Sequence record: PZ445444.1
Source of the DNA: a phage
Length of the DNA: 64,000 bases
Reading direction: 5' to 3' (one strand)
Shown here: piece after piece, positions 1 to 64,000 of the stretch
Layout of the letters: every line of letters begins with the position of its first letter
Position numbering within the stretch: position 1 is the first letter of the stretch
The notes under the pieces: model-generated
What the model saw: only the letters and a program-made list of their open reading frames with translations
The model's database searches: none
Told to the model about the DNA's origin: nothing
Position numbers and translations under genes: made by a program

Positions 1-1
1 A

Positions 2-76
2 GCCCGTGAACTAGAGTCCTATCTTGATGCAGCGACGACAGCAGCTGCATTTGCCGAAGAAGTGGGAGGTTTCTGA
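2..76 (+). CDS. 3' end of a CDS truncated by the window edge
   Basis: Open frame from window start ending at TGA 74-76; ATGA overlap with the next start codon at 76. Confidence 0.3.
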   Translation, partial: ARELESYLDAATTAAAFAEEVGGF

Positions 77-471
77 TGATTACAGATGTGAAGATTGTCC
101 AATACCACTTAACCAAGTTGGAAGATGCTGAGAAAGAGCTTGCAGAAGTTCTGAATAGTGGATATACTTTGCTATCATGCGCCTGCTCAGACACCTACGC
201 TGTGTGGACACTTATCAGGAAGGAAGAGCCTGCAGGGATCTTGGTGCCAAACCCTAAGATTATTAGTGAGGTGGATGACTACCCCCAGGACGGCCTGCCA
301 GAAGGCTGGGAAGTATGGGAAGGTGGTGAAAACCCTGCACCAGGTAAGTGGGTAAAATACAAACTACGTAGTGGTGCACAGTACGCTGACTACTCTGATG
401 ACCTAGACTGGAGTCATTCTTCACCAGGATCATCTGCAAGTTCATATGATATCGTTGCTTTTCAGGAATAA
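76..471 (+). CDS. hypothetical protein (131 aa)
   Basis: ORF with ATG start translationally coupled to upstream frame; no recognisable motif. Confidence 0.55.
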   Translation: MITDVKIVQYHLTKLEDAEKELAEVLNSGYTLLSCACSDTYAVWTLIRKEEPAGILVPNPKIISEVDDYPQDGLPEGWEVWEGGENPAPGKWVKYKLRSGAQYADYSDDLDWSHSSPGSSASSYDIVAFQE

Positions 472-483
472 GGAGAGGGTGTT

Positions 484-966
484 ATGTCAGATTTTATGTG
501 GAAAGTAGGCTATGCCACTCCTGAAATGTGCGAGGCTTGCTTTGTGAAAATAGGCCGCGAGGATATCGACAAAGTGATCCTTAAGTTTCGTGATGTGGCT
601 GTGATCGGCAACCGAGTGCTTAAGCACTTAAAGAATCTGAAGCTCACCAAAAAGAAGTTCTTCGGGCTTTTCGAAGAGAAAGTTGATGCTTGGACCCATT
701 GCATTCAGGAAGCTAAATCTCACTACAGTGCTATCGTTACTCCAGAACGGGTAGCTAAGATGGAAGGATTCATTAACAGCACAGAATTTGAGTGTCTGAA
801 AGCTGCACTCGATAGTTATCCGAAATGCCTTAAGCACTTGGACAAGTATGCAGAAAAGGATGGGGAAATGTATCTAACCCTGGACGCATATTATGAGATG
901 CAAGAAATTTTAAATTTAGATTTGACATTGGTATCCACCGAGTATACAATAGGTATCCGGGTTTAA
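484..966 (+). CDS. hypothetical protein (160 aa)
   Basis: ATG preceded by GGAGAGGG; followed directly by a GNRA-loop intrinsic terminator. Confidence 0.6.
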   Translation: MSDFMWKVGYATPEMCEACFVKIGREDIDKVILKFRDVAVIGNRVLKHLKNLKLTKKKFFGLFEEKVDAWTHCIQEAKSHYSAIVTPERVAKMEGFINSTEFECLKAALDSYPKCLKHLDKYAEKDGEMYLTLDAYYEMQEILNLDLTLVSTEYTIGIRV

Positions 967-972
967 CACTAG

Positions 973-1000
973 GCCCTGCCCGAAAGGGTGGGGCTTTTTG
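973..1000 (+). terminator. intrinsic terminator (9-bp stem, GAAA loop, T-run)
   Basis: gccctgccc-gaaa-gggtggggc followed by ttttt; the same element recurs at 13268-13296. Confidence 0.6.
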
Positions 1001-1017
1001 CATTAGGAGACAGCAAA

Positions 1018-1782
1018 TTGAAATTTATCTACAAAGAACACTACCACAAAGGTGTTGTGTGGAGTCTATTTGACGGGTCTGGTGGTGCAGTCATTGACTG
1101 GGCAAAAGCTGGGTACCTGTGCCTGTGCTTTAATGCAGAAGGCGCTGATCACGGCAGTTATGCAGAGGTGATCACCGATCATCCCAACATTCACTATGTG
1201 GACTATTGGATTGACCCGTGGTTCCCTCAGGAAACTTTTTGCATGTATCCGGCTCCAGATTTTATTCTTGCATTTCCTCCGTGCACGCATTTAGCGGTAT
1301 CAGGTGCTGCACATTTTAAGAAAAAGCTGGCTAAGGACCCCATGATCCAAATTAATGCTGTAAAGGATGCTCGGGTTGCGGAAGAGCTGGGAGAGATTTA
1401 CGATTGCCCGTGGCATGTAGAGAATCCTGTGGGTGTTATGTCCACACTGTGGCGCAAACCTGATTACCGTTTTCACCCTTCGGATTATGGCGGGTATTTA
1501 CCGGAAGATGATGTAAACCCATGGTTTCCTGAATTTATAGCTCCACGTGATGCCTATCCAAAAATAACTTGCGGCTGGATAGGTAATGGATTTATAATCC
1601 CAGCCACAAAACCTGTCCCGCAAATAGTTGACGCGGTTAGCGGGTATTCCATGCAACACGCCAAGCTGGGTGGAAAGAGTGCAAGAACGAAGATGATTCG
1701 AAGCCTCACACCACGTGGCTGGGCAAAAGCCGTATTCCTAGCAAACGAGCCTGTAGTAAGGAGCAGAATTAATGGGAAGTAA
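1018..1782 (+). CDS. putative DNA (cytosine-5)-methyltransferase
   Basis: Motif I-like FDGSGG, motif IV-like PPCTHLAVSG, motif VI-like ENPVGV. Probable TTG start at 1018 after GGAGA; the track ORF start at 988 lies inside the terminator stem. Confidence 0.5.
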   Translation: MKFIYKEHYHKGVVWSLFDGSGGAVIDWAKAGYLCLCFNAEGADHGSYAEVITDHPNIHYVDYWIDPWFPQETFCMYPAPDFILAFPPCTHLAVSGAAHFKKKLAKDPMIQINAVKDARVAEELGEIYDCPWHVENPVGVMSTLWRKPDYRFHPSDYGGYLPEDDVNPWFPEFIAPRDAYPKITCGWIGNGFIIPATKPVPQIVDAVSGYSMQHAKLGGKSARTKMIRSLTPRGWAKAVFLANEPVVRSRINGK

Positions 1783-3850
1783 ATTTATGGCATCTGCATA
1801 CAACCGTTTCGGTGAGCCAAACCCGAAAGCAACTAAGTATAAAAGTGGGGGAAGTGTGAAACGAGACTATCGTGATGAAAAAGAAGTTGAAACTGTAGAG
1901 ACTGTTTTAGAAAATACTAAAATTGTCCCTGTCCCACAACAAAATATCGGTCTGATGGCTGCACAATATTTTGGTGTGCGATCAGCATTGTCACAAGAAG
2001 ACGGTGTGACAGTCACTGCAACATATTTCCCATATTACGACCGCTACGGAAATCTGTCCGGTTTCAAAAAGCGTGACTGGACTATTCCTAAGGAACAAAG
2101 GGGTCACTTCTCCGTTGTTGGCATCGTAAAGGCCAACTCCCAGATGTTTGGTCAAAAGCTGTGTGCATCTTCCAACAACCGTAAGCAGATTAACGTTTGT
2201 GAGGGAGAAGGTGATGTTATTGCAGCATGGCAGGCTGCATATCAGATACAAGTAAAAGGGATTCTCACCAACGCTAAAGCCCCGGCAAAGGTGAAGCAGT
2301 GGGCTAAAGAGGTCCAGGACGGGATCGACGCAGTTATCAACGGTGGTGATCTGGCAGGAAAACCCTGCCTGCCTTTTGTTGGAATTAACTGTGGATGTGC
2401 AAACGCAGTAGATACTTTTGCAAACAATGAGAAGTTTATCCGTAGCTATGGAACAGTTGTGCTGGCAATGGATAACGATGCAGCTAACGAGGTAGAGAAG
2501 CAAAAACACGTCATTAAAGGTGTTGAGGCCACGCACAATATCGCAGCATTTTTGATGGCTGATAACGTTTACCACGTAGAATACCCTGGTGAAGTAAATG
2601 ACCCTGACGGGGTAAAAGATATCCGTGACATGCTGAAGGCTAAAAAGCTGGAAGATATTGTCAACATGTTCCGGCACCCTGTTAAATATGTGCCTGATGC
2701 TGTGTCGGATTTAGAAGACTTCTCTATCGAGTCTTTGCGGAAAAAGACTTCCAACGGGGTAGATATCAGCGCAGAGTTCCCAAAACTGCAAAAAATGCTA
2801 AAAGGCTTGCACAAAGGGACACTCGTAATGCTTACAGGGCCATCAGGGGGCGGTAAAACAACTGTAGCTAAAAAACTGGAACATTGTATTGCAAGATACC
2901 TAATGGACCCGACATGCCCGAAGGCTGATGACTATGAAGAGGATGATCGTCTATGTATGATCCATCTTGAGGAGGACCCAGAGGAAGCAATTAACTCCTT
3001 GTATGCAAACCAGTTAGGGTTTGATGTTAAAGAGTTTGTTGAAGATCCTAGCCAGTTTTTAACTGATCAAGAACACGCAGAGATTCACCAATCATGGGCA
3101 AAAGCTGGAAAAATCAAAGTGTTCAAACATTTCGGATCTATTCCGGTGGACGAGTTGATTACCAAGCTTAAGCAAATGGTTTGCCTGTACCATTGCCGTT
3201 ATATTGTGCTGGATCACCTGTCCATGGTAATTTCAGGGCTTAATGTTAAGGATGAGCGAAAAGAACTGGACATGGCTATGACTCAGCTGGCTGCGTTTTG
3301 TAAGCAGTTTAACGTGTTTATCTTGGTGATCGCTCACCTCAAACGTACAGAGATTGTGCCTCCTAAGGACAAGGATGGTAACCCGTTACCTTTCTGGTAT
3401 CCTGTGCGAAAAGAGAATTTGCGAGGATCGGCGGGGCTTGAACAGTTGAGTTGGGTAGTCATAGGTGTCGAGGCCGAAGAAATGGTGGATCGTTCTCGTG
3501 GACGTGTCCGTCTGGTAGGTCTTAAAAACCGTCCAGCAAAAACTCTAGGTATTGCTGACACTTTGGTTATGGACCCGCACACAGGTAAGTTCCATGATGC
3601 CAGTAATTGGTACTGGGACAAAGAAATGCAAATGTTTACAGACGGAGAAGGTGGGGAGGTTGTTTGGAGACCTCAGGCTATGTTTGAGGATCAGGAGCAT
3701 GCAGTTGTAGAAACACCTATGGGCAAGGTTGTGGCTGATAAGGTTGTAACTCCTACTGTTAAGCCTGTTGACACGCAGGAAGACCTCCAGTACGATGATC
3801 CATCCTCTGACCCGGTCCCCGGTTTTGAGGATGATGAAACACCTTTTTAA
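1772..3850 (+). CDS. bifunctional DNA primase-helicase (T7 gp4-like)
   Basis: 692 aa; TOPRIM-like CEGEGD segment in the N-terminal half; Walker A LTGPSGGGKTT and DnaB-family features in the C-terminal half. Confidence 0.85.
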   Translation: MGSKFMASAYNRFGEPNPKATKYKSGGSVKRDYRDEKEVETVETVLENTKIVPVPQQNIGLMAAQYFGVRSALSQEDGVTVTATYFPYYDRYGNLSGFKKRDWTIPKEQRGHFSVVGIVKANSQMFGQKLCASSNNRKQINVCEGEGDVIAAWQAAYQIQVKGILTNAKAPAKVKQWAKEVQDGIDAVINGGDLAGKPCLPFVGINCGCANAVDTFANNEKFIRSYGTVVLAMDNDAANEVEKQKHVIKGVEATHNIAAFLMADNVYHVEYPGEVNDPDGVKDIRDMLKAKKLEDIVNMFRHPVKYVPDAVSDLEDFSIESLRKKTSNGVDISAEFPKLQKMLKGLHKGTLVMLTGPSGGGKTTVAKKLEHCIARYLMDPTCPKADDYEEDDRLCMIHLEEDPEEAINSLYANQLGFDVKEFVEDPSQFLTDQEHAEIHQSWAKAGKIKVFKHFGSIPVDELITKLKQMVCLYHCRYIVLDHLSMVISGLNVKDERKELDMAMTQLAAFCKQFNVFILVIAHLKRTEIVPPKDKDGNPLPFWYPVRKENLRGSAGLEQLSWVVIGVEAEEMVDRSRGRVRLVGLKNRPAKTLGIADTLVMDPHTGKFHDASNWYWDKEMQMFTDGEGGEVVWRPQAMFEDQEHAVVETPMGKVVADKVVTPTVKPVDTQEDLQYDDPSSDPVPGFEDDETPF

Positions 3851-3865
3851 TGTTTAACAAAGAGT

Positions 3866-3894
3866 GGGAGGGGTAGTACAACCGCCTCCCCTTT
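3866..3894 (+). terminator. weak hairpin after primase-helicase
   Basis: gggagg ... cctccc stem followed by cttt; long loop, so a weak terminator at best. Confidence 0.3.
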
Positions 3895-3908
3895 AAGGAG
3901 AACACTTT

Positions 3909-4643
3909 ATGAACGAGTTCAGAGATCACTGTGTAGCTAATCACTTGTGGTCAGAAATATTGGAGTATGACGGTCAAAATCTTTTTTGGAAGATAGACAT
4001 TCTGGCAGGCAGCGGTGTAGGATATGTTAAAACTTCAGCAGGCTCCAGAGCTGACAAGGGGCAAGATGCTGATGGCAGGCCTGTGGTTAGTCTAGGAAAG
4101 CATTGCACTAAAGGTGCCCACGTTATAATCTGGGAAATGTTTAACGGTCCTGTACCGGAGGGGTATGAGGTTGACCACATCAAGGAGATAAGGGAAACAG
4201 GTGGTGTGGCTGACAACAGTATTCAAAATTTGCAACTACTCGAACCTACAGATAACAAAAAGAAAAGTTGCAAGATACCTCGTAGCAACAACAAATCTGG
4301 CAGGGTCGGGGTGCACTATTCTGAAGAAAGAGGGGCATGGGTAGCTCAAGGCACAGACTCTGTAGGTGAAAGGGTCTGGCTAGGCCAGTACAGAACTTTT
4401 GAAGAGGCAGAGTGGGCAAGAAAGTTCTTCGAAGATAATGGTTTTTCGCACAAGAGTGGAAGAGCCGTGCAGTATAATAACACCAGCGGTTGCTCAGGGG
4501 TGAATTGGGATAAAACCCATGAAAGATGGGTAGCCAGAATTTATGTAGATGGTAAAAGGAAATGCCTTGGGTATTTCAAGAACAGGGACGATGCAATAGC
4601 TGCAAGAAAGAATGCTGAGAAGACACAGGAGGAGACAGTATGA
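3909..4643 (+). CDS. free-standing HNH homing endonuclease with AP2-like repeats
   Basis: HNH core EVDHIKEIRETGGVADNSIQNLQLL; repeated RVGVHY...GAWVA and GVNWDK..RWVARI AP2-like segments; sits between primase-helicase and DNA polymerase. Confidence 0.7.
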   Translation: MNEFRDHCVANHLWSEILEYDGQNLFWKIDILAGSGVGYVKTSAGSRADKGQDADGRPVVSLGKHCTKGAHVIIWEMFNGPVPEGYEVDHIKEIRETGGVADNSIQNLQLLEPTDNKKKSCKIPRSNNKSGRVGVHYSEERGAWVAQGTDSVGERVWLGQYRTFEEAEWARKFFEDNGFSHKSGRAVQYNNTSGCSGVNWDKTHERWVARIYVDGKRKCLGYFKNRDDAIAARKNAEKTQEETV

Positions 4644-7069
4644 GTAATTGGTGCTTCGATCTGGAGGCCTCAGGGCTTTTGGAAGATCCAGATCTTTATT
4701 ATCACTGCGGTCTGTTTAAAGAGCTGAATAAGAACCGTTTTATGCTGTTCCTTCCTCTAAATGACCGCACACACTACTCCGAGGAGGATATAGAAAAGGC
4801 TAAGAACTTCATTCTGGCAAAGAAAACTCTTTATAAAGATTTTGAAGTTCGCATAGCAGATTTTTCGGAGTTGGAAGGTTGGCTTACAGGCAATTCTGAC
4901 TGGTCACCAACAGCTTTGAACTGCCATAACTGCTACAGTTATGACTTTATGCTAATGGAAAGATTATCCGGTATTCATTTTGATATGTTCCGTGATCCTA
5001 AATGCATGGGGACTATCAACGACCACCAGGTTAACCTGTTTGATACGTTGGCTATGAGCCGAATCTTGTGGCCTGATCGCCCTTTACCAAAAGGTTGTCC
5101 GGACGCTGTATTCAACCCGGTTACTAAGAAAATGCAACCTGTTGGTCCTCACGGCCTTATGGCATGGGGCTACGCCCTTGGTAACCAGAAAGTTCAAATT
5201 GATGACTGGCGCGATCTTCCGCTGTGGAAATATGTGGATCGTGTGTTCGAGGACGTTATCATCCAGGAGTTGCTCTGGAAAGAGTTGGTAGCGGAATCAA
5301 AAGGTGTATTCTACGGCAAATCTGACATGCAGAACTTTATGTATGACCCTGCCAAAGAGAAGCCTAAAGGATTCAAGAAGATTACCTGGAAGAATGCATT
5401 ACGCCGAGGCATGCTGCAGCATTTCCTGATGGAGCTGCAGGCTCGACAGGGTGTGTATTTCGACATAGATGGGGCTATTGCTTTACGTGACCGTTGCGAT
5501 GCGTGGATGAAAGAGATCGCTGATCGTGTTGAACCTCAACTTCCTTTAAAAGAGTTGTCAATGTCTCAGCGGCCCAAGTTCCCTGAAAAGCCGTTTAACC
5601 AAGACGGGACAATCTCCAATAATGGTTGGAAATGGTTAAAAGATAAGCTTGGCTATCCTGTAGACATGAGCGCTTTAGAATTCAAAGCCCCGCCTAAGCG
5701 AGCATTTACCTCCACAGGAGATGTCAGCAAGATGGGGATAAAATGGTGCGAAGAGATGGGCTGCAAAGACCCCGACAAGATGGCTGATTTCTTGAGAGGT
5801 TATATTAAGGGCACCTCCACACCACAACCTTTACCTAAAGAGCTGATGGATCAGGCAATAAGTGATCTGCAGCAGAAGCGAATGCCTGACTGCAAGATAC
5901 CTATGAAAATCAGCAATCAGGACGACATTAAGCGATACCTGATCAGTGCTGGTTGGCTTCCGACAATGTGGAGAACTAAGGATGTAACTAAGGACAGCAA
6001 GAAGAAAGCTCTACCTGATGCAGATGTTGATGCACGAGTATATGCATATATGGACGAGCTTTTAGAGTCAGAGTATTGTGACCTGATTATCAACTTCTGG
6101 AACAAAACTGATGCTAAGTTCCAGACAACCGTGCACAAGTTCCGAAGCTTTCCTAACTCCGAAAGGATTAAAAAGGAAGTATTCGGGAAAATACGTAGAA
6201 AAGCCAGGGCACTTATTACTTCTCCGCAACTGAAAGATACGTTTGGACACCTATGTCCGAATCTTGAAAAATTGAACGGAGAGATGGCTAAAGATATCGT
6301 CTTGTGGTTATCATTGCGAAACCGCAGATCGGTCCTTGATCCAATTAAGGAGGATAAGGTTGATACTGGTCTTCTTAATCACCCACGTTTGAAGATTGAC
6401 CATAAGCTTCCTGCTAAAAGCTCTGGATTAACAAACACTTCCAGACAGAAACACAGTATTTGTGCAAACATGCCTAAACCATCTCCTAAAGTGGTTATGG
6501 GTAAAGAGATGCGTAGCTTGTGGGGTGTTCCTCCTGGATACTTTGAGATCGGTATTGACGGGTCCAACTTAGAGCAGCTTATCGGGGCTTGGGGTGCCTT
6601 TGAGTTCGACAACGGCTTGTACTATGATGTTGTAAGTAACGGGGACGCACACCAAAACAATGCTGAGGCATATACAAAAGTAGCAGGCAGAGAGGTGTCT
6701 CGTAACGACGGTAAACCTATCACGTATGGGGTTATGTACGGGGCACAAAAAGATAAAGTTGCAGATATGCTGGATATCTCCCCAGAGTTGGGGCAAAGGG
6801 TGATCGATGCACTTTGGGATGCCAACCCCGGTCTTAAGGGGCGCAAAGAGGATCTGGAGAAATTCTGGGAAGCAACAGGTAAGAAGTTTATCTACTCTTT
6901 TGATGGTCATGCTATCTGGACCCGATCTAAACACTCTTTACTTAATGCATACCAACAAAATGGTGGTGCATCGCTGTGTGACTTAGTTGGGATACTCATG
7001 CACCACCAAATGGTGAAGCGTGGGTGGTACGATGAAGGTGTCCGTCGTATTATCTATTACCATAAATAA
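4640..7069 (+). CDS. DNA polymerase, family A, with 3'-5' exonuclease domain
   Basis: 809 aa; Exo I motif FDLEASG at the N-terminus; Pol A motif B-like RNDGKPITYGVMYG. Confidence 0.85.
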   Translation: MSNWCFDLEASGLLEDPDLYYHCGLFKELNKNRFMLFLPLNDRTHYSEEDIEKAKNFILAKKTLYKDFEVRIADFSELEGWLTGNSDWSPTALNCHNCYSYDFMLMERLSGIHFDMFRDPKCMGTINDHQVNLFDTLAMSRILWPDRPLPKGCPDAVFNPVTKKMQPVGPHGLMAWGYALGNQKVQIDDWRDLPLWKYVDRVFEDVIIQELLWKELVAESKGVFYGKSDMQNFMYDPAKEKPKGFKKITWKNALRRGMLQHFLMELQARQGVYFDIDGAIALRDRCDAWMKEIADRVEPQLPLKELSMSQRPKFPEKPFNQDGTISNNGWKWLKDKLGYPVDMSALEFKAPPKRAFTSTGDVSKMGIKWCEEMGCKDPDKMADFLRGYIKGTSTPQPLPKELMDQAISDLQQKRMPDCKIPMKISNQDDIKRYLISAGWLPTMWRTKDVTKDSKKKALPDADVDARVYAYMDELLESEYCDLIINFWNKTDAKFQTTVHKFRSFPNSERIKKEVFGKIRRKARALITSPQLKDTFGHLCPNLEKLNGEMAKDIVLWLSLRNRRSVLDPIKEDKVDTGLLNHPRLKIDHKLPAKSSGLTNTSRQKHSICANMPKPSPKVVMGKEMRSLWGVPPGYFEIGIDGSNLEQLIGAWGAFEFDNGLYYDVVSNGDAHQNNAEAYTKVAGREVSRNDGKPITYGVMYGAQKDKVADMLDISPELGQRVIDALWDANPGLKGRKEDLEKFWEATGKKFIYSFDGHAIWTRSKHSLLNAYQQNGGASLCDLVGILMHHQMVKRGWYDEGVRRIIYYHK

Positions 7070-7203
7070 CATTGTGGCTTCGTGCAGTGATGCACGTCGA
7101 AAACCTCTTTAATTGACGGGAAGGCTAAGTTGACTTTTACACCTAAACATGGTAAAAGCTCAATATGCTAATCCGCAGCGAAGACTAAAGGGGTGTAGTT
7201 AAA

Positions 7204-7710
7204 ATGGCTAGATCAGTTGATTATCACGGATATACCGTGTTTGATGATGGAACAATACCTTTATCGAAACGTGATCATACAACAATGTTTTGTTTTGATA
7301 ATGGTCGAGGTTACCTTTGCGTAACCATGTTCATCGAGGGGAAGCAGTGCACAAAAGGTGTCCACCACTTGGTTGCTGAATGCTTTGTATCAAACCCTGA
7401 TCCTGAAAGGCTCACATGGGTGAACCATAAGGACGGAAACAAATACAACAATGCATACTGGAACCTTGAATGGACCACCCCTGGTGGAAATATCAAACAC
7501 GCTTATGATAATGACCTCAGAGTAAGGCCAGTCGGTGAGTATAATGCCAACGCTGTACTGACCGAGGATGAGGTAACGGAGATTTGCGAACTGTTACAGA
7601 GTGGTCTACGACAATGCGAGATTAGGGATCTTGGGTATCCTTATGAGACGGTCAGAGCCATAAAGCAAAGAAGACAGTGGAAACATATCTCTAAAAACTA
7701 CACCTGGTAG
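7204..7710 (+). CDS. free-standing HNH homing endonuclease
   Basis: HNH core VNHKDGNKYNNAYWNLEWTT; located immediately after the DNA polymerase gene. Confidence 0.7.
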   Translation: MARSVDYHGYTVFDDGTIPLSKRDHTTMFCFDNGRGYLCVTMFIEGKQCTKGVHHLVAECFVSNPDPERLTWVNHKDGNKYNNAYWNLEWTTPGGNIKHAYDNDLRVRPVGEYNANAVLTEDEVTEICELLQSGLRQCEIRDLGYPYETVRAIKQRRQWKHISKNYTW

Positions 7711-7902
7711 TAACGTTCAGAGACTATCGAAAGCATAGCGCCAACATAAATTGGTGCGAAGAAGCGAGTAGAGTAGGCCAGCAAGTGCGGTCGAAATGGG
7801 AGGTGCCTTGGTAACAAGGTAGTGAGATAGTCCGATCCATACAGGAAACTGTATGGCTGTGCACGTAATGGTGCGGGGTAGCTTAACGACCTACCTGAAC
7901 TA

Positions 7903-8259
7903 TTGGATGAGTACCAACTTCAGGTCCCTGACACACCTAAGTATAAGACTGTGTACACCTTCGACACAATTGAAGAATTGGAAGCATTTAAGGCAGAGCA
8001 GGAGGCCAAACTTCATGTGTTCGACGGTCATAAGTACAAAAAGGCACGCAAGGATGAAAACGGAAACGAAGTGGTTGACAGAGACGGAAACACGGTGTAC
8101 GATCCTATCCTGAACGATGACGGAAAGCTTGAACTTATCTGGAGCCCTGTGGGTGAAATGGTGGTGCATTGCTTCTGGCAAGCTTCTAAAATGATGGGAG
8201 TCCCGTTCCAGATCACAGGTGAATACTTGTGTGGTCGTAACTGGGGTGATTGTCACTAA
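7903..8259 (+). CDS. hypothetical acidic protein (start uncertain)
   Basis: Protein-like D/E/K-rich frame; TTG start without clear RBS. The overlapping 7853 ATG frame has an RBS but a low-complexity product, so a frameshift or alternative start is possible. Confidence 0.45.
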   Translation: MDEYQLQVPDTPKYKTVYTFDTIEELEAFKAEQEAKLHVFDGHKYKKARKDENGNEVVDRDGNTVYDPILNDDGKLELIWSPVGEMVVHCFWQASKMMGVPFQITGEYLCGRNWGDCH

Positions 8260-8308
8260 TGTAAACTATCAGCACAGGGAGGTGCTGTTGAGCAAAGAGG
8301 AGACTTTT

Positions 8309-8593
8309 ATGGTAGTAGAGCCAACAAAAACATTTACATCCATGACCATTCCTGTTATTATGCAGGTGGAGTGTGTTCAGGTATCTCAAGTGTGGCCTGG
8401 CACCAAAATCCCAACAGGGCCTGATTTCTTTCAGGTTGGGAAAGTGTACAATGTCTGGAAGGCACCAGATTGTTACCCTTTCATTAAAGATGACCGTGGG
8501 ATGCTGTGGTATCTTGGAAATGACTTGACACTGCACCTTGGGAATGCTATTATTGCAGTATTCAGACTTAACAAGAAGGAGACCGATCAATGA
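8309..8593 (+). CDS. hypothetical protein (94 aa)
   Basis: ATG at 8309 preceded by AAAGAGGAGA; inside track ORF 8219..8593. Confidence 0.5.
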   Translation: MVVEPTKTFTSMTIPVIMQVECVQVSQVWPGTKIPTGPDFFQVGKVYNVWKAPDCYPFIKDDRGMLWYLGNDLTLHLGNAIIAVFRLNKKETDQ

Positions 8594-8814
8594 CGACTTT
8601 GGTTAAAGCTACCTTTGTAGAAGAAAAGATGACAGACCTGTCATTCTTTAAAGAAGGAAAGACCTACGAGGTTTATTACGATAAAGCTCGTGCAAACAAA
8701 ATGATTAAAGACGAGGAAGGGGGTTGCCTGGTATATCTCTCACCTGGCAAACGGTGAGTATCATATCTACGGAACCACTTTGCTTGCCAAGTTTGTAGTT
8801 GTTGAAGAGGACCT

Positions 8815-9009
8815 ATGAAAGTAAAGTATCTTGCTGAAGGTATGAATAGGTATTTTACCCTTGGGGAAGAATATTGGCCCTTTACAAACAACGGTGATGT
8901 CTACGTGAAAGATAATTTCGGCACGCCGTGGTTTCTGCACTCTAATGGGCTGGGATACTCCATTTACTGCGGTGCAGTGAACAACACAACTCTTGCAGAG
9001 TTCGTTTAG
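8815..9009 (+). CDS. hypothetical protein (64 aa)
   Basis: ATG start with GAAGAGGA upstream. Confidence 0.5.
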   Translation: MKVKYLAEGMNRYFTLGEEYWPFTNNGDVYVKDNFGTPWFLHSNGLGYSIYCGAVNNTTLAEFV

Positions 9010-9019
9010 AGGAGGTAGG

Positions 9020-9391
9020 ATGTTAGTAAAAGGTACCCGCACAGTCAAACAACGTATTGAAGTTGAGATTGATGATTGTGAGCTGAAGCATATTTTACGG
9101 TCATGCTCCAACGTTTTGCTCCTTAGTATTCTTCAGGAGCGAGCGGAGAACGAGTTCTTAAATGCATTGGCAGGCCGTCCCGGTGACTTCTGTGTGCGTA
9201 AGCGTGGTGACAACAAGTCATGGTTGTGGGAAATCGATGCCGACTGGGATTACCACAAAAATGAGGGTATAGATGAGCCTATTCGTGAACTGACTGACAA
9301 AGAGATTCAGATGTACAATGAAGTTTGTCATTGGGCAACACGCCAACAAATTTACCTAGACCCTGTGTGGCTGATTGAAAATAGCCATTGA
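9020..9391 (+). CDS. hypothetical protein (123 aa)
   Basis: ATG at 9020 preceded by AGGAGG; inside track ORF 8993..9391. Confidence 0.55.
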   Translation: MLVKGTRTVKQRIEVEIDDCELKHILRSCSNVLLLSILQERAENEFLNALAGRPGDFCVRKRGDNKSWLWEIDADWDYHKNEGIDEPIRELTDKEIQMYNEVCHWATRQQIYLDPVWLIENSH

Positions 9392-9416
9392 CAAGAAGTA
9401 AGATTAGATATAAGAT
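9388..9416 (+). promoter_or_regulatory. sigma70-like promoter
   Basis: TTGACA-N17-TAAGAT upstream of the gene at 9468. Confidence 0.5.
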
Positions 9417-9467
9417 GCTTCGCACAAACAGAGTGTTGATTTTTAAATAACTAAGGAGACTGCTAAG

Positions 9468-9722
9468 ATGAAAATTACTTTGAAGTCAGAATGCGTTGCA
9501 AATGACCGAGCTTTTAAAGATTGCACAGTCGGTGCAATTTATGAAGCAGAGTTTTGTGAGAACCCTCTGGTAAAAGCCCTCCTGGAAGAAGGGGCCCCTT
9601 TATCACAAGAAGAGATCGATGAGCTGGAAAACTCAGCACAGTGCCTTACCTTTAAAGATGATGAAGGAGACTCTGTCTGGTGCACTGTTAATGAAGTAGT
9701 TTTTGTAAAACCTGAACATTAA
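9468..9722 (+). CDS. hypothetical protein (84 aa), paralog of 9786..10046
   Basis: RBS AAGGAGA; shares DRAFKDCT...GD.V.CT pattern with the next gene. Confidence 0.6.
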   Translation: MKITLKSECVANDRAFKDCTVGAIYEAEFCENPLVKALLEEGAPLSQEEIDELENSAQCLTFKDDEGDSVWCTVNEVVFVKPEH

Positions 9723-9725
9723 TAC

Positions 9726-9754
9726 TTGACAACAGTGATGGAGCCTAATATAAT
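9726..9754 (+). promoter_or_regulatory. sigma70 consensus promoter
   Basis: TTGACA-N17-TATAAT exact consensus hexamers. Confidence 0.6.
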
Positions 9755-9785
9755 GGCCCTATCAAAACGAAAGGGGACCACAGCA

Positions 9786-10046
9786 ATGACCAAACAATAC
9801 CAACGAATTAAAGCCAAGGTTAAGCCAGACTATCTGGAGAAAGACTCTGCTTTTCGGGACTGCACAGCCGACAAAGTTTACACAGGGGCTGTCCTGTTGA
9901 ACGATAAACTTGAAGTAGATGTGCTGGGTAAAGAGGCCGTTATCGAGGATGACAACGGTGACTGTGTTTTCTGCACCACACGGGAGCTAGAAGTCTTAGA
10001 ATACTTCGGTGAAATCTTCAACTCTTTAGACGACGAGGAAGCGTGA
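9786..10046 (+). CDS. hypothetical protein (86 aa), paralog of 9468..9722
   Basis: ATG at 9786 after AAAGGGGA; the track start at 9726 is the promoter -35 TTG. Confidence 0.55.
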   Translation: MTKQYQRIKAKVKPDYLEKDSAFRDCTADKVYTGAVLLNDKLEVDVLGKEAVIEDDNGDCVFCTTRELEVLEYFGEIFNSLDDEEA

Positions 10047-10435
10047 TGAAAAATATTTGGGATATTGATATCTTTGAAGCCTCTAAGCTTGACGGTGCTG
10101 ATGGAGTTATTATGGTGTCTGATGGCAAGGCAACACTAACTTCCGGAGATATCATCTATGCCTTGGACGAGCTGGCGCTTCTGAAATCTACCGGTAACAC
10201 TTTAGAGGAGCGTCTTCAAGGCTTCGCCTTCAAAGAAGGCACAAATACCGCCATGATGTGCACCACACGGACAGTTCAGGTTGGTAACGGTATCTATATG
10301 ATCATTGCGGTGTGTCCTAAATTCAGCAACGTCAATAAAGATGATGCTGACGCTGTCAACGATGTGGTTGTTCTCTTCGTAGGTGACGCTATGGCAGACC
10401 TGATGAATGCAGGAGAAGCAGCAAATGAAGACTGA
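10043..10435 (+). CDS. hypothetical protein (130 aa)
   Basis: ATGA overlap with upstream stop; no recognisable motif. Confidence 0.55.
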   Translation: MMKNIWDIDIFEASKLDGADGVIMVSDGKATLTSGDIIYALDELALLKSTGNTLEERLQGFAFKEGTNTAMMCTTRTVQVGNGIYMIIAVCPKFSNVNKDDADAVNDVVVLFVGDAMADLMNAGEAANED

Positions 10436-10727
10436 AAACATTACCCCAGCAGGGTTCTTAAAAGTATACCGTGAACTGCTATATACTACAGAGGACAGTG
10501 TTCTAGAGTATCCAGAATATCTTTTGCTGTATAAGTATCTGCAGGAGGCTGGTGAAAATCTGCCAGTTAGTGCAGAAGGTGGTCCGAACTGGATATACAG
10601 CGCATGGAGAAAGGTTGACATTCTCCCAGATCCAGGTAAAGATATGGTAGTTTGGCAGCTTATCAACAACATTGGGATTCCAATCTTTGATGAAGCTGTT
10701 AAAATCTATTTTGAACTTGACGATTAA
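10425..10727 (+). CDS. hypothetical protein (100 aa)
   Basis: ATG at 10425 preceded by AGGAGA; alternative start at 10407. Confidence 0.5.
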   Translation: MKTENITPAGFLKVYRELLYTTEDSVLEYPEYLLLYKYLQEAGENLPVSAEGGPNWIYSAWRKVDILPDPGKDMVVWQLINNIGIPIFDEAVKIYFELDD

Positions 10728-10744
10728 TATCAGGAGACCTTAAG

Positions 10745-10990
10745 ATGACTGAAGTAGTTGCTCGCGCAGGACAGAAAGTACGTTGTGTTGAAGTAGGTTT
10801 TGGTGGCAAAGGGTGTCAAAACTTGACTCAAGGTAAGGAATACGCTGTTATTTCTGGTGGTGGCGACGAGAGTATTGTGTTCGAGGGCCACATCCTGGAT
10901 GCTGAAAACTTTGAAATCTTTGACGACGATGGAGATCCGATCACCTGCCTGCTGGACGGGAATTGGGGAACTTTCGAAGTGATTGGCTAA
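10745..10990 (+). CDS. hypothetical protein (81 aa)
   Basis: RBS GGAGA upstream of ATG. Confidence 0.55.
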   Translation: MTEVVARAGQKVRCVEVGFGGKGCQNLTQGKEYAVISGGGDESIVFEGHILDAENFEIFDDDGDPITCLLDGNWGTFEVIG

Positions 10991-11073
10991 CAAATACCTA
11001 TTGTAATTTACAGAAGGGGATGCTAAAATAGTGTCTCCTTCTATGTTGTTCAAATAAAATCGGAGATTCCATA

Positions 11074-11439
11074 ATGGAACAAATGAACGATCAAGCGTCG
11101 GTTGCGATGAACGAGCAAGAACAACCTCAAGAATTTTTCTTAGGGTTAAGTAAAGATCAAGTGTCTCTTCTGCTAGTGCTTTCTTCTTTCATGGGAAGAC
11201 TTCAGGAGCTCACACAACAGCCAGAGGCTGAACAATTATTCCAAGCTTTGCGTGAAGAAGAAAAATATCGTCGTTTGGACTATGCCTTAGGTTGGGTAGC
11301 TCAACAACGAGATATGCTGATGGCCCTCTCTGGGACCACAAGTTTTGCAATGGGCCTGCTGGCTCAAGTTCAGGACAAATTAATTCAAGCAGGGTTTGCA
11401 CACACGGCAAACACTAACGAAGAACAAGGAGACAAATAA
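11074..11439 (+). CDS. hypothetical protein (121 aa)
   Basis: RBS GGAGA; stop overlaps the SSB start. Confidence 0.55.
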   Translation: MEQMNDQASVAMNEQEQPQEFFLGLSKDQVSLLLVLSSFMGRLQELTQQPEAEQLFQALREEEKYRRLDYALGWVAQQRDMLMALSGTTSFAMGLLAQVQDKLIQAGFAHTANTNEEQGDK

Positions 11440-12665
11440 TGAGCGTTATTCAACAATTCGCTAACCCGATGAATCCGCGTGAAACTGTTTTACTGGCTCA
11501 CGGCATGATTAAACGTGTCAGCATCAAGCCTATCAAAGGTGCTGATCCTACAACAGGTATTAAAACCACTGTGTGGCAAGGTAAGAAAATTGAATCCAGC
11601 CACACCATCTCTTTACTGATTTCTGAACTGGATTCCTCTGATAACCTGCTTCAAGGTGGTGAAGAAGTTTGGATCAGCATGGGTGATAAGCTGCTTAAAC
11701 CTGGTCATCAAGACTCTGTCTCTGTTAAAATTGATGACAAGTGGGAAACCGTAACGCCGGGATGGATCGTAAATATCCCTTTGAAGGCAAACGAGCATAA
11801 CGGTAAGACCTATTACAAAGGCTCACTGGCTAAGATGGTCAAGCTGGGTGCAGGAGAGGCTCCAGCAGCGACTCAGCAGCAAAAACAGCAACAAGGTGCA
11901 CAATCACAAGGCCAGAAGCAGAAACCTCAGCAGAATGCCAATCAGGACGTTTTACGCATCTATGGTGATGTGACTCAGATTGTTGGCAACGTGGTTACTG
12001 TTAATGACCACAAGATTGGCGAAGGTGCTATGGTTGTAACTGATGAGCAGCTTAAAGACCTGGTGGTAGGTGGTCGTGTTGCAGCCATTGTTGACAAAGA
12101 CACCGGAAACATTATCAGTGGTTTCAAAGCCTATCCCCCTAAGGCAGAGAACGGCACTCAAGGCTCCGGTGGCAAGCGTAAATCCTCTTACGACCCTATC
12201 GGTGTGGAAACGGGGCATAGCATCAATGCGTTGCAGATCATCCTGGATCGCGGGTTTAAGGTAGACGACCCACTGGGCGTGGCTAAAACACTGCACGTAG
12301 TCACCATCGAGCTTAAGAAAGAGTATGCTCAAGCCACCAACCGAACTGAAGATGAAGTAGGTGCCAGTGTCGGTAATGCGGTGTTGAACGCTTGTCGCCG
12401 TATTGACAAGAAAACGAAAGTTGATGATTTTGCAGCGGCAATTACTGCAGAAGCAAAAGATGTCTTGACTAATCTGGCTGAGCCGTTGTACGATTGGATC
12501 AAGAACGGTGCTGGGTCAACTGACCATCAAGAACCTCAGGCTGCCAAACAGGAAGCAGCTCCACAGCAAAACACTGTAGACGCTCCTCCTGTAAATGACG
12601 AGGAAGATGACCCGATGGATCAGAATCCAGCACAGTATGAGTTCGATGACTCGATCCCTTTCTGA
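11439..12665 (+). CDS. single-stranded DNA-binding protein (candidate)
   Basis: 408 aa; Q/G-rich linker; acidic C-terminal tail ending DDSIPF, resembling the SSB C-terminal DDDIPF motif; sits in the replication module. Confidence 0.6.
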   Translation: MSVIQQFANPMNPRETVLLAHGMIKRVSIKPIKGADPTTGIKTTVWQGKKIESSHTISLLISELDSSDNLLQGGEEVWISMGDKLLKPGHQDSVSVKIDDKWETVTPGWIVNIPLKANEHNGKTYYKGSLAKMVKLGAGEAPAATQQQKQQQGAQSQGQKQKPQQNANQDVLRIYGDVTQIVGNVVTVNDHKIGEGAMVVTDEQLKDLVVGGRVAAIVDKDTGNIISGFKAYPPKAENGTQGSGGKRKSSYDPIGVETGHSINALQIILDRGFKVDDPLGVAKTLHVVTIELKKEYAQATNRTEDEVGASVGNAVLNACRRIDKKTKVDDFAAAITAEAKDVLTNLAEPLYDWIKNGAGSTDHQEPQAAKQEAAPQQNTVDAPPVNDEEDDPMDQNPAQYEFDDSIPF

Positions 12666-12673
12666 GGTCAGTT

Positions 12674-13252
12674 ATGAAATGCAAACGTTGTGGAGAGGAC
12701 AAGGAGGCCTCCGACTTCTACACCAGTAACAAATCAACGTGCAAAGAGTGTTGCAAGAAGGCCAGCAGGGAGGCTGACCAATTTGCTAGAGACTCTTCAG
12801 AAAAAGGTGTAATACGTGTGTTGTACAAGGCTCAAAAGTGCAACAGCAAGCAAAGAGGTCACCCTCCTCCGACTTACACCAAAAAAGAGTTTAAGGAGTG
12901 GCTATACCTTAACGGTTACAAAGAGTTGTATGATCAGTGGGTAGCCAGCGGATACGACAAAAGGAAAAAGCCTTCTTGTGACAGGATAGATGATTTCAAA
13001 GGGTACTCTTTTGATAATATCCGTTTAACGACTTGGGGAGAAAATAAAGACAAGCAGACAGAGGATATTCTGTTACATAGAAGCACCAGCGGTAGACGGT
13101 GCAAAAATGTAAGGAGGTTGGACATGAATGGTAACGTTCTTAAAGAATGGGTATCTCACAACTCTTGTAGCAGAGAAACCGGAATATATATTGGTTACTA
13201 CATTCATGAAAAAATTCCAGCTCCAGATGGATACTTATACGAATACTTTTAA
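12674..13252 (+). CDS. zinc-ribbon protein, possible degenerate HNH-type endonuclease
   Basis: N-terminal CxxC...CxxC; segment CDRIDDFKGYSFDNIRL resembles an HNH core with H replaced; followed by the repeated terminator. Confidence 0.4.
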   Translation: MKCKRCGEDKEASDFYTSNKSTCKECCKKASREADQFARDSSEKGVIRVLYKAQKCNSKQRGHPPPTYTKKEFKEWLYLNGYKELYDQWVASGYDKRKKPSCDRIDDFKGYSFDNIRLTTWGENKDKQTEDILLHRSTSGRRCKNVRRLDMNGNVLKEWVSHNSCSRETGIYIGYYIHEKIPAPDGYLYEYF

Positions 13253-13267
13253 CACATAACTAACATA

Positions 13268-13296
13268 GCCCTGCCCGAAAGGGTGGGGCATTTTTG
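13268..13296 (+). terminator. intrinsic terminator, second copy of the 973-1000 element
   Basis: gccctgccc-gaaa-gggtggggc followed by a ttttt run. Confidence 0.6.
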
Positions 13297-13314
13297 TATA
13301 AGGAGATCTGAAAA

Positions 13315-13731
13315 ATGACATTAGAAGATATCATTGTTAAACCTGAGAACTATGACCAATACAACCTGTCAACTCAATCTGTAGACCTTGGATGCGCCAC
13401 GGTCAGTGCGTGGCTGGTTAACGGAAAAGAGCTGGATAAATGCTTAGAAGCTCACATGTCTATTAACAAGTTTCTGGATGAAAATACTCACTGGCTTGAG
13501 GGTGCAGGCGTATATGCTTCATGGTTGGAGAGTATGGGATTCGACTACCAATCTGAAGAGGGGTGGTGGAGCTATTTAGCTATCTGTCCAGAGACGCTAC
13601 AATGCTTCATGAAATATTCTGAAGATTTGGAGTACCGGGCGGTGGTTGATAGTGCTATTGCCCGTTATAGCCGTAAACCTTTTTCCCACGACATTAAAAC
13701 TGTGGAAGAATTTGTTGAAGTTTTCTGTTGA
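13315..13731 (+). CDS. hypothetical protein (138 aa)
   Basis: RBS AAGGAGA upstream of ATG. Confidence 0.55.
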   Translation: MTLEDIIVKPENYDQYNLSTQSVDLGCATVSAWLVNGKELDKCLEAHMSINKFLDENTHWLEGAGVYASWLESMGFDYQSEEGWWSYLAICPETLQCFMKYSEDLEYRAVVDSAIARYSRKPFSHDIKTVEEFVEVFC

Positions 13732-13757
13732 CACAGATTGAAAGGTGTGCAATTATA
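13728..13757 (+). promoter_or_regulatory. sigma70-like promoter
   Basis: TTGACA followed 17-18 nt later by AATTAT/ATTATA; upstream of the three-gene unit ending with the macrodomain gene. Confidence 0.45.
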
Positions 13758-13827
13758 ACTTCATAGAACGGGAGGACGTGATGAACGAAGAAAACTGGGA
13801 TGTATAACTAACAGGAGGCCACTGCCC

Positions 13828-14025
13828 ATGATTTATCGAATCCGTGTAAGAGAAGATGCACCAGGCTGTTACTTTGACTGGCGTGGGTGGTGGTTTATCC
13901 ACCCAATGGATGGACTCACAGATAGAATGCTGGATGCTGCCCTTTATACAGATACCGACATAGAATATAATCTCTATCTGAAGGACGGTATAGATAACGG
14001 CCTGTTTGAAGCAATTCCTGTGTAA
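13828..14025 (+). CDS. hypothetical protein (65 aa)
   Basis: RBS AGGAGG; first gene of the putative operon. Confidence 0.5.
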   Translation: MIYRIRVREDAPGCYFDWRGWWFIHPMDGLTDRMLDAALYTDTDIEYNLYLKDGIDNGLFEAIPV

Positions 14026-14093
14026 GAGACTGTGATAGCTATGTTTTATGATCTTCCTGTAGCACCACCACCTGTTGAACCCGGAGAACTAAG

Positions 14094-14519
14094 ATGATCT
14101 ATGAAATGCCAAAACTGATTCGTGACGATGCCCAAAACGCCCACACCTTTATCATGGGCAAGCGCATGGATATTATTTGTCATAAAGATTTCTGGGAAGG
14201 TAGTTACTTCACAGAATATTTTGGTAAACTGGATAATGGTCTGCTGATCCAGTTCTACACCGATGCGGAAAACAATATCTGCTGGGAGTTCGAAACTGAA
14301 GATATCCATAAACTTTTCACCTTCCTAGGTATTAAGGTTGAGGCCAAGTTTGAAGAAGGCGAGTGCGACGATTGTGGATTCTACGAGGTAACAGATTTCT
14401 ATCTCCCAAGTGGTGAGAACCTTTACTATGAAAGCCACTTCGGCAACTCAAATATGCCACAAGGTTGGGATGAGTTTTTTGAAATTGCGGAAGAGGAGCT
14501 GACATACCGTGATTATTGA
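14094..14519 (+). CDS. hypothetical protein (141 aa), coupled to the macrodomain gene
   Basis: Overlaps the macrodomain start by 11 nt; no recognisable motif. Confidence 0.55.
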   Translation: MIYEMPKLIRDDAQNAHTFIMGKRMDIICHKDFWEGSYFTEYFGKLDNGLLIQFYTDAENNICWEFETEDIHKLFTFLGIKVEAKFEEGECDDCGFYEVTDFYLPSGENLYYESHFGNSNMPQGWDEFFEIAEEELTYRDY

Positions 14520-14967
14520 TACTGTAGCGGGAGATTTAATCTCCCTTTTTAAGAGCGGTGCTGGTCACCTGATCCACGGTTGTAACTGCTTTCATACAAT
14601 GGGTGCAGGCATAGCGAAAGATATTGCCCGTGAGTTCCCTCAAGCACTGGCAGCCGACAAAGAGACTGCCTATGGTAATCTGGACAAGCTGGGTATGTTT
14701 TCTTGTTGGGAGCATTTTGCCAAGAACAGGGTCGTATATGGAATCAACCTGTATACCCAGTTCTACCCAGGGCCCAATGCTGAATACTTCTCAATAATGA
14801 AAGGTTTTGAGCGAGTCAACGAGGTATTCAAAGGTGTGTCATTGCCGTTCTACATTCCTAAAATTGGATGCGGTATTGGCGGTCTAAAGTGGGAACATGT
14901 AGAAGATGTAATTAATCTTGCAACCACAGATATTGATGTGGTTGTAGTAGAGTACAAAAAGTGTTGA
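14509..14967 (+). CDS. macrodomain protein (TARG1/DarG-like ADP-ribose hydrolase, candidate)
   Basis: Segments HGCNCFHTMGAGIAKDIAREFP and FYIPKIGCGIGGLKWEHVEDVI match the two glycine-rich macrodomain motifs of the TARG1/OARD1 type. Confidence 0.7.
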   Translation: MIIDTVAGDLISLFKSGAGHLIHGCNCFHTMGAGIAKDIAREFPQALAADKETAYGNLDKLGMFSCWEHFAKNRVVYGINLYTQFYPGPNAEYFSIMKGFERVNEVFKGVSLPFYIPKIGCGIGGLKWEHVEDVINLATTDIDVVVVEYKKC

Positions 14968-14992
14968 CGACCATCTTCTGAGGTGATATAGT
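14964..14992 (+). promoter_or_regulatory. sigma70-like promoter
   Basis: TTGACG-N17-TATAGT. Confidence 0.55.
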
Positions 14993-15218
14993 TTCCACAA
15001 CAACTAAGAGAGGAGAGCACTGTGGAGACTAAAATCTTAATTCTTGCTGTGGTAGATACAACCGAAGGAGCTATATTCGAATCTGCAGGGGGGTATTTCT
15101 ACCTACCATACGGAAAAAGAACTTCCGAGCCAAGTAAAGATTCAATCCTCAAGGTGTTCCCGTGTGCTTTCTGGCTGGAGATTTTGGTATAAGATTGCAG
15201 AGGATTTGGGAGAGAATT

Positions 15219-15413
15219 ATGAGAAACAAGAAAGAGCTTTACTCTGGTGAGTGGATCAACGATCAACAGGTGGGAGAGGTAACCTGCTTCCGATGTTTTA
15301 CCAGGTACAATCTTAAAACTGCACCAAAAAGTGTTCCAAAGACTGATGGTTATTACATAAAAGAACCTCATTGCCCAAAATGTAAATGCCGATTATACTG
15401 GAGTAACCTGTAA
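15219..15413 (+). CDS. hypothetical Cys-rich protein (64 aa)
   Basis: ATG at 15219 after GGGAGAGAA; CxxC...CxxC pattern suggests a zinc ribbon. Confidence 0.5.
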   Translation: MRNKKELYSGEWINDQQVGEVTCFRCFTRYNLKTAPKSVPKTDGYYIKEPHCPKCKCRLYWSNL

Positions 15414-15417
15414 AAGA

Positions 15418-15445
15418 TTGACATCTGAAAACTGCAGTGTATAAT
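15418..15445 (+). promoter_or_regulatory. sigma70 consensus promoter
   Basis: TTGACA-N16-TATAAT. Confidence 0.6.
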
Positions 15446-15476
15446 ATATGCATAAACTAACAGAGAGTGATGTATT

Positions 15477-15668
15477 ATGGTAATTTTTAACCGGGATGGT
15501 ATCATAGTTAGACAGCACCCCTTCCTTGAATACTATCAAATTGAGCAATGGTGCTACGGGGATTGCAGTCACTCCTATGGGCAAAGTTGGGGATATCGTA
15601 CAGTTTTTGAATCCACAGACCTTGACAAAGTAAGACAGAAAGTTTTAGAACTTATTAACAACAAGTGA
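15477..15668 (+). CDS. hypothetical protein (63 aa)
   Basis: ATG start downstream of the promoter. Confidence 0.5.
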   Translation: MVIFNRDGIIVRQHPFLEYYQIEQWCYGDCSHSYGQSWGYRTVFESTDLDKVRQKVLELINNK

Positions 15669-15678
15669 GCATCGTGCC

Positions 15679-16011
15679 ATGGTAACATTGGAAAGACGTA
15701 AAGCTATCGCCGCCACACTGGCAGACATCTTTTGGGATTGCAACTTAAAAGATACCCGAAATTGTGGCGCATCTGTAGATGTATTATTCCCACGGCCCAC
15801 CATTGTTGCAATGGGCAACCTGCTCGATGTGGTATATGGAGCATGGGACAAGGAAGGTGGATTCTATATCTGGCAACCTGACTACGGGACCTGGAAAGAG
15901 GTTAGTGGTTCTGCGGACTTCACTCCTGCAGAGGCTAAAATGGATGGCTGGAAAATCTATGTCGGTAACGACATGAAGCTGAAAGGCGAGATTGTTTACT
16001 GGTTACCTTAA
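15679..16011 (+). CDS. hypothetical protein (110 aa)
   Basis: ORF in the co-directional small-gene array. Confidence 0.55.
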   Translation: MVTLERRKAIAATLADIFWDCNLKDTRNCGASVDVLFPRPTIVAMGNLLDVVYGAWDKEGGFYIWQPDYGTWKEVSGSADFTPAEAKMDGWKIYVGNDMKLKGEIVYWLP

Positions 16012-16031
16012 GAGAATGCAGGAGATAAGGT

Positions 16032-16277
16032 ATGAACAAAGGGTGGACATTTGTAGACGGCGTTAAAAACATGCCTCTAGGAAAGTATATTGTAGCCATG
16101 GCAGATGAGAATGGCAAGGTGGATTTCGGAGTTTGCGAGGTTGTTCTTGCAGGATCTGGTGACTATGCTCACAAAACTGGGATAATTAACGGTCATTTCT
16201 ACTTTGATTACAACCCTGTTGTGGCGTATATGGCTATGCCAGAGTTAGAGCTCCCAAAGGAGGGTGCAGATGTTTAA
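16032..16277 (+). CDS. hypothetical protein (81 aa)
   Basis: RBS GGAGA upstream of ATG. Confidence 0.55.
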   Translation: MNKGWTFVDGVKNMPLGKYIVAMADENGKVDFGVCEVVLAGSGDYAHKTGIINGHFYFDYNPVVAYMAMPELELPKEGADV

Positions 16278-16467
16278 GCTTAAATCTGCATGGAACATCG
16301 CTGTGGGGGACGAGATCCGTATCCCAGGTGGAAAGACCATTATGAAGATATCTCGTATCGAGTACGAAGGTGATCGTGTATTTCATATCTTTGCAGAGGA
16401 TGGTCGAGAAATTTATATACAGGCAGGCTCTCACATCTATATTCGTAAGAAAGGGGACGACAAATGA
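16264..16467 (+). CDS. hypothetical protein (67 aa)
   Basis: RBS AAGGAGG; overlaps neighbours at both ends. Confidence 0.5.
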   Translation: MQMFKLKSAWNIAVGDEIRIPGGKTIMKISRIEYEGDRVFHIFAEDGREIYIQAGSHIYIRKKGDDK

Positions 16468-16793
16468 CAGAGATCATCATTTCAACTGCAGGGTATGTGT
16501 TCCTGACAATCATTGCACTGACCATTCTGGTTGTGGTATATGGAATTGTTATTCTCCCTATTCTTGAGACAATTAGTTTGTGTCGGTGTTGGAGAAAGGC
16601 TTACGGTCCACAGCCGTGGAAGGACTGGCCCCACCTTGTGCACATAGCGTTCTCTTATGCTTATGATCACGCCAGCAGTGCATGCATAACCGGGTATCAC
16701 GCCCACAACTGGAGCTGGGAAGGGTTGAGGAAATGGAATGTTACAAAGACCATACCTCTGCGCATGTACAAACCTAAAAACAAAGACAGCTGA
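16464..16793 (+). CDS. hypothetical membrane protein (109 aa)
   Basis: N-terminal hydrophobic segment TAGYVFLTIIALTILVVVYGIVILPIL. Confidence 0.55.
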   Translation: MTEIIISTAGYVFLTIIALTILVVVYGIVILPILETISLCRCWRKAYGPQPWKDWPHLVHIAFSYAYDHASSACITGYHAHNWSWEGLRKWNVTKTIPLRMYKPKNKDS

Positions 16794-16799
16794 TACTTG

Positions 16800-17300
16800 A
16801 AAATTTCTGGCATATCAAGTGTAAGGAGGATTTCTAAAATGGATTTCCTCCTTTTGATATTTCACCGGGCTAGATATTTTAAAATTCTTAGAAAATCAGA
16901 AAATGGATCGAAAACTAAAATGGATTTTTCAGAGCAGGCACGACGAGATGAACCACTCATCCTATCGTCTGCACCATATTCCAGACCACCATTACAGATT
17001 TCCCGCACATGCTCACATCCTTCTACTAGAACTTCCCCCACTTACCCTTGACCTTTTATAGTAATAATCCAACCACTACCTTGAAGTTGTGGCGCAGCTT
17101 TCCAAGTACTCGATCTGTTTTTCGTTTCAAAGATTGAATTTTCTGAAAATTTTTCTCGATAAATTTCTCAGTACTCGATCTGTTTTTCGTTTTCTGAATC
17201 GGATTTTCTGGAAATCGTTCCGGCTCTCGACCTGAAATTTTTGGGGACGAAATCGATTTTTCGTTTTCAGAAATGGATTTTTAAAATTTCTATATGGGAA
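16800..17300. repeat. iteron-like direct-repeat region without convincing ORFs
   Basis: Repeated aaaatggat units and two copies of tactcgatctgtttttcgttt plus related cgatttttcgttttc. Confidence 0.5.
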
Positions 17301-17401
17301 TATTTTAGTGGATACTATTTTATAGGAAATTGTTACGGAGGGTAATTAGCGTGCTAATTAAATTTATTAAATGCGAGGAGTTCTCATTTAGAATTTTGAA
17401 T

Positions 17402-17480
17402 GATAATCATTCTCGTTTGCAGAATAACGGGCAGGCCCGGTGATTGTCTCCCGGCCCCTACTGCCCCGGCTTGTTATTAT
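17402..17480 (+). repeat. structured hairpin repeat element, copy 1
   Basis: gataatcattctcgtttgcag ... cccggtgattgtctccc ... ctgcccc; nested inverted repeats around conserved ttgtctccc. Confidence 0.5.
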
Positions 17481-17530
17481 AGTAACACACAGGACAAAGA
17501 AAGCAAGAAGTTTTTGCATAAATTTTTAGA

Positions 17531-17620
17531 CGATAATGATAATCGTTCTCATTTCATGCAGCGCCCATCCCCGGTGGTTGTCTCCCCCGTCACCGGTGCC
17601 TGCCGTCCTTTCGATAGGTA
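17531..17620 (+). repeat. structured hairpin repeat element, copy 2
   Basis: gataatcgttctcatttcatgcag ... ccggtggttgtctcccccgtcaccggtgcctgccgt. Confidence 0.5.
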
Positions 17621-17667
17621 TATTTTGCCACCTAGCGGGGCCGCTGTCAACACTTTTCAAAAAAAAA

Positions 17668-17682
17668 AAAAAATTTCTAACC
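17668..17682. repeat. A homopolymer tract (about 14-15 A)
   Basis: Uninterrupted run of A in a non-coding region. Confidence 0.8.
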
Positions 17683-17816
17683 TGATGCGCTGACCGCTGC
17701 AACCTGGCGGGGCCAGCCTGGCAGGGCCTAACTGACCAGGTAGGAGAGAATGAAGGCTTGCAAACCTGGTGGGCCTATGCTATAGGATAGATAACAATTG
17801 AAGAGGAGGTACAAAA

Positions 17817-17993
17817 ATGGAAGGTAATATGATCCCCCTGGAAAATGTAGCTATTAATGACGCTGAGGCTATCGCCCTGGTTGAAAAGGCTATGGCGGGA
17901 GCGTTGGAACATAAAGAAGAGTACGAAAAAATGATGGTTAACCTGGCAGGGGCGGCGGCTGGAGAATTCTACCCAAAAAATAATTTTAACTAA
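17817..17993 (+). CDS. hypothetical small protein (58 aa)
   Basis: ATG preceded by GAAGAGGAGG; below the ORF-track length cutoff. Confidence 0.45.
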   Translation: MEGNMIPLENVAINDAEAIALVEKAMAGALEHKEEYEKMMVNLAGAAAGEFYPKNNFN

Positions 17994-17996
17994 TGG

Positions 17997-18025
17997 TTGA
18001 CAGCTCGGACAGTTCTTGTTATTCT
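17997..18025 (+). promoter_or_regulatory. sigma70-like promoter
   Basis: TTGACA-N17-TATTCT. Confidence 0.45.
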
Positions 18026-18078
18026 TATCCTCGCAAGGTGAACAACACCACACCAATTAACAGAGAGGATAAAAAATC

Positions 18079-18276
18079 ATGAACGCCTACGGAATTAAAG
18101 TACGTCGCAACACTCGCCAGGTGGTCACCAATCAAGTGATTTGCCGGGTGGATGTAACCATCAACAACGGGCAAGGCCTTTATAAATTTCGTCGCGGTCA
18201 TAGCTATACCCTGCAACAGCTTAATCGTTGCGCCCTGACAAAAGGTCAGATCAACCACTGGTTTAATAAAAAATAA
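18079..18276 (+). CDS. hypothetical basic protein (65 aa)
   Basis: RBS GAGAGGA upstream of ATG. Confidence 0.5.
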   Translation: MNAYGIKVRRNTRQVVTNQVICRVDVTINNGQGLYKFRRGHSYTLQQLNRCALTKGQINHWFNKK

Positions 18277-18279
18277 GTA

Positions 18280-18308
18280 TTGACATATAGTCCGACACCA
18301 AATACACT
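18280..18308 (+). promoter_or_regulatory. sigma70-like promoter
   Basis: TTGACA-N17-TACACT. Confidence 0.5.
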
Positions 18309-18340
18309 AAAAGCACAAAAGACACTAAGAGGATAAAATC

Positions 18341-18739
18341 ATGAAAACCACTACCTTTAATTTTGATAATGCAGACTTTTCTTTTTCTGATGTCAAGAAC
18401 TGCCGCCGTGATCGTGGATTTTACAAGGCTTATAATCTGGTGGGCCTGGACGATGACAATAATTTGCACGAAGTAGCTGAGATCCGGTATTATGCCGCCG
18501 CCAGTGGTAACACTCACTACTGCGTGTTTTGGATTCACGACAACAAGAACAATAAGTACGGTTATACTGGCGGCAAGGCGAGCGGTCACGGTTACGATAA
18601 AGCTAACGCAGCACTTGAGAGCGCATTAAATGCTATGGGGATCACTGCCGACGGCTGGATCTACGAAGAAGAGTTTTTGTCGGCACTTGCTGACCACCTG
18701 GGCTATAAAAAGCACATTGTGACATGCGCCCACGAATAA
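18341..18739 (+). CDS. hypothetical protein (132 aa)
   Basis: RBS AAGAGGA upstream of ATG. Confidence 0.6.
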   Translation: MKTTTFNFDNADFSFSDVKNCRRDRGFYKAYNLVGLDDDNNLHEVAEIRYYAAASGNTHYCVFWIHDNKNNKYGYTGGKASGHGYDKANAALESALNAMGITADGWIYEEEFLSALADHLGYKKHIVTCAHE

Positions 18740-18745
18740 AAATCA

Positions 18746-18773
18746 TTGACACGCTGCAAAATTTAAGTAAACT
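18746..18773 (+). promoter_or_regulatory. sigma70-like promoter followed by GC-hairpin leader
   Basis: TTGACA-N16-TAAACT, then ggcgggaa-tgt-ttcccgcc hairpin before the RBS. Confidence 0.5.
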
Positions 18774-18822
18774 AGACACAAAAGGCGGGAATGTTTCCCG
18801 CCAGCACAAAGGAAAAAAGATC

Positions 18823-19218
18823 ATGAATAAGAACGTACGCCGCATCATGAACGAACTGGCAAACGATGAAAAAATTATTGACATGCATTTAGTCAACATT
18901 TGCCGCCGTTGTGTAACATATAACAACCGCGCCGCAAAAGCGCGTGAGATGAACGCAAAAGGCACCTTAAAGCCCTTTCAGGTGGTTGTAAAATCTATAA
19001 CCAGTGCAGCAGGCCAGGCGCATGACCACAACAACGGGAGCACTAATATTGATCCGTCTTACGTAATGAAACGGATCCGGACTTGCAAGAATAAAGAGCA
19101 GGTGTATAATGTCATAGACTGGTTGGACTCTATGGGCGATGTGGTTTACAATAGGTTTTCTGCAGCTATCGAGATCCAGCTTGACAGGTTGGACGGTAAA
19201 GTACTGAAAACTTACTAA
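18823..19218 (+). CDS. hypothetical protein (132 aa)
   Basis: ATG at 18823 after AAAGGAAAA; the track start at 18724 is upstream of the promoter. Confidence 0.55.
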   Translation: MNKNVRRIMNELANDEKIIDMHLVNICRRCVTYNNRAAKAREMNAKGTLKPFQVVVKSITSAAGQAHDHNNGSTNIDPSYVMKRIRTCKNKEQVYNVIDWLDSMGDVVYNRFSAAIEIQLDRLDGKVLKTY

Positions 19219-19220
19219 GA

Positions 19221-19266
19221 TTATTTTTAGATGGCCTTGACTTCAGGGCCATCAATAAAGTAAACT
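19221..19266 (+). promoter_or_regulatory. conserved hairpin element with TTGAC in the loop, copy 1
   Basis: ttatttttagatggccttgacttcagggccatcaataaagtaaac; about 10-bp stem; possible TTGACT-N18-TAAACT promoter. Confidence 0.45.
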
Positions 19267-19298
19267 AATCCCAGTTAAGCGAAAAAGGAGGCTTGAAG

Positions 19299-19418
19299 AT
19301 GAGCACTACACGCCAACACACAAAGGTAACGATTATCGTTTGCATCATTGGTTACATCCTGGCGCAAATGTTGATGGGTAGCGCCAATGATTTCGCAAAA
19401 TTTTTCTTAGACTTTTAA
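19299..19418 (+). CDS. hypothetical small hydrophobic peptide (39 aa)
   Basis: ATG preceded by AAGGAGG; product MSTTRQHTKVTIIVCIIGYILAQMLMGSANDFAKFFLDF has a single predicted membrane helix. Confidence 0.4.
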   Translation: MSTTRQHTKVTIIVCIIGYILAQMLMGSANDFAKFFLDF

Positions 19419-19446
19419 TTGACAAGCTAACTTAAATCAGTATAAT
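19419..19446 (+). promoter_or_regulatory. sigma70 consensus promoter
   Basis: TTGACA-N16-TATAAT. Confidence 0.6.
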
Positions 19447-19498
19447 ACTAAGCACATAAACGGGAAAACTTCCCAGAACACCAAAAGGAGAAAACATT

Positions 19499-19849
19499 AT
19501 GAATACTTCCATCACTATGACCGCCGAAGAAAAAGCCCTGCAGATCGCCGCTCTGAAAAAACAGATTGCAGAACTTGAAGACAAGATCGACAATTTTGAA
19601 ATCGACGAAGACAAGTACGACGATAAATATGATGAATGGTTAGACGAGATCTACGGCGAAATCATGATCGGAAACATTTCTTTTCTTCCGTCGCGTATCC
19701 TCAAGGAGCTAGATCCTATCGCTTACCGCTGCGGATTTAGCGACTACATCGACAGCCTGGATATTGAGGACGATGAAGAATACCAGGAATTACAGACAGA
19801 GCTCGAAGAAGTGAAAGAAGAGCTTGCAGAACTGGAAGAAAACGAGTAA
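19499..19849 (+). CDS. hypothetical acidic coiled-coil protein (116 aa)
   Basis: RBS AAGGAGA; heptad-like E/K-rich segments. Confidence 0.6.
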   Translation: MNTSITMTAEEKALQIAALKKQIAELEDKIDNFEIDEDKYDDKYDEWLDEIYGEIMIGNISFLPSRILKELDPIAYRCGFSDYIDSLDIEDDEEYQELQTELEEVKEELAELEENE

Positions 19850-19851
19850 AT

Positions 19852-19898
19852 TTATTTTTAGATGGCCTTGACCCCAGGGCCATCAATAAAGTAAACTT
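19852..19898 (+). promoter_or_regulatory. conserved hairpin element, copy 2
   Basis: tttatttttagatggccttgaccccagggccatcaataaagtaaac. Confidence 0.45.
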
Positions 19899-19938
19899 TA
19901 GACTGTTAACACTTAACCAATACAGAGGAGTTAAAACC

Positions 19939-20184
19939 ATGGCAGCACTAATCACCAAATATTATGCCCCTACCAACACCAAAAGCGCCCGTATCATGGT
20001 AAAAGGCTTCGGACGTAAAAAGGTGTACACCTGGGATTATGCCTTAGACACGGAAGACAACTACACCAACGCAATGACCGATTTTATTAATGAACTAAAT
20101 AAGCAGATCTTGACAAGTTATAAAGTGACCGATATTGCTTATATAGGTGAAGGCGGGATCTGTTTTGTAGGCATTGTGAAATAG
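19939..20184 (+). CDS. hypothetical protein (81 aa)
   Basis: RBS GAGGAG upstream of ATG. Confidence 0.55.
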   Translation: MAALITKYYAPTNTKSARIMVKGFGRKKVYTWDYALDTEDNYTNAMTDFINELNKQILTSYKVTDIAYIGEGGICFVGIVK

Positions 20185-20189
20185 TTATT

Positions 20190-20235
20190 TTTTCGGTGGT
20201 CCTGGTTGCAGGGCCATCTATAAAGATAATTTATT
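20190..20235 (+). promoter_or_regulatory. conserved hairpin element, diverged copy 3
   Basis: ggtggtcctg-gttg-cagggccatc forms a 10-bp stem with wobble pairs, followed by tataaagataat. Confidence 0.4.
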
Positions 20236-20258
20236 AACACCATGAAAGGAGAAAGTAC

Positions 20259-20612
20259 ATGATCAGCGGGGCAAGTTTTATTATTGGCGCTATTGCTACG
20301 GCTTTAATTGTAAATAAGATCCAGGATAAAAAGGAAAGAGGAAGTACCGCCCTTGCAGAATATCCATTTTGGGCATTCAACGATAACGAAGATTATATTA
20401 TAAAGTATAAAAATAAAGAAGGTGACCAAGTAACACCGCGACCGATCCCGGCTTACAAAATGCAGGAAACACTATACCGCCTGGAGGCGGGAGGCGCAAA
20501 AATTGTAGACTTTTGGGGATACGACCACACAGATCAGGAAGTTATAAAGCGCCGTATCCGGGCTATTCAGGCCAATATTGAAGTTAGCAAGGGGGGAATA
20601 TATGAAGATTAA
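20259..20612 (+). CDS. hypothetical protein with N-terminal membrane helix (117 aa)
   Basis: RBS AAGGAGA; N-terminus ISGASFIIGAIATALIV. Confidence 0.55.
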   Translation: MISGASFIIGAIATALIVNKIQDKKERGSTALAEYPFWAFNDNEDYIIKYKNKEGDQVTPRPIPAYKMQETLYRLEAGGAKIVDFWGYDHTDQEVIKRRIRAIQANIEVSKGGIYED

Positions 20613-20799
20613 TTTTGAGAAGATTGTAAAGCGATCTCATGATTCCGAAGAGCTGCCGGAACGACGCCAGCGTAACAATAAACTGAATAAGCCAAAAAGA
20701 TTTGGAAAGATCTGGCGAAATCATTATGATCGTAAATTGCCTGGCCTACTTTTGGAACGTGAACGACAGGCAGAACGATACCGCCATAAAGACAAATAA
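20602..20799 (+). CDS. hypothetical basic protein (65 aa)
   Basis: ATG at 20602 after AAGGGGGGA; overlaps the upstream gene end. Confidence 0.5.
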   Translation: MKINFEKIVKRSHDSEELPERRQRNNKLNKPKRFGKIWRNHYDRKLPGLLLERERQAERYRHKDK

Positions 20800-20807
20800 C
20801 AACCAAC

Positions 20808-20834
20808 GCCCCGCCATTGTGCGGGGCTTTTTAT
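20808..20834 (+). terminator. intrinsic terminator
   Basis: gccccgc-cattgt-gcggggc followed by tttttattt. Confidence 0.7.
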
Positions 20835-20980
20835 TTCTATCCTACAAATAGCGCCCCTGGTTGGCCCTGTAAGCGCCAAAAAGGCCCCACCTATGCAATC
20901 GCCCCCCTTTAACCTGAAAACATCGCTTAGGGCCGTTTTATGGCGTTAAAAATATCATTGACAGTGATTTTATTTAAAGC

Positions 20981-21008
20981 TTGACATCTTAAACAGGTTA
21001 GCTATACT
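20981..21008 (+). promoter_or_regulatory. sigma70-like promoter (second of tandem TTGACA boxes)
   Basis: TTGACA-N16-TATACT; another TTGACA lies about 25 nt upstream. Confidence 0.6.
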
Positions 21009-21040
21009 AACCACATCAAAGAGAGAAAGGAGTAAACGCC

Positions 21041-21301
21041 ATGCGTAAATTAAAAAATTTTGATAAAGTTGATGTTGTCCTGAATAATTTTTACTACTGC
21101 AACAACAAGGCCATTTGGTGGCGTGATAGTTCCACCGATAAAGTTAAAGCTCGCTTTCTCCAAGGGCACTGGCAAGGCCGTCCAGTGATTAAAATACTGG
21201 GGCAACTGGTAGCGTTTAAAAATTGCCGCCGTGTTGATGACGTTGAAGAGATCTTGAACATTTTACGCCACAATAATTTAAAAAATAGTGTTGACAAGTA
21301 A
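21041..21301 (+). CDS. hypothetical protein (86 aa)
   Basis: RBS AAAGGAG upstream of ATG. Confidence 0.55.
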   Translation: MRKLKNFDKVDVVLNNFYYCNNKAIWWRDSSTDKVKARFLQGHWQGRPVIKILGQLVAFKNCRRVDDVEEILNILRHNNLKNSVDK

Positions 21302-21318
21302 ATCTCGATAAGTATACT
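21291..21318 (+). promoter_or_regulatory. sigma70-like promoter with GC-hairpin leader
   Basis: TTGACA-N16-TATACT, then ggcgggaa-aac-ttcccgcc hairpin. Confidence 0.6.
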
Positions 21319-21375
21319 TAAACACACAGGCGGGAAAACTTCCCGCCACTAACAAAGAAAATAGGAGAAAATATC

Positions 21376-21999
21376 ATGACCACCGTTAACATTACCACAG
21401 GTTACAATTTATCTTTCGACGTGCTGACCGACGAACAAAAAGAAAAAGCTATTGAAATGGTCCGCGAAAGAGAAGAACACAGCGGGGATAATTTTTTTGC
21501 AGAAAGTGTAATTGAACACTATAAAGAATATGTCTTTCCAGAGTACGGCCTTGAAGATACCGAAGTACGTTGGTCCGGCTTTTGGTGTCAAGGCGATGGC
21601 GCGTCAATCAGTGCTGAAAACGTGGATTTAGAAAAATTCTTGCGTAAAGTAAAGGCCCTGACCAAGTTCCGATCAATTCGTCACTTGTTCGGCACAATGC
21701 ACGATGGCGAGTTATCAGCCAGTGTTGAACGTATCCCGTTTAGCCATTATCATCACGAAAACACAATAGGAGGGTGCATCGATACTAATTGGCTAGACCT
21801 GACCACCAAGCAAGAGGACAAAGTTGAAGAGCTGGAAGAGCTGATCACCGAGACGGTACGGGAGCTATCCCGCAAGGTTTACGTAGACCTGGAGGAGGCC
21901 TATCTTGAACAGTTTACTACCGAAAACCTGATCGGCCTTATTGAAGCCAATGATTGGCGGTTTGATGTGGATGAATATGGGGAGATGAGTTTTTCATAA
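21376..21999 (+). CDS. hypothetical acidic protein (207 aa)
   Basis: RBS AGGAGA; no confident motif. Confidence 0.6.
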   Translation: MTTVNITTGYNLSFDVLTDEQKEKAIEMVREREEHSGDNFFAESVIEHYKEYVFPEYGLEDTEVRWSGFWCQGDGASISAENVDLEKFLRKVKALTKFRSIRHLFGTMHDGELSASVERIPFSHYHHENTIGGCIDTNWLDLTTKQEDKVEELEELITETVRELSRKVYVDLEEAYLEQFTTENLIGLIEANDWRFDVDEYGEMSFS

Positions 22000-22007
22000 A
22001 TAAAGTG

Positions 22008-22035
22008 TTGCAATAATCTAAAAACCTGCTATATT
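22008..22035 (+). promoter_or_regulatory. sigma70-like promoter
   Basis: TTGCAA-N16-TATATT, followed by ggggc...gcccc leader hairpin. Confidence 0.5.
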
Positions 22036-22088
22036 AAAAACTCAAGGGGCGAGATGACTTGCCCCCACAAAACAAAGAGGAAAACATC

Positions 22089-22469
22089 ATGAAAAACACT
22101 ACTAAAGCTATTGACACCGTTATGTTTAACCTGGTTACATTCCGTGAAGATATGAAAGATCTTCCACGTGAAACAGTGTGCGACCATATCGAAAACTATC
22201 GCAAACTAATCAAAGAGTTGCCTTTAAAACGTGACCAGTACGCGGCTAACGCTATGCTTAACGCCATGATCAAAAAGATGATCCAGTGTGATTTAACTCT
22301 GGCCTATGATTATGCAGGCGGTCGTTTTGCAGTATACAATCAGCCCGTGCCCGGTATGAGCACCACCGAAGAATTGCACGCGTTAAATCTGAAACAAGAT
22401 GTATGGGATAACATGCCCCGCGTGGTGGTGTGGGCAGAAAGCGGAAAGATTTACGGCGATAATTTTTAA
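22089..22469 (+). CDS. hypothetical protein (126 aa)
   Basis: ATG at 22089 after AAAGAGGAAAA. Confidence 0.55.
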   Translation: MKNTTKAIDTVMFNLVTFREDMKDLPRETVCDHIENYRKLIKELPLKRDQYAANAMLNAMIKKMIQCDLTLAYDYAGGRFAVYNQPVPGMSTTEELHALNLKQDVWDNMPRVVVWAESGKIYGDNF

Positions 22470-22533
22470 TCAGGTAACAGGCGGCATATTTGCCGCCTTA
22501 TTGTTAAACAGAACTGCAAAAGAGGTACATAGA

Positions 22534-22905
22534 ATGGAATTTATTATTTTGGCTGTAGTAGTTGCCTTGTTCAACGCCTGGATCGCTGGCAAGATGGGTA
22601 GATCCGCTTTTTTATGGTTTATTATATCTATTTTCCTGGGGGTGGTTGCAACTATTGTACTTGTTATCCTTGCAATTGTTGACAAGGGGAATAATAGAAA
22701 GGGTAAAGTATTTTCAGACCTGTACGACGCTCAAACATTTGTCAACGCCTACTACAGCGATCTTCCAGTCTCCCTACGTTGCAGCCTTGCACAACAGGTT
22801 TTCGATGAAGCTAAAACCAGAGATCACGCCCATGAGATTTGTTTAACTGAGGCGGATCGCCTATTTGAGAGGAATAGAAAATATGTGGACCAGCCGTTTA
22901 AATAA
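22534..22905 (+). CDS. hypothetical membrane protein (123 aa, two predicted helices)
   Basis: ATG at 22534 after AAGAGG; hydrophobic stretches FIILAVVVALFNAWIA and FLWFIISIFLGVVATIVLVILAIV. Confidence 0.55.
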   Translation: MEFIILAVVVALFNAWIAGKMGRSAFLWFIISIFLGVVATIVLVILAIVDKGNNRKGKVFSDLYDAQTFVNAYYSDLPVSLRCSLAQQVFDEAKTRDHAHEICLTEADRLFERNRKYVDQPFK

Positions 22906-23124
22906 TGCCACGTTAATTAACCCCTTTAGTGAAGATTTGAAGCCAGCCGCCTGGCGGGATGGATTCAATAACGAAAGCTTTATTTTCAGGCCTGATCTTA
23001 AGGAATTTTATAACAATGGATCGAACAACGACAGAGATAATTTTTCTTGTAATGTGCGTGGTGATAATACTCCTGGGGGCCATTGCAAACCACGTCACTG
23101 CTAACAGGAGGAAAGGGGGAGACG

Positions 23125-23244
23125 ATGACACCTAAGGATAAGCCCCGCACCGATAAGGCGCGCCGTGTTATGGTATGGCTTGAGATCATCGCCCTTGAAA
23201 TATTGTTAGGCGTAGGGATGTATTTTATCGCTGTAAGTAATTGA
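23125..23244 (+). CDS. hypothetical small membrane peptide (39 aa)
   Basis: ATG preceded by AGGAGGAAAGGGGGAG; hydrophobic C-terminal half. Confidence 0.35.
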   Translation: MTPKDKPRTDKARRVMVWLEIIALEILLGVGMYFIAVSN

Positions 23245-23296
23245 TAACGGCCCCGATCCCTGGGGCCTAACTTTTCAAATTTTTTTCTCCCTGAGT

Positions 23297-23325
23297 GTTG
23301 CAATCCGATCCAGAATATGGATAAT
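23297..23325 (+). promoter_or_regulatory. sigma70-like promoter
   Basis: TTGCAA-N17-ATAATA. Confidence 0.4.
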
Positions 23326-23384
23326 AACAATCAACGGGGAGACACTCCCCACCGCATAGACAAAGTTCCAAAAGGAGAAACAAA

Positions 23385-23586
23385 ATGAGCAACAATATCC
23401 GCGTTATTAACTTCAAAAAAGAAGAAAAAAATTGCCGTGCTGATTGACGGTCAAGAAATCTTTAAAGGTGATTATGAAGATCATCAAACGGCGATTAGTA
23501 TCACTCGCGTGATTGGTTACCATAATTTTTACCCTCAAGGCGCTGAGGCAGCAGTAAAACGAATTAAAGAGATTGTAGGCCTGTAA
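23385..23586 (+). pseudogene. small gene interrupted by a +1 frame change at an A7 run
   Basis: ATG 23385 after AAAGGAGAAA; frame stops at 23447 just after the A7 run at 23425-23431; a downstream frame runs uninterrupted to 23586. Removing one A gives a continuous 66-aa ORF. Confidence 0.45.
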
Positions 23587-23588
23587 AA

Positions 23589-23636
23589 TTTATTTTTAGA
23601 TGGCCTTGACTCCAGGGCCATCAATAAAGTAAATTT
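23589..23636 (+). promoter_or_regulatory. conserved hairpin element, copy 4
   Basis: tatttttagatggccttgactccagggccatcaataaagtaaat. Confidence 0.45.
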
Positions 23637-23677
23637 AAACCCTGTTAAAATAATCAGTGCAAAAAGGAGTAATGATC

Positions 23678-23977
23678 ATGTTTATCCAGGCTAATAATCT
23701 TTATTTCTTTGATGGTCAGATCGTAGACGGCGTGGAGGTGGAAATCACCGGGTGCCCTGGCGGTCAGGTTATGACTTTTCGGAATAATGCCTTTGATGAT
23801 TCTCATATCGTTATGAGAATGGAAGTTAGTAAGCTGGATGACAAGAAAACACTCATTGATTATTCCGTGAAAGATCATCCAGACTACCACATGATCTATG
23901 GTGATTTGTGCATTGTTGACCGTGACAAGGTGGGCGGCATTGTGATCGCTATTGTGAACGATGTTTTCTCAAACTAA
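23678..23977 (+). CDS. hypothetical protein (99 aa)
   Basis: ATG at 23678, 8 nt after AAGGAG. Confidence 0.55.
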   Translation: MFIQANNLYFFDGQIVDGVEVEITGCPGGQVMTFRNNAFDDSHIVMRMEVSKLDDKKTLIDYSVKDHPDYHMIYGDLCIVDRDKVGGIVIAIVNDVFSN

Positions 23978-23994
23978 TTTCAGCAGGTGATTTT

Positions 23995-24345
23995 ATGAAA
24001 GTAAAACTATATTACCTTAATGAGCTTAACCCCCTTGCCCAGGTCCGCGCCCTGGCTAATACCTTGATTTGTGAGAAATCTGTATATTGTGTTGAGCTTA
24101 ACTCCATGCGTGAACGTCTCAAAGGTGGTTACTTTGACATCCATGCTGCAATCAACGGCCTGAATATGGAATTTATCCGCTTACGTAACAGCCGCCAGAA
24201 TCTGGCAAGAATGGAACAAGATCCGGCCCACCTTCGTAAGCTGGTTATTGAAAATCATCTAATGTTTAATGCCGATGGTGATTATTACCATTTTCACCGT
24301 AAACGCTGGTACCGTAGCGGCAATATAGGAAAGAATGCAAAATAA
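23995..24345 (+). CDS. hypothetical protein (116 aa)
   Basis: ATG start; no recognisable motif. Confidence 0.55.
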   Translation: MKVKLYYLNELNPLAQVRALANTLICEKSVYCVELNSMRERLKGGYFDIHAAINGLNMEFIRLRNSRQNLARMEQDPAHLRKLVIENHLMFNADGDYYHFHRKRWYRSGNIGKNAK

Positions 24346-24382
24346 GGCCCCTGGCAGGGCCTGCAGCGATATAATCACATAA

Positions 24383-24414
24383 AGGCTATGCGGTTGCATA
24401 GCCTTTATTATTTT
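24383..24414 (+). terminator. intrinsic terminator
   Basis: aggctatgc-ggtt-gcatagcct followed by ttattatttt. Confidence 0.6.
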
Positions 24415-24463
24415 GGCGTTACAGCGGCCCCCAAGGCGCTTAAAAAAATTTTTAAAGAAGTAC

Positions 24464-24492
24464 TTGCATCAAGTCCTACAATATGGATAATA
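24464..24492 (+). promoter_or_regulatory. sigma70-like promoter (weak)
   Basis: TTGCAT-N17-ATAATA. Confidence 0.4.
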
Positions 24493-24550
24493 AAGGGTGT
24501 CGGGGGGGTGAGGCCTCCAATCATTAACCGGATAGATAGGAGTTAAAACC

Positions 24551-24835
24551 ATGGCTATTGTTACCGTTGGCGATGTAGTAGAAATGGAAGCCAAATACTT
24601 AAAAGCTGGTATGCATATCATACGGAATGATCAAGAATTGTTATTAACCATGGTTGAATATAATCCCGGTCAGGATTATCCAAGCACTGACTACTTTTTC
24701 CAGTATGTTGATGAAGAATTAAAAGAGGATGAGGCTTATCAGGGTGAATTTTGTAATTTCTTTTGCCCTGATGAGGTTGTAAAAGTTATCTATCAACCTG
24801 GCGTACCTTTCCCGCTGCACGCTATCAACAAATAA
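24551..24835 (+). CDS. hypothetical protein (94 aa)
   Basis: RBS TAGGAG upstream of ATG. Confidence 0.55.
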   Translation: MAIVTVGDVVEMEAKYLKAGMHIIRNDQELLLTMVEYNPGQDYPSTDYFFQYVDEELKEDEAYQGEFCNFFCPDEVVKVIYQPGVPFPLHAINK

Positions 24836-24890
24836 ACCTGGCGGGGCCGAAAAGGCCCCCAATTATGAAAATAAAGAGAGGCAAATCATC

Positions 24891-25124
24891 ATGATGGAAC
24901 AAATTAAACGCGCCGAGGCTATTAATGGCAACGTGATCTATTTTGTCAGCAAAAACGAAAAAGGCGTACCCTATGCGGCGGTAATAGTACAGCCTGACGG
25001 CGATTATTGGTGTACTGTGTACGGCGCTTATTCTTTTGGGCGTCCAGTGCATGATAAAATTTTGAAAGTAGCGAACCCTACCGGGAAAAATATCACAGCA
25101 GAAAAATTTTTTGAAAATAGTTGA
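24891..25124 (+). CDS. hypothetical protein (77 aa)
   Basis: RBS AAAGAGAGG upstream of ATG. Confidence 0.5.
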   Translation: MMEQIKRAEAINGNVIYFVSKNEKGVPYAAVIVQPDGDYWCTVYGAYSFGRPVHDKILKVANPTGKNITAEKFFENS

Positions 25125-25149
25125 CATGACCATATAAGACTGTAGTATA
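25121..25149 (+). promoter_or_regulatory. sigma70-like promoter with GC-hairpin leader
   Basis: TTGACA-N16/17-TAGTAT, then ggggc-aa-gcccc hairpin. Confidence 0.5.
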
Positions 25150-25195
25150 TAAATCAAAGGGGCAAGCCCCACCAACCACAAAGAGGATAAAAATC

Positions 25196-25375
25196 ATGGC
25201 TATTATTGCAAAGACTGAGATCGTAGGCTTGGATTCTATTCTCCTCGCATATGAGGAAGCTATAGAAATGTATGTGGTTTCCTATGGTGAGTATATCCGT
25301 GAATATAAATCTATTGATCTGGCTTTTGAATGTTATATTCGCCAGGTTAATAAAGCGTACGATGATTATCGTTAA
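25196..25375 (+). CDS. hypothetical small protein (59 aa)
   Basis: ATG after AAAGAGGATAAAAA; below the ORF-track cutoff. Confidence 0.45.
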   Translation: MAIIAKTEIVGLDSILLAYEEAIEMYVVSYGEYIREYKSIDLAFECYIRQVNKAYDDYR

Positions 25376-25465
25376 AATAGTTTGAAAACAAACAACCATC
25401 TTACAAAGCATAATACATAAGGCGGTGGAATGGTCCGCCACCTGGAACAAGAAGAGGAAAACAAA

Positions 25466-25570
25466 ATGAAACAGAAATTAATTGATGCGGTGATCCTGGT
25501 TATTGCCCTGGGTATTGGCCTGATTGCAACCATGGCTAATGTGATCTTGTCTTCCAACGGTATCGGGTGA
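25466..25570 (+). CDS. hypothetical small membrane peptide (34 aa)
   Basis: ATG after AGAAGAGGAAAA; product MKQKLIDAVILVIALGIGLIATMANVILSSNGIG. Confidence 0.35.
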   Translation: MKQKLIDAVILVIALGIGLIATMANVILSSNGIG

Positions 25571-25579
25571 GGTTGGCAA

Positions 25580-25795
25580 ATGATCACTAACAAAACAGGC
25601 AAAACGGAATTTTTACGCAACTTACAGATCGGCAAGCCTGAGATCTGGTATTGCACTAAAACACCACGTGACGAAATGAAAGACTTCACCGCCACGCTGC
25701 AACGGGTAAAGATATCCATCACGCAGAAAAAGGCCTTGATAGTGGTGGAAGGTGAGATCCCTCAAACCGTTGTTATAGTTGAGCGTACAGCATAG
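25580..25795 (+). CDS. hypothetical protein (71 aa)
   Basis: ATG start closely following the small peptide ORF. Confidence 0.5.
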   Translation: MITNKTGKTEFLRNLQIGKPEIWYCTKTPRDEMKDFTATLQRVKISITQKKALIVVEGEIPQTVVIVERTA

Positions 25796-25886
25796 TTTAA
25801 TTTATACCGATACCCGAAAATTAACCAACAAAGCATAAACAGGCGGTTACCGCCGCCTTAAACGTAGCAGAAAGAGGATAGACACA

Positions 25887-26171
25887 ATGAAAAAGATGAT
25901 CGCAGTGGTTGCCCTGGTTGTTGGACTTAATGCGCCTGTAATGGCTAAAGAGCTGGCAAAAGAGGTTAATCTAACGGATATTCATGCCGTCAATCGAATC
26001 GGGGTTACTTATCGCTTATGCCTTGCCGCTAAAACTTTTAAGGACGGCACGACAGAGTACTACGGATTCGAAGGTGTCCGGTGCGGTGAACTTGCTCGCG
26101 ACCTTAAGGAAGATCCAGACCTGGAGGATCTGCCCATCACCGTAAACGGGAAAACTTACGTAAACCGTTAA
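25887..26171 (+). CDS. hypothetical secreted protein (94 aa)
   Basis: RBS AAAGAGGA; N-terminal signal-peptide-like MKKMIAVVALVVGLNAPVMA. Confidence 0.55.
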   Translation: MKKMIAVVALVVGLNAPVMAKELAKEVNLTDIHAVNRIGVTYRLCLAAKTFKDGTTEYYGFEGVRCGELARDLKEDPDLEDLPITVNGKTYVNR

Positions 26172-26173
26172 CC

Positions 26174-26308
26174 ATGATAAAGATAATCATCACCTTGGGG
26201 ATTGTGGCGGGATCGCTGGCGCTCTTTCTCCTTATGGTTAGGTATGTGCTGATCGGTATTGTCCTGGTAGTCAGTGATCTATTGGAAACGGTTGGCACCT
26301 TGTTTTAA
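26174..26308 (+). CDS. hypothetical small membrane peptide (44 aa)
   Basis: ATG 2 nt after the upstream stop; product almost entirely hydrophobic. Confidence 0.35.
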   Translation: MIKIIITLGIVAGSLALFLLMVRYVLIGIVLVVSDLLETVGTLF

Positions 26309-26320
26309 AGAGCGGTAAAA

Positions 26321-26512
26321 ATGAATATCGAACAAGTTAGAAAGGTATTGGCGGTACTGCGTTATCATAATCATAGAAAGGTCATAGACGATCCTGATTA
26401 TGTCGATTCAAGCCTGGAAGGGGATACACTACAAGCCATAAGTAACATGCAAGAATTGCTAAAGCGCATGACAGAGAAAAACCGACCGGACTACATAGGC
26501 GAAAAAATATAA
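26321..26512 (+). CDS. hypothetical protein (63 aa)
   Basis: ATG start; followed by a terminator. Confidence 0.5.
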   Translation: MNIEQVRKVLAVLRYHNHRKVIDDPDYVDSSLEGDTLQAISNMQELLKRMTEKNRPDYIGEKI

Positions 26513-26526
26513 TCCTTATAAACTAC

Positions 26527-26556
26527 AAAACAGGGCTTGCAATGGTCCTGTTTTTT
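26527..26556 (+). terminator. intrinsic terminator (imperfect stem)
   Basis: aaaacagggc ... ggtcctgtttt followed by a T-run. Confidence 0.45.
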
Positions 26557-26571
26557 GTTATACTTGTTTCA

Positions 26572-26622
26572 CGGCAGGCACCTGGTGACGGGGGGAGACA
26601 ATCACCGGGTGTGCCTGCTATA
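26572..26622 (-). repeat. structured hairpin repeat element, copy 3 (inverted relative to copies at 17.4-17.6 kb)
   Basis: Reverse complement reads ccggtgattgtctccccccgtcaccaggtgcctgccgt, near-identical to the 17531-17620 copy. Confidence 0.5.
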
Positions 26623-26640
26623 TAAAAACTATAAAAACCG

Positions 26641-26669
26641 TTGACATCTGCCAGGTGGTGGGGTAGCAT
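26641..26669 (+). promoter_or_regulatory. sigma70-like promoter
   Basis: TTGACA-N17-TAGCAT. Confidence 0.5.
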
Positions 26670-26724
26670 TTATCTCGAAGGGGGCAAAAGCGCCCACACA
26701 ACAACCGGAAGAGAGGAAAACGCC

Positions 26725-26997
26725 ATGTTAAGCTGGATTAACCAAGAAGTTGAATCACGTTTCAATGCTATTTGGGATCTCATCGAAAAAGAGGACGGAA
26801 CATCAAGCCCTTATCTCAATAATCTTGAATTCCATTTCGTGGAAGCGATGAACGCAGAACATGATCACGAAGGTGGTGCGGATGAATTCGCTAAAGGATA
26901 TGGCTTCAACAATGCCAACGAAATGATCGAGGCGGTTGTACTCCAGGCTGAGGAAGATTATCAATTAAAAACGCTTGAATTCTGCCGCCGTAAGTAA
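26725..26997 (+). CDS. hypothetical acidic protein (90 aa)
   Basis: ATG at 26725 after GAAGAGAGGAAAA. Confidence 0.55.
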   Translation: MLSWINQEVESRFNAIWDLIEKEDGTSSPYLNNLEFHFVEAMNAEHDHEGGADEFAKGYGFNNANEMIEAVVLQAEEDYQLKTLEFCRRK

Positions 26998-27059
26998 TAA
27001 GATAATGACACAGGCCAAAAGGCCCACTAAACAAAAACCACATAAAGAGGAAAAACATC

Positions 27060-27323
27060 ATGAAACGCCTTGATCAGCTCAAATTAGTTCAATATATGGC
27101 TTATCGTGTTCTTGAAGTCCAGAAAGGTAGCAAAAAAGAGGTTTGCGAGAAAGCTTATAAGATCTTCACTCGCAAAAAAGATGATTGGATGTTACGCCAG
27201 ACCAAAAAAGCCGATATCTTGGGGTACCTGGAAGAAGAGATCCGGCTTGAAGAGCAAGAAGAGATCCGCCGCAGTGAGGCAGATTATCAGGCAGCTTGGG
27301 AAAACTGGATGAATAACAAATAA
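27060..27323 (+). CDS. hypothetical protein (87 aa)
   Basis: RBS AAAGAGGAAAAA upstream of ATG. Confidence 0.55.
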   Translation: MKRLDQLKLVQYMAYRVLEVQKGSKKEVCEKAYKIFTRKKDDWMLRQTKKADILGYLEEEIRLEEQEEIRRSEADYQAAWENWMNNK

Positions 27324-27388
27324 TACAACAAGTTACATGGTCAGGGGCAATAAAGCCCCTTGATCACATAAAAATTATGCCATCCTTG

Positions 27389-27417
27389 GTTGACAGGGAT
27401 CGGCAGTTTTGCTATAT
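27389..27417 (+). promoter_or_regulatory. sigma70-like promoter
   Basis: TTGACA-N17-TATATT. Confidence 0.6.
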
Positions 27418-27467
27418 TCTTTTTTGAAGGGAAGTTGTAAGAAAATTAACTAAGAGGTAAAAACACC

Positions 27468-27887
27468 ATGAACATTAAATCTAATAATCCGGCATATAGC
27501 TTTGATAACGCTTTTTGTCACGGTCCGGCGGCGAAAGGATTCGAAATCGATGGTAAACTAGTTATTGTCAATGTTGACGGGGAAGAGGTTGCAGTATATC
27601 CGGTGGCAGACGTTAAAAGCCGTCTACAATGCCGCATCGATGTTACCGCCTACCAGCTTGATCCGGTCCGGGTAGTTGCCCTGGTCCTGGAAGAAGAAAT
27701 TAAAGCAATGCACCACAGCAACAAGTTTATTGGTGACGCTCAAGATAATATGAAGGTGTGCCGCCATAAAGTTAATGAAGTGCTTAAAGAATATGGCTTT
27801 AAAGATCTGATGATCAAACGTGAGGAAAAATTCCGCTACCGTAACGACCTGGCAAATCGGATTTTTGAAATATACGAATCATTATAA
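27468..27887 (+). CDS. hypothetical protein (139 aa); last gene of the plus-strand block
   Basis: RBS AAGAGG; followed by a strong terminator. Confidence 0.6.
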   Translation: MNIKSNNPAYSFDNAFCHGPAAKGFEIDGKLVIVNVDGEEVAVYPVADVKSRLQCRIDVTAYQLDPVRVVALVLEEEIKAMHHSNKFIGDAQDNMKVCRHKVNEVLKEYGFKDLMIKREEKFRYRNDLANRIFEIYESL

Positions 27888-27905
27888 TTTCTTAACTGAA
27901 TTATC

Positions 27906-27932
27906 AAGGGGCTTAAAGGCCCCTTTCTTTTT
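27906..27932 (+). terminator. intrinsic terminator closing the plus-strand block
   Basis: aaggggc-ttaaa-ggcccctt followed by tctttttgt. Confidence 0.7.
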
Positions 27933-27939
27933 GTCTGCT

Positions 27940-30350
27940 CTTCTCCTACCATAAACGGCCCTACCTGGCAAGTGGAATAATTGACTAGCCATCAATCCCA
28001 CATACTGTACAAATATACATTGAAAATAACTATTGCATAATTTTTCATTGTGTGGTAGCAGGGCCATTTTTACCCGTTTTCTCTCCCAAAAGTGCACGTA
28101 ATGCCGCTATTGCACAAATTTTAACCTGATGCACATCTCCAATATCTTGTCAACAACTAAAAATCTTTATAAGTCATACACTTACACAGCATCGAAAGCG
28201 TGTTCTACGCGAAAAATAGAGTATAACTATAGCCGCCAGATCTCAGAATTCACGTACGCACGCCATTCTATAGCCTGCAAAGTATTTATTCCAACCACAG
28301 AATAAAGGAATAGTCAATACCTGCATAAAATAATTATTCGTGTAAACTGCATAACATAAATCAGCTCAGGTGTCAACATTTTTCGTAAACAGCCCGAAAT
28401 TATCACGATGAGTTATCATAAACAGAGAAATCTTTAGTCGTCTAATGTTTACTGTACATTACTATACTGACTGGAATCATTAGATGACTAAGAGAAAGAT
28501 AAGAAATAATTAATAATGTAATTGTTTTACCTGTAACAATAAGGCAACTATGCAAACGAATGGCATGGCGCGACGGAGTCGCGACATAATATAAAAGCAG
28601 TAACCATCACCCCCGTGATAGTTTGTCTGCAAACTATTAATCAGATCATAGTTGCCTTGTATTTAGTTAATCATGACATAACAAGCAAGGCAACTATAGA
28701 TCTTATAATAGTTGCCCTGCTTTTATATTATGTCATGCTAATTATAATCAGTGCGATTATTGTCATGTATAATTATTGTCATGCAAACGAATGGCATGGC
28801 TGATTATCGGTGTGTAAACAGTCAATCATGTAAATGGTTAGCATGTGAACAATCAGGAATGTAAACAATCCAGTGTGTAAACTAATAGGTGTGTAAAAGT
28901 GTCATGTTGTGTCAGTTAGGTCACATTATGTCAGACAAGTTTTTCTCCTCTTTGTCAAGTGCTGCATGAAAAATTTACAATCTTGTATGGTAGCATTTTT
29001 GCGGCCCTGTTTACATTCAGGAGTGTATGTATAATCCTTGGTGTGTGGGCGTTTAGACGTCTAGACGGTCAGAAGTCTGCAGGTCAATATCTAATCTATT
29101 GGCTGCTAACTATATCCCCCACAAATAATAAGAAATATAATTGTTATGTGCGTAAACAGTAACCCATGTTATCAATCCCTGTATGTATCGCCAGTGGTGC
29201 GCATAATGGGTATTATGTTAAATTGCCCGTAATGATAACTATTCTCACAATGATAGGTATTCTCATTCACTCCCACAAGATAGGTTGCAAATGTTGTGCC
29301 ATTGTGTGAACGGCCTCACCTATTAATTTGCCTCACTGCCTCGATATTTGAGAATTGTTATAAGAATGAGAATGATTCCCATTTCGTCCGCCTAGCAGCA
29401 CTCCTGTAGGACAAGCACAAAATCGTGGCATAGCTGGACCTGTTCAGATATTTCTGGCTGGCTCTTCAGGTCTGTGTGGGAAAAGCCAACCCCCTCCGGC
29501 GGCGGGGAGGGTGTCAATTAAAAAATTTACGGGGTATATGAAGCGCTCTTCAGGTAAGGCATGTACTATGGGATGAAACCCTCTTCGGGCAATGATATTT
29601 GTGGGTGTGATATTTGCTGGAAAGCCAGATATGACGGGACTCCCGGCGGGGCAGGGGTAGTACAGACAGGGAAAATATGGGGATGTAGTTGGGTGAATTG
29701 ATCGGGCAGGTAGAGTATGGAATATGTTACAAGTATGTTAAATATGGAGGGTGAATATCTGCAGGATTTGTGTGTAAAATCAAAGACTTAAGTAGTGTTG
29801 TGGTATTTTCTATAAATAATTCAAGTTTAATAGGTAATATTTGTCTCTATCCACTTTGTGTGGTAAACAAATTCAAATGAGATTGGTTTACAAGTGTATA
29901 CATAATATACAAATTAAAGATACAAGAAACCCCCCTCCCCCTTCGGCTACCATTCACCTTTTCCTCTGACTGGTACTTAAACACTTATTCAGACTCTTCA
30001 GGTTATCACCCATATACCATATGGCAGTGACTGGTGTCCTCCGGCCCCTCTTTCGTCACCCGTCCGCTTCGCCATGCTAATGCCATAGCCAAATGTTCGG
30101 TTGTTCACCCTGTTCACTCAGGTGTATCTCCATACCCCTTCAAACCGAAGAGAACAGAAAACCCGAATTACTCGGTAAAAGAAAAGAGAAGAACTTAATT
30201 TTATCAGGATAGGCAAGAATGTCAAGGCATGACTGCTCACTAAACAAGCAAACAGTCATGTGTGGGAGGTAAGTGATTGTGGTGGTAGGAAATTTAGTTG
30301 AAAGATGTGTTATAGGTGCTTCCAGCACTTTAGCCTGGCAGCTAATTGTG
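27940..30350. repeat. 2.4 kb AT-rich non-coding region between convergent gene blocks
   Basis: No ORF with an RBS; 20-bp direct repeat atgcaaacgaatggcatggc (28551-28570 and 28781-28800); ggcaactata/tatagttgcc palindromes; six tgtRaac repeats (28810-28900); four ctcttcagg repeats (29460-30650). Confidence 0.6.
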
Positions 30351-30352
30351 TG

Positions 30353-30568
30353 TCAGTCCAGCGGTTCATCCTCTACTTCACTGAAATCAATGTTCATGGT
30401 CTCTTCCCAACCATCGATCTCAGCACAAGAGTGGAGTTCTTTAGGGTTTACTCCCAAAGCCTCAGCAACAGAGTCTATATTTAACACCTCTGGCAGGTAT
30501 GATTCATCGAATTCAAGGTAAATCAGGCCACGAGTGTTGTCAACTCCACCAAATATTTCTATCTTCAT
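30353..30568 (-). CDS. hypothetical small acidic protein (71 aa)
   Basis: Last ORF of the minus-strand block; MKIEI... N-terminus like the paralog families upstream. Confidence 0.5.
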   Translation of the reverse strand: MKIEIFGGVDNTRGLIYLEFDESYLPEVLNIDSVAEALGVNPKELHSCAEIDGWEETMNIDFSEVEDEPLD

Positions 30569-30688
30569 GAAATCTCCTCTGGAAATGAGAGTGTGAACGG
30601 GTTTTATACGTCACAATGCACAGGAATTATGCACGTTTGCCTCTTCAGGCCATGCTTTAGCATGAGGAACCTGTGTGGGCTCGGTGCT

Positions 30689-30901
30689 TCATAGTCTACC
30701 ACCCCTGAACTCTTCGTGCTCAGGCATAATAGAGAACCAGATATCTACGATGTCCTCCCACGTCAGGTCATCAGCCTCAGGATCTGTCTGGGACGAAGAT
30801 GAAGAGTCCTCAGAATCTAAGTTTTCCTCTTTAACTGGCTCATCCAAGGGACATATGGTCACTCCTTCGGATGTCTCTTCAGATGCATGTGTGTTGATCA
30901 T
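30689..30901 (-). CDS. hypothetical acidic protein (70 aa)
   Basis: ORF in the co-directional array; highly acidic. Confidence 0.45.
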   Translation of the reverse strand: MINTHASEETSEGVTICPLDEPVKEENLDSEDSSSSSQTDPEADDLTWEDIVDIWFSIMPEHEEFRGGRL

Positions 30902-31261
30902 GTTCCACCCGTGAGTATTCCGGCAACAGCCGCTATGGAAGTAATGATCATCAGGATCACCACTAAAACTTCAGACAATGTTCTCATTGTGTATTCCATA
31001 TTCTCCAAACTGTGTGTGGATACTATCACGGGAGCGGTAATGTGTCAACAGCAACGCCGCGAGGGTTTGGTTAAAATCCGAGCGTATGGTGATTTGGGTC
31101 AAAACGGACGTGCGTTCTCGCTACGCTCGAAATATGGAGTTGTTTGTAGGGAGCTCTTAAACGCTCTGTAATGAGATTAACTACCCAAGGTATGCAATCG
31201 TGCACCAGATAAAGAAAAGGACGCCACAGAGCGTCCTAGGTGTCTTAAATTTGATATTTTG

Positions 31262-31573
31262 CTATACCCACGAGGGCTTATCAAGGTTGGAGTAGCTGAA
31301 AGGTGTCAAAAGGTGACTGTCAAAATCTCTCAAACTATCCAAATCTTTTTCCTCGTCCTGACACCATCTGTGCCTACATTTGTTGTTGTAGTGCATGGAA
31401 TGCATAGCGTTCTGCAACTTAACAGGCACAAGTGATTCAGGAGTAGATAGTATTGTTGGGTATGCCAGAACCACCTCAAACAGTGGAAACACATCGAAAC
31501 TAAAGTCTACCTCTGCAGAGGTTGATGGCATATAGGAGTATTTAGCCGCCTTTGTAGACATAATCCACCTCAC
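31262..31573 (-). CDS. hypothetical protein (103 aa)
   Basis: ORF with start overlapping the upstream stop. Confidence 0.5.
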   Translation of the reverse strand: MRWIMSTKAAKYSYMPSTSAEVDFSFDVFPLFEVVLAYPTILSTPESLVPVKLQNAMHSMHYNNKCRHRWCQDEEKDLDSLRDFDSHLLTPFSYSNLDKPSWV

Positions 31574-31947
31574 ACAGGTTTGATAATACCTTCACCGAAT
31601 AACTCTTCATATCTAATCTTATCCGGATCCCACTCCTGGATAATTTCGAAGACAATATCCAACCCAGGAATAATCACTTCTCCAGTGTCAAGTTTGGCAA
31701 GAACAAAACCAGAAGGCTGAATGGTTTCCCAGTTGCGACGATTGGAATAGAAGACCTCGAAAATATCACCGACCTTGATCTGTTGATCAAGATGTTCAAG
31801 ATTCTCTTTCATATAGACGCAGCGGATTTTTCGTGCAGGCCATAGACCACCTGCATCACGTTCATTTAGCTCTTTCACAGTGATTGGCATTCTCATAGCT
31901 GGTTCCTTTTGCAAATAGTGAAAGAGGGGCCGTAGCCCCTCTGCCAT
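31570..31947 (-). CDS. hypothetical protein (125 aa)
   Basis: ORF in the co-directional array. Confidence 0.55.
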   Translation of the reverse strand: MAEGLRPLFHYLQKEPAMRMPITVKELNERDAGGLWPARKIRCVYMKENLEHLDQQIKVGDIFEVFYSNRRNWETIQPSGFVLAKLDTGEVIIPGLDIVFEIIQEWDPDKIRYEELFGEGIIKPV

Positions 31948-31948
31948 A

Positions 31949-32254
31949 TTATTCTACAGAGCGTTTGAACAGAATGTCTGCCTCAGACATGTGCTCAACC
32001 TCTTCTTCAATCTTAGCGCGACGTTTTTCAGCTTCGTAGCGGATATCAAACTCTGTAGCCACCAAAGATTTGATGAATTTAGGAGAATACAGATGATCCT
32101 GCTTCTCAACAAGAATGATATCCTTGATGGCATCTTTCAAATCTTTAATCTGAAGCTGGAGTTCCACCAGTTCTTCAATTGTTTTGCGAAGGCGATCACG
32201 TTCTGCAGTGTCAGAAGGAAGAGAGGTGAACAGTTCAACTTTAGATTTAGCCAT
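31949..32254 (-). CDS. hypothetical coiled-coil protein (101 aa)
   Basis: Charged heptad-like sequence; GGAG upstream of ATG. Confidence 0.55.
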   Translation of the reverse strand: MAKSKVELFTSLPSDTAERDRLRKTIEELVELQLQIKDLKDAIKDIILVEKQDHLYSPKFIKSLVATEFDIRYEAEKRRAKIEEEVEHMSEADILFKRSVE

Positions 32255-32282
32255 AGTAAGAGTCTCCTTATGTTGTTTTAAA

Positions 32283-32534
32283 TTAACGTTCTACAAAAAT
32301 ACCGTTCAGTTCAATAACCAGGAATTTCTGGTCTTCACTATCGTCACGAGCCAGCACCTCACAGACGTAACGGTCATCTCCGTCATCATCACAGTCAAAT
32401 ACAAGACTGAGGACTTTATCATGATAAACCTTCGCCACTACCGCCTCGTAAGTATTGCCGATTGTGAATCCAAGATAATCTCCAATGCATTTGACAACAA
32501 CATGATCACCAGCATTCAAGTCAATCTTCGTCAT
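32283..32534 (-). CDS. hypothetical protein (83 aa)
   Basis: ATG at 32534 preceded by AAGGAG 8 nt upstream; inside track ORF 32283..32600. Confidence 0.5.
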   Translation of the reverse strand: MTKIDLNAGDHVVVKCIGDYLGFTIGNTYEAVVAKVYHDKVLSLVFDCDDDGDDRYVCEVLARDDSEDQKFLVIELNGIFVER

Positions 32535-32689
32535 TACTGCGCTCCTTGGGTAATAATACTGTATGTAAAACTTTAACCAGAGATGTGAATAACGCCCCAA
32601 AACACACCGATAGCGCTAAAACAGACAAGGCCATCATTAAAGCTTCAGTAAAATCAGTCACCCCTCACCTCTTGTTAGTCACTATACTG

Positions 32690-32953
32690 TCATTTATCCT
32701 TGCCGTCAAGAACTTTTTTAAATCTTTCAGGGATATCGCCTGTTCTTAGATAGCTCATGACCTCACAAGGTTCCCACTTAAATTTCTTACAGAGCAGGGC
32801 GGCTGAGATTGTTTCATTGCGAAAAGAAAGGATATTAATATCCCACTCTGAGAACCCCAACTTCCGAAGGGTAGCTACAGAAATCCTCACCGCAACCCAG
32901 CAGCAAAAACATGCAACAAACGCCACTGCTACAACCCACATCAGGATGTTCAT
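32690..32953 (-). CDS. hypothetical membrane protein (87 aa)
   Basis: N-terminal hydrophobic helix MNILMWVVAVAFVACFCCWVAV. Confidence 0.5.
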   Translation of the reverse strand: MNILMWVVAVAFVACFCCWVAVRISVATLRKLGFSEWDINILSFRNETISAALLCKKFKWEPCEVMSYLRTGDIPERFKKVLDGKDK

Positions 32954-33042
32954 ATAAGCACCTTACTGAAATACAAGACACAGTGTTAAGGTTACTGACC
33001 AGCAAATAATTAACAGTGCCGTTGCAACCTTGGCAAGATTTA

Positions 33043-33330
33043 TCATAGTGCCTCTAAGATTTCATATCCTTCGGGTCGGAATACAAGCCACTCCGTGGCT
33101 CCGTTTGGTCGATACGCTTTATACAGAACAACCTGATCTCGGCACATGCACATAGCTACATAGTTTTCATCCACACCTGCAGCCTGCATTGCAGCTTCTT
33201 CTCCGGCAACTGCTTTGCTTACAACTTCCTTGGTAGGCAGGTGTGCGATCAGCTCGTCACCATCATTAATTCCAAAATGGCTGAGTTCGCCGTTGGTATC
33301 TTTAATCTTAATCTTAACCAGATCTTTCAT
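33043..33330 (-). CDS. small acidic protein, paralog family C (95 aa)
   Basis: MK..VKIKIK N-terminus and acidic YEILEAL-type C-terminus shared with neighbours. Confidence 0.55.
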   Translation of the reverse strand: MKDLVKIKIKDTNGELSHFGINDGDELIAHLPTKEVVSKAVAGEEAAMQAAGVDENYVAMCMCRDQVVLYKAYRPNGATEWLVFRPEGYEILEAL

Positions 33331-33659
33331 TAGTCTTCCTCCAGGTTCAAAGGTCCTAAGATTTCATATGCCAGATTAGAAGTTACAAGAGGGTCTTCTG
33401 CGTCTTTAGTATTATACCACCCGTGAATAACCAGAGTCCCACTTTGTTTCATGTCCAACTGGAACTCTTCTGCCGTTACCTCATCCAGCTCCAAGATTTC
33501 CATAAGGTATTTGATGTTAGGGAGGTATGCAGCTGTTACAGTCCCCTCTACCAGACCTTCAGGCCAACCTACATCTGGATGACAAGTAGGAACCAGGTTG
33601 GTCAGCTTAATGGTGTACGCTTTTTCTGCACGAGCCTTCAGTAACGGGTCAATCTTCAT
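33330..33659 (-). CDS. small acidic protein, paralog family C (109 aa)
   Basis: MKID... N-terminus; C-terminal YEILGPLNLEED; ATGA coupling. Confidence 0.55.
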   Translation of the reverse strand: MKIDPLLKARAEKAYTIKLTNLVPTCHPDVGWPEGLVEGTVTAAYLPNIKYLMEILELDEVTAEEFQLDMKQSGTLVIHGWYNTKDAEDPLVTSNLAYEILGPLNLEED

Positions 33660-34009
33660 TATTCGTCCTCCTCTTCGGTACCTGCTTCCAGTAATAAGTT
33701 AAGAATATCTTCTGCACAAGGTTCATAGAACTCTTGGCCTTCATTATCGATGATTTTGTAGTCATCTCCACGAATAATCAGGGGATCACTATCAAAATTA
33801 TCGAGACCTTTAACAACGACAACACGATCGATTGCCATCATTGTAAGAACTTTATCGACATCTTCCTCTGCTACACCATACTGCAGCAGAATGTCTTTGG
33901 TAGGAGGAACAGCATCCACCACAACGCCGTTACCAAAACCTTCTGGAAGTTTAGCTAAAATATCTTCCGGAACCACATTCACATCAAAACCGGTAATTTC
34001 TACTTTCAT
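33659..34009 (-). CDS. small acidic protein, paralog family C (116 aa)
   Basis: MKVEITG... N-terminus; acidic C-terminal tail. Confidence 0.55.
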   Translation of the reverse strand: MKVEITGFDVNVVPEDILAKLPEGFGNGVVVDAVPPTKDILLQYGVAEEDVDKVLTMMAIDRVVVVKGLDNFDSDPLIIRGDDYKIIDNEGQEFYEPCAEDILNLLLEAGTEEEDE

Positions 34010-34270
34010 TTACAGCACCTCTTCGTCAACTACTTCATAAAAATGGCCTGGGATTGCAATAGCGTTATCACCTTCACCTACAAACACAGTTCCGTCAAGA
34101 ATCAACATCATAAGAATTTCTGTAATATCCTCTTCCGGAACGTTGCCAAAACCTTTAATCAGCTCGTAGGTTGGAATATTTACCTCTAAGATGTCACCAT
34201 CTTTAGAACGGAAATCAACACCGTCCTGAATCTCTGCCGTTTCAAGGTTTTTCAATTTAATCTTCATCAA
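34010..34270 (-). CDS. small acidic protein, paralog family C (86 aa)
   Basis: MMKIKLKN... N-terminus; C-terminal FYEVVDEEVL. Confidence 0.55.
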   Translation of the reverse strand: MMKIKLKNLETAEIQDGVDFRSKDGDILEVNIPTYELIKGFGNVPEEDITEILMMLILDGTVFVGEGDNAIAIPGHFYEVVDEEVL

Positions 34271-34299
34271 TCGGTCCCCTGTCTTGTTAAGATGAAGGT

Positions 34300-34328
34300 A
34301 TTATTTCACACAGGGTTGGCGTTGTCAA
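34300..34328 (-). promoter_or_regulatory. sigma70-like promoter with -35 inside a hairpin loop
   Basis: Minus strand TTGACA-N17-AATAAT; -35 sits in the loop of cacacagg...cctgtgtg (8-bp stem). Confidence 0.45.
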
Positions 34329-34346
34329 CACCTGTGTGCAAGAAAA

Positions 34347-34742
34347 TTACTGAAACAGTGCGGATAAATTACCTTCTGGTGGGAACTTATCTGCCAAAAA
34401 CGGTGTTAGCACAGTAGCCTTCTGAAGATCTGGGGTCCACTCGTTGTTCAGAACATCCCAGTAGTACGCAATGTTGCTGTGTGGGTGCCGCATTACGAAC
34501 TTTTTCCCTTCGTAGTCGTCTGAAACCTCTACAGAAGAAATAACAACAGAATCTTCAAGGGTTTCCTCGTAGAAAGATCCACCTTCAAATTTCCAACGAG
34601 ATGCAAGAGCTCCTGCCTTGAACGCTGCAGATAACGGACTGTCGGCAAGAACATACATTTCTTGCACTCTGTCGCTGCGATCTTTGCTTCTTACATTGTA
34701 TACAGTATCTGAGCTATACTCAACACGGTATAGGCTTACCAT
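34347..34742 (-). CDS. hypothetical protein, paralog family A (131 aa)
   Basis: Shares RHPHSNIAYYWDVLNNEWTP-type segment with 36549..36947 (VHPDSRVKHYWNARTKTWTP). Confidence 0.55.
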   Translation of the reverse strand: MVSLYRVEYSSDTVYNVRSKDRSDRVQEMYVLADSPLSAAFKAGALASRWKFEGGSFYEETLEDSVVISSVEVSDDYEGKKFVMRHPHSNIAYYWDVLNNEWTPDLQKATVLTPFLADKFPPEGNLSALFQ

Positions 34743-35101
34743 TACCGCACCTCCTCAATAACTTCCACATCTGAACCTACCACAAATGCAAAAGGACAGG
34801 TTTCATGAAAGATATCCGGATCGCCGCCAAGCTTGCTAACAATTTCTCCACCACTAATAAACACAAGCTCACCGATATTCATCAGATTGCTGAAATAGTA
34901 CCCATAATGATTAAAGAATGCAGCAGGGTCAGGTAGACTAGTAGCCTCAAGCACTACATCAGTTGAGGTTACTTTCTTATCATAACCTCTCGCCTTTTGA
35001 GATGCAAGATCTGCAGAATCCTCAGGCGACCGGAGATGCACAGGAATTGTTTCACCAATAAAGCGTACTTTCATATTATCACCCAACAACCATAGCTTCA
35101 A
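34742..35101 (-). CDS. small protein, paralog family B (start uncertain)
   Basis: Internal MKVRFIGE start is likely; conserved V.G(S/G)D motif region. Confidence 0.5.
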   Translation of the reverse strand: MKLWLLGDNMKVRFIGETIPVHLRSPEDSADLASQKARGYDKKVTSTDVVLEATSLPDPAAFFNHYGYYFSNLMNIGELVFISGGEIVSKLGGDPDIFHETCPFAFVVGSDVEVIEEVR

Positions 35102-35342
35102 AAGGGGTCATGAACGAATAAACGGCATCATCATCTGCTTCAGGGAATGCTCCCAAAGACTTCATGTCTGAGCCCTTGACAAATACAAGGTTTTGATCAA
35201 AAGCTTCTTGAGGATCAATCCGATACATATTTCGTAGAATATCGCCTACCTCCTCATCAAGAGGTGAGTATGCTGTGCACGTTTTTCCGATCAAGCTTTG
35301 AGAATCAGGGTATCCACCTGAAGTTTTAAAATAAACAATCAT
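35079..35342 (-). CDS. small protein, paralog family B (87 aa)
   Basis: YPDSQSLIGKT ... LVFVKGSDM pattern shared with the MKVK paralogs. Confidence 0.5.
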   Translation of the reverse strand: MIVYFKTSGGYPDSQSLIGKTCTAYSPLDEEVGDILRNMYRIDPQEAFDQNLVFVKGSDMKSLGAFPEADDDAVYSFMTPFEAMVVG

Positions 35343-35433
35343 ATAGTATCACCTCTGGTAAGAGATTGGGATTCCTTTCCCACAAATAATTACAAACCTT
35401 CCTTATCGAGGAAGTATGCTAATCCAAGCAGGA

Positions 35434-35703
35434 TTATTCCTCTACAATCTCATACACATCCGGAGTTACAATCAACTCTTCTCCGTTACCCGGTGCAACA
35501 AACACCACCATGCCTTCAGGTGTGTGCTTTTTAGCCATCTCGATAACATCTTCTCGCAGAGCTGGCTCCATCAGATCAAAACCTTCACCCAGGGCATCAC
35601 GAACCACCTTCATATAGTCAACTGGTTGTGCTTCGACAATCATACCTTCAACCAGTCCACAGTTTTTGTCTGCCAGCTCAGTTTTGAATAATTTAATTTT
35701 CAT
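35434..35703 (-). CDS. small acidic protein, paralog family C (89 aa)
   Basis: MKIKLFK... N-terminus; C-terminal VYEIVEE; RBS GAGGAG. Confidence 0.55.
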   Translation of the reverse strand: MKIKLFKTELADKNCGLVEGMIVEAQPVDYMKVVRDALGEGFDLMEPALREDVIEMAKKHTPEGMVVFVAPGNGEELIVTPDVYEIVEE

Positions 35704-35840
35704 TTAGAGGTCTCCTCAATTATTTGATATTAATAGCCGTAACCTAACACATTAACTACAACTGCGATTGCAAACATAATTTCAAAGCATGCAATCTCTA
35801 CATTTGGGACTAATTTCTTGATCACACCCATTGTAGCACC

Positions 35841-36158
35841 TCATTCTCTAAAGTCAATCTTTACTTTGCCTTTCCCCTTACCTTTCTTTCCACCGCATTT
35901 AGCCAGTTGACGTGCTGCAACATCTACCATACGGTCAGTTGCCTCGTAAGCATCACTGCCTTTAGCTTTGGCAATAACTTCTTTTCCAGAATTGTCAAAA
36001 ATGAACGCCATAACTTCCTGGTGATCATTTTCAACTTTTACACTCACACGTGCATAGTTGGCAGAGGGATGCAAACGCTCCAGCTTAGACATTTTGTGGG
36101 AAATGAAAGACACCATACCTTCAGTGATTTCTACGTTGCCAGTGATTTCAATTTGCAT
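35841..36158 (-). CDS. hpf: ribosome hibernation promoting factor / RaiA-family protein
   Basis: 105 aa; MQIEITGNVEITEGM...KLE...VKVE...G.EV.A.A.G.D.YEA.D..VD..ARQL.K aligns along its length with E. coli HPF (MQLNITGNNVEITEAL...); basic KGKGKGK tail. Confidence 0.75.
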   Translation of the reverse strand: MQIEITGNVEITEGMVSFISHKMSKLERLHPSANYARVSVKVENDHQEVMAFIFDNSGKEVIAKAKGSDAYEATDRMVDVAARQLAKCGGKKGKGKGKVKIDFRE

Positions 36159-36205
36159 AACGTGTTCCTTTTAAAGAAGAGGGAACCAAACCCTCTTTGA
36201 AAACA

Positions 36206-36234
36206 ATGATACTAAATCTGAAGCGTTGTGTCAA
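36206..36234 (-). promoter_or_regulatory. sigma70-like promoter for the hpf homolog
   Basis: Minus strand TTGACA-N17-TATCAT, followed by a 5' UTR hairpin agaggg-tttggtt-ccctct before the start codon. Confidence 0.55.
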
Positions 36235-36240
36235 CAGTTT

Positions 36241-36531
36241 TTACAGATTGTTGTCGATAGTTTTTAAAATATCCACAGCAAGATCTGCCATTTTTCGAAC
36301 ATACTCTGCAAACTCAACAGGATCCTTGATCAAAGAATTCACAGGGTCGTACCCTAGAGCGTTCAAAATGGCTGCAGCATCTACAACCTTCTCATCATTT
36401 GCGAAGATCTCTCCATCAAACTTGTAGGTCCATTTTGAGTCAATCTTGGCAGGGAATGATTGGTCAACGCTTGTTACACCATCCTTTTTAAACGCTCCGG
36501 TGTTATCAGTGTCTAGAACTAAATCCATCAT
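36241..36531 (-). CDS. hypothetical protein (96 aa)
   Basis: ORF in the co-directional array. Confidence 0.55.
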   Translation of the reverse strand: MMDLVLDTDNTGAFKKDGVTSVDQSFPAKIDSKWTYKFDGEIFANDEKVVDAAAILNALGYDPVNSLIKDPVEFAEYVRKMADLAVDILKTIDNNL

Positions 36532-36548
36532 GTTAGTACCTCACCGTT

Positions 36549-36947
36549 TCAGTTTAGCTTTTCTTCAACAACCCCATAGCTCGGGACAGAGTCAAGAGCT
36601 TTCTGGTTTAAAAGTGGTGTAGCAGAATCTGCAAACGGTGTCCAAGTTTTTGTTCTGGCGTTCCAGTAATGCTTCACTCTGGAATCTGGATGCACTATAA
36701 CAAAAACTTTTTCACTTGTCAACACATTAATTTCTTCCACACCCCTGCTGATAATTTCTCCGTCATATCCCCCGGTCTGGTATCCTTCGTACCAGGTTCT
36801 TGCATAGGCATAGCCAGCCTGCCAGCATGCAGCCTCCTCCGAGGTGGAGACTACGTAGAAGTCTTTCTCAAATTCTGGGATACGCCCTTGCTTTACGCTC
36901 CAAGCTCCGCGAATTTTCATTGTAACTTTGAATAGTTTATTTTTCAC
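36549..36947 (-). CDS. hypothetical protein, paralog family A (132 aa)
   Basis: Paralog of 34347..34742. Confidence 0.55.
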   Translation of the reverse strand: MKNKLFKVTMKIRGAWSVKQGRIPEFEKDFYVVSTSEEAACWQAGYAYARTWYEGYQTGGYDGEIISRGVEEINVLTSEKVFVIVHPDSRVKHYWNARTKTWTPFADSATPLLNQKALDSVPSYGVVEEKLN

Positions 36948-36959
36948 AACGGTTACCCA

Positions 36960-37214
36960 TCACAGTTCTACAATATCTGCATCTGACCCTGCCCCAAAGG
37001 CATAATAGGACTCTTCCCCGAAATAATATTCCGGTGCACCAGCAGCGATCAGGTCTGATCCCAAAATGAATACCACGTTGTGGCCTACATAGCTGTGATT
37101 TTGCCGCACAGGATCATCCCACGGCAACCCTTCGAAGTATACCGCAGGGACGACCTTTCCTTTCAGGAAGGATTGCCCCAAGTAGACGTTAGAATCAAGA
37201 ATTTTAACCTTCAT
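36960..37214 (-). CDS. small protein, paralog family B (84 aa)
   Basis: MKVKILDS... with GSDLIAAGA motif. Confidence 0.55.
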   Translation of the reverse strand: MKVKILDSNVYLGQSFLKGKVVPAVYFEGLPWDDPVRQNHSYVGHNVVFILGSDLIAAGAPEYYFGEESYYAFGAGSDADIVEL

Positions 37215-37431
37215 GATCGTCCTCCACTATCTCTACATCCTCACCTAGGGCAAAGTTGTAGGTCCACTGACTGTCAAAGCATTCCTGAGATGCACCAGCG
37301 GCAATAAGATCTGCCCCTTTTATTTTTAAAAGGTCAGGGTAATCTTCGTTAGGGACAGCAGTAAACACTTTCCCTACTAAAGGCTCCTGACCAATATAGA
37401 AGCTTGAATCTAAAACTTTAACTTTCATCAA
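37204..37431 (-). CDS. small protein, paralog family B (75 aa)
   Basis: MMKVKVLDS... with GADLIAAGA motif; tandem to 36960..37214. Confidence 0.55.
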   Translation of the reverse strand: MMKVKVLDSSFYIGQEPLVGKVFTAVPNEDYPDLLKIKGADLIAAGASQECFDSQWTYNFALGEDVEIVEDDHEG

Positions 37432-37715
37432 CGGTCTCCATCAGGTGGTTGTGGGACGTAAACACTGTTACGAATATCGTCCGCAGTATAGTAATAAGTG
37501 TCTCCAACCCTATCTCTGGCTGCAATGTACTCTGCTATACCAATAAGTGCCATTGATTTGGTGGCGTATCTTCCCCACTCGTTAGCTCCCCAGTAGAATT
37601 TAGACCAGTAGGGAATAATACCGAACAAATATACCTTTTGACGAACTTCCCAGTAAGTGCCTTTTCCGACAAGTTTAAACTCTACTTCACTACTGTTAAT
37701 CTTTTTCATTATCAA
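37428..37715 (-). CDS. hypothetical protein (95 aa)
   Basis: W/Y-rich ORF with ATGA coupling. Confidence 0.5.
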   Translation of the reverse strand: MIMKKINSSEVEFKLVGKGTYWEVRQKVYLFGIIPYWSKFYWGANEWGRYATKSMALIGIAEYIAARDRVGDTYYYTADDIRNSVYVPQPPDGDR

Positions 37716-38008
37716 TCTCCCTCTACCGTGGTCGGATTGTCAGTAAGAAATTGAGCATTGGCTGGAGGCACGCCTGACATTTTCCACACAACCATAAGTT
37801 TGTAACCAGGAACTCTATTAAGTGCAGATCGAGTAGAGTTTGTGCACGTATACTTTCGCTTTCCAAACCCGTTCTCCATCATAATCCAGTACCCAGTATC
37901 TTTGTCACCAGGTATCGGTAGACCACCTTCATCAACCCACTGAATGGACCACGGCACGATGGCTACAGCTTTATATTTAAACTTTTTAAACCACTCAAAA
38001 AGTTTCAT
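37712..38008 (-). CDS. hypothetical protein (98 aa)
   Basis: ORF in the co-directional array. Confidence 0.5.
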   Translation of the reverse strand: MKLFEWFKKFKYKAVAIVPWSIQWVDEGGLPIPGDKDTGYWIMMENGFGKRKYTCTNSTRSALNRVPGYKLMVVWKMSGVPPANAQFLTDNPTTVEGD

Positions 38009-38103
38009 AATTCAGCCTCGCATAGACATAATCACTATAAACAGGCAAACAATGAATCCGAATGCCACGCCACCCATAAACGTTAATATTGATGCAATCA
38101 TAG

Positions 38104-38301
38104 TCAATCAGCCTCGCTTGGCAACTCTTCTACCTTAACATGCCGAAAAGTGTTACCGTAATGGTTGATCCATGACATCAGCTCGCTTTCTTGCTCTTCC
38201 TCTGGGATGAACTCTCGAATGCTGACAAGTTTTAAGAAAACCCAATCACAATCTGCACCCATTCTACCAGACAGGCAATAGTGCTTCATAAAACCCCCCA
38301 C
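38104..38301 (-). CDS. hypothetical protein (65 aa)
   Basis: Short ORF, co-directional. Confidence 0.45.
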   Translation of the reverse strand: MGGFMKHYCLSGRMGADCDWVFLKLVSIREFIPEEEQESELMSWINHYGNTFRHVKVEELPSEAD

Positions 38302-38306
38302 CTGGT

Positions 38307-38501
38307 TTAGAATATTGCTTCTTCCATTGCACCTGAGAGCAACAAAGAGGTGATCTGGCTAACATTCATCTCAGACTCTACTTCCTCCCCTTTGAAAGGT
38401 TCGCGGCAGAATAGGACTGTTTCAGGACTTTTACTTCGAACAATATAATACAAATCATTCAATGTGTTGTAGTAATAAGTGTTAAAACGTAAGTTTTTCA
38501 T
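38307..38501 (-). CDS. hypothetical protein (64 aa)
   Basis: Short ORF, co-directional. Confidence 0.45.
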   Translation of the reverse strand: MKNLRFNTYYYNTLNDLYYIVRSKSPETVLFCREPFKGEEVESEMNVSQITSLLLSGAMEEAIF

Positions 38502-38785
38502 TTTCTAGTCCCCTTCTTAGATTTTTGTGTAGAAACGCTTTCTGCAATACGAGACAAACGTTCTTCTGAAGCCTTGCCTATTCCAGGTTTTTTGAGTGGG
38601 TTATCTTTATGACCACAATCCAATTGGATATTGGATACCTCTCCAACCTTGTAAGTCAATTCTAGCAAAAGGTTGTCGTCCTTGTCAAATGTTCTTACGA
38701 TAAATTTTTTATCGTTCTCCTGAACTTCGTATCGGGTACCCGCAGTATACAGCATGGTGCCATCCGCATAGGATATCCAGATCAT
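38498..38785 (-). CDS. hypothetical protein (95 aa)
   Basis: ATGA coupling to the upstream gene. Confidence 0.5.
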   Translation of the reverse strand: MIWISYADGTMLYTAGTRYEVQENDKKFIVRTFDKDDNLLLELTYKVGEVSNIQLDCGHKDNPLKKPGIGKASEERLSRIAESVSTQKSKKGTRK

Positions 38786-39129
38786 TGAACCTCCTTCTGC
38801 TGCAACAGCATTAACTCTTTGTTGGAGATTTTTACTGCTGTTTTTATTGTTCCATCTTCACGAAACCACGACCAGAACTCTACAGTGTCCCCACTGTCAA
38901 GCAAAGCATACCCGTGGTAGAAGTCTTTGTCCTTAGACAGTTTCTCATCTATGTCTGCATCGACACATTCGTGATCCATAGCATTTTGCCTGAATGCATC
39001 GGTTATACCAATGCACGCCTTGCTCTCAAGACTGGTATATCCGATATCTTTTAATTCAGTTTCCCAAGTCCAGTACCCTATAAAAGCTAAAACAGCTACC
39101 CACATTAATAACGTTTTAATCTTTGGCAT
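38782..39129 (-). CDS. hypothetical protein with N-terminal signal anchor (115 aa)
   Basis: N-terminus MPKIKTLLMWVAVLAFIGYWTW. Confidence 0.5.
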   Translation of the reverse strand: MPKIKTLLMWVAVLAFIGYWTWETELKDIGYTSLESKACIGITDAFRQNAMDHECVDADIDEKLSKDKDFYHGYALLDSGDTVEFWSWFREDGTIKTAVKISNKELMLLQQKEVQ

Positions 39130-39191
39130 TCTCTCTACCTCTTTCTTAGTTTATTTCACTATGGCACATCCTTTGTGCCATATCTCAACCA

Positions 39192-39599
39192 CTACTTAAA
39201 TAGTAGTCCAAAATAGTGCAAAATTAACAGAAGTTGAACTACACCTAGTGCAACGGCGAGTATGTTAATCTTAGAATCGAAAAACTTCTTAACTTTTACT
39301 CTAAAAGGTTCCTTAATGTCCTTTACGATCCTATTTATAGATGATTTCATATCCCTGATTACCATCCTAAACATTAGAGACGGATCTTCCTTCTCTGTAA
39401 TAGAATCGAAAACATACTCTCTTCGGTCATAAGGACCTCCAGATCTGCGTATTAACCTCTCCACAGAGACCTCGTACGACACACCTGTAACGTAATCATC
39501 TATGATAAGTAGTGACGGGTCTTTATCGTCCAAGGGTATTAAAGTTATCTTTCCAGATTTTGTTAAAATTTCTCCTTTTTCAAGCAAGGTGTACCCCAA
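39192..39599 (-). CDS. hypothetical tail-anchored membrane protein (135 aa)
   Basis: C-terminal hydrophobic segment ILAVALGVVQLLLILHYFGLLF. Confidence 0.5.
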   Translation of the reverse strand: MGYTLLEKGEILTKSGKITLIPLDDKDPSLLIIDDYVTGVSYEVSVERLIRRSGGPYDRREYVFDSITEKEDPSLMFRMVIRDMKSSINRIVKDIKEPFRVKVKKFFDSKINILAVALGVVQLLLILHYFGLLFK

Positions 39600-39651
39600 T
39601 GCTCTCTACCAAGATTGTTGAGGCACGTTTTTACATATTTAACAAACATCG

Positions 39652-39855
39652 TCACCCCTCATCGCACGTCTGATATAACCACTCTATGAAATCTTGATAC
39701 CATTCGCCCTCTGAGCGCTCCGTAGGCCAATAATCTTCACCCTCTCGTGCATTAAAATCTGAGTATTCAACTTTCCACTCCTTTACCAGCTCGTGGAGAA
39801 GGTTTTCAGCCTGCTCTAAAGATTTATTTTTTGCCATTGCTGTCTCCTTTTTCAA
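39652..39855 (-). CDS. hypothetical protein (67 aa)
   Basis: Short ORF, co-directional. Confidence 0.45.
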   Translation of the reverse strand: MKKETAMAKNKSLEQAENLLHELVKEWKVEYSDFNAREGEDYWPTERSEGEWYQDFIEWLYQTCDEG

Positions 39856-40056
39856 GATAGTTATACATCAGAACTGCACCACCTAAGATGGCTACCAGTA
39901 ACAATATCCCAGATAGCATCTCAATAAACATGGCTTGAAACACTGTAAGGTCTCCCTAAATTAACGCACCATTTTAAATACATGCTCTTTTCCCATAAAG
40001 GTGCCTGGCTAAGATCTGCGTAGAACGCAATCTCTTTAAGAACAGTATAGATAGTT

Positions 40057-40284
40057 TTAGGTGCGGTCTCCATCCCTACTCTCCTTCCTGATATTCTTGT
40101 AGTAATCAACTAGGCACATTATTACGATGAAGATAACAACAGGCCAAAAAGGTGCAGCAGTGATGATGGTGATAAAATCATCAAACTTCACCCTTCGTCT
40201 GGACACGATGCATACACCTGTCAAGAATACCGCTGTTATAACGGACATTACCAGGTAACCTATTAGCACAACATTTATACTCAT
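40057..40284 (-). CDS. hypothetical membrane protein (75 aa, two helices)
   Basis: Two hydrophobic stretches, VLIGYLVMSVITAVFLTGVCIV and IITAAPFWPVVIFIVIMCLV. Confidence 0.45.
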   Translation of the reverse strand: MSINVVLIGYLVMSVITAVFLTGVCIVSRRRVKFDDFITIITAAPFWPVVIFIVIMCLVDYYKNIRKESRDGDRT

Positions 40285-40314
40285 TGGTCCTCCCTTTGTA
40301 GGTTAAATTGTATA

Positions 40315-40848
40315 CTACAAATGGTCGCTGAGGGTGTCAAGAAAATTATCCCGTTCTTTCTCAGAGTTTTCATGTGTGTAGCTGAAAAACATATCGAGAA
40401 TAACCTTATTGATATATTCCAGCTCCTCTGTGTTCAGATGCTTAGCAGGATCTACAATGACATCCCAAATATCATACAGACCACACTCATGATACCCATA
40501 ACGCCACTCAATTGTCAAGCTGAGCGGCAAATCTTTACCTTCACAAACAACCTTCCATCTACATATGTTGGTATCTGGTCGTACCTGTGCACGGTAAACC
40601 TGCACAAAATCCAATTTGAATTTGAGGTACTCGTCATACAATTTAAGCACAAAGCTCTCGATTTGTGGAGACACTTTTGCAGCAAACTGTGCGTATTTGT
40701 ACTTGCACTGGATGATCTTTCTACGTTTTGCAGTTAAATTTTTTGCCGCCAGTTGTTCTTCAGTGTATCTCCACCTACGATCAACAAACGCAACAGGGTC
40801 TTTGTCCCCATAGAGGTCTTCCCAGTTAATCAGAAGCATACCTGTCAC
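40315..40848 (-). CDS. hypothetical protein (177 aa)
   Basis: ORF in the co-directional array; no recognisable motif. Confidence 0.55.
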   Translation of the reverse strand: MTGMLLINWEDLYGDKDPVAFVDRRWRYTEEQLAAKNLTAKRRKIIQCKYKYAQFAAKVSPQIESFVLKLYDEYLKFKLDFVQVYRAQVRPDTNICRWKVVCEGKDLPLSLTIEWRYGYHECGLYDIWDVIVDPAKHLNTEELEYINKVILDMFFSYTHENSEKERDNFLDTLSDHL

Positions 40849-41078
40849 TCCTCCACAACTTCAAGGCCTTTACCGCCTCGCTCTGGCAGATTACTTAAAG
40901 ATAGGTAATACATATAATCAGGAGAGATCCTGCCAGACTCTGCACCTGCAGCTAGTAAATCCTTCCCTTTAACCAGGACAACATTCTCGTTTGCAGATAG
41001 CCGTTTTGCTTCCACAATTTTACCAACACAGTCAACCAAGGAAGGGTACCCTAAATCTGTAAGAAATTTAACTTTCAT
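40845..41078 (-). CDS. small protein, paralog family B (77 aa)
   Basis: MKVKFLTD... with GKDLLAAGA motif. Confidence 0.55.
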   Translation of the reverse strand: MKVKFLTDLGYPSLVDCVGKIVEAKRLSANENVVLVKGKDLLAAGAESGRISPDYMYYLSLSNLPERGGKGLEVVEE

Positions 41079-41115
41079 GCTACCTCCTACCTACCGTCCC
41101 TGGTAAGATAAATTA

Positions 41116-41514
41116 TTACTGAACAGAGCGCGGTGCTGGGAAGGATAACTCTTCTAAAGAGAAGATTTCATTTCCTACCACCCAAGTTGCTGGGTCATCT
41201 GGATCAATAGGTTGGATAATCATTACCTCATCCGCCTCGCACACACGTTTCCCACCCATAGTAGCGTCAGCCACTAACATACGCGGCTCTTCAGAAATGC
41301 ACAGGTAGCCACCTCGGCCCACTGTTCCTTCCACGGGATCCTGCCCTTTGACCACAATGAATACCTTCTCTCCTGTGGCGATATTACTTTTCACACTAAC
41401 AGTTTGACCAACTTTAGATGTACCGACCTTGGTGGCTTCAAACATTAAATCCCGAATTACTGTTGCATAGTTGCCGGACACTTTCTTACCTTCTTTAGTA
41501 ATCTCAATCTTCAT
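41116..41514 (-). CDS. hypothetical protein (132 aa)
   Basis: MKIEITKEG... N-terminus. Confidence 0.55.
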   Translation of the reverse strand: MKIEITKEGKKVSGNYATVIRDLMFEATKVGTSKVGQTVSVKSNIATGEKVFIVVKGQDPVEGTVGRGGYLCISEEPRMLVADATMGGKRVCEADEVMIIQPIDPDDPATWVVGNEIFSLEELSFPAPRSVQ

Positions 41515-41783
41515 AATCTAGGCTCCTTAAATGAATCTATGTAATCAATTAAATCCCAAGCATCCCTATGACCTGTCAGAGGGTATACTTCTCCAAGAGG
41601 GATCATAGCAATAAGTCTATCAAAAACCCAATCTGGACGCAACATTTTATGGTGATACTCCCACTCACCTTCTACAGACTTTTTCTGAGTGATCAGGATC
41701 TCTGTGTAGTGTTTCGCCTGTCTTGAGTAGATTGAGAATGACTTGTACATAAATGGCCCCCTCTTGTTGAAAACAAAATACAC
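41511..41783 (-). CDS. hypothetical protein (90 aa)
   Basis: ATGA coupling to the upstream gene. Confidence 0.5.
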   Translation of the reverse strand: MYFVFNKRGPFMYKSFSIYSRQAKHYTEILITQKKSVEGEWEYHHKMLRPDWVFDRLIAMIPLGEVYPLTGHRDAWDLIDYIDSFKEPRL

Positions 41784-41785
41784 TA

Positions 41786-42070
41786 CTACCAGGTCACTGT
41801 CAAGTAGGCAACTGTGTTATTTTTCTCCGGAGAGATGCCAACAACATCCACCTGCAGACCTCCTGCCCTCAAATCCCCAACAATGTGTGGGAAGTAGTCT
41901 GAGAGGTGTGATGGGAGATTTATCGAAAATCCACATCCCAGAAAGCCTGCTAACGCTTTATTTTGTATCTCCCCAACAATCGCATCATAAATAGAGTTAA
42001 GCTCGTCAGGAAGCGTTACAGGACGTTTTAGCGCTAACTGGTGCAACTTGTCCTTAGCACTCATTTTCAT
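41786..42070 (-). CDS. hypothetical protein (94 aa)
   Basis: Probable start at internal ATG 42070, overlapping the methyltransferase stop as ATGA. Confidence 0.45.
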   Translation of the reverse strand: MKMSAKDKLHQLALKRPVTLPDELNSIYDAIVGEIQNKALAGFLGCGFSINLPSHLSDYFPHIVGDLRAGGLQVDVVGISPEKNNTVAYLTVTW

Positions 42071-42600
42071 TTCAAGTCTGCCTCTGGTGGTGCCAACCAC
42101 ATAAATGGCGGCAAGTCTAGACGGTTTTTCTTGTCCCATACAAAATATGCATATGCCTGCCCATCCGTTCTACCATTAGATTGGAATGACGGACGCTTAG
42201 ATATTGTGATCACAGTGGTAGGTGCATTATCAAGCCACCATTCAAATCTGGCCTTGCTTTCCAGAAAATTAAGACGCAAAAGCATAATAACTACGTCGGC
42301 ATCTTTCAACGCCTTGTCCACAAACTCACGAGCCAGGCTGTACGGCGGGTTGGTGATAATACAGTCAACATGGTTGTATTCTGTATTCAGATAGTCAACA
42401 CCTTCTTGGATTTCTCCCCATGCAGATCCTAACGGCATACGGGAGTAGAACACACCTGAGGCACTATTCCTGCAAGGCTCTAAGTAGGTCCAGTCTTCTG
42501 GGAACGGAATAAGGTCATACAGTCCTTCTGCACACCACTCCGGTGTCACATACTCATCGTAGGCGTTACGTTGTTCATCAGGTTTTCTAGCACAAGTCAT
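42067..42600 (-). CDS. DNA N6-adenine methyltransferase (NPPY motif)
   Basis: Catalytic motif DCIITNPPY. Confidence 0.65.
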   Translation of the reverse strand: MTCARKPDEQRNAYDEYVTPEWCAEGLYDLIPFPEDWTYLEPCRNSASGVFYSRMPLGSAWGEIQEGVDYLNTEYNHVDCIITNPPYSLAREFVDKALKDADVVIMLLRLNFLESKARFEWWLDNAPTTVITISKRPSFQSNGRTDGQAYAYFVWDKKNRLDLPPFMWLAPPEADLK

Positions 42601-42651
42601 GCAAATCTCCAGATCATAAAAGCCCTCCGAAGAGGGCTTTAGAATTAATGT

Positions 42652-43701
42652 TTAAGCTTCTTCGACAATTCCTGCACCCAGGATTTTTTCATTGAGCTCT
42701 TTTGCTGTTTTAATAATATTGTCCACAAGACGCTTGCGAGTCTTATCTTTCACCTTAACCTCTTCACCGCCGTTCAGAGTAGTCTTCAATTGAGACAGAA
42801 TATCCTGAAGTTCAACGACAGAGAATCTCTGCAGATCTTCTGAAGTAATCTCACCCAGGGCAATTCGGACGGTCTCGCCACTTTCCATCTGCAGATTCAG
42901 GAACACAGTGTGAACATCACCTTTCGAACCACCCGCTTTTGCAGATTCAACAGCATGAACTAACTCATCTAAAGATGTGCACTGATGAATCTCCGGAAGA
43001 CCTGCTTCACCTAACACGCCTTCTTCATCACCTTTTGCCAGAAGCTTTTTCGGTTTTTGTCCGTTCTGGATGCGTTGTATGTTGCCTTCATCCAGAATAA
43101 TAGCTCCAGTGCGTGCTGCCAACTCTTCTCCGTCCAACCACACTTCGCCACCAGCTGTGATGGATGCGATCTCATCTTCTGTCAGCACCCCACCGTAGTA
43201 TTTTTCGATCAGGTGTTCAAAATGTTTTTTCCAGTAGCTGACCTGAGTATTCATGTTAACACCGTTACCATAAGTGCCACCTTGATAGTAGTGGAACATA
43301 AATTCTGTGTCCGGAGCCACAGTACGTTCTTTGCAACCAAGCCATAAGATTGTTCCAGCAGAGCAGCACATCCCTTCAGCATGTGCAACAACGCTTGCCT
43401 GAGACTCGCGGAATGCCTGCAGATAGGCCATTGCAATGTGCACGCAACCACCAGGGCTATTGATGATCACACGAATGCTTTCTTCCGGCTGAGCCATACG
43501 GATCGTCTGCAGACGAGACATATGATCCTGCAGGTCCTCCAAATCGTCGATATAAAGAACGTGGTCAACAACAGGTGTTGGGTAGCTGTATGTTTCCATG
43601 ATACCGCCCGGCATACCAAACATTTTATTACTCATAGGTTCGAAACCGTTCTGTTTTTCTTTCATGCCGTGTACCATGGTGCTGCGAGGTGTTAAATTCA
43701 T
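42652..43701 (-). CDS. ClpP-family serine protease with C-terminal extension
   Basis: 349 aa; IRVIINSPGGCVHIAMAYL and MCCSAGTIL match ClpP (S14) core motifs; about 150-aa charged C-terminal extension. Confidence 0.65.
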   Translation of the reverse strand: MNLTPRSTMVHGMKEKQNGFEPMSNKMFGMPGGIMETYSYPTPVVDHVLYIDDLEDLQDHMSRLQTIRMAQPEESIRVIINSPGGCVHIAMAYLQAFRESQASVVAHAEGMCCSAGTILWLGCKERTVAPDTEFMFHYYQGGTYGNGVNMNTQVSYWKKHFEHLIEKYYGGVLTEDEIASITAGGEVWLDGEELAARTGAIILDEGNIQRIQNGQKPKKLLAKGDEEGVLGEAGLPEIHQCTSLDELVHAVESAKAGGSKGDVHTVFLNLQMESGETVRIALGEITSEDLQRFSVVELQDILSQLKTTLNGGEEVKVKDKTRKRLVDNIIKTAKELNEKILGAGIVEEA

Positions 43702-43761
43702 GAGAAATCCTTAATATTGGAAGTTGAAAGCTATTTATTTAAACCTGATTCACATTTACCT

Positions 43762-44073
43762 TTATTTAGCAATCACTATGGAGTACTTACGATTGTCAGA
43801 AGCATCACAACTCAATGATTGCCAATCTACCACATACCACGTATCATTGTCAACAATTACTTTATCGCCTGTTCTGTAGCAAGTGCTGCTTTCAATAATT
43901 CGAGACTCGATAAAGAATCTGTGTCGGCGCTCACGTAGCAACGCTAAGTTGATTATATTACCACCGCTGTCCTTGATCCACACATTCTTGGATCCTTTAT
44001 TTGCCAAAATTGTCTCGCCGTTATAGACAAACAGGCAGTATATTTTATTCAGTCTCTCTTGTATTGTAGCCAT
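43762..44073 (-). CDS. hypothetical protein (103 aa)
   Basis: ORF in the co-directional array. Confidence 0.5.
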   Translation of the reverse strand: MATIQERLNKIYCLFVYNGETILANKGSKNVWIKDSGGNIINLALLRERRHRFFIESRIIESSTCYRTGDKVIVDNDTWYVVDWQSLSCDASDNRKYSIVIAK

Positions 44074-44176
44074 ACTATCTCCTTCTCCTTGTCTTGTCCG
44101 ATAATAATATCTAAAGCTTACCTGTTTGTCAACAACTGTTTTAGATATTTAAGGGTGGAATAACCACCCTTCTGTA

Positions 44177-44965
44177 TTACTCGGAAACAGGGGTCCAAAT
44201 ATGATTTGCACGATCCTCAATAAGATTGAGTGCGATTTGACGACCCAACCCGGAACGAACGACATCGTCTGGACTATCAAAGCTGATCATTCCAACCTCA
44301 GGATCTGGATGACGAGTAAAGAAATCCGTCACCCATGCAAGGCCAGATTTACCAGGGATGTCACGTTGGCTATTATCACCCATAATTACAAGGGTGGCTT
44401 GATCAGAGATCCTTGTGATAATTGACAACATTTCTTCAGGGTTAGTTTGCTGTGCCTCGTCAATCAGGACAAAGCATCGCTCATCGAAACTACGACCACG
44501 AATGCTTTCAACTTCACAAATCTCGATACGACTGTTCTGACCGTCTCCCAGCATTGCGGCAAAAGCACCTTTGCCAACACGACGACAAATCGTGTCCATC
44601 ATGCTTCGAAGATAGGGCCACAGTTTCTGCATTGCATTTCCGGGTTTAAATCCTGAAGTCTTTCCTGTCTGGACGTAAGGACGTGCAACAATGATCTTAT
44701 CAATCTCGTTCTTACGCAGAAGATCACCTGCATATGCAGATGCCATAAATGTCTTACCGGATCCAAACACACCGTTTACAATAATAATCTTACGTGACCC
44801 TAGATAATCAAGATACTTTTGCTGCTTCTTATTCATTGGTCGGAGAGCTGGAGCGGTGTGCTCTCTTTCGTCAGCAAATTTCTCAGCAGCCTTACGCAGG
44901 CGATCAGATTTGCGAGCCTCTCTAGCTTCATCACGCATGCGTTTTGTTTCTTTAGCTCGACCCAT
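44177..44965 (-). CDS. phoH: PhoH-like ATPase
   Basis: Walker A GVFGSGKT, Walker B-like VLIDEAQ and overall PhoH-like layout. Confidence 0.8.
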   Translation of the reverse strand: MGRAKETKRMRDEAREARKSDRLRKAAEKFADEREHTAPALRPMNKKQQKYLDYLGSRKIIIVNGVFGSGKTFMASAYAGDLLRKNEIDKIIVARPYVQTGKTSGFKPGNAMQKLWPYLRSMMDTICRRVGKGAFAAMLGDGQNSRIEICEVESIRGRSFDERCFVLIDEAQQTNPEEMLSIITRISDQATLVIMGDNSQRDIPGKSGLAWVTDFFTRHPDPEVGMISFDSPDDVVRSGLGRQIALNLIEDRANHIWTPVSE

Positions 44966-45003
44966 GTTGGGACTCCTTTCAGATTGAGATGTGCCAAGTA
45001 CTT

Positions 45004-45354
45004 TTACTGCAACAGTTTTTCAATAGCCGCTTCCATGCTGCTTGCAACAGCCTGAACTCGGATATTCATCTCTTCTTGGTGGATCAGCTCCTTAAGCTCT
45101 TTAATGGTAAATTCTTTAGAGAAACCTTCCACCATAATCTTGTGTAAGTCTTCTTGCGTATCTACTTGCAAGAACTTTTCCAGTTTGTTGGCAGAGGCTT
45201 CTAAATCAGCTCGAATACGAGGATCATCTGTGCGATTCAGCATTAGGCGTAAGCCATCAAGATTAGTAGAAATAGCGTCTGCATGTTGAGTAACTAACCG
45301 TGGCAAAATGAGATCTACAAACTTATTAGCCAAATCGATACGTTCTTGTGTCAC
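45004..45354 (-). CDS. hypothetical protein (116 aa)
   Basis: GTG start overlapping an upstream small basic ORF. Confidence 0.5.
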   Translation of the reverse strand: MTQERIDLANKFVDLILPRLVTQHADAISTNLDGLRLMLNRTDDPRIRADLEASANKLEKFLQVDTQEDLHKIMVEGFSKEFTIKELKELIHQEEMNIRVQAVASSMEAAIEKLLQ

Positions 45355-45526
45355 TGTTGCACCCCCTCTTCATCTTCATGATGTTTCTTTTCACGCTTGT
45401 GTTTTTTCTTAAGCTCAAGCGCAATCTCTTTCTTGTACGCCTTCTTCAAGGCTTTTTTAGCCATTTGGCACCTCCTCTGCTTTCATTACGACAATTATAA
45501 CCGACTTAACAAAGCTTTGTCAACGA

Positions 45527-46000
45527 TTAGTCAACCTGAACCCAACCATCTGCTACCTTTTTAAACATTCTTTGGTTATCACTGCCTCTAAAGGGTTTTT
45601 TGGTGGGGTTATCTTTTTCGTACTTACCGTCCATAATGTAATCAACACTATCTTTAATGTAATCGGGGACTTCTTCAAACAAATACCCTGTGTACACCCA
45701 GATAGTTTTTGTGTTGCCGAAGCGTTCACGGATAGCGCAAATGATTGAATACATACCATCAATATTGTAAGGCGCTAAAGGCTCTCCACCGCATAATGTA
45801 ACGCCGGTAATATGGTTTGGTTCTATAGAGCTAAGTATGCTCTCGATTGTGTCATTTGTTAACGGTTCCCCTTTAGCGGGTGACCAAACACTTTTGTTTT
45901 GGCAACCAACGCAGTGATGTGGACAACCAGAACAGAACACCGTTGTCCTAATGCCTGGGCCGTCAACCATACTACACTCTATAATATTAACAACATTCAT
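45527..46000 (-). CDS. nrdG: anaerobic ribonucleotide reductase activating protein (radical SAM)
   Basis: 157 aa; Cys cluster CSGCPHHCVGCQN near the N-terminus; adjacent to nrdD. Confidence 0.8.
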   Translation of the reverse strand: MNVVNIIECSMVDGPGIRTTVFCSGCPHHCVGCQNKSVWSPAKGEPLTNDTIESILSSIEPNHITGVTLCGGEPLAPYNIDGMYSIICAIRERFGNTKTIWVYTGYLFEEVPDYIKDSVDYIMDGKYEKDNPTKKPFRGSDNQRMFKKVADGWVQVD

Positions 46001-46232
46001 TCCTTATCCTCTTTGAGGTAGGGATATTCAGGCCACAATAAGCTCGATCTAAGAAAACAGCTTCTTCCCCTCTGGAATCGGTAGATCTATAATACCCATC
46101 ACCATGGTAACTAACGAACCAGTAGCACCCATCATCGCTTTCCACTGTTGTGGCTCTGTCCGAATGAAAGATAATTTCGTAATCCTTACCGAGTGTAAAC
46201 CATCTGTTAGCTTTTACACAGACACCTATCAT
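45987..46232 (-). CDS. hypothetical protein (81 aa)
   Basis: Short ORF between nrdG and the zinc-ribbon gene. Confidence 0.4.
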   Translation of the reverse strand: MIGVCVKANRWFTLGKDYEIIFHSDRATTVESDDGCYWFVSYHGDGYYRSTDSRGEEAVFLDRAYCGLNIPTSKRIRNECC

Positions 46233-46548
46233 AAGTAACCTCTCTTCTGTGGTGCGCTTCTATTCAAGATAGACCTATAAAAGTCCATTTGATGAAGCCG
46301 TATAACTTTTTATACTTACACTTCAGTGCTAACAATTTTATCTTGATTTTCTTGATAGATTTCCGCATTTCGACCCCTTATGCTTATAAGTACTCCGCGT
46401 CGCATTCAGGACAATGCCAAATAAAATCGTCCAGTGCCTTGCACCAACGAAGATTGCAACGACAACCACACTTGCAAATTTTATAAATGCCTGATGACAT
46501 GCTGCACCTCCTTTAGTTTATACCATGTTTAAAGGTTGATATATGGCT

Positions 46549-47541
46549 CTACAGGCTATTACCTGTCCTATGTTTACAACAAATCTCTCTATGCGCTGAT
46601 TCTACCATACTGAACACTTCAGGTCTGTAGTTAAAGAATTCGGTACTACCATCAAATTTTACAGGGAAGTTTATTTTATATTTACTGAAGGCTTTGTGCA
46701 CAGATTTTTCTACAGCCAGCATGTTTTCAGTTGATCCTTCCAACGTTTTCACTATGTGAAGATCGCGGATACTAGCTCCAGATCTTTGTGCACTTTTAAG
46801 TATCTGGTCTCTTCGCTTACTTTCATTATGACTGACCCCTATTTTCATAAATGTAGGCACTTCTGGATCATCAACCATAATGTAGAGTTTTCCGTTATCG
46901 TGTGATAAAAATCCTGTTTTAGCACATCTAGGGCAAGCATGTCCCTGCTTAAGACTGCTTGGTACGGTTAACCATGTGTGGCTACAATTTTTACAGCAGC
47001 ACAGGACTTTCTTATCCCACCTAATAATTTCTTCCAATATCTCAACATAAGGATTTCTACTTCTTATGGACTCAACCCACTTTTCGTGTGGTGATGTTTT
47101 ACTTTGTGAGATTCTTGACCCCTTACAAACTGGACAACCTCTTTTCAAATTTATATGGTTATCAGGTGTCTGTGTAAAGTGATTTCCACAAGTGTTGCAG
47201 ATTATTTCTACCCTGTCTTTGCAAGTCTTGTAGTATACGAGAGAGTAGTCATATTTATCTCCATGGATTTCTTTGGCCCTTTCTACAAATTTAAGACCTT
47301 TATTACACTTTGCAGCACGAGAAAGTTTTGCACAAAAAGGACAACCACGACCTTGCAAGTGTTTACAAGGTGCTTGCATAAAATCCCCATGGATTTGGCA
47401 GGTAATGCAAACCTTCGCATAGCAATCCACGTACACTGTTTTCGTGTAATCGTATTTATAACCGTGAATGATTTTCGCCTTCTCTATAAACTCTTCTGTT
47501 GATAATTTAGCCATTTCTTGTTTCCTAACTTCTCTAAACAT
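46549..47541 (-). CDS. zinc-ribbon repeat protein with C-terminal T5orf172/GIY-YIG-like domain (possible free-standing homing endonuclease)
   Basis: Three repeats of HG.KYDY...C..C...CP.C type; C-terminal KLYIMVDDPEVPTFMKIGVSHN ... GSTEFFNY resembles the T5orf172 (GIY-YIG superfamily) pattern. Confidence 0.5.
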   Translation of the reverse strand: MFREVRKQEMAKLSTEEFIEKAKIIHGYKYDYTKTVYVDCYAKVCITCQIHGDFMQAPCKHLQGRGCPFCAKLSRAAKCNKGLKFVERAKEIHGDKYDYSLVYYKTCKDRVEIICNTCGNHFTQTPDNHINLKRGCPVCKGSRISQSKTSPHEKWVESIRSRNPYVEILEEIIRWDKKVLCCCKNCSHTWLTVPSSLKQGHACPRCAKTGFLSHDNGKLYIMVDDPEVPTFMKIGVSHNESKRRDQILKSAQRSGASIRDLHIVKTLEGSTENMLAVEKSVHKAFSKYKINFPVKFDGSTEFFNYRPEVFSMVESAHREICCKHRTGNSL

Positions 47542-47578
47542 CTGTATAGTGCCACATCCTTGTGGCTTTTGTCAAGTA

Positions 47579-48841
47579 TCAGCAACTACAACTTCCATAG
47601 TGCTTAACTCGCTCGATAACTTCCGCTTGCTTACCTTTATTGTAAGGACGGGAGTTAGGACTGGAAAGGTATCCAGACACACGTCGAATTACACTGATCG
47701 TTCCCTCTTCATGGTTTCCACACTCTGGGCATACAAAGCCTTTAGCTGTTGCACTGAACTCACCAGAGAAACCACACTTGAGACATTTATCCACAGGTTG
47801 GTTAATACCAAAATACATAATGTGTTTATACCCGAAGTCAACAAGAGCCTCTAAAGCATCCAGGTTGTTTTTCAGGTTGGGTGTTTCTACGTATCCGATG
47901 TTGCCACCAGAGGAGATCATAGCAAAACCTTCCTCATACTCCCACTTATCAAAAGGAGAGCTATTTATCCATACTGGCTGATGGAAACTGTTGGTGAGAT
48001 ATTCATGCTCGTGCTTCAACACTTCCGGATATTCACGATCCAGACAGGTTGCAGCTTTATAGCATAGACTCTCAGAAGGAGTGCCGTACAAGCTAAATGC
48101 TAGTCTACTTTCCTTCTTGTATCGCTCACAAGCATCTCTCATGTGCTGAAGGATTCCAAGAGCTAAAGCCTTGTCACCCTCTCTGCCCAAAATCTGACAG
48201 GTTTCATACACACCGATATACCCAATACTGATGGAAGCGTACCCGTCATAGAAGAGTTTATCAATACTCTCTTCAGGATCCAGGCGAGCAAGAGCGCCTT
48301 CACACCACATGATGGGGTTCTGCCCTGCCTTTGTTCCTTTTAGACGATTAACCCTTACAAGGTGAGCCTCGTATGCAAGATCCAAGTATTCGTCAAGAAC
48401 TGCAAAGAAATCAACACCTTCAGTCTTGGCTTTTGCCGCAATCATTGGCAGGTTAAGGCTAACAACGCCTAAGTTAAATCTGCCAAGGTATTTCTCCTCG
48501 CCTGTTTCCAAGTCATTGTATTTGCTAAGAAAACTCCTGCAACCCATGCTAGTTACTTTGCCATCTGTCGAGCCTGTCACTTTTCTATTTAGTGGTACAG
48601 ATACGAAGTCAGGATAGATACGTTCTGCACAGCATTCCAGAGCTAATCGTTTCAAATCATAGTTAGGATCCCCAGGGTTCATGTTGACACCCTCTTCCAG
48701 GAAGAACAGCACTTTAGGGAACACAGGTGTGATACGTTCTTCACCAAGACCCATTTTGTGGACTTTCAGGTAGTTTTTGGTAATCATTCTACCAAAGACC
48801 GAGGTATCCAGTCCTAAACTCAATGTGATGAATGGAGTCTG
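47579..48841 (-). CDS. nrdD: anaerobic ribonucleoside-triphosphate reductase, exon 2
   Basis: Begins QTPFITLSLGLDTS (E. coli NrdD QTPFVTFGFGLGTS); C-terminal glycyl-radical region RRVSGYLSSPNSRPYNKGKQAEV and Cys cluster. Confidence 0.8.
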   Translation of the reverse strand, partial: QTPFITLSLGLDTSVFGRMITKNYLKVHKMGLGEERITPVFPKVLFFLEEGVNMNPGDPNYDLKRLALECCAERIYPDFVSVPLNRKVTGSTDGKVTSMGCRSFLSKYNDLETGEEKYLGRFNLGVVSLNLPMIAAKAKTEGVDFFAVLDEYLDLAYEAHLVRVNRLKGTKAGQNPIMWCEGALARLDPEESIDKLFYDGYASISIGYIGVYETCQILGREGDKALALGILQHMRDACERYKKESRLAFSLYGTPSESLCYKAATCLDREYPEVLKHEHEYLTNSFHQPVWINSSPFDKWEYEEGFAMISSGGNIGYVETPNLKNNLDALEALVDFGYKHIMYFGINQPVDKCLKCGFSGEFSATAKGFVCPECGNHEEGTISVIRRVSGYLSSPNSRPYNKGKQAEVIERVKHYGSCSC

Positions 48842-49638
48842 CTGTCTCCTCCCTGTGTTTCCACAGGGCCAGACTATCTCTTACTCTACTTCAATAAGAT
48901 AATAACCCTTTATTGTGAGATGCTTACCTTCGGCATTTCCTTCGATAGCCCTATGAACGTTACCTACGTTCAAATTTAAGGCTTTTGCACAGGCATAGAG
49001 TGAAGGATATTCACCCACCAAGGTTTTCCCTTTGTATGCCTGCACTTTCCTATAGCACTTACCTGGACAAAGTCCTGTTCGGAAAGCATGTCTCTTATTA
49101 TCTTCCGGCAAAACCCACTCTAGGTTAGACGGATGATCATTCAATGTATTGCCATCTTTATGATTCACTTCCCAGTTTTCAGGGTCTTCTGGGACATCCG
49201 GCAAACAATACAAGGCAACAATCCTTGAGGTTTGGATTCGAATCTTTTTACCTTTGTGGTTGAAAGAGTACATATAACGGCGTTTAACATGCTTGTTACC
49301 TTTTCCATAACCTCCCCACAATATTGGGTGTAGCATTCCACGTTTTCCGTATACGTTTCCAACCTCATCAATCACATAGTTTGATTCTTCACCATTAAGA
49401 ATGATCTTTTTCATAGAGCCTCTCCATTTCGAAGTTAGTATTTCAACTAACCCCTACACTACTTGGTTCAGAAATGTTTGTCAAGCATCTCTGCCTTTCG
49501 TTAGTCGTTACAACCGTTCCAACTCCTGTAAGAACTAGTCACGGGATTGGCATAGCTTTCGCCTTAGCGTTCCCCGTTAGCCGGATTTACCGACCCCTCT
49601 TATGAGGTTAGGAGAGTTTTACAACGGCCAGTTTGTTA
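48842..49638 (-). mobile_element. group I self-splicing intron interrupting nrdD
   Basis: Exon 1 frame stops right after ...NTLTSVNG; intron starts after exon-terminal T and ends in G before QTPF. Core-like elements aacggggaac (P), caatcccgtg (Q), gtaacgactaacg (R), gagatagtctgg (S); P9-like cctgtg-gaaa-cacagg; HNH ORF between R and S. Confidence 0.7.
48881..49414 (-). CDS. intron-encoded HNH homing endonuclease
   Basis: 177 aa; HNH core VNHKDGNTLNDHPSNLEWV; RBS GGAGAGG; lies wholly inside the nrdD intron. Confidence 0.8.
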   Translation of the reverse strand: MKKIILNGEESNYVIDEVGNVYGKRGMLHPILWGGYGKGNKHVKRRYMYSFNHKGKKIRIQTSRIVALYCLPDVPEDPENWEVNHKDGNTLNDHPSNLEWVLPEDNKRHAFRTGLCPGKCYRKVQAYKGKTLVGEYPSLYACAKALNLNVGNVHRAIEGNAEGKHLTIKGYYLIEVE

Positions 49639-50499
49639 ACCGTTGACAGAAGTTAACGTATTGATTTGATAGAGCAAAGTCTGCATGCTGTCAAATACGT
49701 CTTTATCTGTCATTTGCATTGCAACAGTCTCAGCATCTGGCAACCAATGTTCCTGGCAAAATTTAAGGTTCTTCTCATAGGTCGCTTCAGCATACTGTGC
49801 CAGATAATGATCAATATGGCTCATAGTCTGACCCCCATATTGAGCACTAGCTACTGCACTAGAGATTTGGCTAAGGATTGTTGTTGCAACCCCTATTGAC
49901 TTAGGCTTACTGACATGGGCGTTACCAATGTTGAATCCGTTTTCCAACATATCTGGATAATTTACCAAACAACAGTTTGTTAACGGACTGATCAAGTAGT
50001 CAAGATCATGCACATGGATGAAGCCTCTATTGTGCTCTTCTGAGACACGGTCTGGCAGGATCTGTGTTGATGCAAGGTGTTTGCTAAGAATGCCTGCAAG
50101 CAGGTCACGATGAGTGTGTACATGATTGGTAGGCTTATTTGCGTTTTCTTTTGTAAATTCATCACAAGTGCGATCCAAGAAGCCACTAATATCTGCAAGC
50201 AGTTTTCCACCTGCCTCTCTGTTATTATCTCTTGTCTGCCTATACTGGATGTATTCTCTGGCTGCACATTTTAAACCCATATCCATAAGAGCGTCTTCAA
50301 CAAGGATATGGATATTTTTTACAGAGATCGTGCACTGGTCGGTTGGTAGATTGTTAGCAACAACTTCATTAACCGCGCAGGCGATCCGGTAAGCTTCTTC
50401 TTCAGTATGTCCAGACTCAAGTAAGGCGGACTCTGCCGCCTTGATCACCTTAATTCCGTTATAGACCTCTTCTCTACCGTCCCGTTTTACAACTTTCAC
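49639..50499 (-). CDS. nrdD: anaerobic ribonucleoside-triphosphate reductase, exon 1
   Basis: N-terminal ATP-cone (VVKRDGREE...); collinear with the E. coli NrdD N-terminal 300 aa up to ...NTLTSVNG. Confidence 0.8.
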
Positions 50500-50774
50500 T
50501 TTTTCTCTCCAAAACCATTCTTAACAAAAGAGATGAAATCGTCGGCACCGCCTATATGGACACTTTCAAGATTACTTTCTAAGAAGATCTGCGGCAACGT
50601 TCTGGGTACGATTGGACTGCACTTCTCAATAAGCTCTTCTTTTGTGTAACCCTCGCCAAGTGTCTTATATACAAAAGGCAGACCCTTACTGACTGCAAAT
50701 TCTTTTGCTCTTACACAATGTGGGCAGTTATCTTTACCGTAAATAATAAAGAAAAAAGATTTTTCACAGCTCAT
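50496..50774 (-). CDS. glutaredoxin/NrdH-like redoxin
   Basis: 92 aa; active-site CPHC; adjacent to nrdB. Confidence 0.7.
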   Translation of the reverse strand: MSCEKSFFFIIYGKDNCPHCVRAKEFAVSKGLPFVYKTLGEGYTKEELIEKCSPIVPRTLPQIFLESNLESVHIGGADDFISFVKNGFGEKK

Positions 50775-50777
50775 GTA

Positions 50778-51866
50778 TTAAAACTCCCAAATTTCTTCTT
50801 CAGCGTCGTTAACAGTTGTGTTGACGCGGTAGTCAGTGTTCGACATTTCTTGGTTCGCCGTCTGTTGCAATGAAGGTTTCATCCACACCTGCATAAACGG
50901 TAGCGGGTCCTTTGTTGGCGGCACAAAGTCTTTGTCGATATCGTAGTAATCATAAATCGGTGAGCAGTTATAGTCAACCCATTCTTTAAGCAACGGTGAG
51001 TTAAGGCCTATAATCGCTCTTCCTTCGCTGAAAATATAGTCGCTCCAACCGTACTCCTTGGTTCGTACTTCATCAAGAATCTCTTTTAACTCCCCTTTTA
51101 TCTCCAGGAAGCTTTTCTCCCATGCTGGATCGTTAAGCAGGATATCAATGATGGCAAAATCACCTTTCGAATGTAGCATTTCGTCAAGCATGATTTTTTG
51201 AACAAGCTGTGCCACCTGAACAAAAATACCCTGTTCAGCTACTGCGAAAGTGCATGCAAAACTTGCAATAAACTCAATACTTTCCAGAGCTAAAAGTGCA
51301 AAAAGCGCTCTAAGAATGCATTTCCGCACAACATCTTCTTCAACACTAGAAGGATCCAGTCGGTATTTTGCACCAATAACCTCAAGCTCTTGCATGTATT
51401 TGACAATAACGCCGGATCTGCTCAGAACGTTTTGGTTTTCCTGAATCTCTTCTATAATCTCACGGGCATTGGGGAGGCATTGTCTAACAATCTCTGAGTA
51501 AGTTAGTGCGTGAAGAACTTCAATCTCTGACTGTTTCATCAATAGAGTGAAAAGCTCACTATTGGTGATAAATGGTGAAAACAGACAAATGATAGATCTT
51601 GCCGCAACGCTATCAGCCTCCCATTGCCACATCAAGGTCTGCACCATCACGTCATAAGTTGACTTTGAGCATGTTACAAAATCTGAAATAGATTGCGACA
51701 AATCCACTTCATCCTCTGCCCAGTCTTGTTCTTTTTGTTTTTTGTATAGTTCAAACAGTTGTGGATATTTTTTGTTGATAGAGTCGTACATACCCATTTG
51801 CTGTCCTAGAAACAGCGGATAGTCACCAGTTTTATGAGCGGTGTTCTCAGCATTAAATACAGCCAT
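50778..51866 (-). CDS. nrdB: ribonucleotide reductase class Ia beta subunit
   Basis: 362 aa; ferritin-like helical protein with acidic C-terminal tail ...EEEIWEF; immediately downstream of nrdA. Confidence 0.8.
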   Translation of the reverse strand: MAVFNAENTAHKTGDYPLFLGQQMGMYDSINKKYPQLFELYKKQKEQDWAEDEVDLSQSISDFVTCSKSTYDVMVQTLMWQWEADSVAARSIICLFSPFITNSELFTLLMKQSEIEVLHALTYSEIVRQCLPNAREIIEEIQENQNVLSRSGVIVKYMQELEVIGAKYRLDPSSVEEDVVRKCILRALFALLALESIEFIASFACTFAVAEQGIFVQVAQLVQKIMLDEMLHSKGDFAIIDILLNDPAWEKSFLEIKGELKEILDEVRTKEYGWSDYIFSEGRAIIGLNSPLLKEWVDYNCSPIYDYYDIDKDFVPPTKDPLPFMQVWMKPSLQQTANQEMSNTDYRVNTTVNDAEEEIWEF

Positions 51867-51877
51867 TATTCTAACCT

Positions 51878-51898
51878 CTAAAATGGGGCCGAAGCCCC
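51878..51898 (-). terminator. possible intrinsic terminator after nrdA
   Basis: Minus strand ggggc-ttcg-gcccc followed by auuuuag. Confidence 0.4.
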
Positions 51899-51905
51899 TT
51901 TAAAA

Positions 51906-54221
51906 TTATAGTGCACAACTTTCACAATACTGATCTTCAACTGAACTATCTGCATTCAAAGGATAGTTCTTTCTGGTTTCATCTTCAGCCTGTTTCTTGG
52001 CATGAAGTTCCTCTGCCAAGGAGTCGCCAGCACCAACCCTAGAGTTTAAATAATACCATGTCTTCATTCCGAATTTAGTGGCACGGATAAGGTACCCTAG
52101 CTGCTCCTTCATTGAAATTTTACCATCTTTCAACTTGGTGTAGTCTATGTACAAATCCGCGCTGATTGCCTGACCTGTGAATTTTTGAATCACAGCATAC
52201 ATATCGATCATGTCGTTAGTATCAACGTCCCAAGCCGAAGTGTAATACTCTTTCAACTCATCATAGTCAGGAACGATAAACAGCACCTGCCCTTGTGGCG
52301 ACTTTTTAAAGATAATGTGCTCACGGACAGGATAGACCCCGTTAGTGGTGTTTGTTGCCAGCGAAGAGCTTTCATTAGGCATATATGCTTCAAGAACGCT
52401 ATTACGTAGCCCACCATTTTCAATGATTTCTTTACGTAACCCTTCCCAATCCTGTTTAAGAGAAGGATCTTTCACCACGCTATCGACCTCTTTGTTATAG
52501 GTGTCGATTGGTAACCAACCTTCTGGATATTTTGTCTTATGCATCCACTCGCAGACACCACGCTCTTTTGCCAACCGTAAACTTGCCTTATGCAAGCTGT
52601 AGCTGTGAAGTTCTGCAAGATCGTGAACAAGCTGTTTACTTTCAGGAGATCCGTAAGTAACCTTGTGGCTGGCAATAAAATGTGCAACATTGGTAAGGCC
52701 AACCCCGATGGATCTGCGTTTTTTAACAGTACTCTCCATATTTTCATACGGATATGTCATGATTTCCATAACATTGTCAATCATAAGCACCGTGTAGTAT
52801 GCAACATCCTCATACTCCTCTGGGGTAACCCTTCCAGCTACAAGGGATGACAGGAAGCACAATGCAACCTCACCATCATCAACATCGTACTTGAAGATAT
52901 TACGCATATCTGAATAGCCTTTTGTCGGGAGAGCTATTTCTGCACACAGGTTACTTGAATAGATCACATCTTTAAAAGGTGTATGTCTATTCATCTCATC
53001 TGTCCAGTATACGTACAGTCTTCCCACCTCGGTACGCTGCGTGATCAGCTCAACAGCAAGATCTCTAGCTCGGATCCATGTTTTAGGAATACTGTCATCT
53101 TTAGCGATACGATCAACCTCTGCATCAAACTCCTCCATAGACATGGTGAAGATACCTTCATGCAGTTGAGGCGCGTGCTTATAAGAAACAAGCATCCAAT
53201 CTAAATTCTTAGCCACACGGTTGATAAACGACCTATTAATACCTATGGAGTAGTCCATGGTGTTGATTCTTTTTGAAGCAACAGTCATAGGGTTTCTCAA
53301 ACGGATTAGCTCATCAATCTGCGGGTCTAGTGCAAGGAATGATACTGTTGCAGAACCGCCACGTGATTGTTGTCTGTTCTCCTTAACCCCAGCATCAATA
53401 CCTCGATAATATGGAATCTTACCCATATGTTTAATAGTGTTACCACGAACACCATCGCCTGCAGATCTTGAGGATAAGTAGTAGCCGATACCTGCTTGGT
53501 TAACCGTCATTGTGTACGCAACTTCACGTGCCACACCAATCGATTTTGCTGTATCATCAGCTTTTATTACACAACAAGATGCATACCCTGTCTTACCTGT
53601 GCGCAGCCCGTTTAAGTATGGTGTCGGGGCATTGATCTTTAAGTCGGACAGATAAGTGTATAATTTTACAACATCGTTGATACGACGTTCTTTCGGCATA
53701 TTCTTCATGACAGCCATTGCTATCCCCATAAACATCATCTGGGGAGATTCAAACAGGGTGTCTTTAAGAGTATCCTTGATCCCGTATTTGTCGCGAAACT
53801 GTTTAAGGACTGCATAGCCATAACCGAGATCTTTACTGTGGTCAATAACAGCGTCTAAAGTGTTTAGCTCGGTAAAGCTATAACCCATATCCTCCCAATA
53901 ACCTTTCTCAACCATGGTATTGTAAAAGGATGGTAAGGAAGGGATCTTTGTAAACCCTCCAAAAGCCTCTTTATAAATCTGACCAATAAGAACACGACCA
54001 GCCATACGGGAATGTGCTTCGTCTTTACGGCTAACACAGGAGTCTATGATAGCTTGGTTAACTTCTTTGGTTGTACATCTATCATACAGTCGTTTGTATG
54101 CATCCAGTGCAATGTGTGACCAATTGCCGTTACCGTCGTCACCGAAAATAGCTGCCTTATTTAAACGTTCTGGATCGAATGCCACTTCACATCCGTTGCT
54201 TTTAATTACCTTGGTGATCAA
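51906..54221 (-). CDS. nrdA: ribonucleotide reductase class Ia alpha subunit
   Basis: 771 aa; N-terminal ATP-cone; active-site SSNLCAEIALPT; C-terminal Cys pair CESCAL. Confidence 0.9.
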   Translation of the reverse strand: MITKVIKSNGCEVAFDPERLNKAAIFGDDGNGNWSHIALDAYKRLYDRCTTKEVNQAIIDSCVSRKDEAHSRMAGRVLIGQIYKEAFGGFTKIPSLPSFYNTMVEKGYWEDMGYSFTELNTLDAVIDHSKDLGYGYAVLKQFRDKYGIKDTLKDTLFESPQMMFMGIAMAVMKNMPKERRINDVVKLYTYLSDLKINAPTPYLNGLRTGKTGYASCCVIKADDTAKSIGVAREVAYTMTVNQAGIGYYLSSRSAGDGVRGNTIKHMGKIPYYRGIDAGVKENRQQSRGGSATVSFLALDPQIDELIRLRNPMTVASKRINTMDYSIGINRSFINRVAKNLDWMLVSYKHAPQLHEGIFTMSMEEFDAEVDRIAKDDSIPKTWIRARDLAVELITQRTEVGRLYVYWTDEMNRHTPFKDVIYSSNLCAEIALPTKGYSDMRNIFKYDVDDGEVALCFLSSLVAGRVTPEEYEDVAYYTVLMIDNVMEIMTYPYENMESTVKKRRSIGVGLTNVAHFIASHKVTYGSPESKQLVHDLAELHSYSLHKASLRLAKERGVCEWMHKTKYPEGWLPIDTYNKEVDSVVKDPSLKQDWEGLRKEIIENGGLRNSVLEAYMPNESSSLATNTTNGVYPVREHIIFKKSPQGQVLFIVPDYDELKEYYTSAWDVDTNDMIDMYAVIQKFTGQAISADLYIDYTKLKDGKISMKEQLGYLIRATKFGMKTWYYLNSRVGAGDSLAEELHAKKQAEDETRKNYPLNADSSVEDQYCESCAL

Positions 54222-54469
54222 TTTGCTTCCTCCACTTCATTAACGTATTTATCAAGGCAGGTATCAGTATCTTGCTGGACAAAGGTATCCTCTTCTACAG
54301 AGATATTTATAATTTTACCTGTATACTCGTCATAATAAACATCATCATACATTTTAATATCGTTTGTCAGGCCGTTGAACCAAAGCCAGCCAACATATTC
54401 TGCCCGACTTGCAAAACCAAGATCCTTCCACTTGGAGTTATGACTCATCTTCACCACCTTAGCTTTCAA
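54218..54469 (-). CDS. hypothetical protein (83 aa)
   Basis: ATGA coupling to nrdA. Confidence 0.45.
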   Translation of the reverse strand: MKAKVVKMSHNSKWKDLGFASRAEYVGWLWFNGLTNDIKMYDDVYYDEYTGKIINISVEEDTFVQQDTDTCLDKYVNEVEEAN

Positions 54470-54959
54470 TACCGAATAATTTTTCTAGGCGATGCAGATC
54501 TTCAAAATTGAAAGGTTCATCAACAATATGAATATCTTCAGCCTTTTCAGATTGTTTTGTATACTTTCTTACATTAACACGATCCTCTACAGGGATATCA
54601 TACGGAAGATCTTGAACAAGCATTGCCTCACCAGGTGCTTTATCTACATCTAAAATATCTACACCGTTATACATTTGTGGGTATCTAAAGTCTGCACGCA
54701 TGACACCAGCAAATACATCTGCCTTTCGATAATGGGTTGGCTTATTTTTGCATCTAACGTTTTTTCCACGAAGAACATCAATATTTTTTAAATCAAACCC
54801 TACGGCGAAGAGTGCAGCTCGGAGACCGTTTCGTGTGCGAACGTTAAACCCAGGGACGGTAGCTAGGAAATCTAAAGTAACTGAAATAAATGTCTTTTTA
54901 GGAATCATAACATTACTCATATCTGTCTCCATTTCTGGCTCACCAACAAAGTGAGCCAT
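54459..54959 (-). CDS. hypothetical protein (166 aa)
   Basis: ORF in the nucleotide-metabolism cluster; no confident motif. Confidence 0.5.
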   Translation of the reverse strand: MAHFVGEPEMETDMSNVMIPKKTFISVTLDFLATVPGFNVRTRNGLRAALFAVGFDLKNIDVLRGKNVRCKNKPTHYRKADVFAGVMRADFRYPQMYNGVDILDVDKAPGEAMLVQDLPYDIPVEDRVNVRKYTKQSEKAEDIHIVDEPFNFEDLHRLEKLFGIES

Positions 54960-55018
54960 TATTATAGATTATCTGATACTATTAGTCAACACAAAAGTTA
55001 CCTATCGCTGTGATAGGA

Positions 55019-56002
55019 TTAACCTTTCACGAAGTGGTTATTAAGCAGTTGTCTGTGCTGAACCCACCCACAAAAGTTGGCAGACCAGAATTTACCATCA
55101 CGGTCTTGATGGGTTACACCTTCCTGCCAAGTACTAATGTCTTGTGTGATTTCACATGAAGACAGGTAGTAGTTTAAACGTTCCATTGCGTTATCATGAT
55201 CCATAGGTGTTGCCTGGTGTTCGTAAGGGCTTGCATGAATACGATCCCCACCAATCAATTTTTTAGCCACACTGTCTGCCTTTTCAAACGTACTGTCAAT
55301 ATTTCGATAAGATACTTGTGCACAGCAACTAGCACTAATAGACAGAGCTTCTTTAGTATCAAGAATGCAGAGCTTTCCTTCTGTGTCACGTACAGCGTAG
55401 TTAAACTCTCCGTCCAAATAAACGTGCTCTACATATGGAGTGTGCCATTGACCAGGTTTAAGGATTTCAGGAGTGCTATTAGTCATAGCCTCCCACATAC
55501 AATTAGCCAACATATGAATCGTAGGATCTGCATCGTGCCAGCAACGGAGGTGGAAAAAATTATTCCACTCGGTGCTTGTTACAACTGTTTTCATGCGCTG
55601 AAACGGCTCTACTAAGCGGTTACACACCTGCTTATGGTATCCAGCAAGAGCAAACTTCTCAGCGTGCCAGGCTGCATTTTTGGCAGCTTCTTTCCAGAAC
55701 TCTTCAGGAGAGAACTCAAGATCAGTATACTCTACACGGATCTTCTGATCGTGATCGCCACCATCCTCCATACCTCGCTGGTTTACACCAAAACGAACTG
55801 GCATTGCAGGATTTTCCATAACCTGCTGCAGCATTTTGTTAACAGGTACTGCACGAGAGGACATGGCGTTTCTGCTGAAAACTCGGTGTGTCATGAGTTC
55901 AGAGTGAATGATTCTAGGATACTCTAGCTCAAAAGTGGTTATACGCTTACCTTTCTCGGAAATGCTGTCAGCAATAATCTTTGCAGTGCACAGTTTTAGC
56001 AT
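55019..56002 (-). CDS. thyX: flavin-dependent thymidylate synthase
   Basis: ThyX-type motif HR-x7-S in THRVFSRNAMSSR; 327 aa. Confidence 0.7.
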   Translation of the reverse strand: MLKLCTAKIIADSISEKGKRITTFELEYPRIIHSELMTHRVFSRNAMSSRAVPVNKMLQQVMENPAMPVRFGVNQRGMEDGGDHDQKIRVEYTDLEFSPEEFWKEAAKNAAWHAEKFALAGYHKQVCNRLVEPFQRMKTVVTSTEWNNFFHLRCWHDADPTIHMLANCMWEAMTNSTPEILKPGQWHTPYVEHVYLDGEFNYAVRDTEGKLCILDTKEALSISASCCAQVSYRNIDSTFEKADSVAKKLIGGDRIHASPYEHQATPMDHDNAMERLNYYLSSCEITQDISTWQEGVTHQDRDGKFWSANFCGWVQHRQLLNNHFVKG

Positions 56003-56202
56003 TATTTAGCTCTCCTTGTTTTAATTTTGGAAATTTCGTCTGGGTTTATGTTGGCCTTAAATGCAAGGTACCTGTTAAACATGTCAGAGCACATATCCTG
56101 GGTGATCCTGGAAGCATACACTAGCTTTCCCTCCAGATTATATACCTCTAGCCAGTCTCCGTATCTGACTACAGGATCGCCACCTTTAGAACATCTGCCC
56201 AT
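56002..56202 (-). CDS. hypothetical protein (66 aa)
   Basis: Short ORF coupled to thyX. Confidence 0.45.
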   Translation of the reverse strand: MGRCSKGGDPVVRYGDWLEVYNLEGKLVYASRITQDMCSDMFNRYLAFKANINPDEISKIKTRRAK

Positions 56203-56203
56203 T

Positions 56204-56797
56204 TCAAATACCTTCTAAAAACTTTCCTATTTTATACCAGCTATTAGCGGTATAGTCAATACTGACCTTTAACTCCTCGAATTGCTCATAAGGCGTATCT
56301 TTTAGGATTTTAATAACTTCAGGTCGTGAAGCGAATTGGTTCAGGTATTCATGCCTGTCGTCAATTATAACATCTACAGCCACATTTCCTTTGAAATGTG
56401 TGGCGTAGAAGCCGTGGCCCTGGGTGTGATCGTCCAGATCCATAAAATCACTGGTCCAACGCTTTAAGAACCTTGATTTAGATGCAAGGTGGCCTTTCTT
56501 GCATACCGAGATAAATGCAAGCTTGTGACCACGAGCCACCAAATCTTTCATAACCTCAATAGCCCCCTCTTCAGGCTTAAGGAAGTCGTAGAGGAACGGG
56601 TCACTCCAGAAATCAAAAGGCCCTATGATGTTTTCTTTGGGGCGATCAGGCCAATACTTCGACAGATCGTAATACATTAGCCCATTAGAAGGTTTAGCGA
56701 CTGTCTTACTGGCTGGACCATACAAACGCTCCAACCACTCCCACCATGCTGTTCCTGAATCTACCAGTGTCAAATCTACATCAATTCCGATTAACAT
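56204..56797 (-). CDS. HAD-superfamily phosphatase (possible deoxyribonucleotidase)
   Basis: N-terminal motif I-like GIDVDLTLVD (DxDxT). Confidence 0.5.
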   Translation of the reverse strand: MLIGIDVDLTLVDSGTAWWEWLERLYGPASKTVAKPSNGLMYYDLSKYWPDRPKENIIGPFDFWSDPFLYDFLKPEEGAIEVMKDLVARGHKLAFISVCKKGHLASKSRFLKRWTSDFMDLDDHTQGHGFYATHFKGNVAVDVIIDDRHEYLNQFASRPEVIKILKDTPYEQFEELKVSIDYTANSWYKIGKFLEGI

Positions 56798-57405
56798 TCT
56801 TCTTGGGCCTCTTTAGCATCAATATACTTGCACACAATCTCCGATGCACACTCCCAAGGTGCACCTTCAGGGTTTACAACATCAAACTCAACCCCTTTTA
56901 TTCCGTTCTTTTCCAGACTTAGATAGGTTCTGGAATCATTTCCCCAGCCATATCCTACACGGTGAATACGGAACAACAACAGATCTCCACCTGTGCTGTA
57001 TGCGTACTCGCTAAGGCATGCCAGCTCCTCTTTGAATCCACCATCGGAGTAAACAATAACCCCTTTACTTTCAGGAAAATCTTTCTTCAAAGATGCGACT
57101 GCGGCTTTACCGAAAGCATCTTCACCAAAGATAGGTTTAATCAGATTTTCACTACAATGGATCATCCATTCTCGCGGAGAAACATGCTTGCCGTCTATCA
57201 TTAAGAAAGGGCAAGGCCCTTCTTTGTAGTGGCGGTCATAAAGTGCATTCCAGAGTTGAGGAGTTACACCAGCTGCCTTAATTGCCACACTGAAGAGCAT
57301 TTCCTTAACCTCACGGTGGTGTGAGTTAGGAATAGCTTCCAACAAGAGATCTGCAATGTGATCCTTACCACTGCTGGGTGGGGCGTTAAGAACAATAATA
57401 TCCAT
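56791..57405 (-). CDS. deoxynucleoside monophosphate kinase-like P-loop protein
   Basis: N-terminus IIVLNAPPSSGKDHIADLL resembles T4 dNMP kinase LIFLSGVKRSGKDTTADFI. Confidence 0.55.
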   Translation of the reverse strand: MDIIVLNAPPSSGKDHIADLLLEAIPNSHHREVKEMLFSVAIKAAGVTPQLWNALYDRHYKEGPCPFLMIDGKHVSPREWMIHCSENLIKPIFGEDAFGKAAVASLKKDFPESKGVIVYSDGGFKEELACLSEYAYSTGGDLLLFRIHRVGYGWGNDSRTYLSLEKNGIKGVEFDVVNPEGAPWECASEIVCKYIDAKEAQEEC

Positions 57406-57608
57406 TAAAAACCTCCGTGGTATTCTTCAACTGCATCAATAATACTTTTACACTTATCTACCAGCTCGTTAGCCACTACAGCATCGTCTTCCCAAACAGC
57501 CTCCTCAATCTGATCAAGCAATGATCGCATCTTACTCATCATTTCTGGGATAAAGTTTTCTGAAAAGCTGTCTGGAATTGTTAACTCTAGTGTCATTTCG
57601 GTCTCCAA
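57405..57608 (-). CDS. hypothetical acidic protein (67 aa)
   Basis: Short coupled ORF. Confidence 0.45.
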   Translation of the reverse strand: METEMTLELTIPDSFSENFIPEMMSKMRSLLDQIEEAVWEDDAVVANELVDKCKSIIDAVEEYHGGF

Positions 57609-57623
57609 TCATACTATGCGTTA

Positions 57624-58082
57624 TTAGAAGTTTGTTTTTACACGTCCCTTCTCATCAACCTCGTTGTTAGCTAAAAGCGTTACAAAGTCTGTGAAACGAA
57701 CATGAAGAACCCTTTTCTTATCAAGGTATCCTAAAGCCACCCCTGAGAAATTTAGCATCAAAGGGGCTAAAGAAGCTCTGGCACTGAAATGCTGTTGTTC
57801 TACCCTTCCAACACCCTTAGTGTAGGATGGGTTAAGATTGTAAGTTCTGAATCCCAGTTTTGTTGGAGCTTTAGAATTAAAAACGACTTTATAGCGTTTC
57901 TTACTCAACTTATGCTCCAGGATAAGCATTCCCTTATCACCTTTGATAAGTTGAAAATCTGTAAAGTGCTCTTTTAAGACGAAAGGTAGTGCCAGTCCCA
58001 TCGCCTGTCCTCTTTGTACCGCTGTCTCACCAAAAGCTTTTGCATCAGTAAGTTCTTTGGTCAAGTCTATGCTTTTGATCAT
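57624..58082 (-). CDS. hypothetical protein (152 aa)
   Basis: ORF in the co-directional array. Confidence 0.5.
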   Translation of the reverse strand: MIKSIDLTKELTDAKAFGETAVQRGQAMGLALPFVLKEHFTDFQLIKGDKGMLILEHKLSKKRYKVVFNSKAPTKLGFRTYNLNPSYTKGVGRVEQQHFSARASLAPLMLNFSGVALGYLDKKRVLHVRFTDFVTLLANNEVDEKGRVKTNF

Positions 58083-58893
58083 ACCTGGTCTCCAAAATGT
58101 ATTGTAGTTCTTTCTTACCTATACTCTTCATTCCAGCAGTCTTACCTGCTTCTTCTTGAAAAGAAGAATAGCATTCAGCAAACACTCTGTCAACACCGTC
58201 AACTAAAGATTTTATGAAATATGTTGATTCTTCAGATTTTGGGTCATCATCCCCCAATACTTTTCCAGCATTATACCCAACACGTCTTACACAGAAGTCG
58301 TAGTCATCTGGTGTGCTAAAAGAAAATAACTTATTCTCTCCAATCTCTACAGGATCCCTATTGCACACCTTTTTCTCCCAAATTTGGAAAACACATGGCA
58401 CGTCATAAGGTTTGCCATTAAGTAAAAACGAATTCTTAGGGCACCTTTCGCTGTAGACAAGGTGCATCGACATGTCCAGTTTGTTTGCAAAAAATATTTT
58501 TTCAAATGTCCGTGGCAAGATGAAGGCTATAGCCCCTCCAAGCTCTAGCAATGATGCACAATGGTTAAAGAATTTGCAAGCTAAGGATGAATTCTTGCCA
58601 AATGGTGGGTTACCTATGAAGACATCTGCCTTGGGATGCACCTCCAAGAAGTTTGCCTGAATGCACGGTGTTGGTCCTTCAAATTCAGGATCTGGTACTA
58701 AATCGTACGACAGTATCTCTGAAAATAGTTTTGAAAAAGAACCCCTTCCAGCAGAAGGCTCAACGTATGCACAATTCCCATACTTATCTTTTACTTTACC
58801 AACAAGATATTCTGCATACTCAGGGTTTGTGTAGTATTTGTCGTTGGACTCTTTCTTGCTCAAAGTGCCTCCAAAAGGAAAAGGGAGGCGCAA
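58045..58893 (-). CDS. DNA N6-adenine methyltransferase (NPPF motif)
   Basis: Catalytic motif DVFIGNPPFG; start uncertain because the track TTG start lies inside a hairpin at 58883-58900. Confidence 0.6.
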   Translation of the reverse strand: MRLPFPFGGTLSKKESNDKYYTNPEYAEYLVGKVKDKYGNCAYVEPSAGRGSFSKLFSEILSYDLVPDPEFEGPTPCIQANFLEVHPKADVFIGNPPFGKNSSLACKFFNHCASLLELGGAIAFILPRTFEKIFFANKLDMSMHLVYSERCPKNSFLLNGKPYDVPCVFQIWEKKVCNRDPVEIGENKLFSFSTPDDYDFCVRRVGYNAGKVLGDDDPKSEESTYFIKSLVDGVDRVFAECYSSFQEEAGKTAGMKSIGKKELQYILETRYDQKHRLDQRTY

Positions 58894-58908
58894 GCCTCCC
58901 TATAATTG

Positions 58909-59892
58909 TTAGATTATCTGAATCAGGGTATTTTTCATTTCTTCTCTGGTGCGGATGTTGTTACGGTCACGAACAACAGATCCACAACCTTCGCAGCGGT
59001 ATGTTTTAAATGCACTCAGTTGAGTATACGCCAAAGCTTCTTCCTCGTGAAGGTGTTCTCCACCACAGCGTGGGCAACGAACTTTTGGCTCCTCATCCTG
59101 GTAGTACAATGACATGTTGGGGTGCTGCTTAGCAAACGGGCGAGCCAGCAAATACAGGCCTTCCAGAGATAGGATATCGCCAACATTGTACTCCCGCATC
59201 TGTTTAAACGCCTCAAGATCACCGTGAACACACTTGATCCACATTTCAAATGTGTGGTCAATCAGTTTCTGTCGGGCAAGTTGGAAGTATTTGCATGCAT
59301 ACTCCAAAGTGTTTGCATTCAAACGGAATGCCTTCTTGATCATTTTAAGGGTGTCAACCTCTTTGTAGGGGCTTGTTGGAGGCAATCCGTGAAATGCAAA
59401 TCGTTGGTTGGCCCACCCACAGTCAAAACCTGAATTGTGGGCTACTGCGACATCACATTTATCCAGATAATACCACAAATCCTGAATCAATTCGAGATCA
59501 TTGTGAATATCCTCATCCCACATTTTGTAATCAGGAAGAGCGCAGTCAACCACACTAGGACTGTCTAACCACTTACCTGCGAAAGTTAGCATGTAGGGCA
59601 TAATTTCAATACCGCAGGTTTGAATGTTGGTCTTATAGTGCCCAAAGAACCAGCCGTTTGTTGGAGATGTCTCTGTATCATACACCCAAACTTTAGCACC
59701 TTTGTGCTCTTCAAGGAAGCGCTCCGTTGCTTCTCCTACAATCTCTGACATATTCTCTTGTGCACGTTTAAGCTGTAGTCGGATCCAGCTCTCACGTGAC
59801 TCACGGCCTAAAAATTCACGAGCAATTTGTCTATTAGTGTATCCCTGTTGCTTTAGTGTTAAAATTTGCTCAAGAGTTAACTTTGTCATCAT
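58909..59892 (-). CDS. DnaQ-like (DEDD) 3'-5' exonuclease with C-terminal zinc ribbon
   Basis: Exo I-like VWVYDTETS, Exo II-like VAVAHNSGFD; C-terminal CPRCG...CEGCG. Confidence 0.55.
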   Translation of the reverse strand: MMTKLTLEQILTLKQQGYTNRQIAREFLGRESRESWIRLQLKRAQENMSEIVGEATERFLEEHKGAKVWVYDTETSPTNGWFFGHYKTNIQTCGIEIMPYMLTFAGKWLDSPSVVDCALPDYKMWDEDIHNDLELIQDLWYYLDKCDVAVAHNSGFDCGWANQRFAFHGLPPTSPYKEVDTLKMIKKAFRLNANTLEYACKYFQLARQKLIDHTFEMWIKCVHGDLEAFKQMREYNVGDILSLEGLYLLARPFAKQHPNMSLYYQDEEPKVRCPRCGGEHLHEEEALAYTQLSAFKTYRCEGCGSVVRDRNNIRTREEMKNTLIQII

Positions 59893-59904
59893 CGTTAAGA
59901 TTCC

Positions 59905-60126
59905 TTAGTAAAACTGAAGAATGTCTTTTAAAGCGAAGTCACGATATTCGCCCTTGTCTACATCGAAGGCACGCATCAACCACTGCTCTTCTTTATGATA
60001 CTCTGTAGAGCCAAACCATAAATTAGGCTCAGTAACGCAGCGATCTGCAACAACACCTTTCCAGTTACGGTATTTCATCCTGATCAGAACTGAATCGCAA
60101 GGATTGAATACCTTTTTCATCCCCAT
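59905..60126 (-). CDS. hypothetical protein (73 aa)
   Basis: Short ORF. Confidence 0.4.
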   Translation of the reverse strand: MGMKKVFNPCDSVLIRMKYRNWKGVVADRCVTEPNLWFGSTEYHKEEQWLMRAFDVDKGEYRDFALKDILQFY

Positions 60127-60670
60127 AGAAATCTCTCTCCTCAGTTTTCTTTATAAACTCCTGCATGTAGAACTCAATAGCCTCATGCTTGGTGCACTCC
60201 GGATTAATGACAAGATTGAGATCTGATTCTGCTCGTGCAATGATCGTAGCTTTAGAGCATCTCCTCAAGAACTTTGTCATATCATCTCTGTAGTTTTTGT
60301 GGAGCGGGAAGTCGCTGTAGTCTTTCTCCAAATAGTCAGCCATCCGGCGCAACGCCTCTGATAAACTGCAATCTGTATACTCGTTACAGTATTTCATCCA
60401 GTATTTAAGCACATACCCCTCAAAGGTATTAGTGCATTGGGACAAAACACCCCTGCAACGACCAGTCAGATGGTCATGATCCAAACAAGGCTTACGAAGT
60501 GGCTCGCACAAGATAGGATCAAGACCATCCTGCTCCTCTGACAATTCTTTTCGAAAGTTGGCTATGTCCTTAGAATCTTTTAACCACCCGTTATGAACGG
60601 GGGCTTTGACAGCTTTCTTTCTTATTTTACGCTTTGCGATAATCCCTCCAGATGCGCCCTGCCTATCCAA
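60065..60670 (-). CDS. endonuclease VII-like junction-resolving nuclease
   Basis: LDHDHLTGRCRGVLSQCTNTFEG resembles the T4 endonuclease VII zinc/His-Me finger region (LDHDHELNG...RGLLCNLCNAAEG). Confidence 0.6.
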   Translation of the reverse strand: MDRQGASGGIIAKRKIRKKAVKAPVHNGWLKDSKDIANFRKELSEEQDGLDPILCEPLRKPCLDHDHLTGRCRGVLSQCTNTFEGYVLKYWMKYCNEYTDCSLSEALRRMADYLEKDYSDFPLHKNYRDDMTKFLRRCSKATIIARAESDLNLVINPECTKHEAIEFYMQEFIKKTEERDFYGDEKGIQSLRFSSDQDEIP

Positions 60671-61251
60671 TAAGCATCTGCGAGATCGGCCTTACCTTGT
60701 ACCAAATTGATCCCATCTAGGAACCCAGGTTCAGATACTTCGCAGGCCTTAACCATCAACTTTTTATCCATCGTAACAGGTTTCTTCACAGTATGCTCTT
60801 TACCTGTCTTTTTGTCAAGCTTTTTCTTCTCCTCGAAAGCAAGTTCCTCAGGAAGATGACCACGAGCAAACTTTTTGGCAGTTGTTGGTGTCACTGTGTG
60901 GACCTTAAACAGGCCGTCATTTTCACAATCAGCTAAGGCATCCCAAAGCATAACTTCAAGACCGTAAAACAACCCAGCCAGTTCACGTGTGGCATCCCCG
61001 CGTGATCCAAAGGAAAGCCCTTCCATAACTACAGTGTCAACGCCGTGCGTGTGGATATAATATCTGACCTGTTTGCAGATCCAGTCAATACGCTCAGCAG
61101 CTGTTGCAAAAGAAACCGTCCCTGGTTTCTTCTCTTTTGCAGATGAGCTTTGAGTTCGTAACACAACCTTATGAACAGGCTTTCCATCGTCCCATACAAC
61201 GCAAGCTGTGTGTGTCAACGACTGGTCTATGGATAATAGACGCTCTCTCAT
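60622..61251 (-). CDS. RuvC-like nuclease (candidate)
   Basis: Spacing of acidic residues (SIDQS, VVMEG, DLADAY) is consistent with an RNase H-fold resolvase; weak. Confidence 0.4.
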   Translation of the reverse strand: MRERLLSIDQSLTHTACVVWDDGKPVHKVVLRTQSSSAKEKKPGTVSFATAAERIDWICKQVRYYIHTHGVDTVVMEGLSFGSRGDATRELAGLFYGLEVMLWDALADCENDGLFKVHTVTPTTAKKFARGHLPEELAFEEKKKLDKKTGKEHTVKKPVTMDKKLMVKACEVSEPGFLDGINLVQGKADLADAYWIGRAHLEGLSQSVK

Positions 61252-61583
61252 GCTTCCTCATCCTCCTCTCCTTCATCAGGAGCATAAGCCTTATCTTTGA
61301 ACAATACGAGAGAGCAAAGCTTAACATCTGTTTCCACACTGGTGAACATGCATAACCGCTCGCCCTCAATCAGCTCACAATCCTCTTTTAAAACAGCAGA
61401 CCATACACGGTCATCTGCGTAATCATCCGTGTACAGGATGTATGAAATGGTGTCATCTTCATACAACCGCCACATACCTGTGGCAACAACGAATGTATTT
61501 TTTGTTTTAAGTGTCCCTGTTGTGTGATCATCCTCAAAAACAGCTTCCATAATTGCGTTATCTACAGAATTTTTAGTCATCAA
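61248..61583 (-). CDS. hypothetical acidic protein (111 aa)
   Basis: ATGA coupling. Confidence 0.45.
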   Translation of the reverse strand: MMTKNSVDNAIMEAVFEDDHTTGTLKTKNTFVVATGMWRLYEDDTISYILYTDDYADDRVWSAVLKEDCELIEGERLCMFTSVETDVKLCSLVLFKDKAYAPDEGEEDEEA

Positions 61584-62719
61584 ATTGCTCCAACATTTCT
61601 AAGAACGTTAACAAGTTTTGTTTGATCATTGAATGTTCGCTTCATATACAAACAGTCAAAAATTATACTCATCCATTGACCTACGGAGATTCTACGATCA
61701 ATACCATTGAAGTCAGTATACTTAACAACACCTTTCGGGAACCACTTCTTGTACTGATCAATAATAGCCACCCACATCTCCTTTGGAGTGCTGCACTGAG
61801 ACAGTAGGTAGAATGCTGAGGCATCTCCGAACTTACCCTTACCGATAAGTCCTTGATACGGCTTGATGTTGTCAGCAGAGTCACCACACAGCATTTGGTA
61901 TCCGAAGAACAGCATTCCGTAACCACCAACCTCTCCATTAGGCTTCATGAAGATGTTCCCCATACCGTTATCGATCAGCATAGGGGTTTCCCTTACAAAA
62001 TCTCCCTTATCGTTTCGCATGGGATCGAACACAAGCCCCGGTAGTGTTCTTTGGTCCTTATCAATAGAGATAATAAACTTGTTGAACTTACCTGTTTTTT
62101 GGTAGTGGTTCCAACCTTCAAATTGCTGGATAGCTAACCAGTCATCAGCCTCGATACCGTTGATCACTTGAGCATTATACTGCTTTTGGAGATACTGTCT
62201 TGCATCTCCAAGCAGCAGTGGTCGAAGAGTATTGTTACGGTTGGCTTTGTATCTTTCCGGCATTGGAAGATCTAGTCTGAAGTTACCTGTGCCTCCCAAC
62301 ACCCCGACACATCGCTCTTCCGGAATACCAAGATAGTTAAGAACTGCATTTGCCTTACATTTTATTGTGTGCAAGCAGTTCTCTACAGGGTCAGGTGTTT
62401 GGATATCCAAGACATCAAAATCTTCACGTGTCCACGGAATAAACTCCTTACCAGACTTTTTACATGCGGCTTCACGGTTGGTATTCTCAGCTTTTAGCCA
62501 ACCACCAACGGTGTTCTTCTGCCGCCCCCAGAACTCTGTTCGTGTTTTAAACATCTTCTTACGTCCGGAGGCTTTGTGTGTTACCTCAATTGTCCTTTTT
62601 TCACAACTTGCTGCAGCTTGATATGCAACCTGATCGAAGTCATAATAAACTATAGCGTCAGGTTCAAGAAGATCAGCCAGACAATCTATGGACTCAATAA
62701 GTGGATATTCTCTACTCAA
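61580..62719 (-). CDS. 5'-3' exonuclease / flap endonuclease (FEN family)
   Basis: FEN-type motifs GIEADDWLA, ISIDKDQRTL and GDSADNIKP. Confidence 0.6.
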   Translation of the reverse strand: MSREYPLIESIDCLADLLEPDAIVYYDFDQVAYQAAASCEKRTIEVTHKASGRKKMFKTRTEFWGRQKNTVGGWLKAENTNREAACKKSGKEFIPWTREDFDVLDIQTPDPVENCLHTIKCKANAVLNYLGIPEERCVGVLGGTGNFRLDLPMPERYKANRNNTLRPLLLGDARQYLQKQYNAQVINGIEADDWLAIQQFEGWNHYQKTGKFNKFIISIDKDQRTLPGLVFDPMRNDKGDFVRETPMLIDNGMGNIFMKPNGEVGGYGMLFFGYQMLCGDSADNIKPYQGLIGKGKFGDASAFYLLSQCSTPKEMWVAIIDQYKKWFPKGVVKYTDFNGIDRRISVGQWMSIIFDCLYMKRTFNDQTKLVNVLRNVGAI

Positions 62720-63020
62720 AGACCCTCCTGTTAGTTATTCTGCAAGATGGTTGGATGCTGTAATGGAATGCATCATCACTCTCTGCAATAAGTGACTCAA
62801 CATCCCAATACTTTTCAAAAAGGAACGGATTAGACCCCCAGTGGTGGGTTATTTTCATCAAGGAGTCTGGTATCATATAACCACAGATCTTAATTACATC
62901 GCCAGGTTGAATTGTGTTTTCATGAAGGTTGCTTGCCTTCTTCAGAATCATACCTTTATGATTCTCGTTTGCATACAACTGGACAATATCTTTATCTTCA
63001 ACAATAAAAATTTTAAGCAT
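62712..63020 (-). CDS. hypothetical protein (102 aa)
   Basis: ORF in the co-directional array. Confidence 0.45.
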   Translation of the reverse strand: MLKIFIVEDKDIVQLYANENHKGMILKKASNLHENTIQPGDVIKICGYMIPDSLMKITHHWGSNPFLFEKYWDVESLIAESDDAFHYSIQPSCRITNRRVFE

Positions 63021-63079
63021 ACCTAGTTCTCCTAGTTTATAGATATCTGACCGATAATATCAGATTAATAACACTTTTG

Positions 63080-63373
63080 TCAAGACTTTTTAGTCTTTCT
63101 TGGAGAGCTTTTTGTTGATCTTTTCCTTTTGTGGTAGATTCCAAGTGCAGCGTTTTCTTGGGCGCACGTTTTAACAGTTCTCAGACAAGAGCTTTCAGCT
63201 TTAGGCAGGTTTAACTCCCACCAACCAAGCCAGTAAAGTTCTGATTCAGACAACTGCTCAGATTCAGCCTTCCGATACAAGGCTTGCATACCCCTGATGA
63301 TATCGTCCAGAGGTGTATCGAATACAAAAGCTGTCTTATCGAATTTCTCTTTTACAGATCTCTTAGCCATCAA
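63080..63373 (-). CDS. hypothetical basic protein (97 aa)
   Basis: Basic C-terminal tail. Confidence 0.45.
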   Translation of the reverse strand: MMAKRSVKEKFDKTAFVFDTPLDDIIRGMQALYRKAESEQLSESELYWLGWWELNLPKAESSCLRTVKTCAQENAALGIYHKRKRSTKSSPRKTKKS

Positions 63374-63827
63374 GGTAACCCTCTATCCACGAAAAGTCAG
63401 TCTTCCATTCTGGAACTTTACTAAGCTCGCGCCACTCTGCAAAGCAGTCTCGGTAATACGCCTCTGCCATACCTCTGGTGATCTTATTCACCTTAGCCAA
63501 CTGATTAACTGCCTGAGCATACTTTCCACGGATATTTGCTAATCCAGGATGTACCGATGTGTGACAATCTGGGCACAACGCTATCAGTCCGACAAGCCGG
63601 ATCACTCCCTCTTCGAAAGTGTAAAGTTCATGACACTCCACTGGATGTTTGCTGCCTTTACCGCCGCACACCTCGCAAGTGTAGTTTGCCTCTCTGTAGC
63701 ACTTCTTACGGATCTTATCCCACTCACTCTTCTTCACAGCGTTTCGGAGGTTATTATACCAAGCTGTTTCTGGGATCAGTTGCACAATAAGCCTGCGTTC
63801 AGACCTCATTAAACGTCCGTCTTCCAC
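63363..63827 (-). CDS. HNH-type nuclease-like protein
   Basis: CEVCGG...H..ECHEL...LCPDCHTSVH zinc-binding HNH-like arrangement. Confidence 0.45.
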   Translation of the reverse strand: MEDGRLMRSERRLIVQLIPETAWYNNLRNAVKKSEWDKIRKKCYREANYTCEVCGGKGSKHPVECHELYTFEEGVIRLVGLIALCPDCHTSVHPGLANIRGKYAQAVNQLAKVNKITRGMAEAYYRDCFAEWRELSKVPEWKTDFSWIEGYLDG

Positions 63828-63839
63828 GTATCCCCCTTA

Positions 63840-63998
63840 TTCAAAGAAATGGGTGCGAGGGCAGGAACCTGCCTCGCCTTGTTTCACAAGCTCGTAGAGC
63901 TCACCTTGGCTTGTCTCATAAAGGCAAATACGTTTACCATTGTCCCGATATACATCGACAAGATACGCTGTTTCACCTGCAAACACTACACCACAGGC
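63840..63998 (-). CDS. 3' end of a CDS entering from beyond the window
   Basis: Open minus-strand frame from the window edge ending TAA at 63842-63840. Confidence 0.3.
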
Positions 63999-64000
63999 CA

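Follow-up and report, generated by a model that had tools for sequence, protein, structure and literature searches.

Three solitary DNA methyltransferase genes of the Vequintavirus WalterGehring (Bas51) and the short motifs they probably mark

Why should a phage carry several DNA methyltransferase genes, each without a cognate restriction enzyme? The question is raised by a 64,000-nt stretch of phage DNA (PZ445444.1; here the window), in which a preliminary description had placed one C5-cytosine-like (ORF A) and two N6-adenine (ORF B and ORF C) methyltransferases. Exact, unique protein matches identified the window as part of Escherichia phage WalterGehring (BASEL Bas51, Vequintavirus). The ClpP-like protease, a P-loop NTPase and bas51_0173 gave exact matches on one contig for which WalterGehring was the sole name, an HNH endonuclease and ORF C were likewise exact WalterGehring matches, and contig L026 was 100.000% identical to window positions 1–14643. 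All three methyltransferase ORFs were found in their places, each borne out by several independent lines of evidence, and their catalytic motifs were intact upon alignment. They are genuine solitary DNA methyltransferases of a well-studied E. coli phage. Annotation and part of the characterization of the Bas51 methylase genes predate this analysis, and the genes are not novel. Three is the correct number for the window, and the genome as a whole carries a fourth methylase. We consider it probable that the three solitary enzymes of the window and the fourth one outside it mark replicating phage DNA at short motifs, and that the outcome is motif-specific immunity.

The published Nanopore data on virion DNA of this phage give the extent of the modification. 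In wild-type Bas51 virions 2490 6mA calls were reported (1405 at GATC, 509 at GTAC and 576 at other sites), and in T83P virions 35 calls were at GATC, 511 at GTAC and 349 at other sites. When the site density of the window was scaled to the genome, ∼1503 GATC and ∼580 GTAC adenines were obtained. The call counts are near these values, hence both motifs are close to saturated. Nearly every GATC and GTAC site of the virion DNA is thus methylated, but the earlier wording of a heavily methylated genome is overstated, because the calls correspond to ∼3% of the adenines (calculated) and are confined to short motifs.

The GATC mark can be assigned to ORF B (bas51_0176, 42067–42600, minus strand), a minimal gamma-class N6-adenine methyltransferase of 177 aa that matched phrog_799 (E = 5e-67), with M.TaqI as the closest solved relative by the family profile (E = 1.6e-5). 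Motif IV (TNPPY) spans residues 83–87 (NPPY, 84–87), with T83, N84, P85 and P86 unchanged throughout 25 homologs; motif I has a degenerate form (EPCRNSASG). Among the methylases of this genome only ORF B has D69, D79 and T83 together. The published retron-escape mutations of Bas51 Dam (D69G, D79G and T83P) fit ORF B alone, and ORF B is therefore the phage Dam. It places an N6-methyl group on the adenine of nearly every GATC site, as experimentally shown for this phage. The fall of GATC calls from 1405 to 35 in T83P virions indicates that host Dam is evidently not methylating the phage GATC sites. ORF B resembles the Dam enzymes of T1, T2/T4 and P1 (PF05869) in its small size, its solitary state, its NPPY motif and its action on GATC in virion DNA; its match to the T1-like Dam of KarlJaspers was marginal and local, at the NPPY region (E = 0.006). 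ORF B scored below the curated Dam cut-offs (PF05869, 19.2 vs. 28.1 bits; TIGR01712, 16.1 vs. 97), and PF05869 was matched by 6 of 25 family members. ORF B works like Dam, yet it lies outside the curated families PF05869 and TIGR01712.

GTAC methylation is independent of ORF B (509 vs. 511 calls in T83P virions), and ORF C (bas51_0200, QXV85710.1) is its candidate enzyme. The preliminary description was right in reading this gene as a methylase with an NPPF motif, but not in its start, which is TTG 58863 rather than 58893. The gene occupies 58045–58863 on the minus strand, with GGAGG at 58872–58868, and its 272-aa product is identical to GenBank QXV85710.1. The rejected TTG at 58893 belongs to the maximal ORF only; the codon lies in the loop of a terminator-like hairpin that follows the DnaQ-like exonuclease gene (58879–58900, minus strand; GGGAGGC-TTGC-GCCTCCC and then a T-run, as read from sequence), and residues 1–12 of the 282-aa model had a pLDDT below 50. 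The PADLOC model MTase_II (PDLC03255), which derives from REBASE, matched residues 8–253 of ORF C against model positions 2–249 of 269 (E = 5.8e-34), and Pfam gave only sub-threshold matches (Eco57I and MTS). In the 272-aa numbering EPSAGRG is at residues 35–41 and NPPF at 85–88, and both motifs (EPSAG.G and GNPPFG) are invariant in 24 homologs (alignment A2). The ORF C model (pLDDT 90) matched M.TaqI, CamA and M.BseCI in the catalytic domain, and PF26055 (Mtase_EDM2) was found in ORF C homologs. ORF C is therefore classed as a gamma-class Type II-like N6-adenine DNA methyltransferase: it shares with M.TaqI-like enzymes the order motif X, EPSAGxG and NPPF and the Rossmann catalytic fold. Unlike the M.TaqI-like Type II enzymes, however, it has no adjacent restriction enzyme and has a conserved small partner gene, and its C-terminal domain was unmatched by solved structures (TM ∼0.4).

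The fourth methylase competes with ORF C for the GTAC mark. This intact gene ends 244 nt to the left of window position 1. Its DPPF (at 73) and FGGSG (at 366) motifs follow each other in the beta-class order of Type III Mod proteins (PF01555; EcoP1I Mod), and it matches P1 Mod and the "type III methylation subunits" of Campylobacter phages; unlike Type III systems, it has no Res subunit. It is present in only part of the genus (∼87 records, vs. ∼120 Vequintavirus records for ORF C), and is split in EmilHeitz. We regard it as possible, if rather unlikely, that this Type III Mod-like enzyme makes GTm6AC and that ORF C acts on a rarer motif among the "other" calls or has a substrate other than DNA, for example RNA. 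The Type III Mod-like enzyme is intact and equally available, 349 "other" calls persist in T83P virions, the structural neighbors of ORF C include RNA methylases (TrmN, PH1948 and the METTL5-like Ta1320), and JGI names some ORF C homologs "predicted RNA methylase." However, the Type II DNA methylase model covers ORF C over its full length, and a Poseidonibacter homolog resides in a defence island, adjoining a type I RM system. Moreover, the GTAC call count is near twice the number of sites, so that both strands are apparently methylated, and a 4-bp palindrome marked on both strands is what Type II enzymes typically produce; Type III Mod proteins, by contrast, usually recognize asymmetric sites and mark one strand. 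These data point to ORF C as the favored, unproven candidate, which would lay down the second virion mark, GTm6AC, on both strands.

ORF A (bas51_0074, a tag obtained by accession arithmetic; 1018–1782, plus strand) encodes a compact C5-cytosine DNA methyltransferase of 254 aa from the phage "Dcm-like" family. Its start at TTG 1018 was upheld, with AGGAG at 1005–1009. A longer version starting at GTG 988 was discarded as spurious, that codon being inside a terminator-like hairpin (972–999, plus strand; GGCCCTGCCC-GAAA-GGGTGGGGC followed by TTTTT, as read from sequence). ORF A matched phrog_757 ("DNA methyltransferase," E = 3e-87). Motif I is FDGSG (residues 18–22 in the 254-aa numbering), aligned with LFDG of DNMT3B and LFSGAGG of M.HaeIII. 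Motif IV is PPC (87–89), invariant in 24 of 24 homologs (alignment A1) and aligned with SPC of DNMT3B, and motif VI is ENP (135–137), also invariant in that alignment, with Pro in place of the usual Val. A motif IX-like segment, IRSLTPRG, is likewise invariant. The AlphaFold model (pLDDT 87, pTM 0.87) retrieved DNMT3A/3B/3C catalytic domains as ∼45 of its top 50 PDB matches (E down to 1.2e-6, TM ∼0.5), and a further match was the prophage CP-933R methylase (3g7u). ORF A itself fell short of PF00145 in Pfam, and of NCBIfam as well; 12 of 24 close homologs matched PF00145 at E ≤ 0.1 (best 1.3e-6). The subfamily is divergent, and membership therefore rests on fold and transitive homology.

The nearest characterized relative is the Dcm of phage K42, which makes 5mC, as measured by LC-MS, and is the trigger of retron Ec86 (bioRxiv 10.1101/2023.08.16.553469). 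ORF A shares 54% identity along its entire length (E = 2e-86) with bas06_0055 of KarlJaspers (Bas06), the counterpart of K42 Dcm. C82 and E128 of K42 Dcm align with C89 and E135 of ORF A, the catalytic Cys, the Glu and the first Lys are identically spaced, and the models suggest a common compact DNMT3A-like fold. In contrast, K176 of K42 Dcm is replaced by Ile in ORF A, and the variable segment that separates GNGF from GGKS belongs to the GYSMQH subtype in ORF A but to the DNPGW subtype in the K42/KarlJaspers enzyme, so that the CCWGG specificity is not simply transferable to ORF A. ORF A retains its catalytic Cys and Glu and would make 5mC at a short motif; by analogy with the report on the Drexlerviridae homolog that motif may be CCWGG, although the recognition segment of ORF A differs. 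The searchable literature yielded no 5mC data for Vequintavirus. That ORF A is instead a weak or inactive relic, or was recruited away from DNA 5mC formation, appears improbable. The shortfall at PF00145 and NCBIfam, the Ile at the position of K42 K176 and the C-terminal end would be accounted for in this way: a motif X of the GNxV type was not recognizable in ORF A, which ends with a long helix ∼20 residues past the motif IX-like segment. However, PPC, ENP and many further positions are invariant across a large family (3549 detected homologs; 1505 phage records), which indicates strong purifying selection, the DNMT3-like fold is predicted confidently, and the 54%-identical homolog of the same architecture is active.

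The earlier claim that no cognate restriction endonuclease lies nearby was confirmed, and the genes are solitary. No restriction endonuclease was found among the neighbors of all three genes with Pfam, PHROGs and PADLOC, and none is present in the curated annotation of a collinear relative; the nucleases of the window are an HNH-AP2 homing endonuclease, an EndoVII and exonucleases. The gene next to ORF C bears on this point. This conserved partner (bas51_0199, phrog_9938; 57624–58082, minus strand; 152 aa) overlaps the 3′-end of ORF C by 38 nt. We judge it quite improbable that ORF C is not an orphan and forms a two-component unit with this protein, acting for example as a small nuclease, a specificity factor or a regulator. 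Three phage lineages have a partner homolog beside a methylase of the ORF C family (BLASTP E between 6e-10 and 6e-54); the gene order varies, the two adjoin each other in L011 and L012 and are fused in P0140, and the 38-nt overlap in the window also speaks for such a unit. However, signatures of a nuclease, an HTH or a defence system are absent from the partner, ORF C has its own C-terminal domain, which single-chain Type II methylases share, and the gene downstream of a bacterial ORF C homolog is unrelated to the partner. Neither Pfam nor PADLOC matched the 152-aa protein, the PDB gave nothing credible, its sole match being a spurious TPR one, and only 5 relatives were present among 1.8 billion representatives. 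More specifically, ORF C and the partner might represent an undescribed module, for example one in which a GTAC methylase works with a nuclease or DNA-binding factor of very small size, a proposal that we consider highly doubtful. If true, the phage would distinguish its own DNA, which is methylated, from unmethylated host DNA, and would carry its own restriction-like system rather than an orphan methylase.

What these solitary enzymes contribute is a separate question. The preliminary description took them as orphan methylases that protect phage DNA from host restriction, of which the solitary state stands and a broad protection does not. Vequintavirinae were described, under laboratory conditions, as "exceptionally susceptible" to RM and as lacking "any effective protection" (Maffei et al., 2021). 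None of the six RM systems tested in that study targets GATC, GTAC or CCWGG (partly from established recognition sites). Susceptibility to six systems with other targets rules out a broad protection, but not a motif-specific one, and we infer that protection from restriction can only be motif-specific. The most likely benefit would be immunity to restriction enzymes that cleave GATC, GTAC or the cytosine motif in the unmethylated state, with no general shield, and the cost is that retron defence systems sense the methylases. Bas51 Dam is toxic if expressed alone, and it sets off the retrons Asa1 and Squ1; Dam is thus also a liability to the phage.

We think it unlikely that methylation mainly serves phage DNA metabolism rather than anti-restriction. 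Rapid phage replication would outrun host Dam. The phage Dam would keep the GATC sites methylated and so avert nicking of phage DNA in MutH-directed mismatch repair, or would set the timing of replication or packaging, a role that Dam methylation has at the pac site of phage P1. The clear failure of host Dam to methylate the phage DNA is consistent with such a role, as is the observation that the window shows no avoidance of GATC (observed/expected 1.05). To our knowledge, E. coli itself lacks a restriction enzyme against GATC that the phage would have to evade, and in the raw data the titers of the methylase point mutants were ∼2–3 fold below wild type on a retron-free host. The titer difference, however, may merely reflect different lysates. 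The methylase mutants are viable and plaque well, so that no essential role in replication or packaging is evident, and a role in DNA metabolism leaves three further methylases of other specificities unexplained. Motif-specific immunity remains the preferred reading.

One observation that speaks against this reading concerns the GTAC sites of the window. They are under-represented (observed/expected 0.68), a shortage that would be unexpected if methylation fully lifted selection against the site.

At 96-98% identity (megablast), the window matched many rV5-like Vequintavirus genomes. In exact-protein look-ups, its ClpP-like protease, P-loop NTPase and bas51_0173 product were found as exact matches in Escherichia phage WalterGehring alone, and the ORF C protein and the HNH endonuclease of the window were also exact WalterGehring proteins. 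WalterGehring (taxid 2852023) is the BASEL phage Bas51, with a genome of 140,659 bp (GenBank record MZ501111). A 90-kb metagenomic/SRA contig (L026) showed 100.000% identity to window positions 1-14643. The window DNA belongs to Bas51, and published Bas51 work is therefore directly applicable to it.

The three methyltransferase ORFs of the preliminary description were all found in the window at the positions it had given. ORF A, the putative C5-cytosine methyltransferase gene (1018-1782, + strand), starts at TTG 1018 with AGGAG 8 nt upstream. GTG 988 was rejected as the start, because the longer frame opens within a terminator-like hairpin (972-999), and the earlier 1018 coordinate is therefore right. 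ORF B, an N6-adenine methyltransferase gene (bas51_0176), occupies 42067-42600 (- strand, 177 aa). ORF C, a gamma-class N6-adenine methylase gene (bas51_0200, 58045-58863, - strand), had been started at 58893; that TTG sits in a terminator hairpin loop, and GGAGG precedes TTG 58863 instead. Translated from TTG 58863, the product is 272 aa, exactly matching a GenBank entry. The three genes are already known: the deposited annotations of over 100 Vequintavirus genomes name all of them as methyltransferases, and one was earlier characterised in Bas51 itself.

The Bas51 genome carries four methylases in all. The fourth gene (bas51_0070 by numbering; L026 4524-5849, 441 aa, intact) stops 244 nt outside the left edge of the window, matches PF01555 and is described as a Type III Mod-like N6/N4 methylase, resembling Type III Mod subunits, with DPPF at 73 and FGGSG at 366. 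It was found in ~87 records vs ~116-120 for ORFs A to C, was absent from four related contigs with an identical ORF A protein (L019, L021, L022 and L028), and is apparently split into two frames in the collinear relative EmilHeitz (contig L009, 1975-2106 and 2141-3301). The fourth methylase is accessory within the Vequintavirus genus.

Single-sequence PDB searches with the ORF A, B and C proteins gave nothing significant, and Pfam and NCBIfam gave sub-threshold matches at most, so that profiles, PADLOC and structure prediction were required to classify the three proteins. By its sequence, ORF B is a minimal gamma-class amino-methyltransferase. It matched phrog_799 (E=5e-67), the Pfam matches to EcoRI_methylase and Dam being both sub-threshold; the family profile matched M.TaqI (E=1.6e-5), and T83-N84-P85-P86 is invariant across the family. 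Bas51 escapers of retrons Asa1 and Squ1 were all mutated in 'an N6 adenine methyltransferase', and D69G, D79G and T83P were each rebuilt singly in the wild-type Bas51 background (PMC12548924). Among the four methylases of the genome, D69, D79 and T83 occur together in ORF B only, and the methylase mutated in the escapers is therefore ORF B. ORF C and the fourth methylase were rejected as the T83P enzyme, since their residues at positions 69/79/83 are Q/A/I and C/G/E, respectively.

Nanopore sequencing of wild-type virion DNA yielded 1405 6mA calls at GATC, 509 at GTAC and 576 at other sites, and the T83P mutant yielded 35, 511 and 349, respectively (PMC12548924). ORF B is the phage Dam, and its assignment to GATC is firm; GTAC methylation does not depend on ORF B. 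The window contains 342 GATC and 132 GTAC sites, which scale to ~1503 and ~580 target adenines, respectively, in 140,659 bp. When the called adenines are compared with the scaled ones (1405/~1503 and 509/~580), both motifs are seen to be near saturation. The contribution of host Dam is small, because the host is dam+ and yet only 35 GATC calls were obtained with T83P. The ~2490 6mA calls correspond to ~3% of adenines (calculated) and fall in defined motifs only; the genome is not hypermodified, and the expectation of a 'heavily methylated' genome was not sustained. Expressed alone, the ORF B enzyme is toxic, and it triggers Retron-Squ1 in its native host (PMC12548924). A relationship of ORF B to the T1-type Dam of KarlJaspers (Bas06) was considered and rejected, the match being marginal and local, in the NPPY region only (E=0.006).

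Five genes downstream of Dam lies a 'putative glycosidase' gene (40315-40839, - strand; 174 aa from the annotated ATG; phrog_13467; no Pfam match) with R at position 87. The Bas51 R87* mutation confers escape from Retron-Asa1 (PMC12548924), and this is evidently the gene that it hits.

ORF C is predicted to be a Type II-like adenine methylase. It matched phrog_5172, labelled 'unknown function', and, over its full length, the PADLOC MTase_II model PDLC03255 (E=5.8e-34); EPSAGxG and GNPPFG are invariant in its family, and many homologs carry PF26055 (Mtase_EDM2). The model (pLDDT 90) matched the catalytic domains of M.TaqI, CamA, M.BseCI and type I M subunits, with some RNA methylases also among the structural matches. 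GTAC, a palindrome of 4 bp, is apparently methylated on both strands, which suits a Type II-like enzyme. Because the fourth methylase is a second candidate, we can only infer that ORF C is possibly the GTAC enzyme. GTAC was under-represented in the window (observed/expected 0.68) although methylated in virions, GATC was not under-represented (1.05), and the most depleted palindrome was CTAG (0.57).

ORF A itself had no match in Pfam or NCBIfam, but as judged from its family and its model it is a putative compact C5-cytosine methyltransferase. It matched phrog_757 (E=3e-87). Its family is very large, with 3549 homologs and 1505 phage records; FDGSG, PPC, ENP and IRSLTPRG are kept in it, and half of 24 sampled members matched PF00145. 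Against PDB, the family profile found exclusively C5 DNA methylases, with weak matches, and the best matches of the AlphaFold model (pLDDT 87) were the DNMT3A/3B catalytic domains. In phage K42, which is 95% identical to KarlJaspers, a 711-bp 'Dcm-like' gene makes 5mC and triggers retron Ec86; C82, E128, K175 and K176 were mutated jointly, and the site discussed was CCWGG (bioRxiv 10.1101/2023.08.16.553469). ORF A is 54% identical to the KarlJaspers Dcm-like protein (E=2e-86), with C89, E135 and K182 conserved, but differs from the K42/KarlJaspers protein in having I183 for K176 and a variable segment of another subtype. The kept residues and the homology to the active K42 protein make ORF A activity likely. 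Apart from the retron paper, we found no Vequintavirus methylome or 5mC data in the literature searched; neither the rV5 genome paper nor Korf et al. (2019) reports methylation or restriction-digest data for these genes.

That the methylases lack a cognate restriction endonuclease nearby was borne out, none being seen in the flanking genes, with the small partner gene of ORF C as a caveat. Pfam, PHROGs and PADLOC revealed no restriction endonuclease signature in the flanking unknowns, and in the collinear EmilHeitz genome curated annotation shows neither a restriction enzyme nor a further methylase in the region. As nucleases, the window encodes an HNH-AP2 homing endonuclease, EndoVII and exonucleases. 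The partner gene (57624-58082, - strand, 152 aa, phrog_9938) overlaps the 3' end of ORF C by 38 nt; its product had no match in Pfam or PADLOC and none credible in PDB, and an exhaustive search found only 5 relatives among 1.8 billion representatives. This small family shares the motif (S/A)(F/Y/W)(T/Q)KG(Y/V/F)(G/A/S)R, is found next to ORF C-type methylases in two further phage lineages, and in P0140 it forms a fusion with one.

The methylases had been read as protecting phage DNA from host restriction. Maffei et al. (2021) reported Vequintavirinae to be 'exceptionally susceptible' to RM systems; under laboratory conditions these phages lacked effective protection against the six systems tested, namely EcoKI, EcoCFT_I, EcoRI, EcoRV, EcoCFT_II and EcoP1_I. 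The window contains 11 EcoRI, 28 EcoRV and 81 AGACC/GGTCT sites. To our knowledge, none of the established sites of the six systems is masked by GATC, GTAC or CCWGG methylation. A broad shield is therefore excluded, and motif-specific protection would be the most economical reading; the earlier interpretation was a reasonable textbook guess, borne out only in part. Retron defence systems detect these methyl marks as signals, and the Bas51 marks speak against the view that any methylase carried by a phage shields it from restriction in general. The discovery value is small, and the gain is a sharper methylase/motif picture for Bas51 workers.

Other features of the window were observed. At ~28100-30270, + and - strand gene blocks converge on ~2.2 kb with no ORF of at least 70 aa, a GC content of 0.34-0.38 vs ~0.44, short direct and inverted repeats, and no Rfam matches or tRNAs. 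The repeat ATAGTTGCC(T/C)TG occurs in both orientations at ~28534-28725; a 20-mer is repeated exactly at 28550 and 28781. This region may serve as an origin or in regulation, or it may contain very small genes. The HNH-AP2 homing endonuclease gene (3909-4643, + strand) separates the primase/helicase gene from that of the DNA polymerase, and only some relatives have it. In contig L026 the DNA polymerase call gives an 809-aa product, with small ORFs after it; in EmilHeitz the polymerase is annotated as two pieces with a homing endonuclease inside, and the anaerobic ribonucleotide reductase of EmilHeitz is interrupted likewise.

Follow-up and report, generated by a model that had tools for sequence, protein, structure and literature searches.

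In the promoter-early stem-loops (PeSLs) of T4-type phages, a sigma70 promoter preceded by AT-rich DNA is combined with a stem-loop of the form G(n)-loop-C(n), a Shine-Dalgarno sequence (SD) and an ATG; PeSLs adjoin orphan genes in variable regions (PMC2839356, PMC4122927). We analysed a window of 64,000 nucleotides (PZ445444.1) that is 97% identical to phage nom, a Vequintavirus (rV5-like coliphage). Its cassettes resemble T4-type PeSLs in promoter, stem-loop, SD, orphan gene and variable region. The cassette region carries about 50 small genes on the + strand; the 10 genes directly 3′ of cassettes all belong to PHROG families of unknown function, and Pfam gave no above-threshold match for these 10. 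The region is best explained as the variable ('hyperplastic') part of an rV5-like Vequintavirus genome, made up of small orphan genes; a literature search found no transcription data for rV5-like phages. With modest confidence, we favour reading the repeats as PeSL-like regulatory cassettes for these genes, in which the hairpin would act as a 5′ protector or insulator and the repeats as recombination substrates.

A preliminary description of this DNA had proposed about 20 repeats of one cassette, and curation on the + strand between 8.5 and 27.4 kb indeed yields 23 sigma70-type promoter-like sites just upstream of gene starts (Table 1), 12 of which had already been predicted independently in the 2013 rV5 paper. 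Every one of the 23 carries TTG in its -35 box and A2/T6 in its -10 box, and A+T makes up 70% of the 25 nt preceding them, vs 57% region-wide. Scanning 9000-28000 for strong sites, defined as at least 10/12 bases of TTGACA-N16-18-TATAAT, returned 18 on the + strand and 2 on the - strand, where dinucleotide shuffles give 3.3±1.9. The claim that most small genes have their own promoter thus holds for the density of promoters on the + strand but not for the proportion, which is about half (23 promoters for some 50 genes). The purine-rich ribosome-binding site (RBS) is as stereotyped as had been stated, with the consensus caaaaaa.aaAaAgGagaAAA.AtcATGAa (45% A) over 27 genes in 18-28 kb.

Table 1. 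Promoters, cassettes, terminators and hairpins, all on the + strand (window positions; dG in brackets after hairpin coordinates; P and t numbers are those of rV5)
Feature	Position	Sequence elements	Gene start and remarks
Promoter	9388-9416 (unit 9388..9470)	TTGACA-N17-TAAGAT	SD, ATG 9468; no leader hairpin; hairpin 9367-9388 abuts -35 box; P220
Promoter, 12/12	9726..9788	TTGACA-N17-TATAAT	RBS, ATG 9786; no hairpin
Promoter, hairpin over -10 box	11001..11076	TTGTAA-N17-TAAAAT, extended -10 (TG); 14-bp hairpin 11012-11042 (-17.4 kcal/mol)	ATG 11074
Intrinsic terminator	13268..13289	GCCCTGCCC-GAAA-GGGTGGGGC, then ATTTTTG	t213
Promoter	13728-13756		13828; no leader hairpin
Promoter	14964-14992		15022; no leader hairpin
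Promoter, 12/12	15418-15445		15477; no leader hairpin
Promoter	17997-18025		A(A/G)GAGGATAAAA-type RBS, ATG 18079; no strong hairpin; P195A
Promoter	18280-18308		A(A/G)GAGGATAAAA-type RBS, ATG 18341; no strong hairpin; P195
Class A	18746..18825	TTGACA-N16-TAAACT, 10 nt, GGCGGGAA-TGT-TTCCCGCC (18784-18802, -13.1)	A/C-rich spacer, SD, ATG 18823; z -3.06; P194
Class B copy 1	19217..19301	T-run, hairpin GATGGCC..GGGCCATC (19230-19253, -16.3) with -35 box TTGACT in loop, N18, TAAACT	RBS, ATG 19299
Promoter, 12/12	19419..19501	TTGACA-N16-TATAAT; weakened hairpin GGGAA-AAC-TTCCC 19462-19474, 16 nt after -10 box	RBS, ATG 19499; P192
Class B copy 2	19848..19941	Hairpin 19861-19884; TTGACC-N18-TAAACT	RBS, ATG 19939
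Class B, degenerate, 69% identity	20182..20261	Hairpin GGTGGTCC..GGGCCATC (20195-20218)	RBS, ATG 20259
Intrinsic terminator	20808..20827	GCCCCGC-CATTGT-GCGGGGC, then TTTTTATTT	
Orphan -35 box	20958-20963	TTGACA	Remains where relative L017 carries extra gene
Promoter	20981-21008 (unit 20958..21043)	TTGACA-N16-TATACT	RBS, ATG 21041; no hairpin; P186
Class A	21291..21378	TTGACA-N16-TATACT, 10 nt, GGCGGGAA-AAC-TTCCCGCC (21329-21347, -13.1)	RBS, ATG 21376; z -3.32; P185
Class A	22008..22091	TTGCAA-N16-TATATT, 10 nt, GGGGCGAG-ATGA-CTTGCCCC (22046-22065, -13.6, one G·U)	AAAGAGGAAAACATC, ATG 22089; z -3.68
Intrinsic terminator or attenuator	22479..22498	AGGCGGCA-TATT-TGCCGCCT, then TATTGTT	t184
Intrinsic terminator	23249..23267	GGCCCCG-ATCCC-TGGGGCC, then TAACTTTTC	t181
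Class A	23298..23387	TTGCAA-N16-GATAAT, 10 nt, GGGGAG-ACA-CTCCCC (23336-23350, -9.0)	RBS, ATG 23385; z -3.33
Class B copy 3	23586..23674	Hairpin 23599-23622; TTGACT-N18-TAAATT	RBS, ATG 23672
Promoterless hairpin	24345-24362	AGGCCC-CTGGCA-GGGCCT	Terminator 24379-24408 downstream
Intrinsic terminator	24379-24408	13 bp, then TATTTTG	t177
Class A, weak in window	24464..24553	TTGCAT-N16-GATAAT, 11 nt, GGGGG-GTGAGG-CCTCC (24503-24518, -7.0)	RBS, ATG 24551
Promoterless hairpin, intercistronic	24843..24859	GGGGCC-GAAAA-GGCCCC (-13.2), no U-tract	Kept in 10 relatives
Class A, weak	25121..25198	TTGACA-N16-TAGTAT, 10 nt, GGGG-CAAG-CCCC (25159-25170, -5.4)	AAAGAGGATAAAAATC, ATG 25196; P174; relatives GGGGC-AACAA-GCCCC, -10.5
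Degenerate cassette	25382..25468	TTGAAA, 21-nt spacer, CATAAT, hairpin GGCGGTGGA-ATGG-TCCGCCACC (25421-25442, one C·A mismatch here)	GAAGAGGAAAACAAA, ATG 25466; L011 has TTGACA, 17-nt spacer
Hairpin, no clear promoter	25841..25858	AGGCGG-TTACCG-CCGCCT	Upstream of gene 25887 RBS
Intrinsic terminator	26527..26554	AAAACAGGGCT..GGTCCTGTTTT, then TTGTTAT	
Class A	26641..26727	TTGACA-N17-TAGCAT, 10 nt, GGGGGC-AAAA-GCGCCC (26680-26695)	AGAGAGGAAAACGCC, ATG 26725; P168; relatives GGGCA-AAAG-TGCCC
Class A, weak	26975..27062	TTGAAT-N17-TAAGAT, 9 nt, GGCC-AAAA-GGCC (27013-27024)	AAAGAGGAAAAACATC, ATG 27060; relatives GGGCC-AAAA/GGGA-GGCCC, -10.7
Hairpin	27343-27360	AGGGGC-AATAAA-GCCCCT	Recombination partner of hairpin 27906
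Promoter, -35 box in hairpin loop	27390-27418 (unit 27343..27470)	TTGACA-N17-TATATT; hairpin 27382-27400	RBS, ATG 27468; P164
Intrinsic terminator	27906..27925	AAGGGGCT-TAAA-GGCCCCTT, then TCTTTTTG	End of + strand unit; t164

A GC-rich leader hairpin (class A; dG ≤ -5, start 9-13 nt after the -10 box) follows 8 of the 23 promoters, all within 18.7-27.0 kb, and a ninth lies downstream of a mis-spaced promoter. Such hairpins had been called frequent: eight is well above chance (0.16±0.40 for shuffled leaders, 0.58±0.76 for random anchor positions), but it is only a third of the promoters, and none of the nine in 8.5-18.3 kb has a hairpin by this definition. Four of the five examples offered (18784, 21329, 23336 and 25159) are real leader hairpins, although the fold proposed at 25157, ggggc-aa-gcccc, has an impossible 2-nt loop and is replaced by that in Table 1. 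The fifth, at 22480, is a terminator; we rejected 22479-22498 as a leader hairpin, for it lies 10 nt past the stop of gene 22089-22469, without a preceding promoter and with TTATTGTT next. Half of the eight leaders fold better than their shuffles (z -3.1 to -3.7); the rest do not (z +0.65 to -1.35). For the four strong ones the hairpin is the only structure predicted, with SD and ATG unpaired. Predicted 5′ UTRs measure 41-53 nt with a leader hairpin vs 23-47 nt without.

The position of these hairpins is nearly fixed: they start 10-13 nt after the -10 box (mode 11; 11 nt in 5/8), that is, at about +4/+5 of the predicted RNA, and in a pool of 96 folded leaders from 14 loci, 45 have the hairpin start at 11-12 nt. 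Among sites matching at least 10/12 promoter bases on the - strand at 30-64 kb, a hairpin of even moderate strength occurs at this distance only at 36234 and 38688. As in PeSLs, G/A predominates in the 5′ arms (190 G-C pairs vs 50 C-G). Mismatches between Watson-Crick pairs of the stems are G·T or T·G in five cases and A·C or C·A in one, a pattern that probably supports a hairpin acting as sense-strand RNA. With a start roughly 11 nt past the -10 box, the hairpin would therefore form in sense RNA, where 3-4 nt separate it from the predicted 5′ end. Descent from one ancestral cassette could account for part of this constancy in spacing.

Orthologues of nine cassettes in 8-10 relatives nearly all keep the hairpin while the loops vary. 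At one stem position, the third pair of the 24464 cassette, orthologues have G-C, G·U or A-U, and the L011 orthologue of hairpin 25841 is its reverse complement. This comparison suggests that structure is conserved rather than sequence. Class A geometry also occurs in other genera, at 9/21 promoters in PD06-like L018, 9/21 in L020 and 4/11 in Av-05 (L019), with shuffle nulls of about 0.1; Phi92-like phages and Av-05 have the geometry seen here, but more regularly.

A second cassette type, class B, is a 51-nt repeat with the -35 box within the hairpin loop. Counting its copies at 19217, 19848 and 23586, five sites have a hairpin that overlaps a -35 or -10 box, the others being 11012 and 27382; the hairpin over the -10 box at 11012-11042 has a PeSL-type position.

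The sequence of relatives spans the region in 2-7 pieces, and seven gene-sized differences among them have junctions within cassette motifs. In L016, window 19267-19850 is replaced by a single chimeric class B repeat, which points to recombination of copy 2 (19848) with copy 1 (19217). At 27361/27907 an indel connects hairpins that resemble each other (27343-27360 and 27906-27925), insertions at 25450-25481 and 27026-27063 have the RBS motif on their flanks, a replacement in JEP1 begins at the -35 box of promoter 25121, and the extra gene of L017 sits between two TTGACA boxes (window 20958 site). Indels of gene size will tend to end in intergenic DNA regardless of cassette motifs. Judged from these junctions, the cassettes would be sites of gene gain, loss and swap among related phages: because they are repeated, they may serve as substrates by which recombination adds, removes and exchanges orphan genes.

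One long polycistronic transcript is unlikely because seven intrinsic terminators split the region. Many promoters have no terminator upstream, and nested read-through transcripts are therefore expected. The modular, host-polymerase-driven programme put forward earlier fits the sequence in its promoters, SDs and terminators, but with read-through expected between many units; the regularity of the cassettes is likewise real but was overstated. Consensus sigma70 promoters, A/T-rich upstream tracts, strong SDs and the many small + strand genes all argue for individual, host-polymerase-driven expression, and we infer that the promoters fire, and do so early. A complete cassette would begin with a UP-like tract rich in A/T, followed by a sigma70 promoter close to consensus that unmodified host RNA polymerase reads. 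Next would come, for roughly one promoter in three, a hairpin with G-rich/C-rich arms; an A/C-rich spacer free of structure and a strong, purine-rich SD with ATG complete the set.

Emory, Bouvet and Belasco (1992) reportedly found a limit on the 5′ overhang compatible with protection, for which the predicted 3-4 nt would be borderline. In E. coli, mRNAs gain stability from secondary structure at their 5′ end, since RppH and RNase E require that end to be single-stranded (review PMC3997798). The class A hairpin would most likely limit 5′-end-dependent decay through the access of these enzymes, a stabiliser role that is plausible: its fixed place at about +4/+5, its retention in orthologues, the tolerance of G·U and the unpaired SD speak in favour. 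It would probably also shield the downstream RBS from long-range pairing, both in its own transcript and in upstream read-through transcripts. Since the class B hairpin encloses the -35 box, its action would be limited to upstream read-through RNA. Some hairpins must have a role other than 5′ protection, because those at 24345, 24843, 25841 and 27343 are promoterless (and without a U-tract), and class B and 11012 lie outside their own transcript.

As to its reach, the 5′ stabiliser reading covers only a third of the promoters, and 4/8 hairpins are weak in the window. The terminator among the original examples, the class with a hairpin at the -35 box and the cassettes as gene-exchange sites go beyond the preliminary description. 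The gene at ATG 23385 is frameshifted in the window.

Between positions 18000 and 24000 the window matched 122 phage records, the best being Escherichia phage nom (Vequintavirus, 97.7%), and between 9000 and 28000 it matched 227, most of them covered in 2-7 pieces. This identifies an rV5-like coliphage whose small-gene region is mosaic among close relatives. From 8.2 to 27.9 kb all the genes are encoded on the + strand and follow the DNA polymerase gene; near 29 kb, at the change in transcriptional orientation, GC skew flips sign. The gene model was drawn from an ORF list, Shine-Dalgarno (SD) scoring and the annotation of phage nom; all ten genes tested downstream of cassettes fall in the PHROG category of unknown function. 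About 20 records of the MG0656xx series carry the label 'Campylobacter phage' (UNVERIFIED, host C. jejuni) and share 94-95% identity with this region; as they are classified as Vequintavirus, their host labels look doubtful.

Our results show that this region is densely supplied with predicted promoters of sigma70 type. Scanning 9000-28000 for TTGACA-N16-18-TATAAT at at least 10 of 12 positions gave 18 sites on the + strand and 2 on the - strand, against 3.3±1.9 in dinucleotide shuffles. We curated 23 promoter-like sites between 8.5 and 27.4 kb, each directly upstream of a gene start, with an invariant TTG in the -35 box, invariant A2 and T6 in the -10 box, a spacer of 16-18 nt, and an A+T content of 70% in the 25 nt upstream (57% for the region). 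The preliminary description was hence right in counting about 20 promoters; its statement that most small genes have their own is nearer to half, with 23 sites for some 50 genes. The stereotyped purine-rich ribosome-binding site (RBS) that it reported was also recovered: between 18 and 28 kb the 30 nt before the start codon contain 45% A and follow the consensus caaaaaa.aaAaAgGagaAAA.AtcATGAa, and a repeat finder returned families of AAGAGGAAAACATCATGAAA-type sites. The searchable literature yielded no transcriptome or start-site data for Vequintavirinae or phi92-like phages; we infer that these promoters fire, that they do so early, where transcripts start and any effect on stability.

The promoters and terminators of the region have already been catalogued for rV5, for which 33 sigma70 promoters and 20 terminators were predicted (Kropinski et al. 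2013, PMC3606486, Table S4); 12 of those promoters (P164-P224) and six of seven terminators correspond to this stretch. That catalogue lists promoters and terminators separately, and contains neither hairpins at a fixed place next to promoters, nor the 51-nt repeat described below, nor a link to gene gain and loss.

Most of the strong hairpins of the region (dG <= -9) lie within the 18% of it that is intergenic, and they form four classes: leader hairpins placed after the -10 box (class A), class B repeats together with hairpins overlapping a promoter box, intrinsic terminators, and promoterless hairpins without a U-tract. Eight of the 23 promoters are followed by a hairpin of dG <= -5 kcal/mol that starts 9-13 nt past the last -10 base, the distance being 11 nt in five cases, with 10, 12 and 13 nt occurring once each. 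Shuffling of the leaders left 0.16±0.40 such hairpins, and random anchor positions had 0.58±0.76. A ninth (25421-25442) follows a promoter with a spacer of 21 nt in the window and 17 nt in the relative L011. These nine are confined to 18.7-27.0 kb, and about eight promoters have no stem-loop at all. On the - strand from 30 to 64 kb, used as an internal control, a moderate hairpin was found at this distance from only two promoter-like sites scoring at least 10/12. The leader hairpin, described before as frequent, is thus above chance but limited to 8 of 23 promoters. Four of the five examples cited then belong to class A; the fifth, at 22479-22498, lies 10 nt past a stop codon, has no promoter and is the rV5 terminator t184. 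Overall, the preliminary description is partly confirmed as an observation, and its interpretation, a modular, host-polymerase-driven program of individually expressed small effectors with 5'-terminal stem-loops as a way to stabilize mRNA, is partly supported.

Folding of the leaders separated two groups. Those of hairpins 18784, 21329, 22046 and 23336 fold with far greater stability than their shuffled versions (z -3.1 to -3.7), and the predicted pairing is limited to the hairpin, so that SD and ATG stay free. In the window the remaining four are weak (z +0.65 to -1.35), and their orthologues are often stronger. A covariance-model seed (MAFFT, 20 paralogous cassettes) placed the unequal stems out of register, so that we relied on per-sequence folding and on our own scans; no Rfam 15 family reached its gathering score anywhere in the window, on either strand. 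Behind the hairpins the tails are A/C-rich (AGCACAAAGG, ACTAACAAAG, CACAAAACAA) in place of a U-tract, and the leader hairpins are therefore not canonical intrinsic terminators. Transcription usually starts 7-8 nt past the -10 box. A hairpin at 11 nt is hence predicted to lie inside the cassette's own transcript and to begin at +4/+5, after 3-4 unpaired nucleotides.

Hairpins, promoter elements and gene-sized differences in the small-gene region (L010 to L017 are loci from relatives)
Feature	Position in window	Detail
Leader hairpin	18784	
Leader hairpin	21329	G·A mismatch in L016
Leader hairpin	22046	Orthologues: loop ATGA, ACGTC or GACGT; G·U to A-U
Leader hairpin	23336	Orthologues: GGGGAG-ACA-CTCCCC to GGGGA-GCAA-TCCCC; stem nearly lost in L011
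Leader hairpin	24503	One stem position G-C in four relatives, G·U in four sequences including the window, A-U in L017
Leader hairpin	25159	Orthologues: GGGG-CAAG-CCCC to GGGGC-AACAA-GCCCC; stem-disrupting A in L010
Leader hairpin	27013	Orthologues: loop AAAA or GGGA
Leader hairpin, ninth	25421-25442	
Class B repeat	19217	
Class B repeat	19848	
Class B repeat	23586	
Class B repeat, degenerate	20182	
Hairpin overlapping -10 or -35 box	11012-11042	Similar to class B
Hairpin overlapping -10 or -35 box	27382-27400	Similar to class B
Intrinsic terminator with T-tail	13268	
Intrinsic terminator with T-tail	20808	
Intrinsic terminator with T-tail	22479	
Intrinsic terminator with T-tail	23249	
Intrinsic terminator with T-tail	24379	
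Intrinsic terminator with T-tail	26527	
Intrinsic terminator with T-tail	27906	
Hairpin without promoter or U-tract	24345	
Hairpin without promoter or U-tract	24843	
Hairpin without promoter or U-tract	25841-25858	AGGCGGTTACCGCCGCCT
Hairpin without promoter or U-tract	27343	
Junction inside cassette motif	19267-19850	Absent from L016 (two genes and a promoter); one chimeric class B repeat replaces two
Junction inside cassette motif	27362-27906	Absent from L011, L014 and L016 (promoter and gene); joint inside two similar hairpins, AGGGGC-AATAAA-GCCCCT and AAGGGGC-TTAAAG-GCCCCTT
Junction inside cassette motif	25450-25481	Extra genes in L010 and L011, flanked by RBS/start-motif direct repeats
Junction inside cassette motif	27026-27063	Extra genes in L015 and L016, flanked by RBS/start-motif direct repeats
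Junction inside cassette motif	25121 (promoter)	1.15-kb replacement in JEP1, starting exactly at the -35 box
Junction inside cassette motif	20958-20963	Extra gene between two TTGACA boxes in L017; orphan TTGACA retained in the window
Junction inside cassette motif	17769/17940	Deletion in L010 and L013 joining two motif copies (AACCTGGnnGGG / CCTGGnnGGGCC)
Difference unrelated to cassettes	12674-13252	Endonuclease VII gene
Difference unrelated to cassettes	23979/24335	Internal deletion of gene 23995-24345
Other difference	26175-26318	Junction near these positions
Other difference	26514-26553	Junction near these positions

The 51-nt class B repeat, TTATTTTTAGATGGCC-TTGACnnCA-GGGCCATCAATAAAGTAAAyT, occurs in three near-identical copies and one degenerate copy, and forms a hairpin of 7-10 bp whose loop contains the -35 box. 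It is annotated as a terminator in the record of phage Murica, which is doubtful, as on either strand a T-run precedes the stem and A-rich sequence follows it. Among the roles considered for the leader hairpins, termination on the + strand was rejected for want of a U-tract. Two of them were flagged on the - strand by the scan (18802 and 21347); the antisense-terminator reading was rejected as well, since the tails are only weakly T-rich, CTATGTGAT follows the phi92-type copies on the - strand and strong promoter-like sites on that strand number only two. RNase III requires stems longer than 4-10 bp, the length found here, and cleavage sites for this enzyme were rejected on this ground.

To follow the hairpins among relatives, we gathered the orthologous early regions of ten Vequintavirus relatives and anchored the cassettes by their flanks; in IMG/VR, a protein-anchored search gave only two close contigs, and a second one gave an 87% relative and three contigs from other genera. 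Nearly every orthologue retains the hairpin in place, and the loops vary (see table for the changes and the three exceptions). At the promoterless hairpin 25841-25858, the L011 orthologue is the exact reverse complement (AGGCGGCGGTAACCGCCT) with its structure retained, so that this palindrome is inverted in place. Among stem mismatches lying between Watson-Crick pairs, five are G·T or T·G and one is A·C or C·A by a relaxed count (two events only under a strict criterion), which is weakly suggestive of structure in sense-strand RNA over structure in DNA or antisense RNA.

The same geometry is found in other phages. We collected distant loci around homologues of gene 22089, namely those of PD06 (a phi92-like coliphage of 149.5 kb), Av-05 and a further phi92-like contig. 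They carry TTGACA-N16/17-TAnnnT, 'tAtCACATAG', a hairpin (GGCGGGAAA-TGG-TTTCCCGCC or GGGCGGCA-ATAG-TGCCGCCC, for example) and an RBS, in a pattern more regular than that of the window. It accompanies 9 of 21 strong promoters in PD06, 9 of 21 in the further contig and 4 of 11 in Av-05, with shuffle nulls near 0.1. When the folded leaders of 14 loci are pooled, pairing most often begins 11 nt (28 cases) or 12 nt (17 cases) past the -10 box. The arms are also polarized: across 49 distinct hairpins the 5' arms are G/A-rich and the 3' arms C/T-rich, stem pairs being G-C 190 times versus C-G 50 times, and A-T 66 times versus T-A 10 times. The replacement segment of the Vequintavirus JEP1 (L021 17625-18771) shares 93% identity with Av-05. 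Several genes of the window, located from 22.1 to 26.6 kb (22122-26624), have 76-90% nucleotide identity with PD06 in a different gene order. These matches indicate that small-gene modules have been exchanged between genera and subfamilies.

A broad exact-pattern scan of IMG/VR returned single matches that we mostly estimate to be chance, a complementary arm being present in 25 of the 88 parsed; for matches of mycobacteriophage type it was present in 13 of 13. Unrelated Cluster-B-type mycobacteriophages carry TTGACA..TAACTT (TTGACAAnnnCGACnnnGTCGGGTAACTT), 11 nt, GGCGGG-N5-CCCGCC, SD and ATG before small genes, and phage Thonko (L036) has four copies of this hairpin cassette in 3.5 kb. The other GC-rich loci are L050/L058/L064/L067 (Imvubu-like), L025/L088, L047 and L053. 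Judged by sequence, this is an analogous promoter-proximal hairpin cassette; our search for a paper describing it in mycobacteriophages found none. Six AT-rich IMG/VR contigs of 134-169 kb (L031, L077, L078, L081, L084 and L089) carry a repeat, TTGACAAA..GTGTATAATAGGGGTGGTTGGGCGGGAATAGATAAT, with no hairpin.

The closest known relatives of these elements are the promoter-early stem-loop cassettes (PeSLs) of T4-type phages, known from RB49/phi1, PST/T4 and nt-1/KVP40 (Arbiol et al. 2010, PMC2839356; Comeau et al. 2014, PMC4122927). A PeSL comprises an AT-rich tract, a sigma70 promoter, a G(n)-loop-C(n) stem-loop, SD and ATG, and serves as a recombination site beside the orphan genes of hyperplastic regions; mini-circles and terminator activity have been shown experimentally (PMC2839356, PMC4122927), the stem-loops acting as terminators or attenuators in lacZ fusions (PMC2839356). 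The cassettes studied here match this anatomy: the elements named recur many times beside small orphans, with a promoter close to the sigma70 consensus. A PeSL-like stem-loop is present in 8-9 class A cassettes, the four class B copies, 11012 and 27382. The placement of the main stem-loop differs, however. In PeSLs it mostly falls in the -35/-10 spacer or covers the -10 box, a placement matched here only by class B, 11012 and 27382, whereas class A hairpins lie 11 nt downstream of the -10 box. The phages differ too, being Vequintavirinae, phi92-like phages and Av-05 instead of T4-type phages. In the available literature we found no account of a fixed hairpin common to Vequintavirus, Av-05 and phi92-like phages, of the class B repeat or of the mapping of gains and losses.

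Among phages with PeSLs, close relatives differ by segments that end within the cassettes, and an orphan gene with a cassette on either side in one phage can give way to a single chimeric cassette in another; the chimeric class B repeat of L016 resembles this case. Comparison of the window with its relatives gave 11 clear gene-sized differences, seven of them with junctions inside cassette motifs, although selection for intact genes alone would drive junctions into intergenic DNA. Two differences are unrelated to cassettes.

What the class A hairpins do can be approached from their position. The distance is fixed, structure is kept more than sequence, G·U pairs are tolerated and the A/C-rich RBS is open, all of which would fit a hairpin that acts close to the 5' end of the sense RNA. 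We lean towards a combination of 5' protection and RBS insulation: the hairpin would deny RppH and the 5' sensor of RNase E a single-stranded end, and in nested read-through transcripts it would insulate the RBS. Secondary structure at the 5' end stabilizes E. coli mRNAs such as ompA and papA by blocking access of RppH and RNase E (reviewed in PMC3997798). The likeness to those stabilizers is a stable hairpin very near the (here predicted) 5' end followed by an accessible RBS; unlike them, single leaders with mapped ends, the present hairpins form a repeated family with predicted starts and a 3-4 nt overhang, which is borderline for protection. Another stabilizer of this kind is the 5'-end stem-loop of the T7 gene 10 leader.

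The hairpins could instead act mainly on RNA arriving from upstream, as attenuators or as barriers to 3' exonucleases for the mRNA of the preceding gene, their place just past the next promoter being incidental and their function the one proposed for the PeSL stem-loop. We consider this unlikely. Speaking for it are the borderline overhang, the similar hairpins without a promoter (24345, 24843, 25841 and 27343) and the class B and 11012 hairpins, which lie upstream of their own start and can act on read-through RNA only. Such read-through is expected, as many promoters have no preceding terminator, and the lacZ-fusion activity of PeSL stem-loops (PMC2839356) and the Murica annotation of class B point the same way. 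GC-rich stem-loops in intergenic DNA do resemble intrinsic terminators, but the leader hairpins follow a promoter and not a stop codon, and have A/C-rich tails. Moreover, a barrier would be free to sit anywhere between stop codon and RBS, yet the hairpin start is fixed at 11-12 nt in three phage genera, and cassettes 23298, 24464 and 26641 already have a true terminator just upstream.

Less probable still is that the hairpins have no function and are terminator relics or passengers of a spreading promoter module, with inherited spacing and polarity. A few hairpin families (GGCGGGAA..TTCCCGCC and GGGCGGCA..TGCCGCCC) are indeed common to paralogous cassettes and to genera, four window hairpins are weak, and two orthologous stems have decayed, at 23336 in L011 (nearly lost) and at 21329 in L016 (mismatched). 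Pairing nevertheless survives loop replacement, compensated length change, a G-C/G·U/A-U series and an inversion, which indicates purifying selection on structure. The 10-nt spacer is constant in length and different in sequence between cassette families, and the analogous arrangement in unrelated mycobacteriophages also speaks against mere inheritance.

Very improbable, finally, is that the palindromes are protein sites, be it for a phage repressor on DNA (+5 to +23, just downstream of the start as is typical of operators) or for an RNA-binding nuclease, translational regulator or antitermination factor of N/boxB or put type on the leader: the arms GGCGGGAA/TTCCCGCC do recur in the window and in phi92-like phages and some loops are GNRA-like or boxB-like (GAAAA at 24843, GCAA in L015), but the divergent stems (GGGGAG, GGGGCAA, GGGCA, GGCC, GACGGGGA) and loops that vary most of all disfavour a single sequence-specific reader and make a single repressor operator unlikely, the G·U bias argues against recognition of DNA, and we found neither an Rfam family at gathering score nor a candidate factor.

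A wider reading, which we put forward only tentatively and hold to be doubtful, is that promoter, fixed-distance GC hairpin near the transcription start and open strong RBS form a general convergent module for orphan genes, not confined to T4, that this module is also the unit of transfer between phage subfamilies (Vequintavirinae, phi92-like phages and Av-05), and that the +4/+5 position stems from one shared mechanism. The hairpin might protect the 5' end, or it might contact RNA polymerase or some factor that all these phages have in common. Hints in this direction are the same geometry in three coliphage genera, the JEP1/Av-05 and PD06 matches, and the mycobacteriophage analogue.

If 5' protection with RBS insulation is true, the principle of the mobile regulatory cassette of T4-type phages would hold for another large group of virulent coliphages as well, in which the hairpin is placed differently and becomes the 5' end of the mRNA made from the cassette itself. 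The compact, naturally tested expression module would then consist of an UP-like tract, a consensus promoter, a 5' hairpin, an A/C-rich spacer and a strong SD. It would also provide a simple rule for finding points of gene exchange in rV5-like and phi92-like therapeutic phages, and about 45 natural hairpin variants in which the effect of 5' structure on mRNA lifetime could be tested during infection. Current understanding is not overturned, given that the rV5 promoters were already predicted and that the PeSL and 5' stem-loop principles are known.

Several further features of the region were observed. The endonuclease VII-like gene at 12674-13252 is shared by the window, nom and JEP1 and missing from Murica, C12 and ECO111 5-P. 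It sits between the stop codon of the preceding gene and terminator 13268 and looks like a free-standing insertion of homing type. Positions 17052-17399 are a stretch of 348 nt without a convincing ORF, unannotated in phage nom, with three direct repeats of about 47-57 nt at spacings of 65 and 74 nt (AGTACTCGATCTGTTTTTCGTTT...) and a 16-bp hairpin at 17237-17274; a run of 15 A lies downstream (17659-17673). This stretch is probably the counterpart of the 'non-coding' box on the rV5 map, and could be a replication origin or another cis-acting site. The motif CCTGGnnGGGCC occurs in eight copies at up to one mismatch, against 2.06±1.29 in shuffles, and seven of them are intergenic and on the + strand between 17.6 and 24.9 kb (17631-17953, 20856, 24350 and 24837).

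Two differences between relatives touch individual cassettes. At the promoter 25382-25414, the window, L010 and L012 have a -35/-10 spacer of 21 nt, which a 4-nt deletion shortens to 17 nt in L011; this cassette promoter may thus show a naturally occurring on/off polymorphism. In the gene at 23385-23586, behind cassette 23298, five relatives read A6 and the window A7 (GAAGAAAAAAATTG), so that a 66-aa ORF homologous to nom_162 is frameshifted. Either the homopolymer was missequenced or the gene is a natural pseudogene.

What the first reader, a model, noticed from the sequence alone, without database searches (positions are those of the whole stretch)
13728..14992. Three-gene operon ending in a TARG1/DarG-like macrodomain: candidate anti-ADP-ribosylation counter-defence module
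ORF 14509-14967 carries both glycine-rich macrodomain signatures in the TARG1/DarG arrangement (HGCNCFHTMGAGIAKDIAREFP and FYIPKIGCGIGGLKWEHVEDVI). It is translationally coupled to an upstream 141-aa protein with no recognisable fold (14094-14519) and a 65-aa protein (13828-14025). One sigma70-like promoter (13728) precedes the unit and the next promoter (14964) follows it. Macrodomains of this type remove ADP-ribose from DNA or protein, so a phage copy plausibly reverses host ADP-ribosylating immunity such as DarT, or a phage-own modification. The two partner proteins are uncharacterised and may define a new module.
Basis: partly seen in the sequence, partly recalled or inferred. Interest (0 to 1): 0.85.

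Follow-up and report, generated by a model that had tools for sequence, protein, structure and literature searches.

The report
Phage macrodomain that counters DarT immunity
This rV5-like E. coli phage carries an ordinary copy of the widespread phage Tk.4/AdfM macrodomain gene, whose T4 relative protects phage DNA from the bacterial DarT2 ADP-ribosylating toxin; the two small genes in front of it are not conserved partners.

Summary
The sequence features are all present: ORFs 13828-14025, 14094-14519 and 14509-14967, an 11-nt overlap, and promoter-like sites at 13728 and 14964. The window is a Vequintavirus (99.3% identical to phage Murica). The 152-aa protein is a confident macrodomain of the TARG1/DarG/Poa1p/SCO6735 class. 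It is a full-length homologue (39% identity, E 1e-43) of T4 Tk.4, which a 2025 preprint named AdfM because its knockout sensitises T4 to DarTG2. So the anti-DarT idea is well supported, but it is already known for this family, and homologues occur in 2,830 phage records.

- **Catalytic residues.** The TARG1 Lys/Asp and the DarG Lys are absent. The family has an invariant Gln (Q84) plus H23 and N26. This matches the SCO6735-type active site, which cleaves thymidine-linked ADP-ribose.
- **No conserved module.** 77 of 80 diverse macro loci lack both partner genes. In Krischvirus the 141-aa homologue lies 9.4 kb from tk.4. In another Vequintavirinae-like lineage the gene order differs.

All three genes are non-essential in phage Bas54. 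Verdict: a new member of a known kind, of low interest.

The parts
13728..13756 (+). Sigma-70-like promoter candidate (TTGACA-17-AATTAT with TG extended -10). The -35 overlaps the stop codon of the upstream 138-aa ORF.
   Evidence: 10/12. Hexamers are invariant and the spacer is variable across window, L007, Bas54 and Murica. Activity was not tested.
13828..14025 (+). 65-aa ORF of unknown function (phrog_9903), with an AGGAGG Shine-Dalgarno sequence 8 nt upstream.
   Evidence: No Pfam, NCBIfam or PADLOC hit. Homologues occur only in Vequintavirus and, at about 52% identity, in phi92-like phages, where the gene is about 37 kb from the macro gene and on the other strand. The Bas54 orthologue bas54_0090 is non-essential.
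14094..14519 (+). 141-aa ORF of unknown function (phrog_8157). Its conserved C-terminal core is EGECDxCGxYxVxDxxLPSGxxxYxExHFGNxNxPxxWxEFFE.
14509..14967 (+). 152-aa stand-alone macrodomain, a Tk.4/AdfM-family ADP-ribosylglycohydrolase candidate. It has a GTG start overlapping the upstream ORF by 11 nt. Key residues are H23, N26, G32-A33-G34, Q84 and G120-C-G-I-G-G125.
14529..14550 (+). Terminator-like hairpin inside the macro CDS: GGGAGAT-TTA-ATCTCCC followed by TTTTT.
   Evidence: -10.1 kcal/mol. The same position in T4 and Krischvirus tk.4 has GGGCGAT-NNN-(A/G)TCGCCC, that is, a compensatory A:T to C:G change. Function is unknown.
14964..14992 (+). Sigma-70-like promoter candidate (TTGACG-17-TATAGT with TG) overlapping the macro stop codon. 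It would drive the downstream small ORFs.
   Evidence: In L007 the -35 is TTGACA and GGTGnTATAGT is kept, despite six spacer substitutions.

Best explanation
ORF 14509-14967 encodes an orphan, antitoxin-like macrodomain of the phage Tk.4/AdfM family. It sits in the early, host-RNA-polymerase-transcribed region just downstream of the phage replication genes. The enzyme most likely binds ADP-ribose attached to thymidine in single-stranded phage DNA, placed there by a host DarT2 toxin, and hydrolyses the N-glycosidic link. That would restore replicable DNA and neutralise DarTG2 abortive-infection defence. Catalysis is predicted to be of the SCO6735 type: Gln84, held in place by Asn26, positions the distal ribose, and a water molecule does the chemistry. 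It is not the Lys-based chemistry of TARG1 or DarG. The 65-aa and 141-aa genes upstream are separate, fast-evolving accessory early genes. They share a promoter region with the macro gene in this genus but are not functional partners. What is shown here: homology, fold, conserved active-site residues and gene context. What is shown elsewhere: the T4 Tk.4 knockout phenotype and the SCO6735 and PhiKZ AdfM biochemistry. What is inferred: that this protein has the same activity and target.
For: It is a full-length homologue of T4 Tk.4 (39% identity, E 1e-43), and the gene is annotated tk.4 in rV5. T4 tk.4 was the single HIDEN-SEQ hit under DarTG2, and a clean knockout sensitises T4. The macro fold is confident and the nearest solved structures are TARG1, Poa1p, DarG, BT1257 and SCO6735. 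DarG models match the N-terminal macro part (NCBIfam 1.7e-12, PADLOC 1.4e-13). H23, N26 and Q84 are invariant or nearly so in 116, 34 and 54-sequence alignments. They align to SCO6735 H24, N27 and Q85. SCO6735 cleaves thymidine-linked ADP-ribose, rescues cells from DarT, and is killed by Q85A and nearly so by N27S (PMC9411070). The gene lies in a same-strand early region after helicase, primase, polymerase and SSB genes, with sigma-70-like promoters. Bas54 orthologues of all three genes tolerate transposon insertions on K-12, as expected for conditional accessory genes. Partner genes are absent from 77 of 80 macro loci.
Against: No experiment exists on a Vequintavirus protein, and identity to T4 Tk.4 is only 39%. 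The hydrolytic mechanism of T4 Tk.4 is itself only inferred in the preprint. The one biochemically characterised phage AdfM (PhiKZ gp104) has the DarG-like Lys (K78), not Gln. SCO6735-type enzymes also act on protein-linked and uracil-linked ADP-ribose, so the physiological substrate could differ. In two Bas54 screens on clinical isolates the macro gene was not conditionally essential, at least in the comparison I saw. A terminator-like hairpin at the 5' end of the gene leaves its expression route unclear.
Confidence: 0.72

Rival explanations
1. The three genes form a functional counter-defence module in which the 65-aa and 141-aa proteins work with the macrodomain, for example by targeting it, sensing the modification or inhibiting the toxin.
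For: The 141-aa and macro ORFs overlap by 11 nt and share a promoter region. All three genes stay within about 2 kb in a second, divergent Vequintavirinae-like lineage (L008, L009) where the partners are only 40-43% identical.
Against: In L008 and L009 the order is macro, then 65, then 141, with other ORFs between, so there is no conserved coupling. 77 of 80 diverse macro loci have neither partner within 3 kb. The macro gene is found in 2,830 phage records, against 176 and 172 for the partners. Krischvirus has the 141-aa homologue next to dam, 9.4 kb and about 26 genes from tk.4. Phi92-like phages have the 65-aa homologue about 37 kb from their macro gene. T4 Tk.4 works without either partner. 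Neither partner matches any defence or anti-defence model.
Confidence: 0.08
2. The macrodomain acts mainly on something other than DarT2-modified DNA. Candidates are ADP-ribosylated proteins or RNA (made by host toxins or by a phage-encoded transferase), or small molecules such as ADP-ribose-1''-phosphate or O-acetyl-ADP-ribose, which is the origin of the old 'phosphatase' annotation.
For: The N-terminal motif IH[GS]CNC is shared with yeast Poa1p, an ADP-ribose-1''-phosphatase. Many records name the gene 'phosphatase'. SCO6735 also removes protein-linked and uracil-linked ADP-ribose. T4, which carries Tk.4, also encodes the transferases Alt, ModA and ModB (established knowledge).
Against: The only genetic phenotype known for the family is DarTG2 sensitivity. 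The 'phosphatase' label is an inherited motif annotation, not a tested activity (note). No ADP-ribosyltransferase is annotated in the 30 kb around the gene in a close relative, although the whole genome was not searched.
Confidence: 0.15
3. The protein neutralises DarT mainly by binding and inhibiting the toxin, or by sequestering ADP-ribosylated DNA, rather than by hydrolysis. On this view the loss of the Lys marks a non-catalytic binder.
For: The catalytic Lys of DarG and TARG1 is absent. Catalytically dead SCO6735 Q85A still inhibits DarT in vitro.
Against: Gln at this position is required for hydrolysis in SCO6735 and is invariant here together with Asn26 and His23, the signature of an active SCO6735-type site. 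The protein lacks the C-terminal DarT-binding domain of DarG: it is 152 aa and matches positions 4-144 of the 338-position DarG model.
Confidence: 0.05

Closest known systems
T4 Tk.4 = AdfM (anti-DarT factor macrodomain; bioRxiv 10.1101/2025.11.20.689424)
   Same: Stand-alone macrodomain of about 150 aa. It is alignable end to end (39% identity, E 1e-43), with identical HGCNCFHTMG, NLYTQF and P[KR]IG[CA]GIG motifs and the same Gln at the TARG1 K84 position. It is an early gene that overlaps the ORF upstream of it. It has a hairpin at the same place in the 5' end of the CDS.
   Different: The genomic neighbours differ: vs and tk.3 in T4, against the 141-aa ORF and a 56-aa ORF here. This copy has a GTG start. 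There is no experimental test of the Vequintavirus protein.
Streptomyces coelicolor SCO6735 / Bacteroides BT1257 subclass of ALC1-like macrodomains (PDB 5E3B, 2FG1; PMC9411070)
   Same: The active-site residues His, Asn and Gln (SCO6735 H24, N27, Q85) align with H23, N26 and Q84. The second glycine loop is GCGxxGG in both. Neither has the TARG1 Asp. SCO6735 cleaves thymidine-linked ADP-ribose and rescues cells from DarT.
   Different: Sequence identity is only about 22%. Gly24 stands where SCO6735 has Val25. The local motif is NxYTQ rather than NMIGQH. SCO6735 is a cellular SOS-regulated gene, not a phage gene. Whether the longer mobile loop of SCO6735 is present was not examined.
DarG antitoxin of DarTG2 (PDB 5M3I, 5M31, 7OMU)
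   Same: Same macro class. It was the best single-sequence PDB hit (Mtb DarG, 1.4e-5). The conserved Asn (DarG N22) and the GxGxGGL-type loop lacking the Asp are shared. The presumed substrate is the same.
   Different: The catalytic Lys (K80 in T. aquaticus) is replaced by Gln. There is no C-terminal DarT-binding domain and no adjacent darT. The score is far below the NCBIfam DarG cut-off (47 against 250 bits).
PhiKZ gp104 AdfM (Cell Rep 2026, PMC13309987)
   Same: A phage-encoded stand-alone macrodomain that counters DarTG2 by removing ADP-ribose from DNA.
   Different: The PhiKZ protein keeps the DarG-like Lys (K78) and is imported into the phage nucleus. It is a different lineage of the same class, and direct sequence similarity to it was not measured here.
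Human TARG1/OARD1 (PDB 4J5R)
   Same: It was the top structural match (Foldseek E 2e-10, TM 0.74-0.81) and shares both glycine-rich loops.
   Different: The catalytic dyad K84/D125 is replaced by Q84/G124.

Membership tests
Macrodomain superfamily (Pfam PF01661) | Profile match above the curated threshold and a macro alpha/beta fold with two glycine-rich ADP-ribose-binding loops | tested here: met
   Pfam score 25.9 bits against a cut-off of 22. AF2 pLDDT 94.5. 182 PDB matches at E<=1e-3; the 50 listed are macrodomains or serine hydrolases designed on a macrodomain scaffold.
ALC1-like / TARG1-like macrodomain class | Closest relatives by sequence profile and by fold are TARG1, DarG, Poa1p, SCO6735 and BT1257, rather than the MacroD, PARG or viral X-domain types | tested here: met
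   Profile search against the PDB: BT1257 4.7e-15, TARG1 3.7e-14, SCO6735 8.4e-14, DarG 2.3e-13, Poa1p 3.3e-12. Foldseek ranks 1-21 are these same proteins; viral X-domains rank lower.
TARG1 (OARD1) orthologues | Catalytic Lys84-Asp125 dyad | tested here: not met
   The K84 column is Gln in 114 of 116 family members and in the query. The D125 column is Gly or Ala.
DarG antitoxin (DarTG2) | Catalytic Lys (K80 in T. aquaticus DarG) in the macrodomain | tested here: not met
   The query's Q84 aligns to the Lys of Mtb DarG in FPTKKHW.
DarG antitoxin (DarTG2) | C-terminal DarT-binding domain, adjacent darT gene, and a score above the equivalog cut-off | tested here: not met
   The protein is 152 aa and matches positions 4-144 of a 338-position model, scoring 47.3 bits against a cut-off of 250. 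The three upstream ORFs tested (138, 65 and 141 aa) give no DarT hit in PADLOC.
SCO6735/BT1257-type Gln macrodomains | Gln at the TARG1-K84/DarG-K80 position, stabilised by the conserved Asn (N27), with His24 in the first strand | tested here: met
   hmmalign places H23, N26 and Q84 opposite SCO6735 H24, N27 and Q85 and opposite the BT1257 equivalents. N26 and Q84 are invariant in the family alignments, and H23 is invariant or nearly so.
SCO6735/BT1257-type Gln macrodomains | Extended mobile loop and Val25 backbone-positioned water (features the authors call SCO6735-specific) | tested here: inconclusive
   The position equivalent to Val25 is Gly24. Loop length was not compared on coordinates.
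Phage AdfM / Tk.4 family | Full-length homology to T4 Tk.4 with shared invariant motifs | tested here: met
   BLASTP gives 39% identity over 153 columns, E 1e-43. phrog_335 matches at 1.4e-59. tblastn links the query to tk.4 genes of many T-even phages at E 1e-30 to 1e-35.
Phage AdfM / Tk.4 family | Protects the phage against DarTG2; removes ADP-ribose from thymidine in ssDNA | not testable with these tools
   The evidence is by analogy only: the T4 knockout phenotype, PhiKZ AdfM biochemistry and SCO6735 biochemistry.
   Only 3 of 80 macro loci have the partners, and 2 of those 3 have a different order. The partners are unlinked to the macro gene in Krischvirus and in phi92-like phages.

The most novel reading that the evidence does not exclude
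The huge Tk.4-type branch of phage macrodomains, including this one, may be lysine-less, Gln-dependent hydrolases of the SCO6735 kind with a broader range than DarG (thymidine-ADPr on DNA, uracil-ADPr on RNA, possibly protein-ADPr). One small early gene would then disarm several ADP-ribosylating defences. Its expression may be gated by a conserved hairpin plus U-tract placed 20 nt inside the coding sequence in T4-like, Krischvirus and Vequintavirus genomes. Separately, the 141-aa CxxC...H protein could be an independent anti-defence factor.
Probability: 0.3. Interest if true: 0.45.

Novelty: new member of a known kind. Interest (0 to 1): 0.25.

Why it matters
It extends the experimentally defined AdfM (Tk.4) anti-DarTG2 function from T4 to the rV5-like Vequintavirinae. 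These are broad-host-range phages of interest for therapy and for O157 biocontrol, so the result predicts they are naturally resistant to DarTG2.

The useful mechanistic point is that this phage family carries the Gln-type (SCO6735-like) active site rather than the DarG or TARG1 lysine. Neither phage AdfM paper that I read comments on this. It can be tested directly with Q84A and N26A mutants.

It does not open a new class of system, and the proposed three-gene module does not hold up.

Tried and rejected
1. **Families for the partner proteins.** Pfam, NCBIfam, PADLOC and PHROGs gave only function-unknown PHROGs for the 65-, 141- and 138-aa proteins.

2. **Remote homologues of the 141-aa protein.** The word-index search found 4 proteins. 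A full HMMER scan of 1.8 billion representatives found 13. Three of these are long eukaryotic Cys-rich or repeat proteins (VWD/TIL, F-box, Ig). I reject them as compositional false positives.

4. **The 65-aa protein.** The homologue search found 6 close relatives only.

5. **RNA families.** An Rfam scan of 12500-16000 at E<=1 found nothing.

6. **Repeats.** The repeat search of 13250-15100 found nothing meaningful.

7. **Krischvirus neighbour.** I tested whether the gene upstream of Krischvirus tk.4 is a diverged 141-aa homologue. It is not (E=34).

8. **T4 neighbours.** I tested whether T4 tk.1, tk.2 or tk.3 carry the Zn-binding domain seen downstream here. They do not; they match DUF7202 and DUF7438.

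9. **bas54_0108.** This Bas54 gene is conditionally essential in strain CFE303. I checked whether it belongs to this locus. It lies 16 genes downstream, so it does not.

10. **Not attempted.** I did not search the whole genome for phage ADP-ribosyltransferases, because there is no local profile library and the window covers only part of the genome.
Full report
**Identity of the window and check of the observation**

Region 13300-15100 is 99.3% identical to Escherichia phage Murica and 96-97% identical to rV5 and many other Vequintavirus genomes. The two quoted glycine-rich peptides are present verbatim.

The GTG start overlaps the 141-aa ORF by 11 nt and follows a GAGGAG. Homologues from T4 and Krischvirus align from residue 1, so the start is credible. 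The consensus scan recovers both proposed promoters, each 10/12 with a TG extended -10. In L007, a more divergent relative, the hexamers are kept while the spacers accumulate substitutions. That is the pattern expected of real promoters.

The 'operon' is less certain, for three reasons (all):
- No terminator follows the macro gene.
- Other 10/12 promoter-like matches lie inside the unit.
- A terminator-like hairpin sits within the first 40 nt of the macro CDS.

**What the 152-aa protein is**

It passes the Pfam Macro threshold and matches phrog_335 at 1.4e-59. It also matches the macro part of the DarG models, but far below the equivalog cut-off.

A profile of 34 homologues hits only TARG1-class structures in the PDB: BT1257, TARG1, SCO6735, Mtb and T. 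aquaticus DarG, and Poa1p, at 5e-15 to 3e-12. An AF2 model built on 54 sequences has pLDDT 94.5. Its top 21 Foldseek matches are those same proteins, with TM 0.71-0.76.

**Relation to known phage proteins**

tblastn finds homologues in 2,830 of 50,697 phage records. In T-even phages the hit is the gene tk.4, and rV5 annotators already called this ORF Tk.4. Direct comparison with T4 Tk.4 gives 39% identity over the whole length, E 1e-43.

A November 2025 preprint found tk.4 to be the single T4 gene conditionally required on a DarTG2 host. The authors confirmed this with a clean knockout and renamed the gene adfM. An independent 2026 paper showed that the PhiKZ macrodomain gp104, also named AdfM, removes ADP-ribose from DarT2-modified DNA and protects chimalliviruses. 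A published survey found macrodomains in 41% of myoviruses.

It is not new.

**Catalytic residues**

They are absent.
- In a 116-sequence alignment, the column of TARG1 K84 is Gln in 114 sequences, within an invariant NxYTQ motif. The column of D125 is Gly or Ala.
- Aligning reference fragments to the family HMM places Q84 opposite TARG1 K84, the Mtb DarG Lys, and Gln85 of SCO6735 and BT1257.
- The same alignment places N26 opposite SCO6735 N27 and the DarG Asn, and H23 opposite SCO6735 H24.
- T4 Tk.4 has the same Gln.

The SCO6735 study shows that such a lysine-less enzyme cleaves thymidine-linked ADP-ribose efficiently and rescues cells from DarT. Q85A inactivates it and N27S nearly does. 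The authors propose that the Gln positions the distal ribose while a backbone-held water donates the proton.

The most likely mechanism here is therefore SCO6735-like, not TARG1- or DarG-like. SCO6735 also acts on protein-linked and uracil-linked ADP-ribose, so a wider substrate range cannot be excluded.

**The two 'partner' proteins**

Neither matches any Pfam, NCBIfam or PADLOC model.

The 141-aa family is tiny:
- 4 proteins by word-index search.
- 13 by a full HMMER scan of 1.8 billion representatives, three of which are spurious eukaryotic repeat proteins.
- The conserved core is C-terminal, a CxxC turn followed by ExHFGN.

Linkage to the macro gene does not hold outside this genus:
- Of 80 diverse macro loci from viral contigs, 77 have neither partner within 3 kb.
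- In Krischvirus the macro protein is 68% identical and sits at the canonical vs-tk.4-tk position. The 141-aa homologue (Phi1 ORF064, 39% identity) lies 9.4 kb away, immediately upstream of dam.
- In the phi92-like phage ZYD, the 65-aa homologue is about 37 kb from the macro gene and on the other strand.
- In L008 and L009, an uncultured Vequintavirinae-like lineage, all three genes lie within about 2 kb. However, the order is macro, then 65, then 141, with other ORFs between them. The partners are 40-43% identical while the macro protein is about 80% identical.

This looks like a shared pool of accessory early genes being shuffled, not a coupled module.

Published transposon data for Bas54 (MaxBurger) bear on this. 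Its proteins are 94.7-98.5% identical to those here. In that data bas54_0090, 0091 and 0092 are all non-essential on K-12, with 91-100% of TA sites hit. None was depleted in the clinical-isolate comparison I saw.

**Context**

The locus lies at the end of a same-strand block encoding helicase, methyltransferases, primase, DNA polymerase and SSB. It is followed by dozens of small early ORFs with frequent sigma-70-like promoters. Early expression next to the replication genes fits an enzyme that must keep single-stranded replication intermediates free of DarT2 adducts. This is inference.

**Verdict**

It is wrong about the catalytic residues, the module and the novelty. The locus is a new, untested member of the known Tk.4/AdfM family. 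The only mildly novel points are the Gln-type active site of this whole phage branch and a conserved hairpin inside the 5' end of the gene.

**Side observations**

These are listed separately in the report:
- The hairpin, with a compensatory change between Vequintavirus and T-even phages.
- A homing-endonuclease insertion at 12638-13246.
- A chimeric protein joining a homing-endonuclease N-terminus to the C-terminus of the 141-aa family.
- A natural deletion that fuses the 141-aa and macro ORFs.
- A Zn-binding small gene that travels with the macro gene between Vequintavirus and Krischvirus.

Noticed in passing
window 14529-14550 (+): A terminator-like hairpin, GGGAGAT-TTA-ATCTCCC plus TTTTT, lies 20 nt inside the macro CDS. 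The same codons in T4 tk.4 (GGGCGAT-ATT-GTCGCCC-TTTTC) and in Krischvirus tk.4 (GGGCGAT-CTC-ATCGCCC-TGTTT) form the same stem. The A:T to C:G change is compensatory: Gly GGA/GGC is synonymous, and Ser TCC becomes Ala GCC. About 18 of 71 homologue genes examined have the stem. Stem third-codon positions are invariant among diverged T4-like sequences, while loop and flanking codons vary. Other annotators marked a terminator here in Murica, fPS-2 and NBG1. It may be an attenuator, a 3'-end stabiliser for upstream genes or a translation element. It may also be a by-product of the GD(I/L)(V/I)(A/S)LF peptide.
   Followed up: partly
window 12638-13246; ORF 12674-13252 (+): A 609-nt insertion relative to Murica, where 22 nt occupy the site. 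It carries a 192-aa HNH/endonuclease-VII-like ORF (phrog_1035, 2e-32) between the SSB gene and the 138-aa ORF, and it replaces the last 28 nt of the SSB gene. Bas54 has an 87%-identical 'putative homing endonuclease' at the same site, whereas Bas55 and Murica lack it. It is a mobile free-standing homing endonuclease.
   Followed up: partly
protein P0136 (metagenomic; relative of window 14094-14519): A 142-aa chimera. Its N-terminal roughly 87 residues resemble the homing endonuclease of window 12674-13252, and its C-terminal roughly 55 residues are the conserved core of the 141-aa family. This suggests a homing-endonuclease insertion or recombination within a homologue of the 141-aa gene.
   Followed up: no
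protein P0017 (135.5-kb contig); corresponds to window about 14094-14967: A natural deletion variant. Residues 1-55 of the 141-aa protein are fused in frame to macro residues from about 85 onward, through a shared QFY (CAGTTCTAC) microhomology. The deletion removes the N-terminal catalytic half of the macrodomain. So at least one wild Vequintavirus-like genome has lost an intact macro gene.
   Followed up: partly
window 15219-15413 (+) (listed as ORF 15162-15413): A 64-aa protein with the Pfam 'Phage zinc binding domain' PF23903 (8e-23). The real start is probably Met20 of the 83-aa ORF, as PHROG and Murica annotation indicate. Its Krischvirus homologue is 78% identical and lies immediately downstream of, and overlapping, tk.4. 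Weaker homologues lie 0.6-1.7 kb downstream of the macro gene in 11 further loci. T4 itself lacks it. The macro gene and this gene may have moved together between Krischvirus and Vequintavirus.
   Followed up: partly
L003 2501-2932 / L006 20357-20788 (phage Phi1 ORF064): The Krischvirus homologue of the 141-aa protein ends exactly where the Dam DNA adenine methyltransferase gene starts, with a shared base. This is a different tight gene pairing from the one seen in the window.
   Followed up: no
L008 and L009 (IMG/VR contigs of 139-141 kb): An uncultured Vequintavirinae-like lineage; only 8-19% of the region has more than 80% DNA identity to any cultured phage. The macro protein is about 80% identical to the window's, but the 65-aa and 141-aa homologues are only 40-43% identical and lie downstream of the macro gene. 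The uneven divergence suggests recent horizontal replacement of the macro gene.
   Followed up: partly
window 15418-15445 (+) and elsewhere: A perfect 12/12 sigma-70 consensus promoter (TTGACA-16-TATAAT) lies just downstream of the Zn-binding gene. Many further TTGACA-type sites sit in intergenic positions between 9.7 and 27.4 kb of the window. In 11000-18000 the scan found 23 promoter-like sites, against 12.3 +/- 4.2 expected. This fits a densely promoted early region.
   Followed up: no
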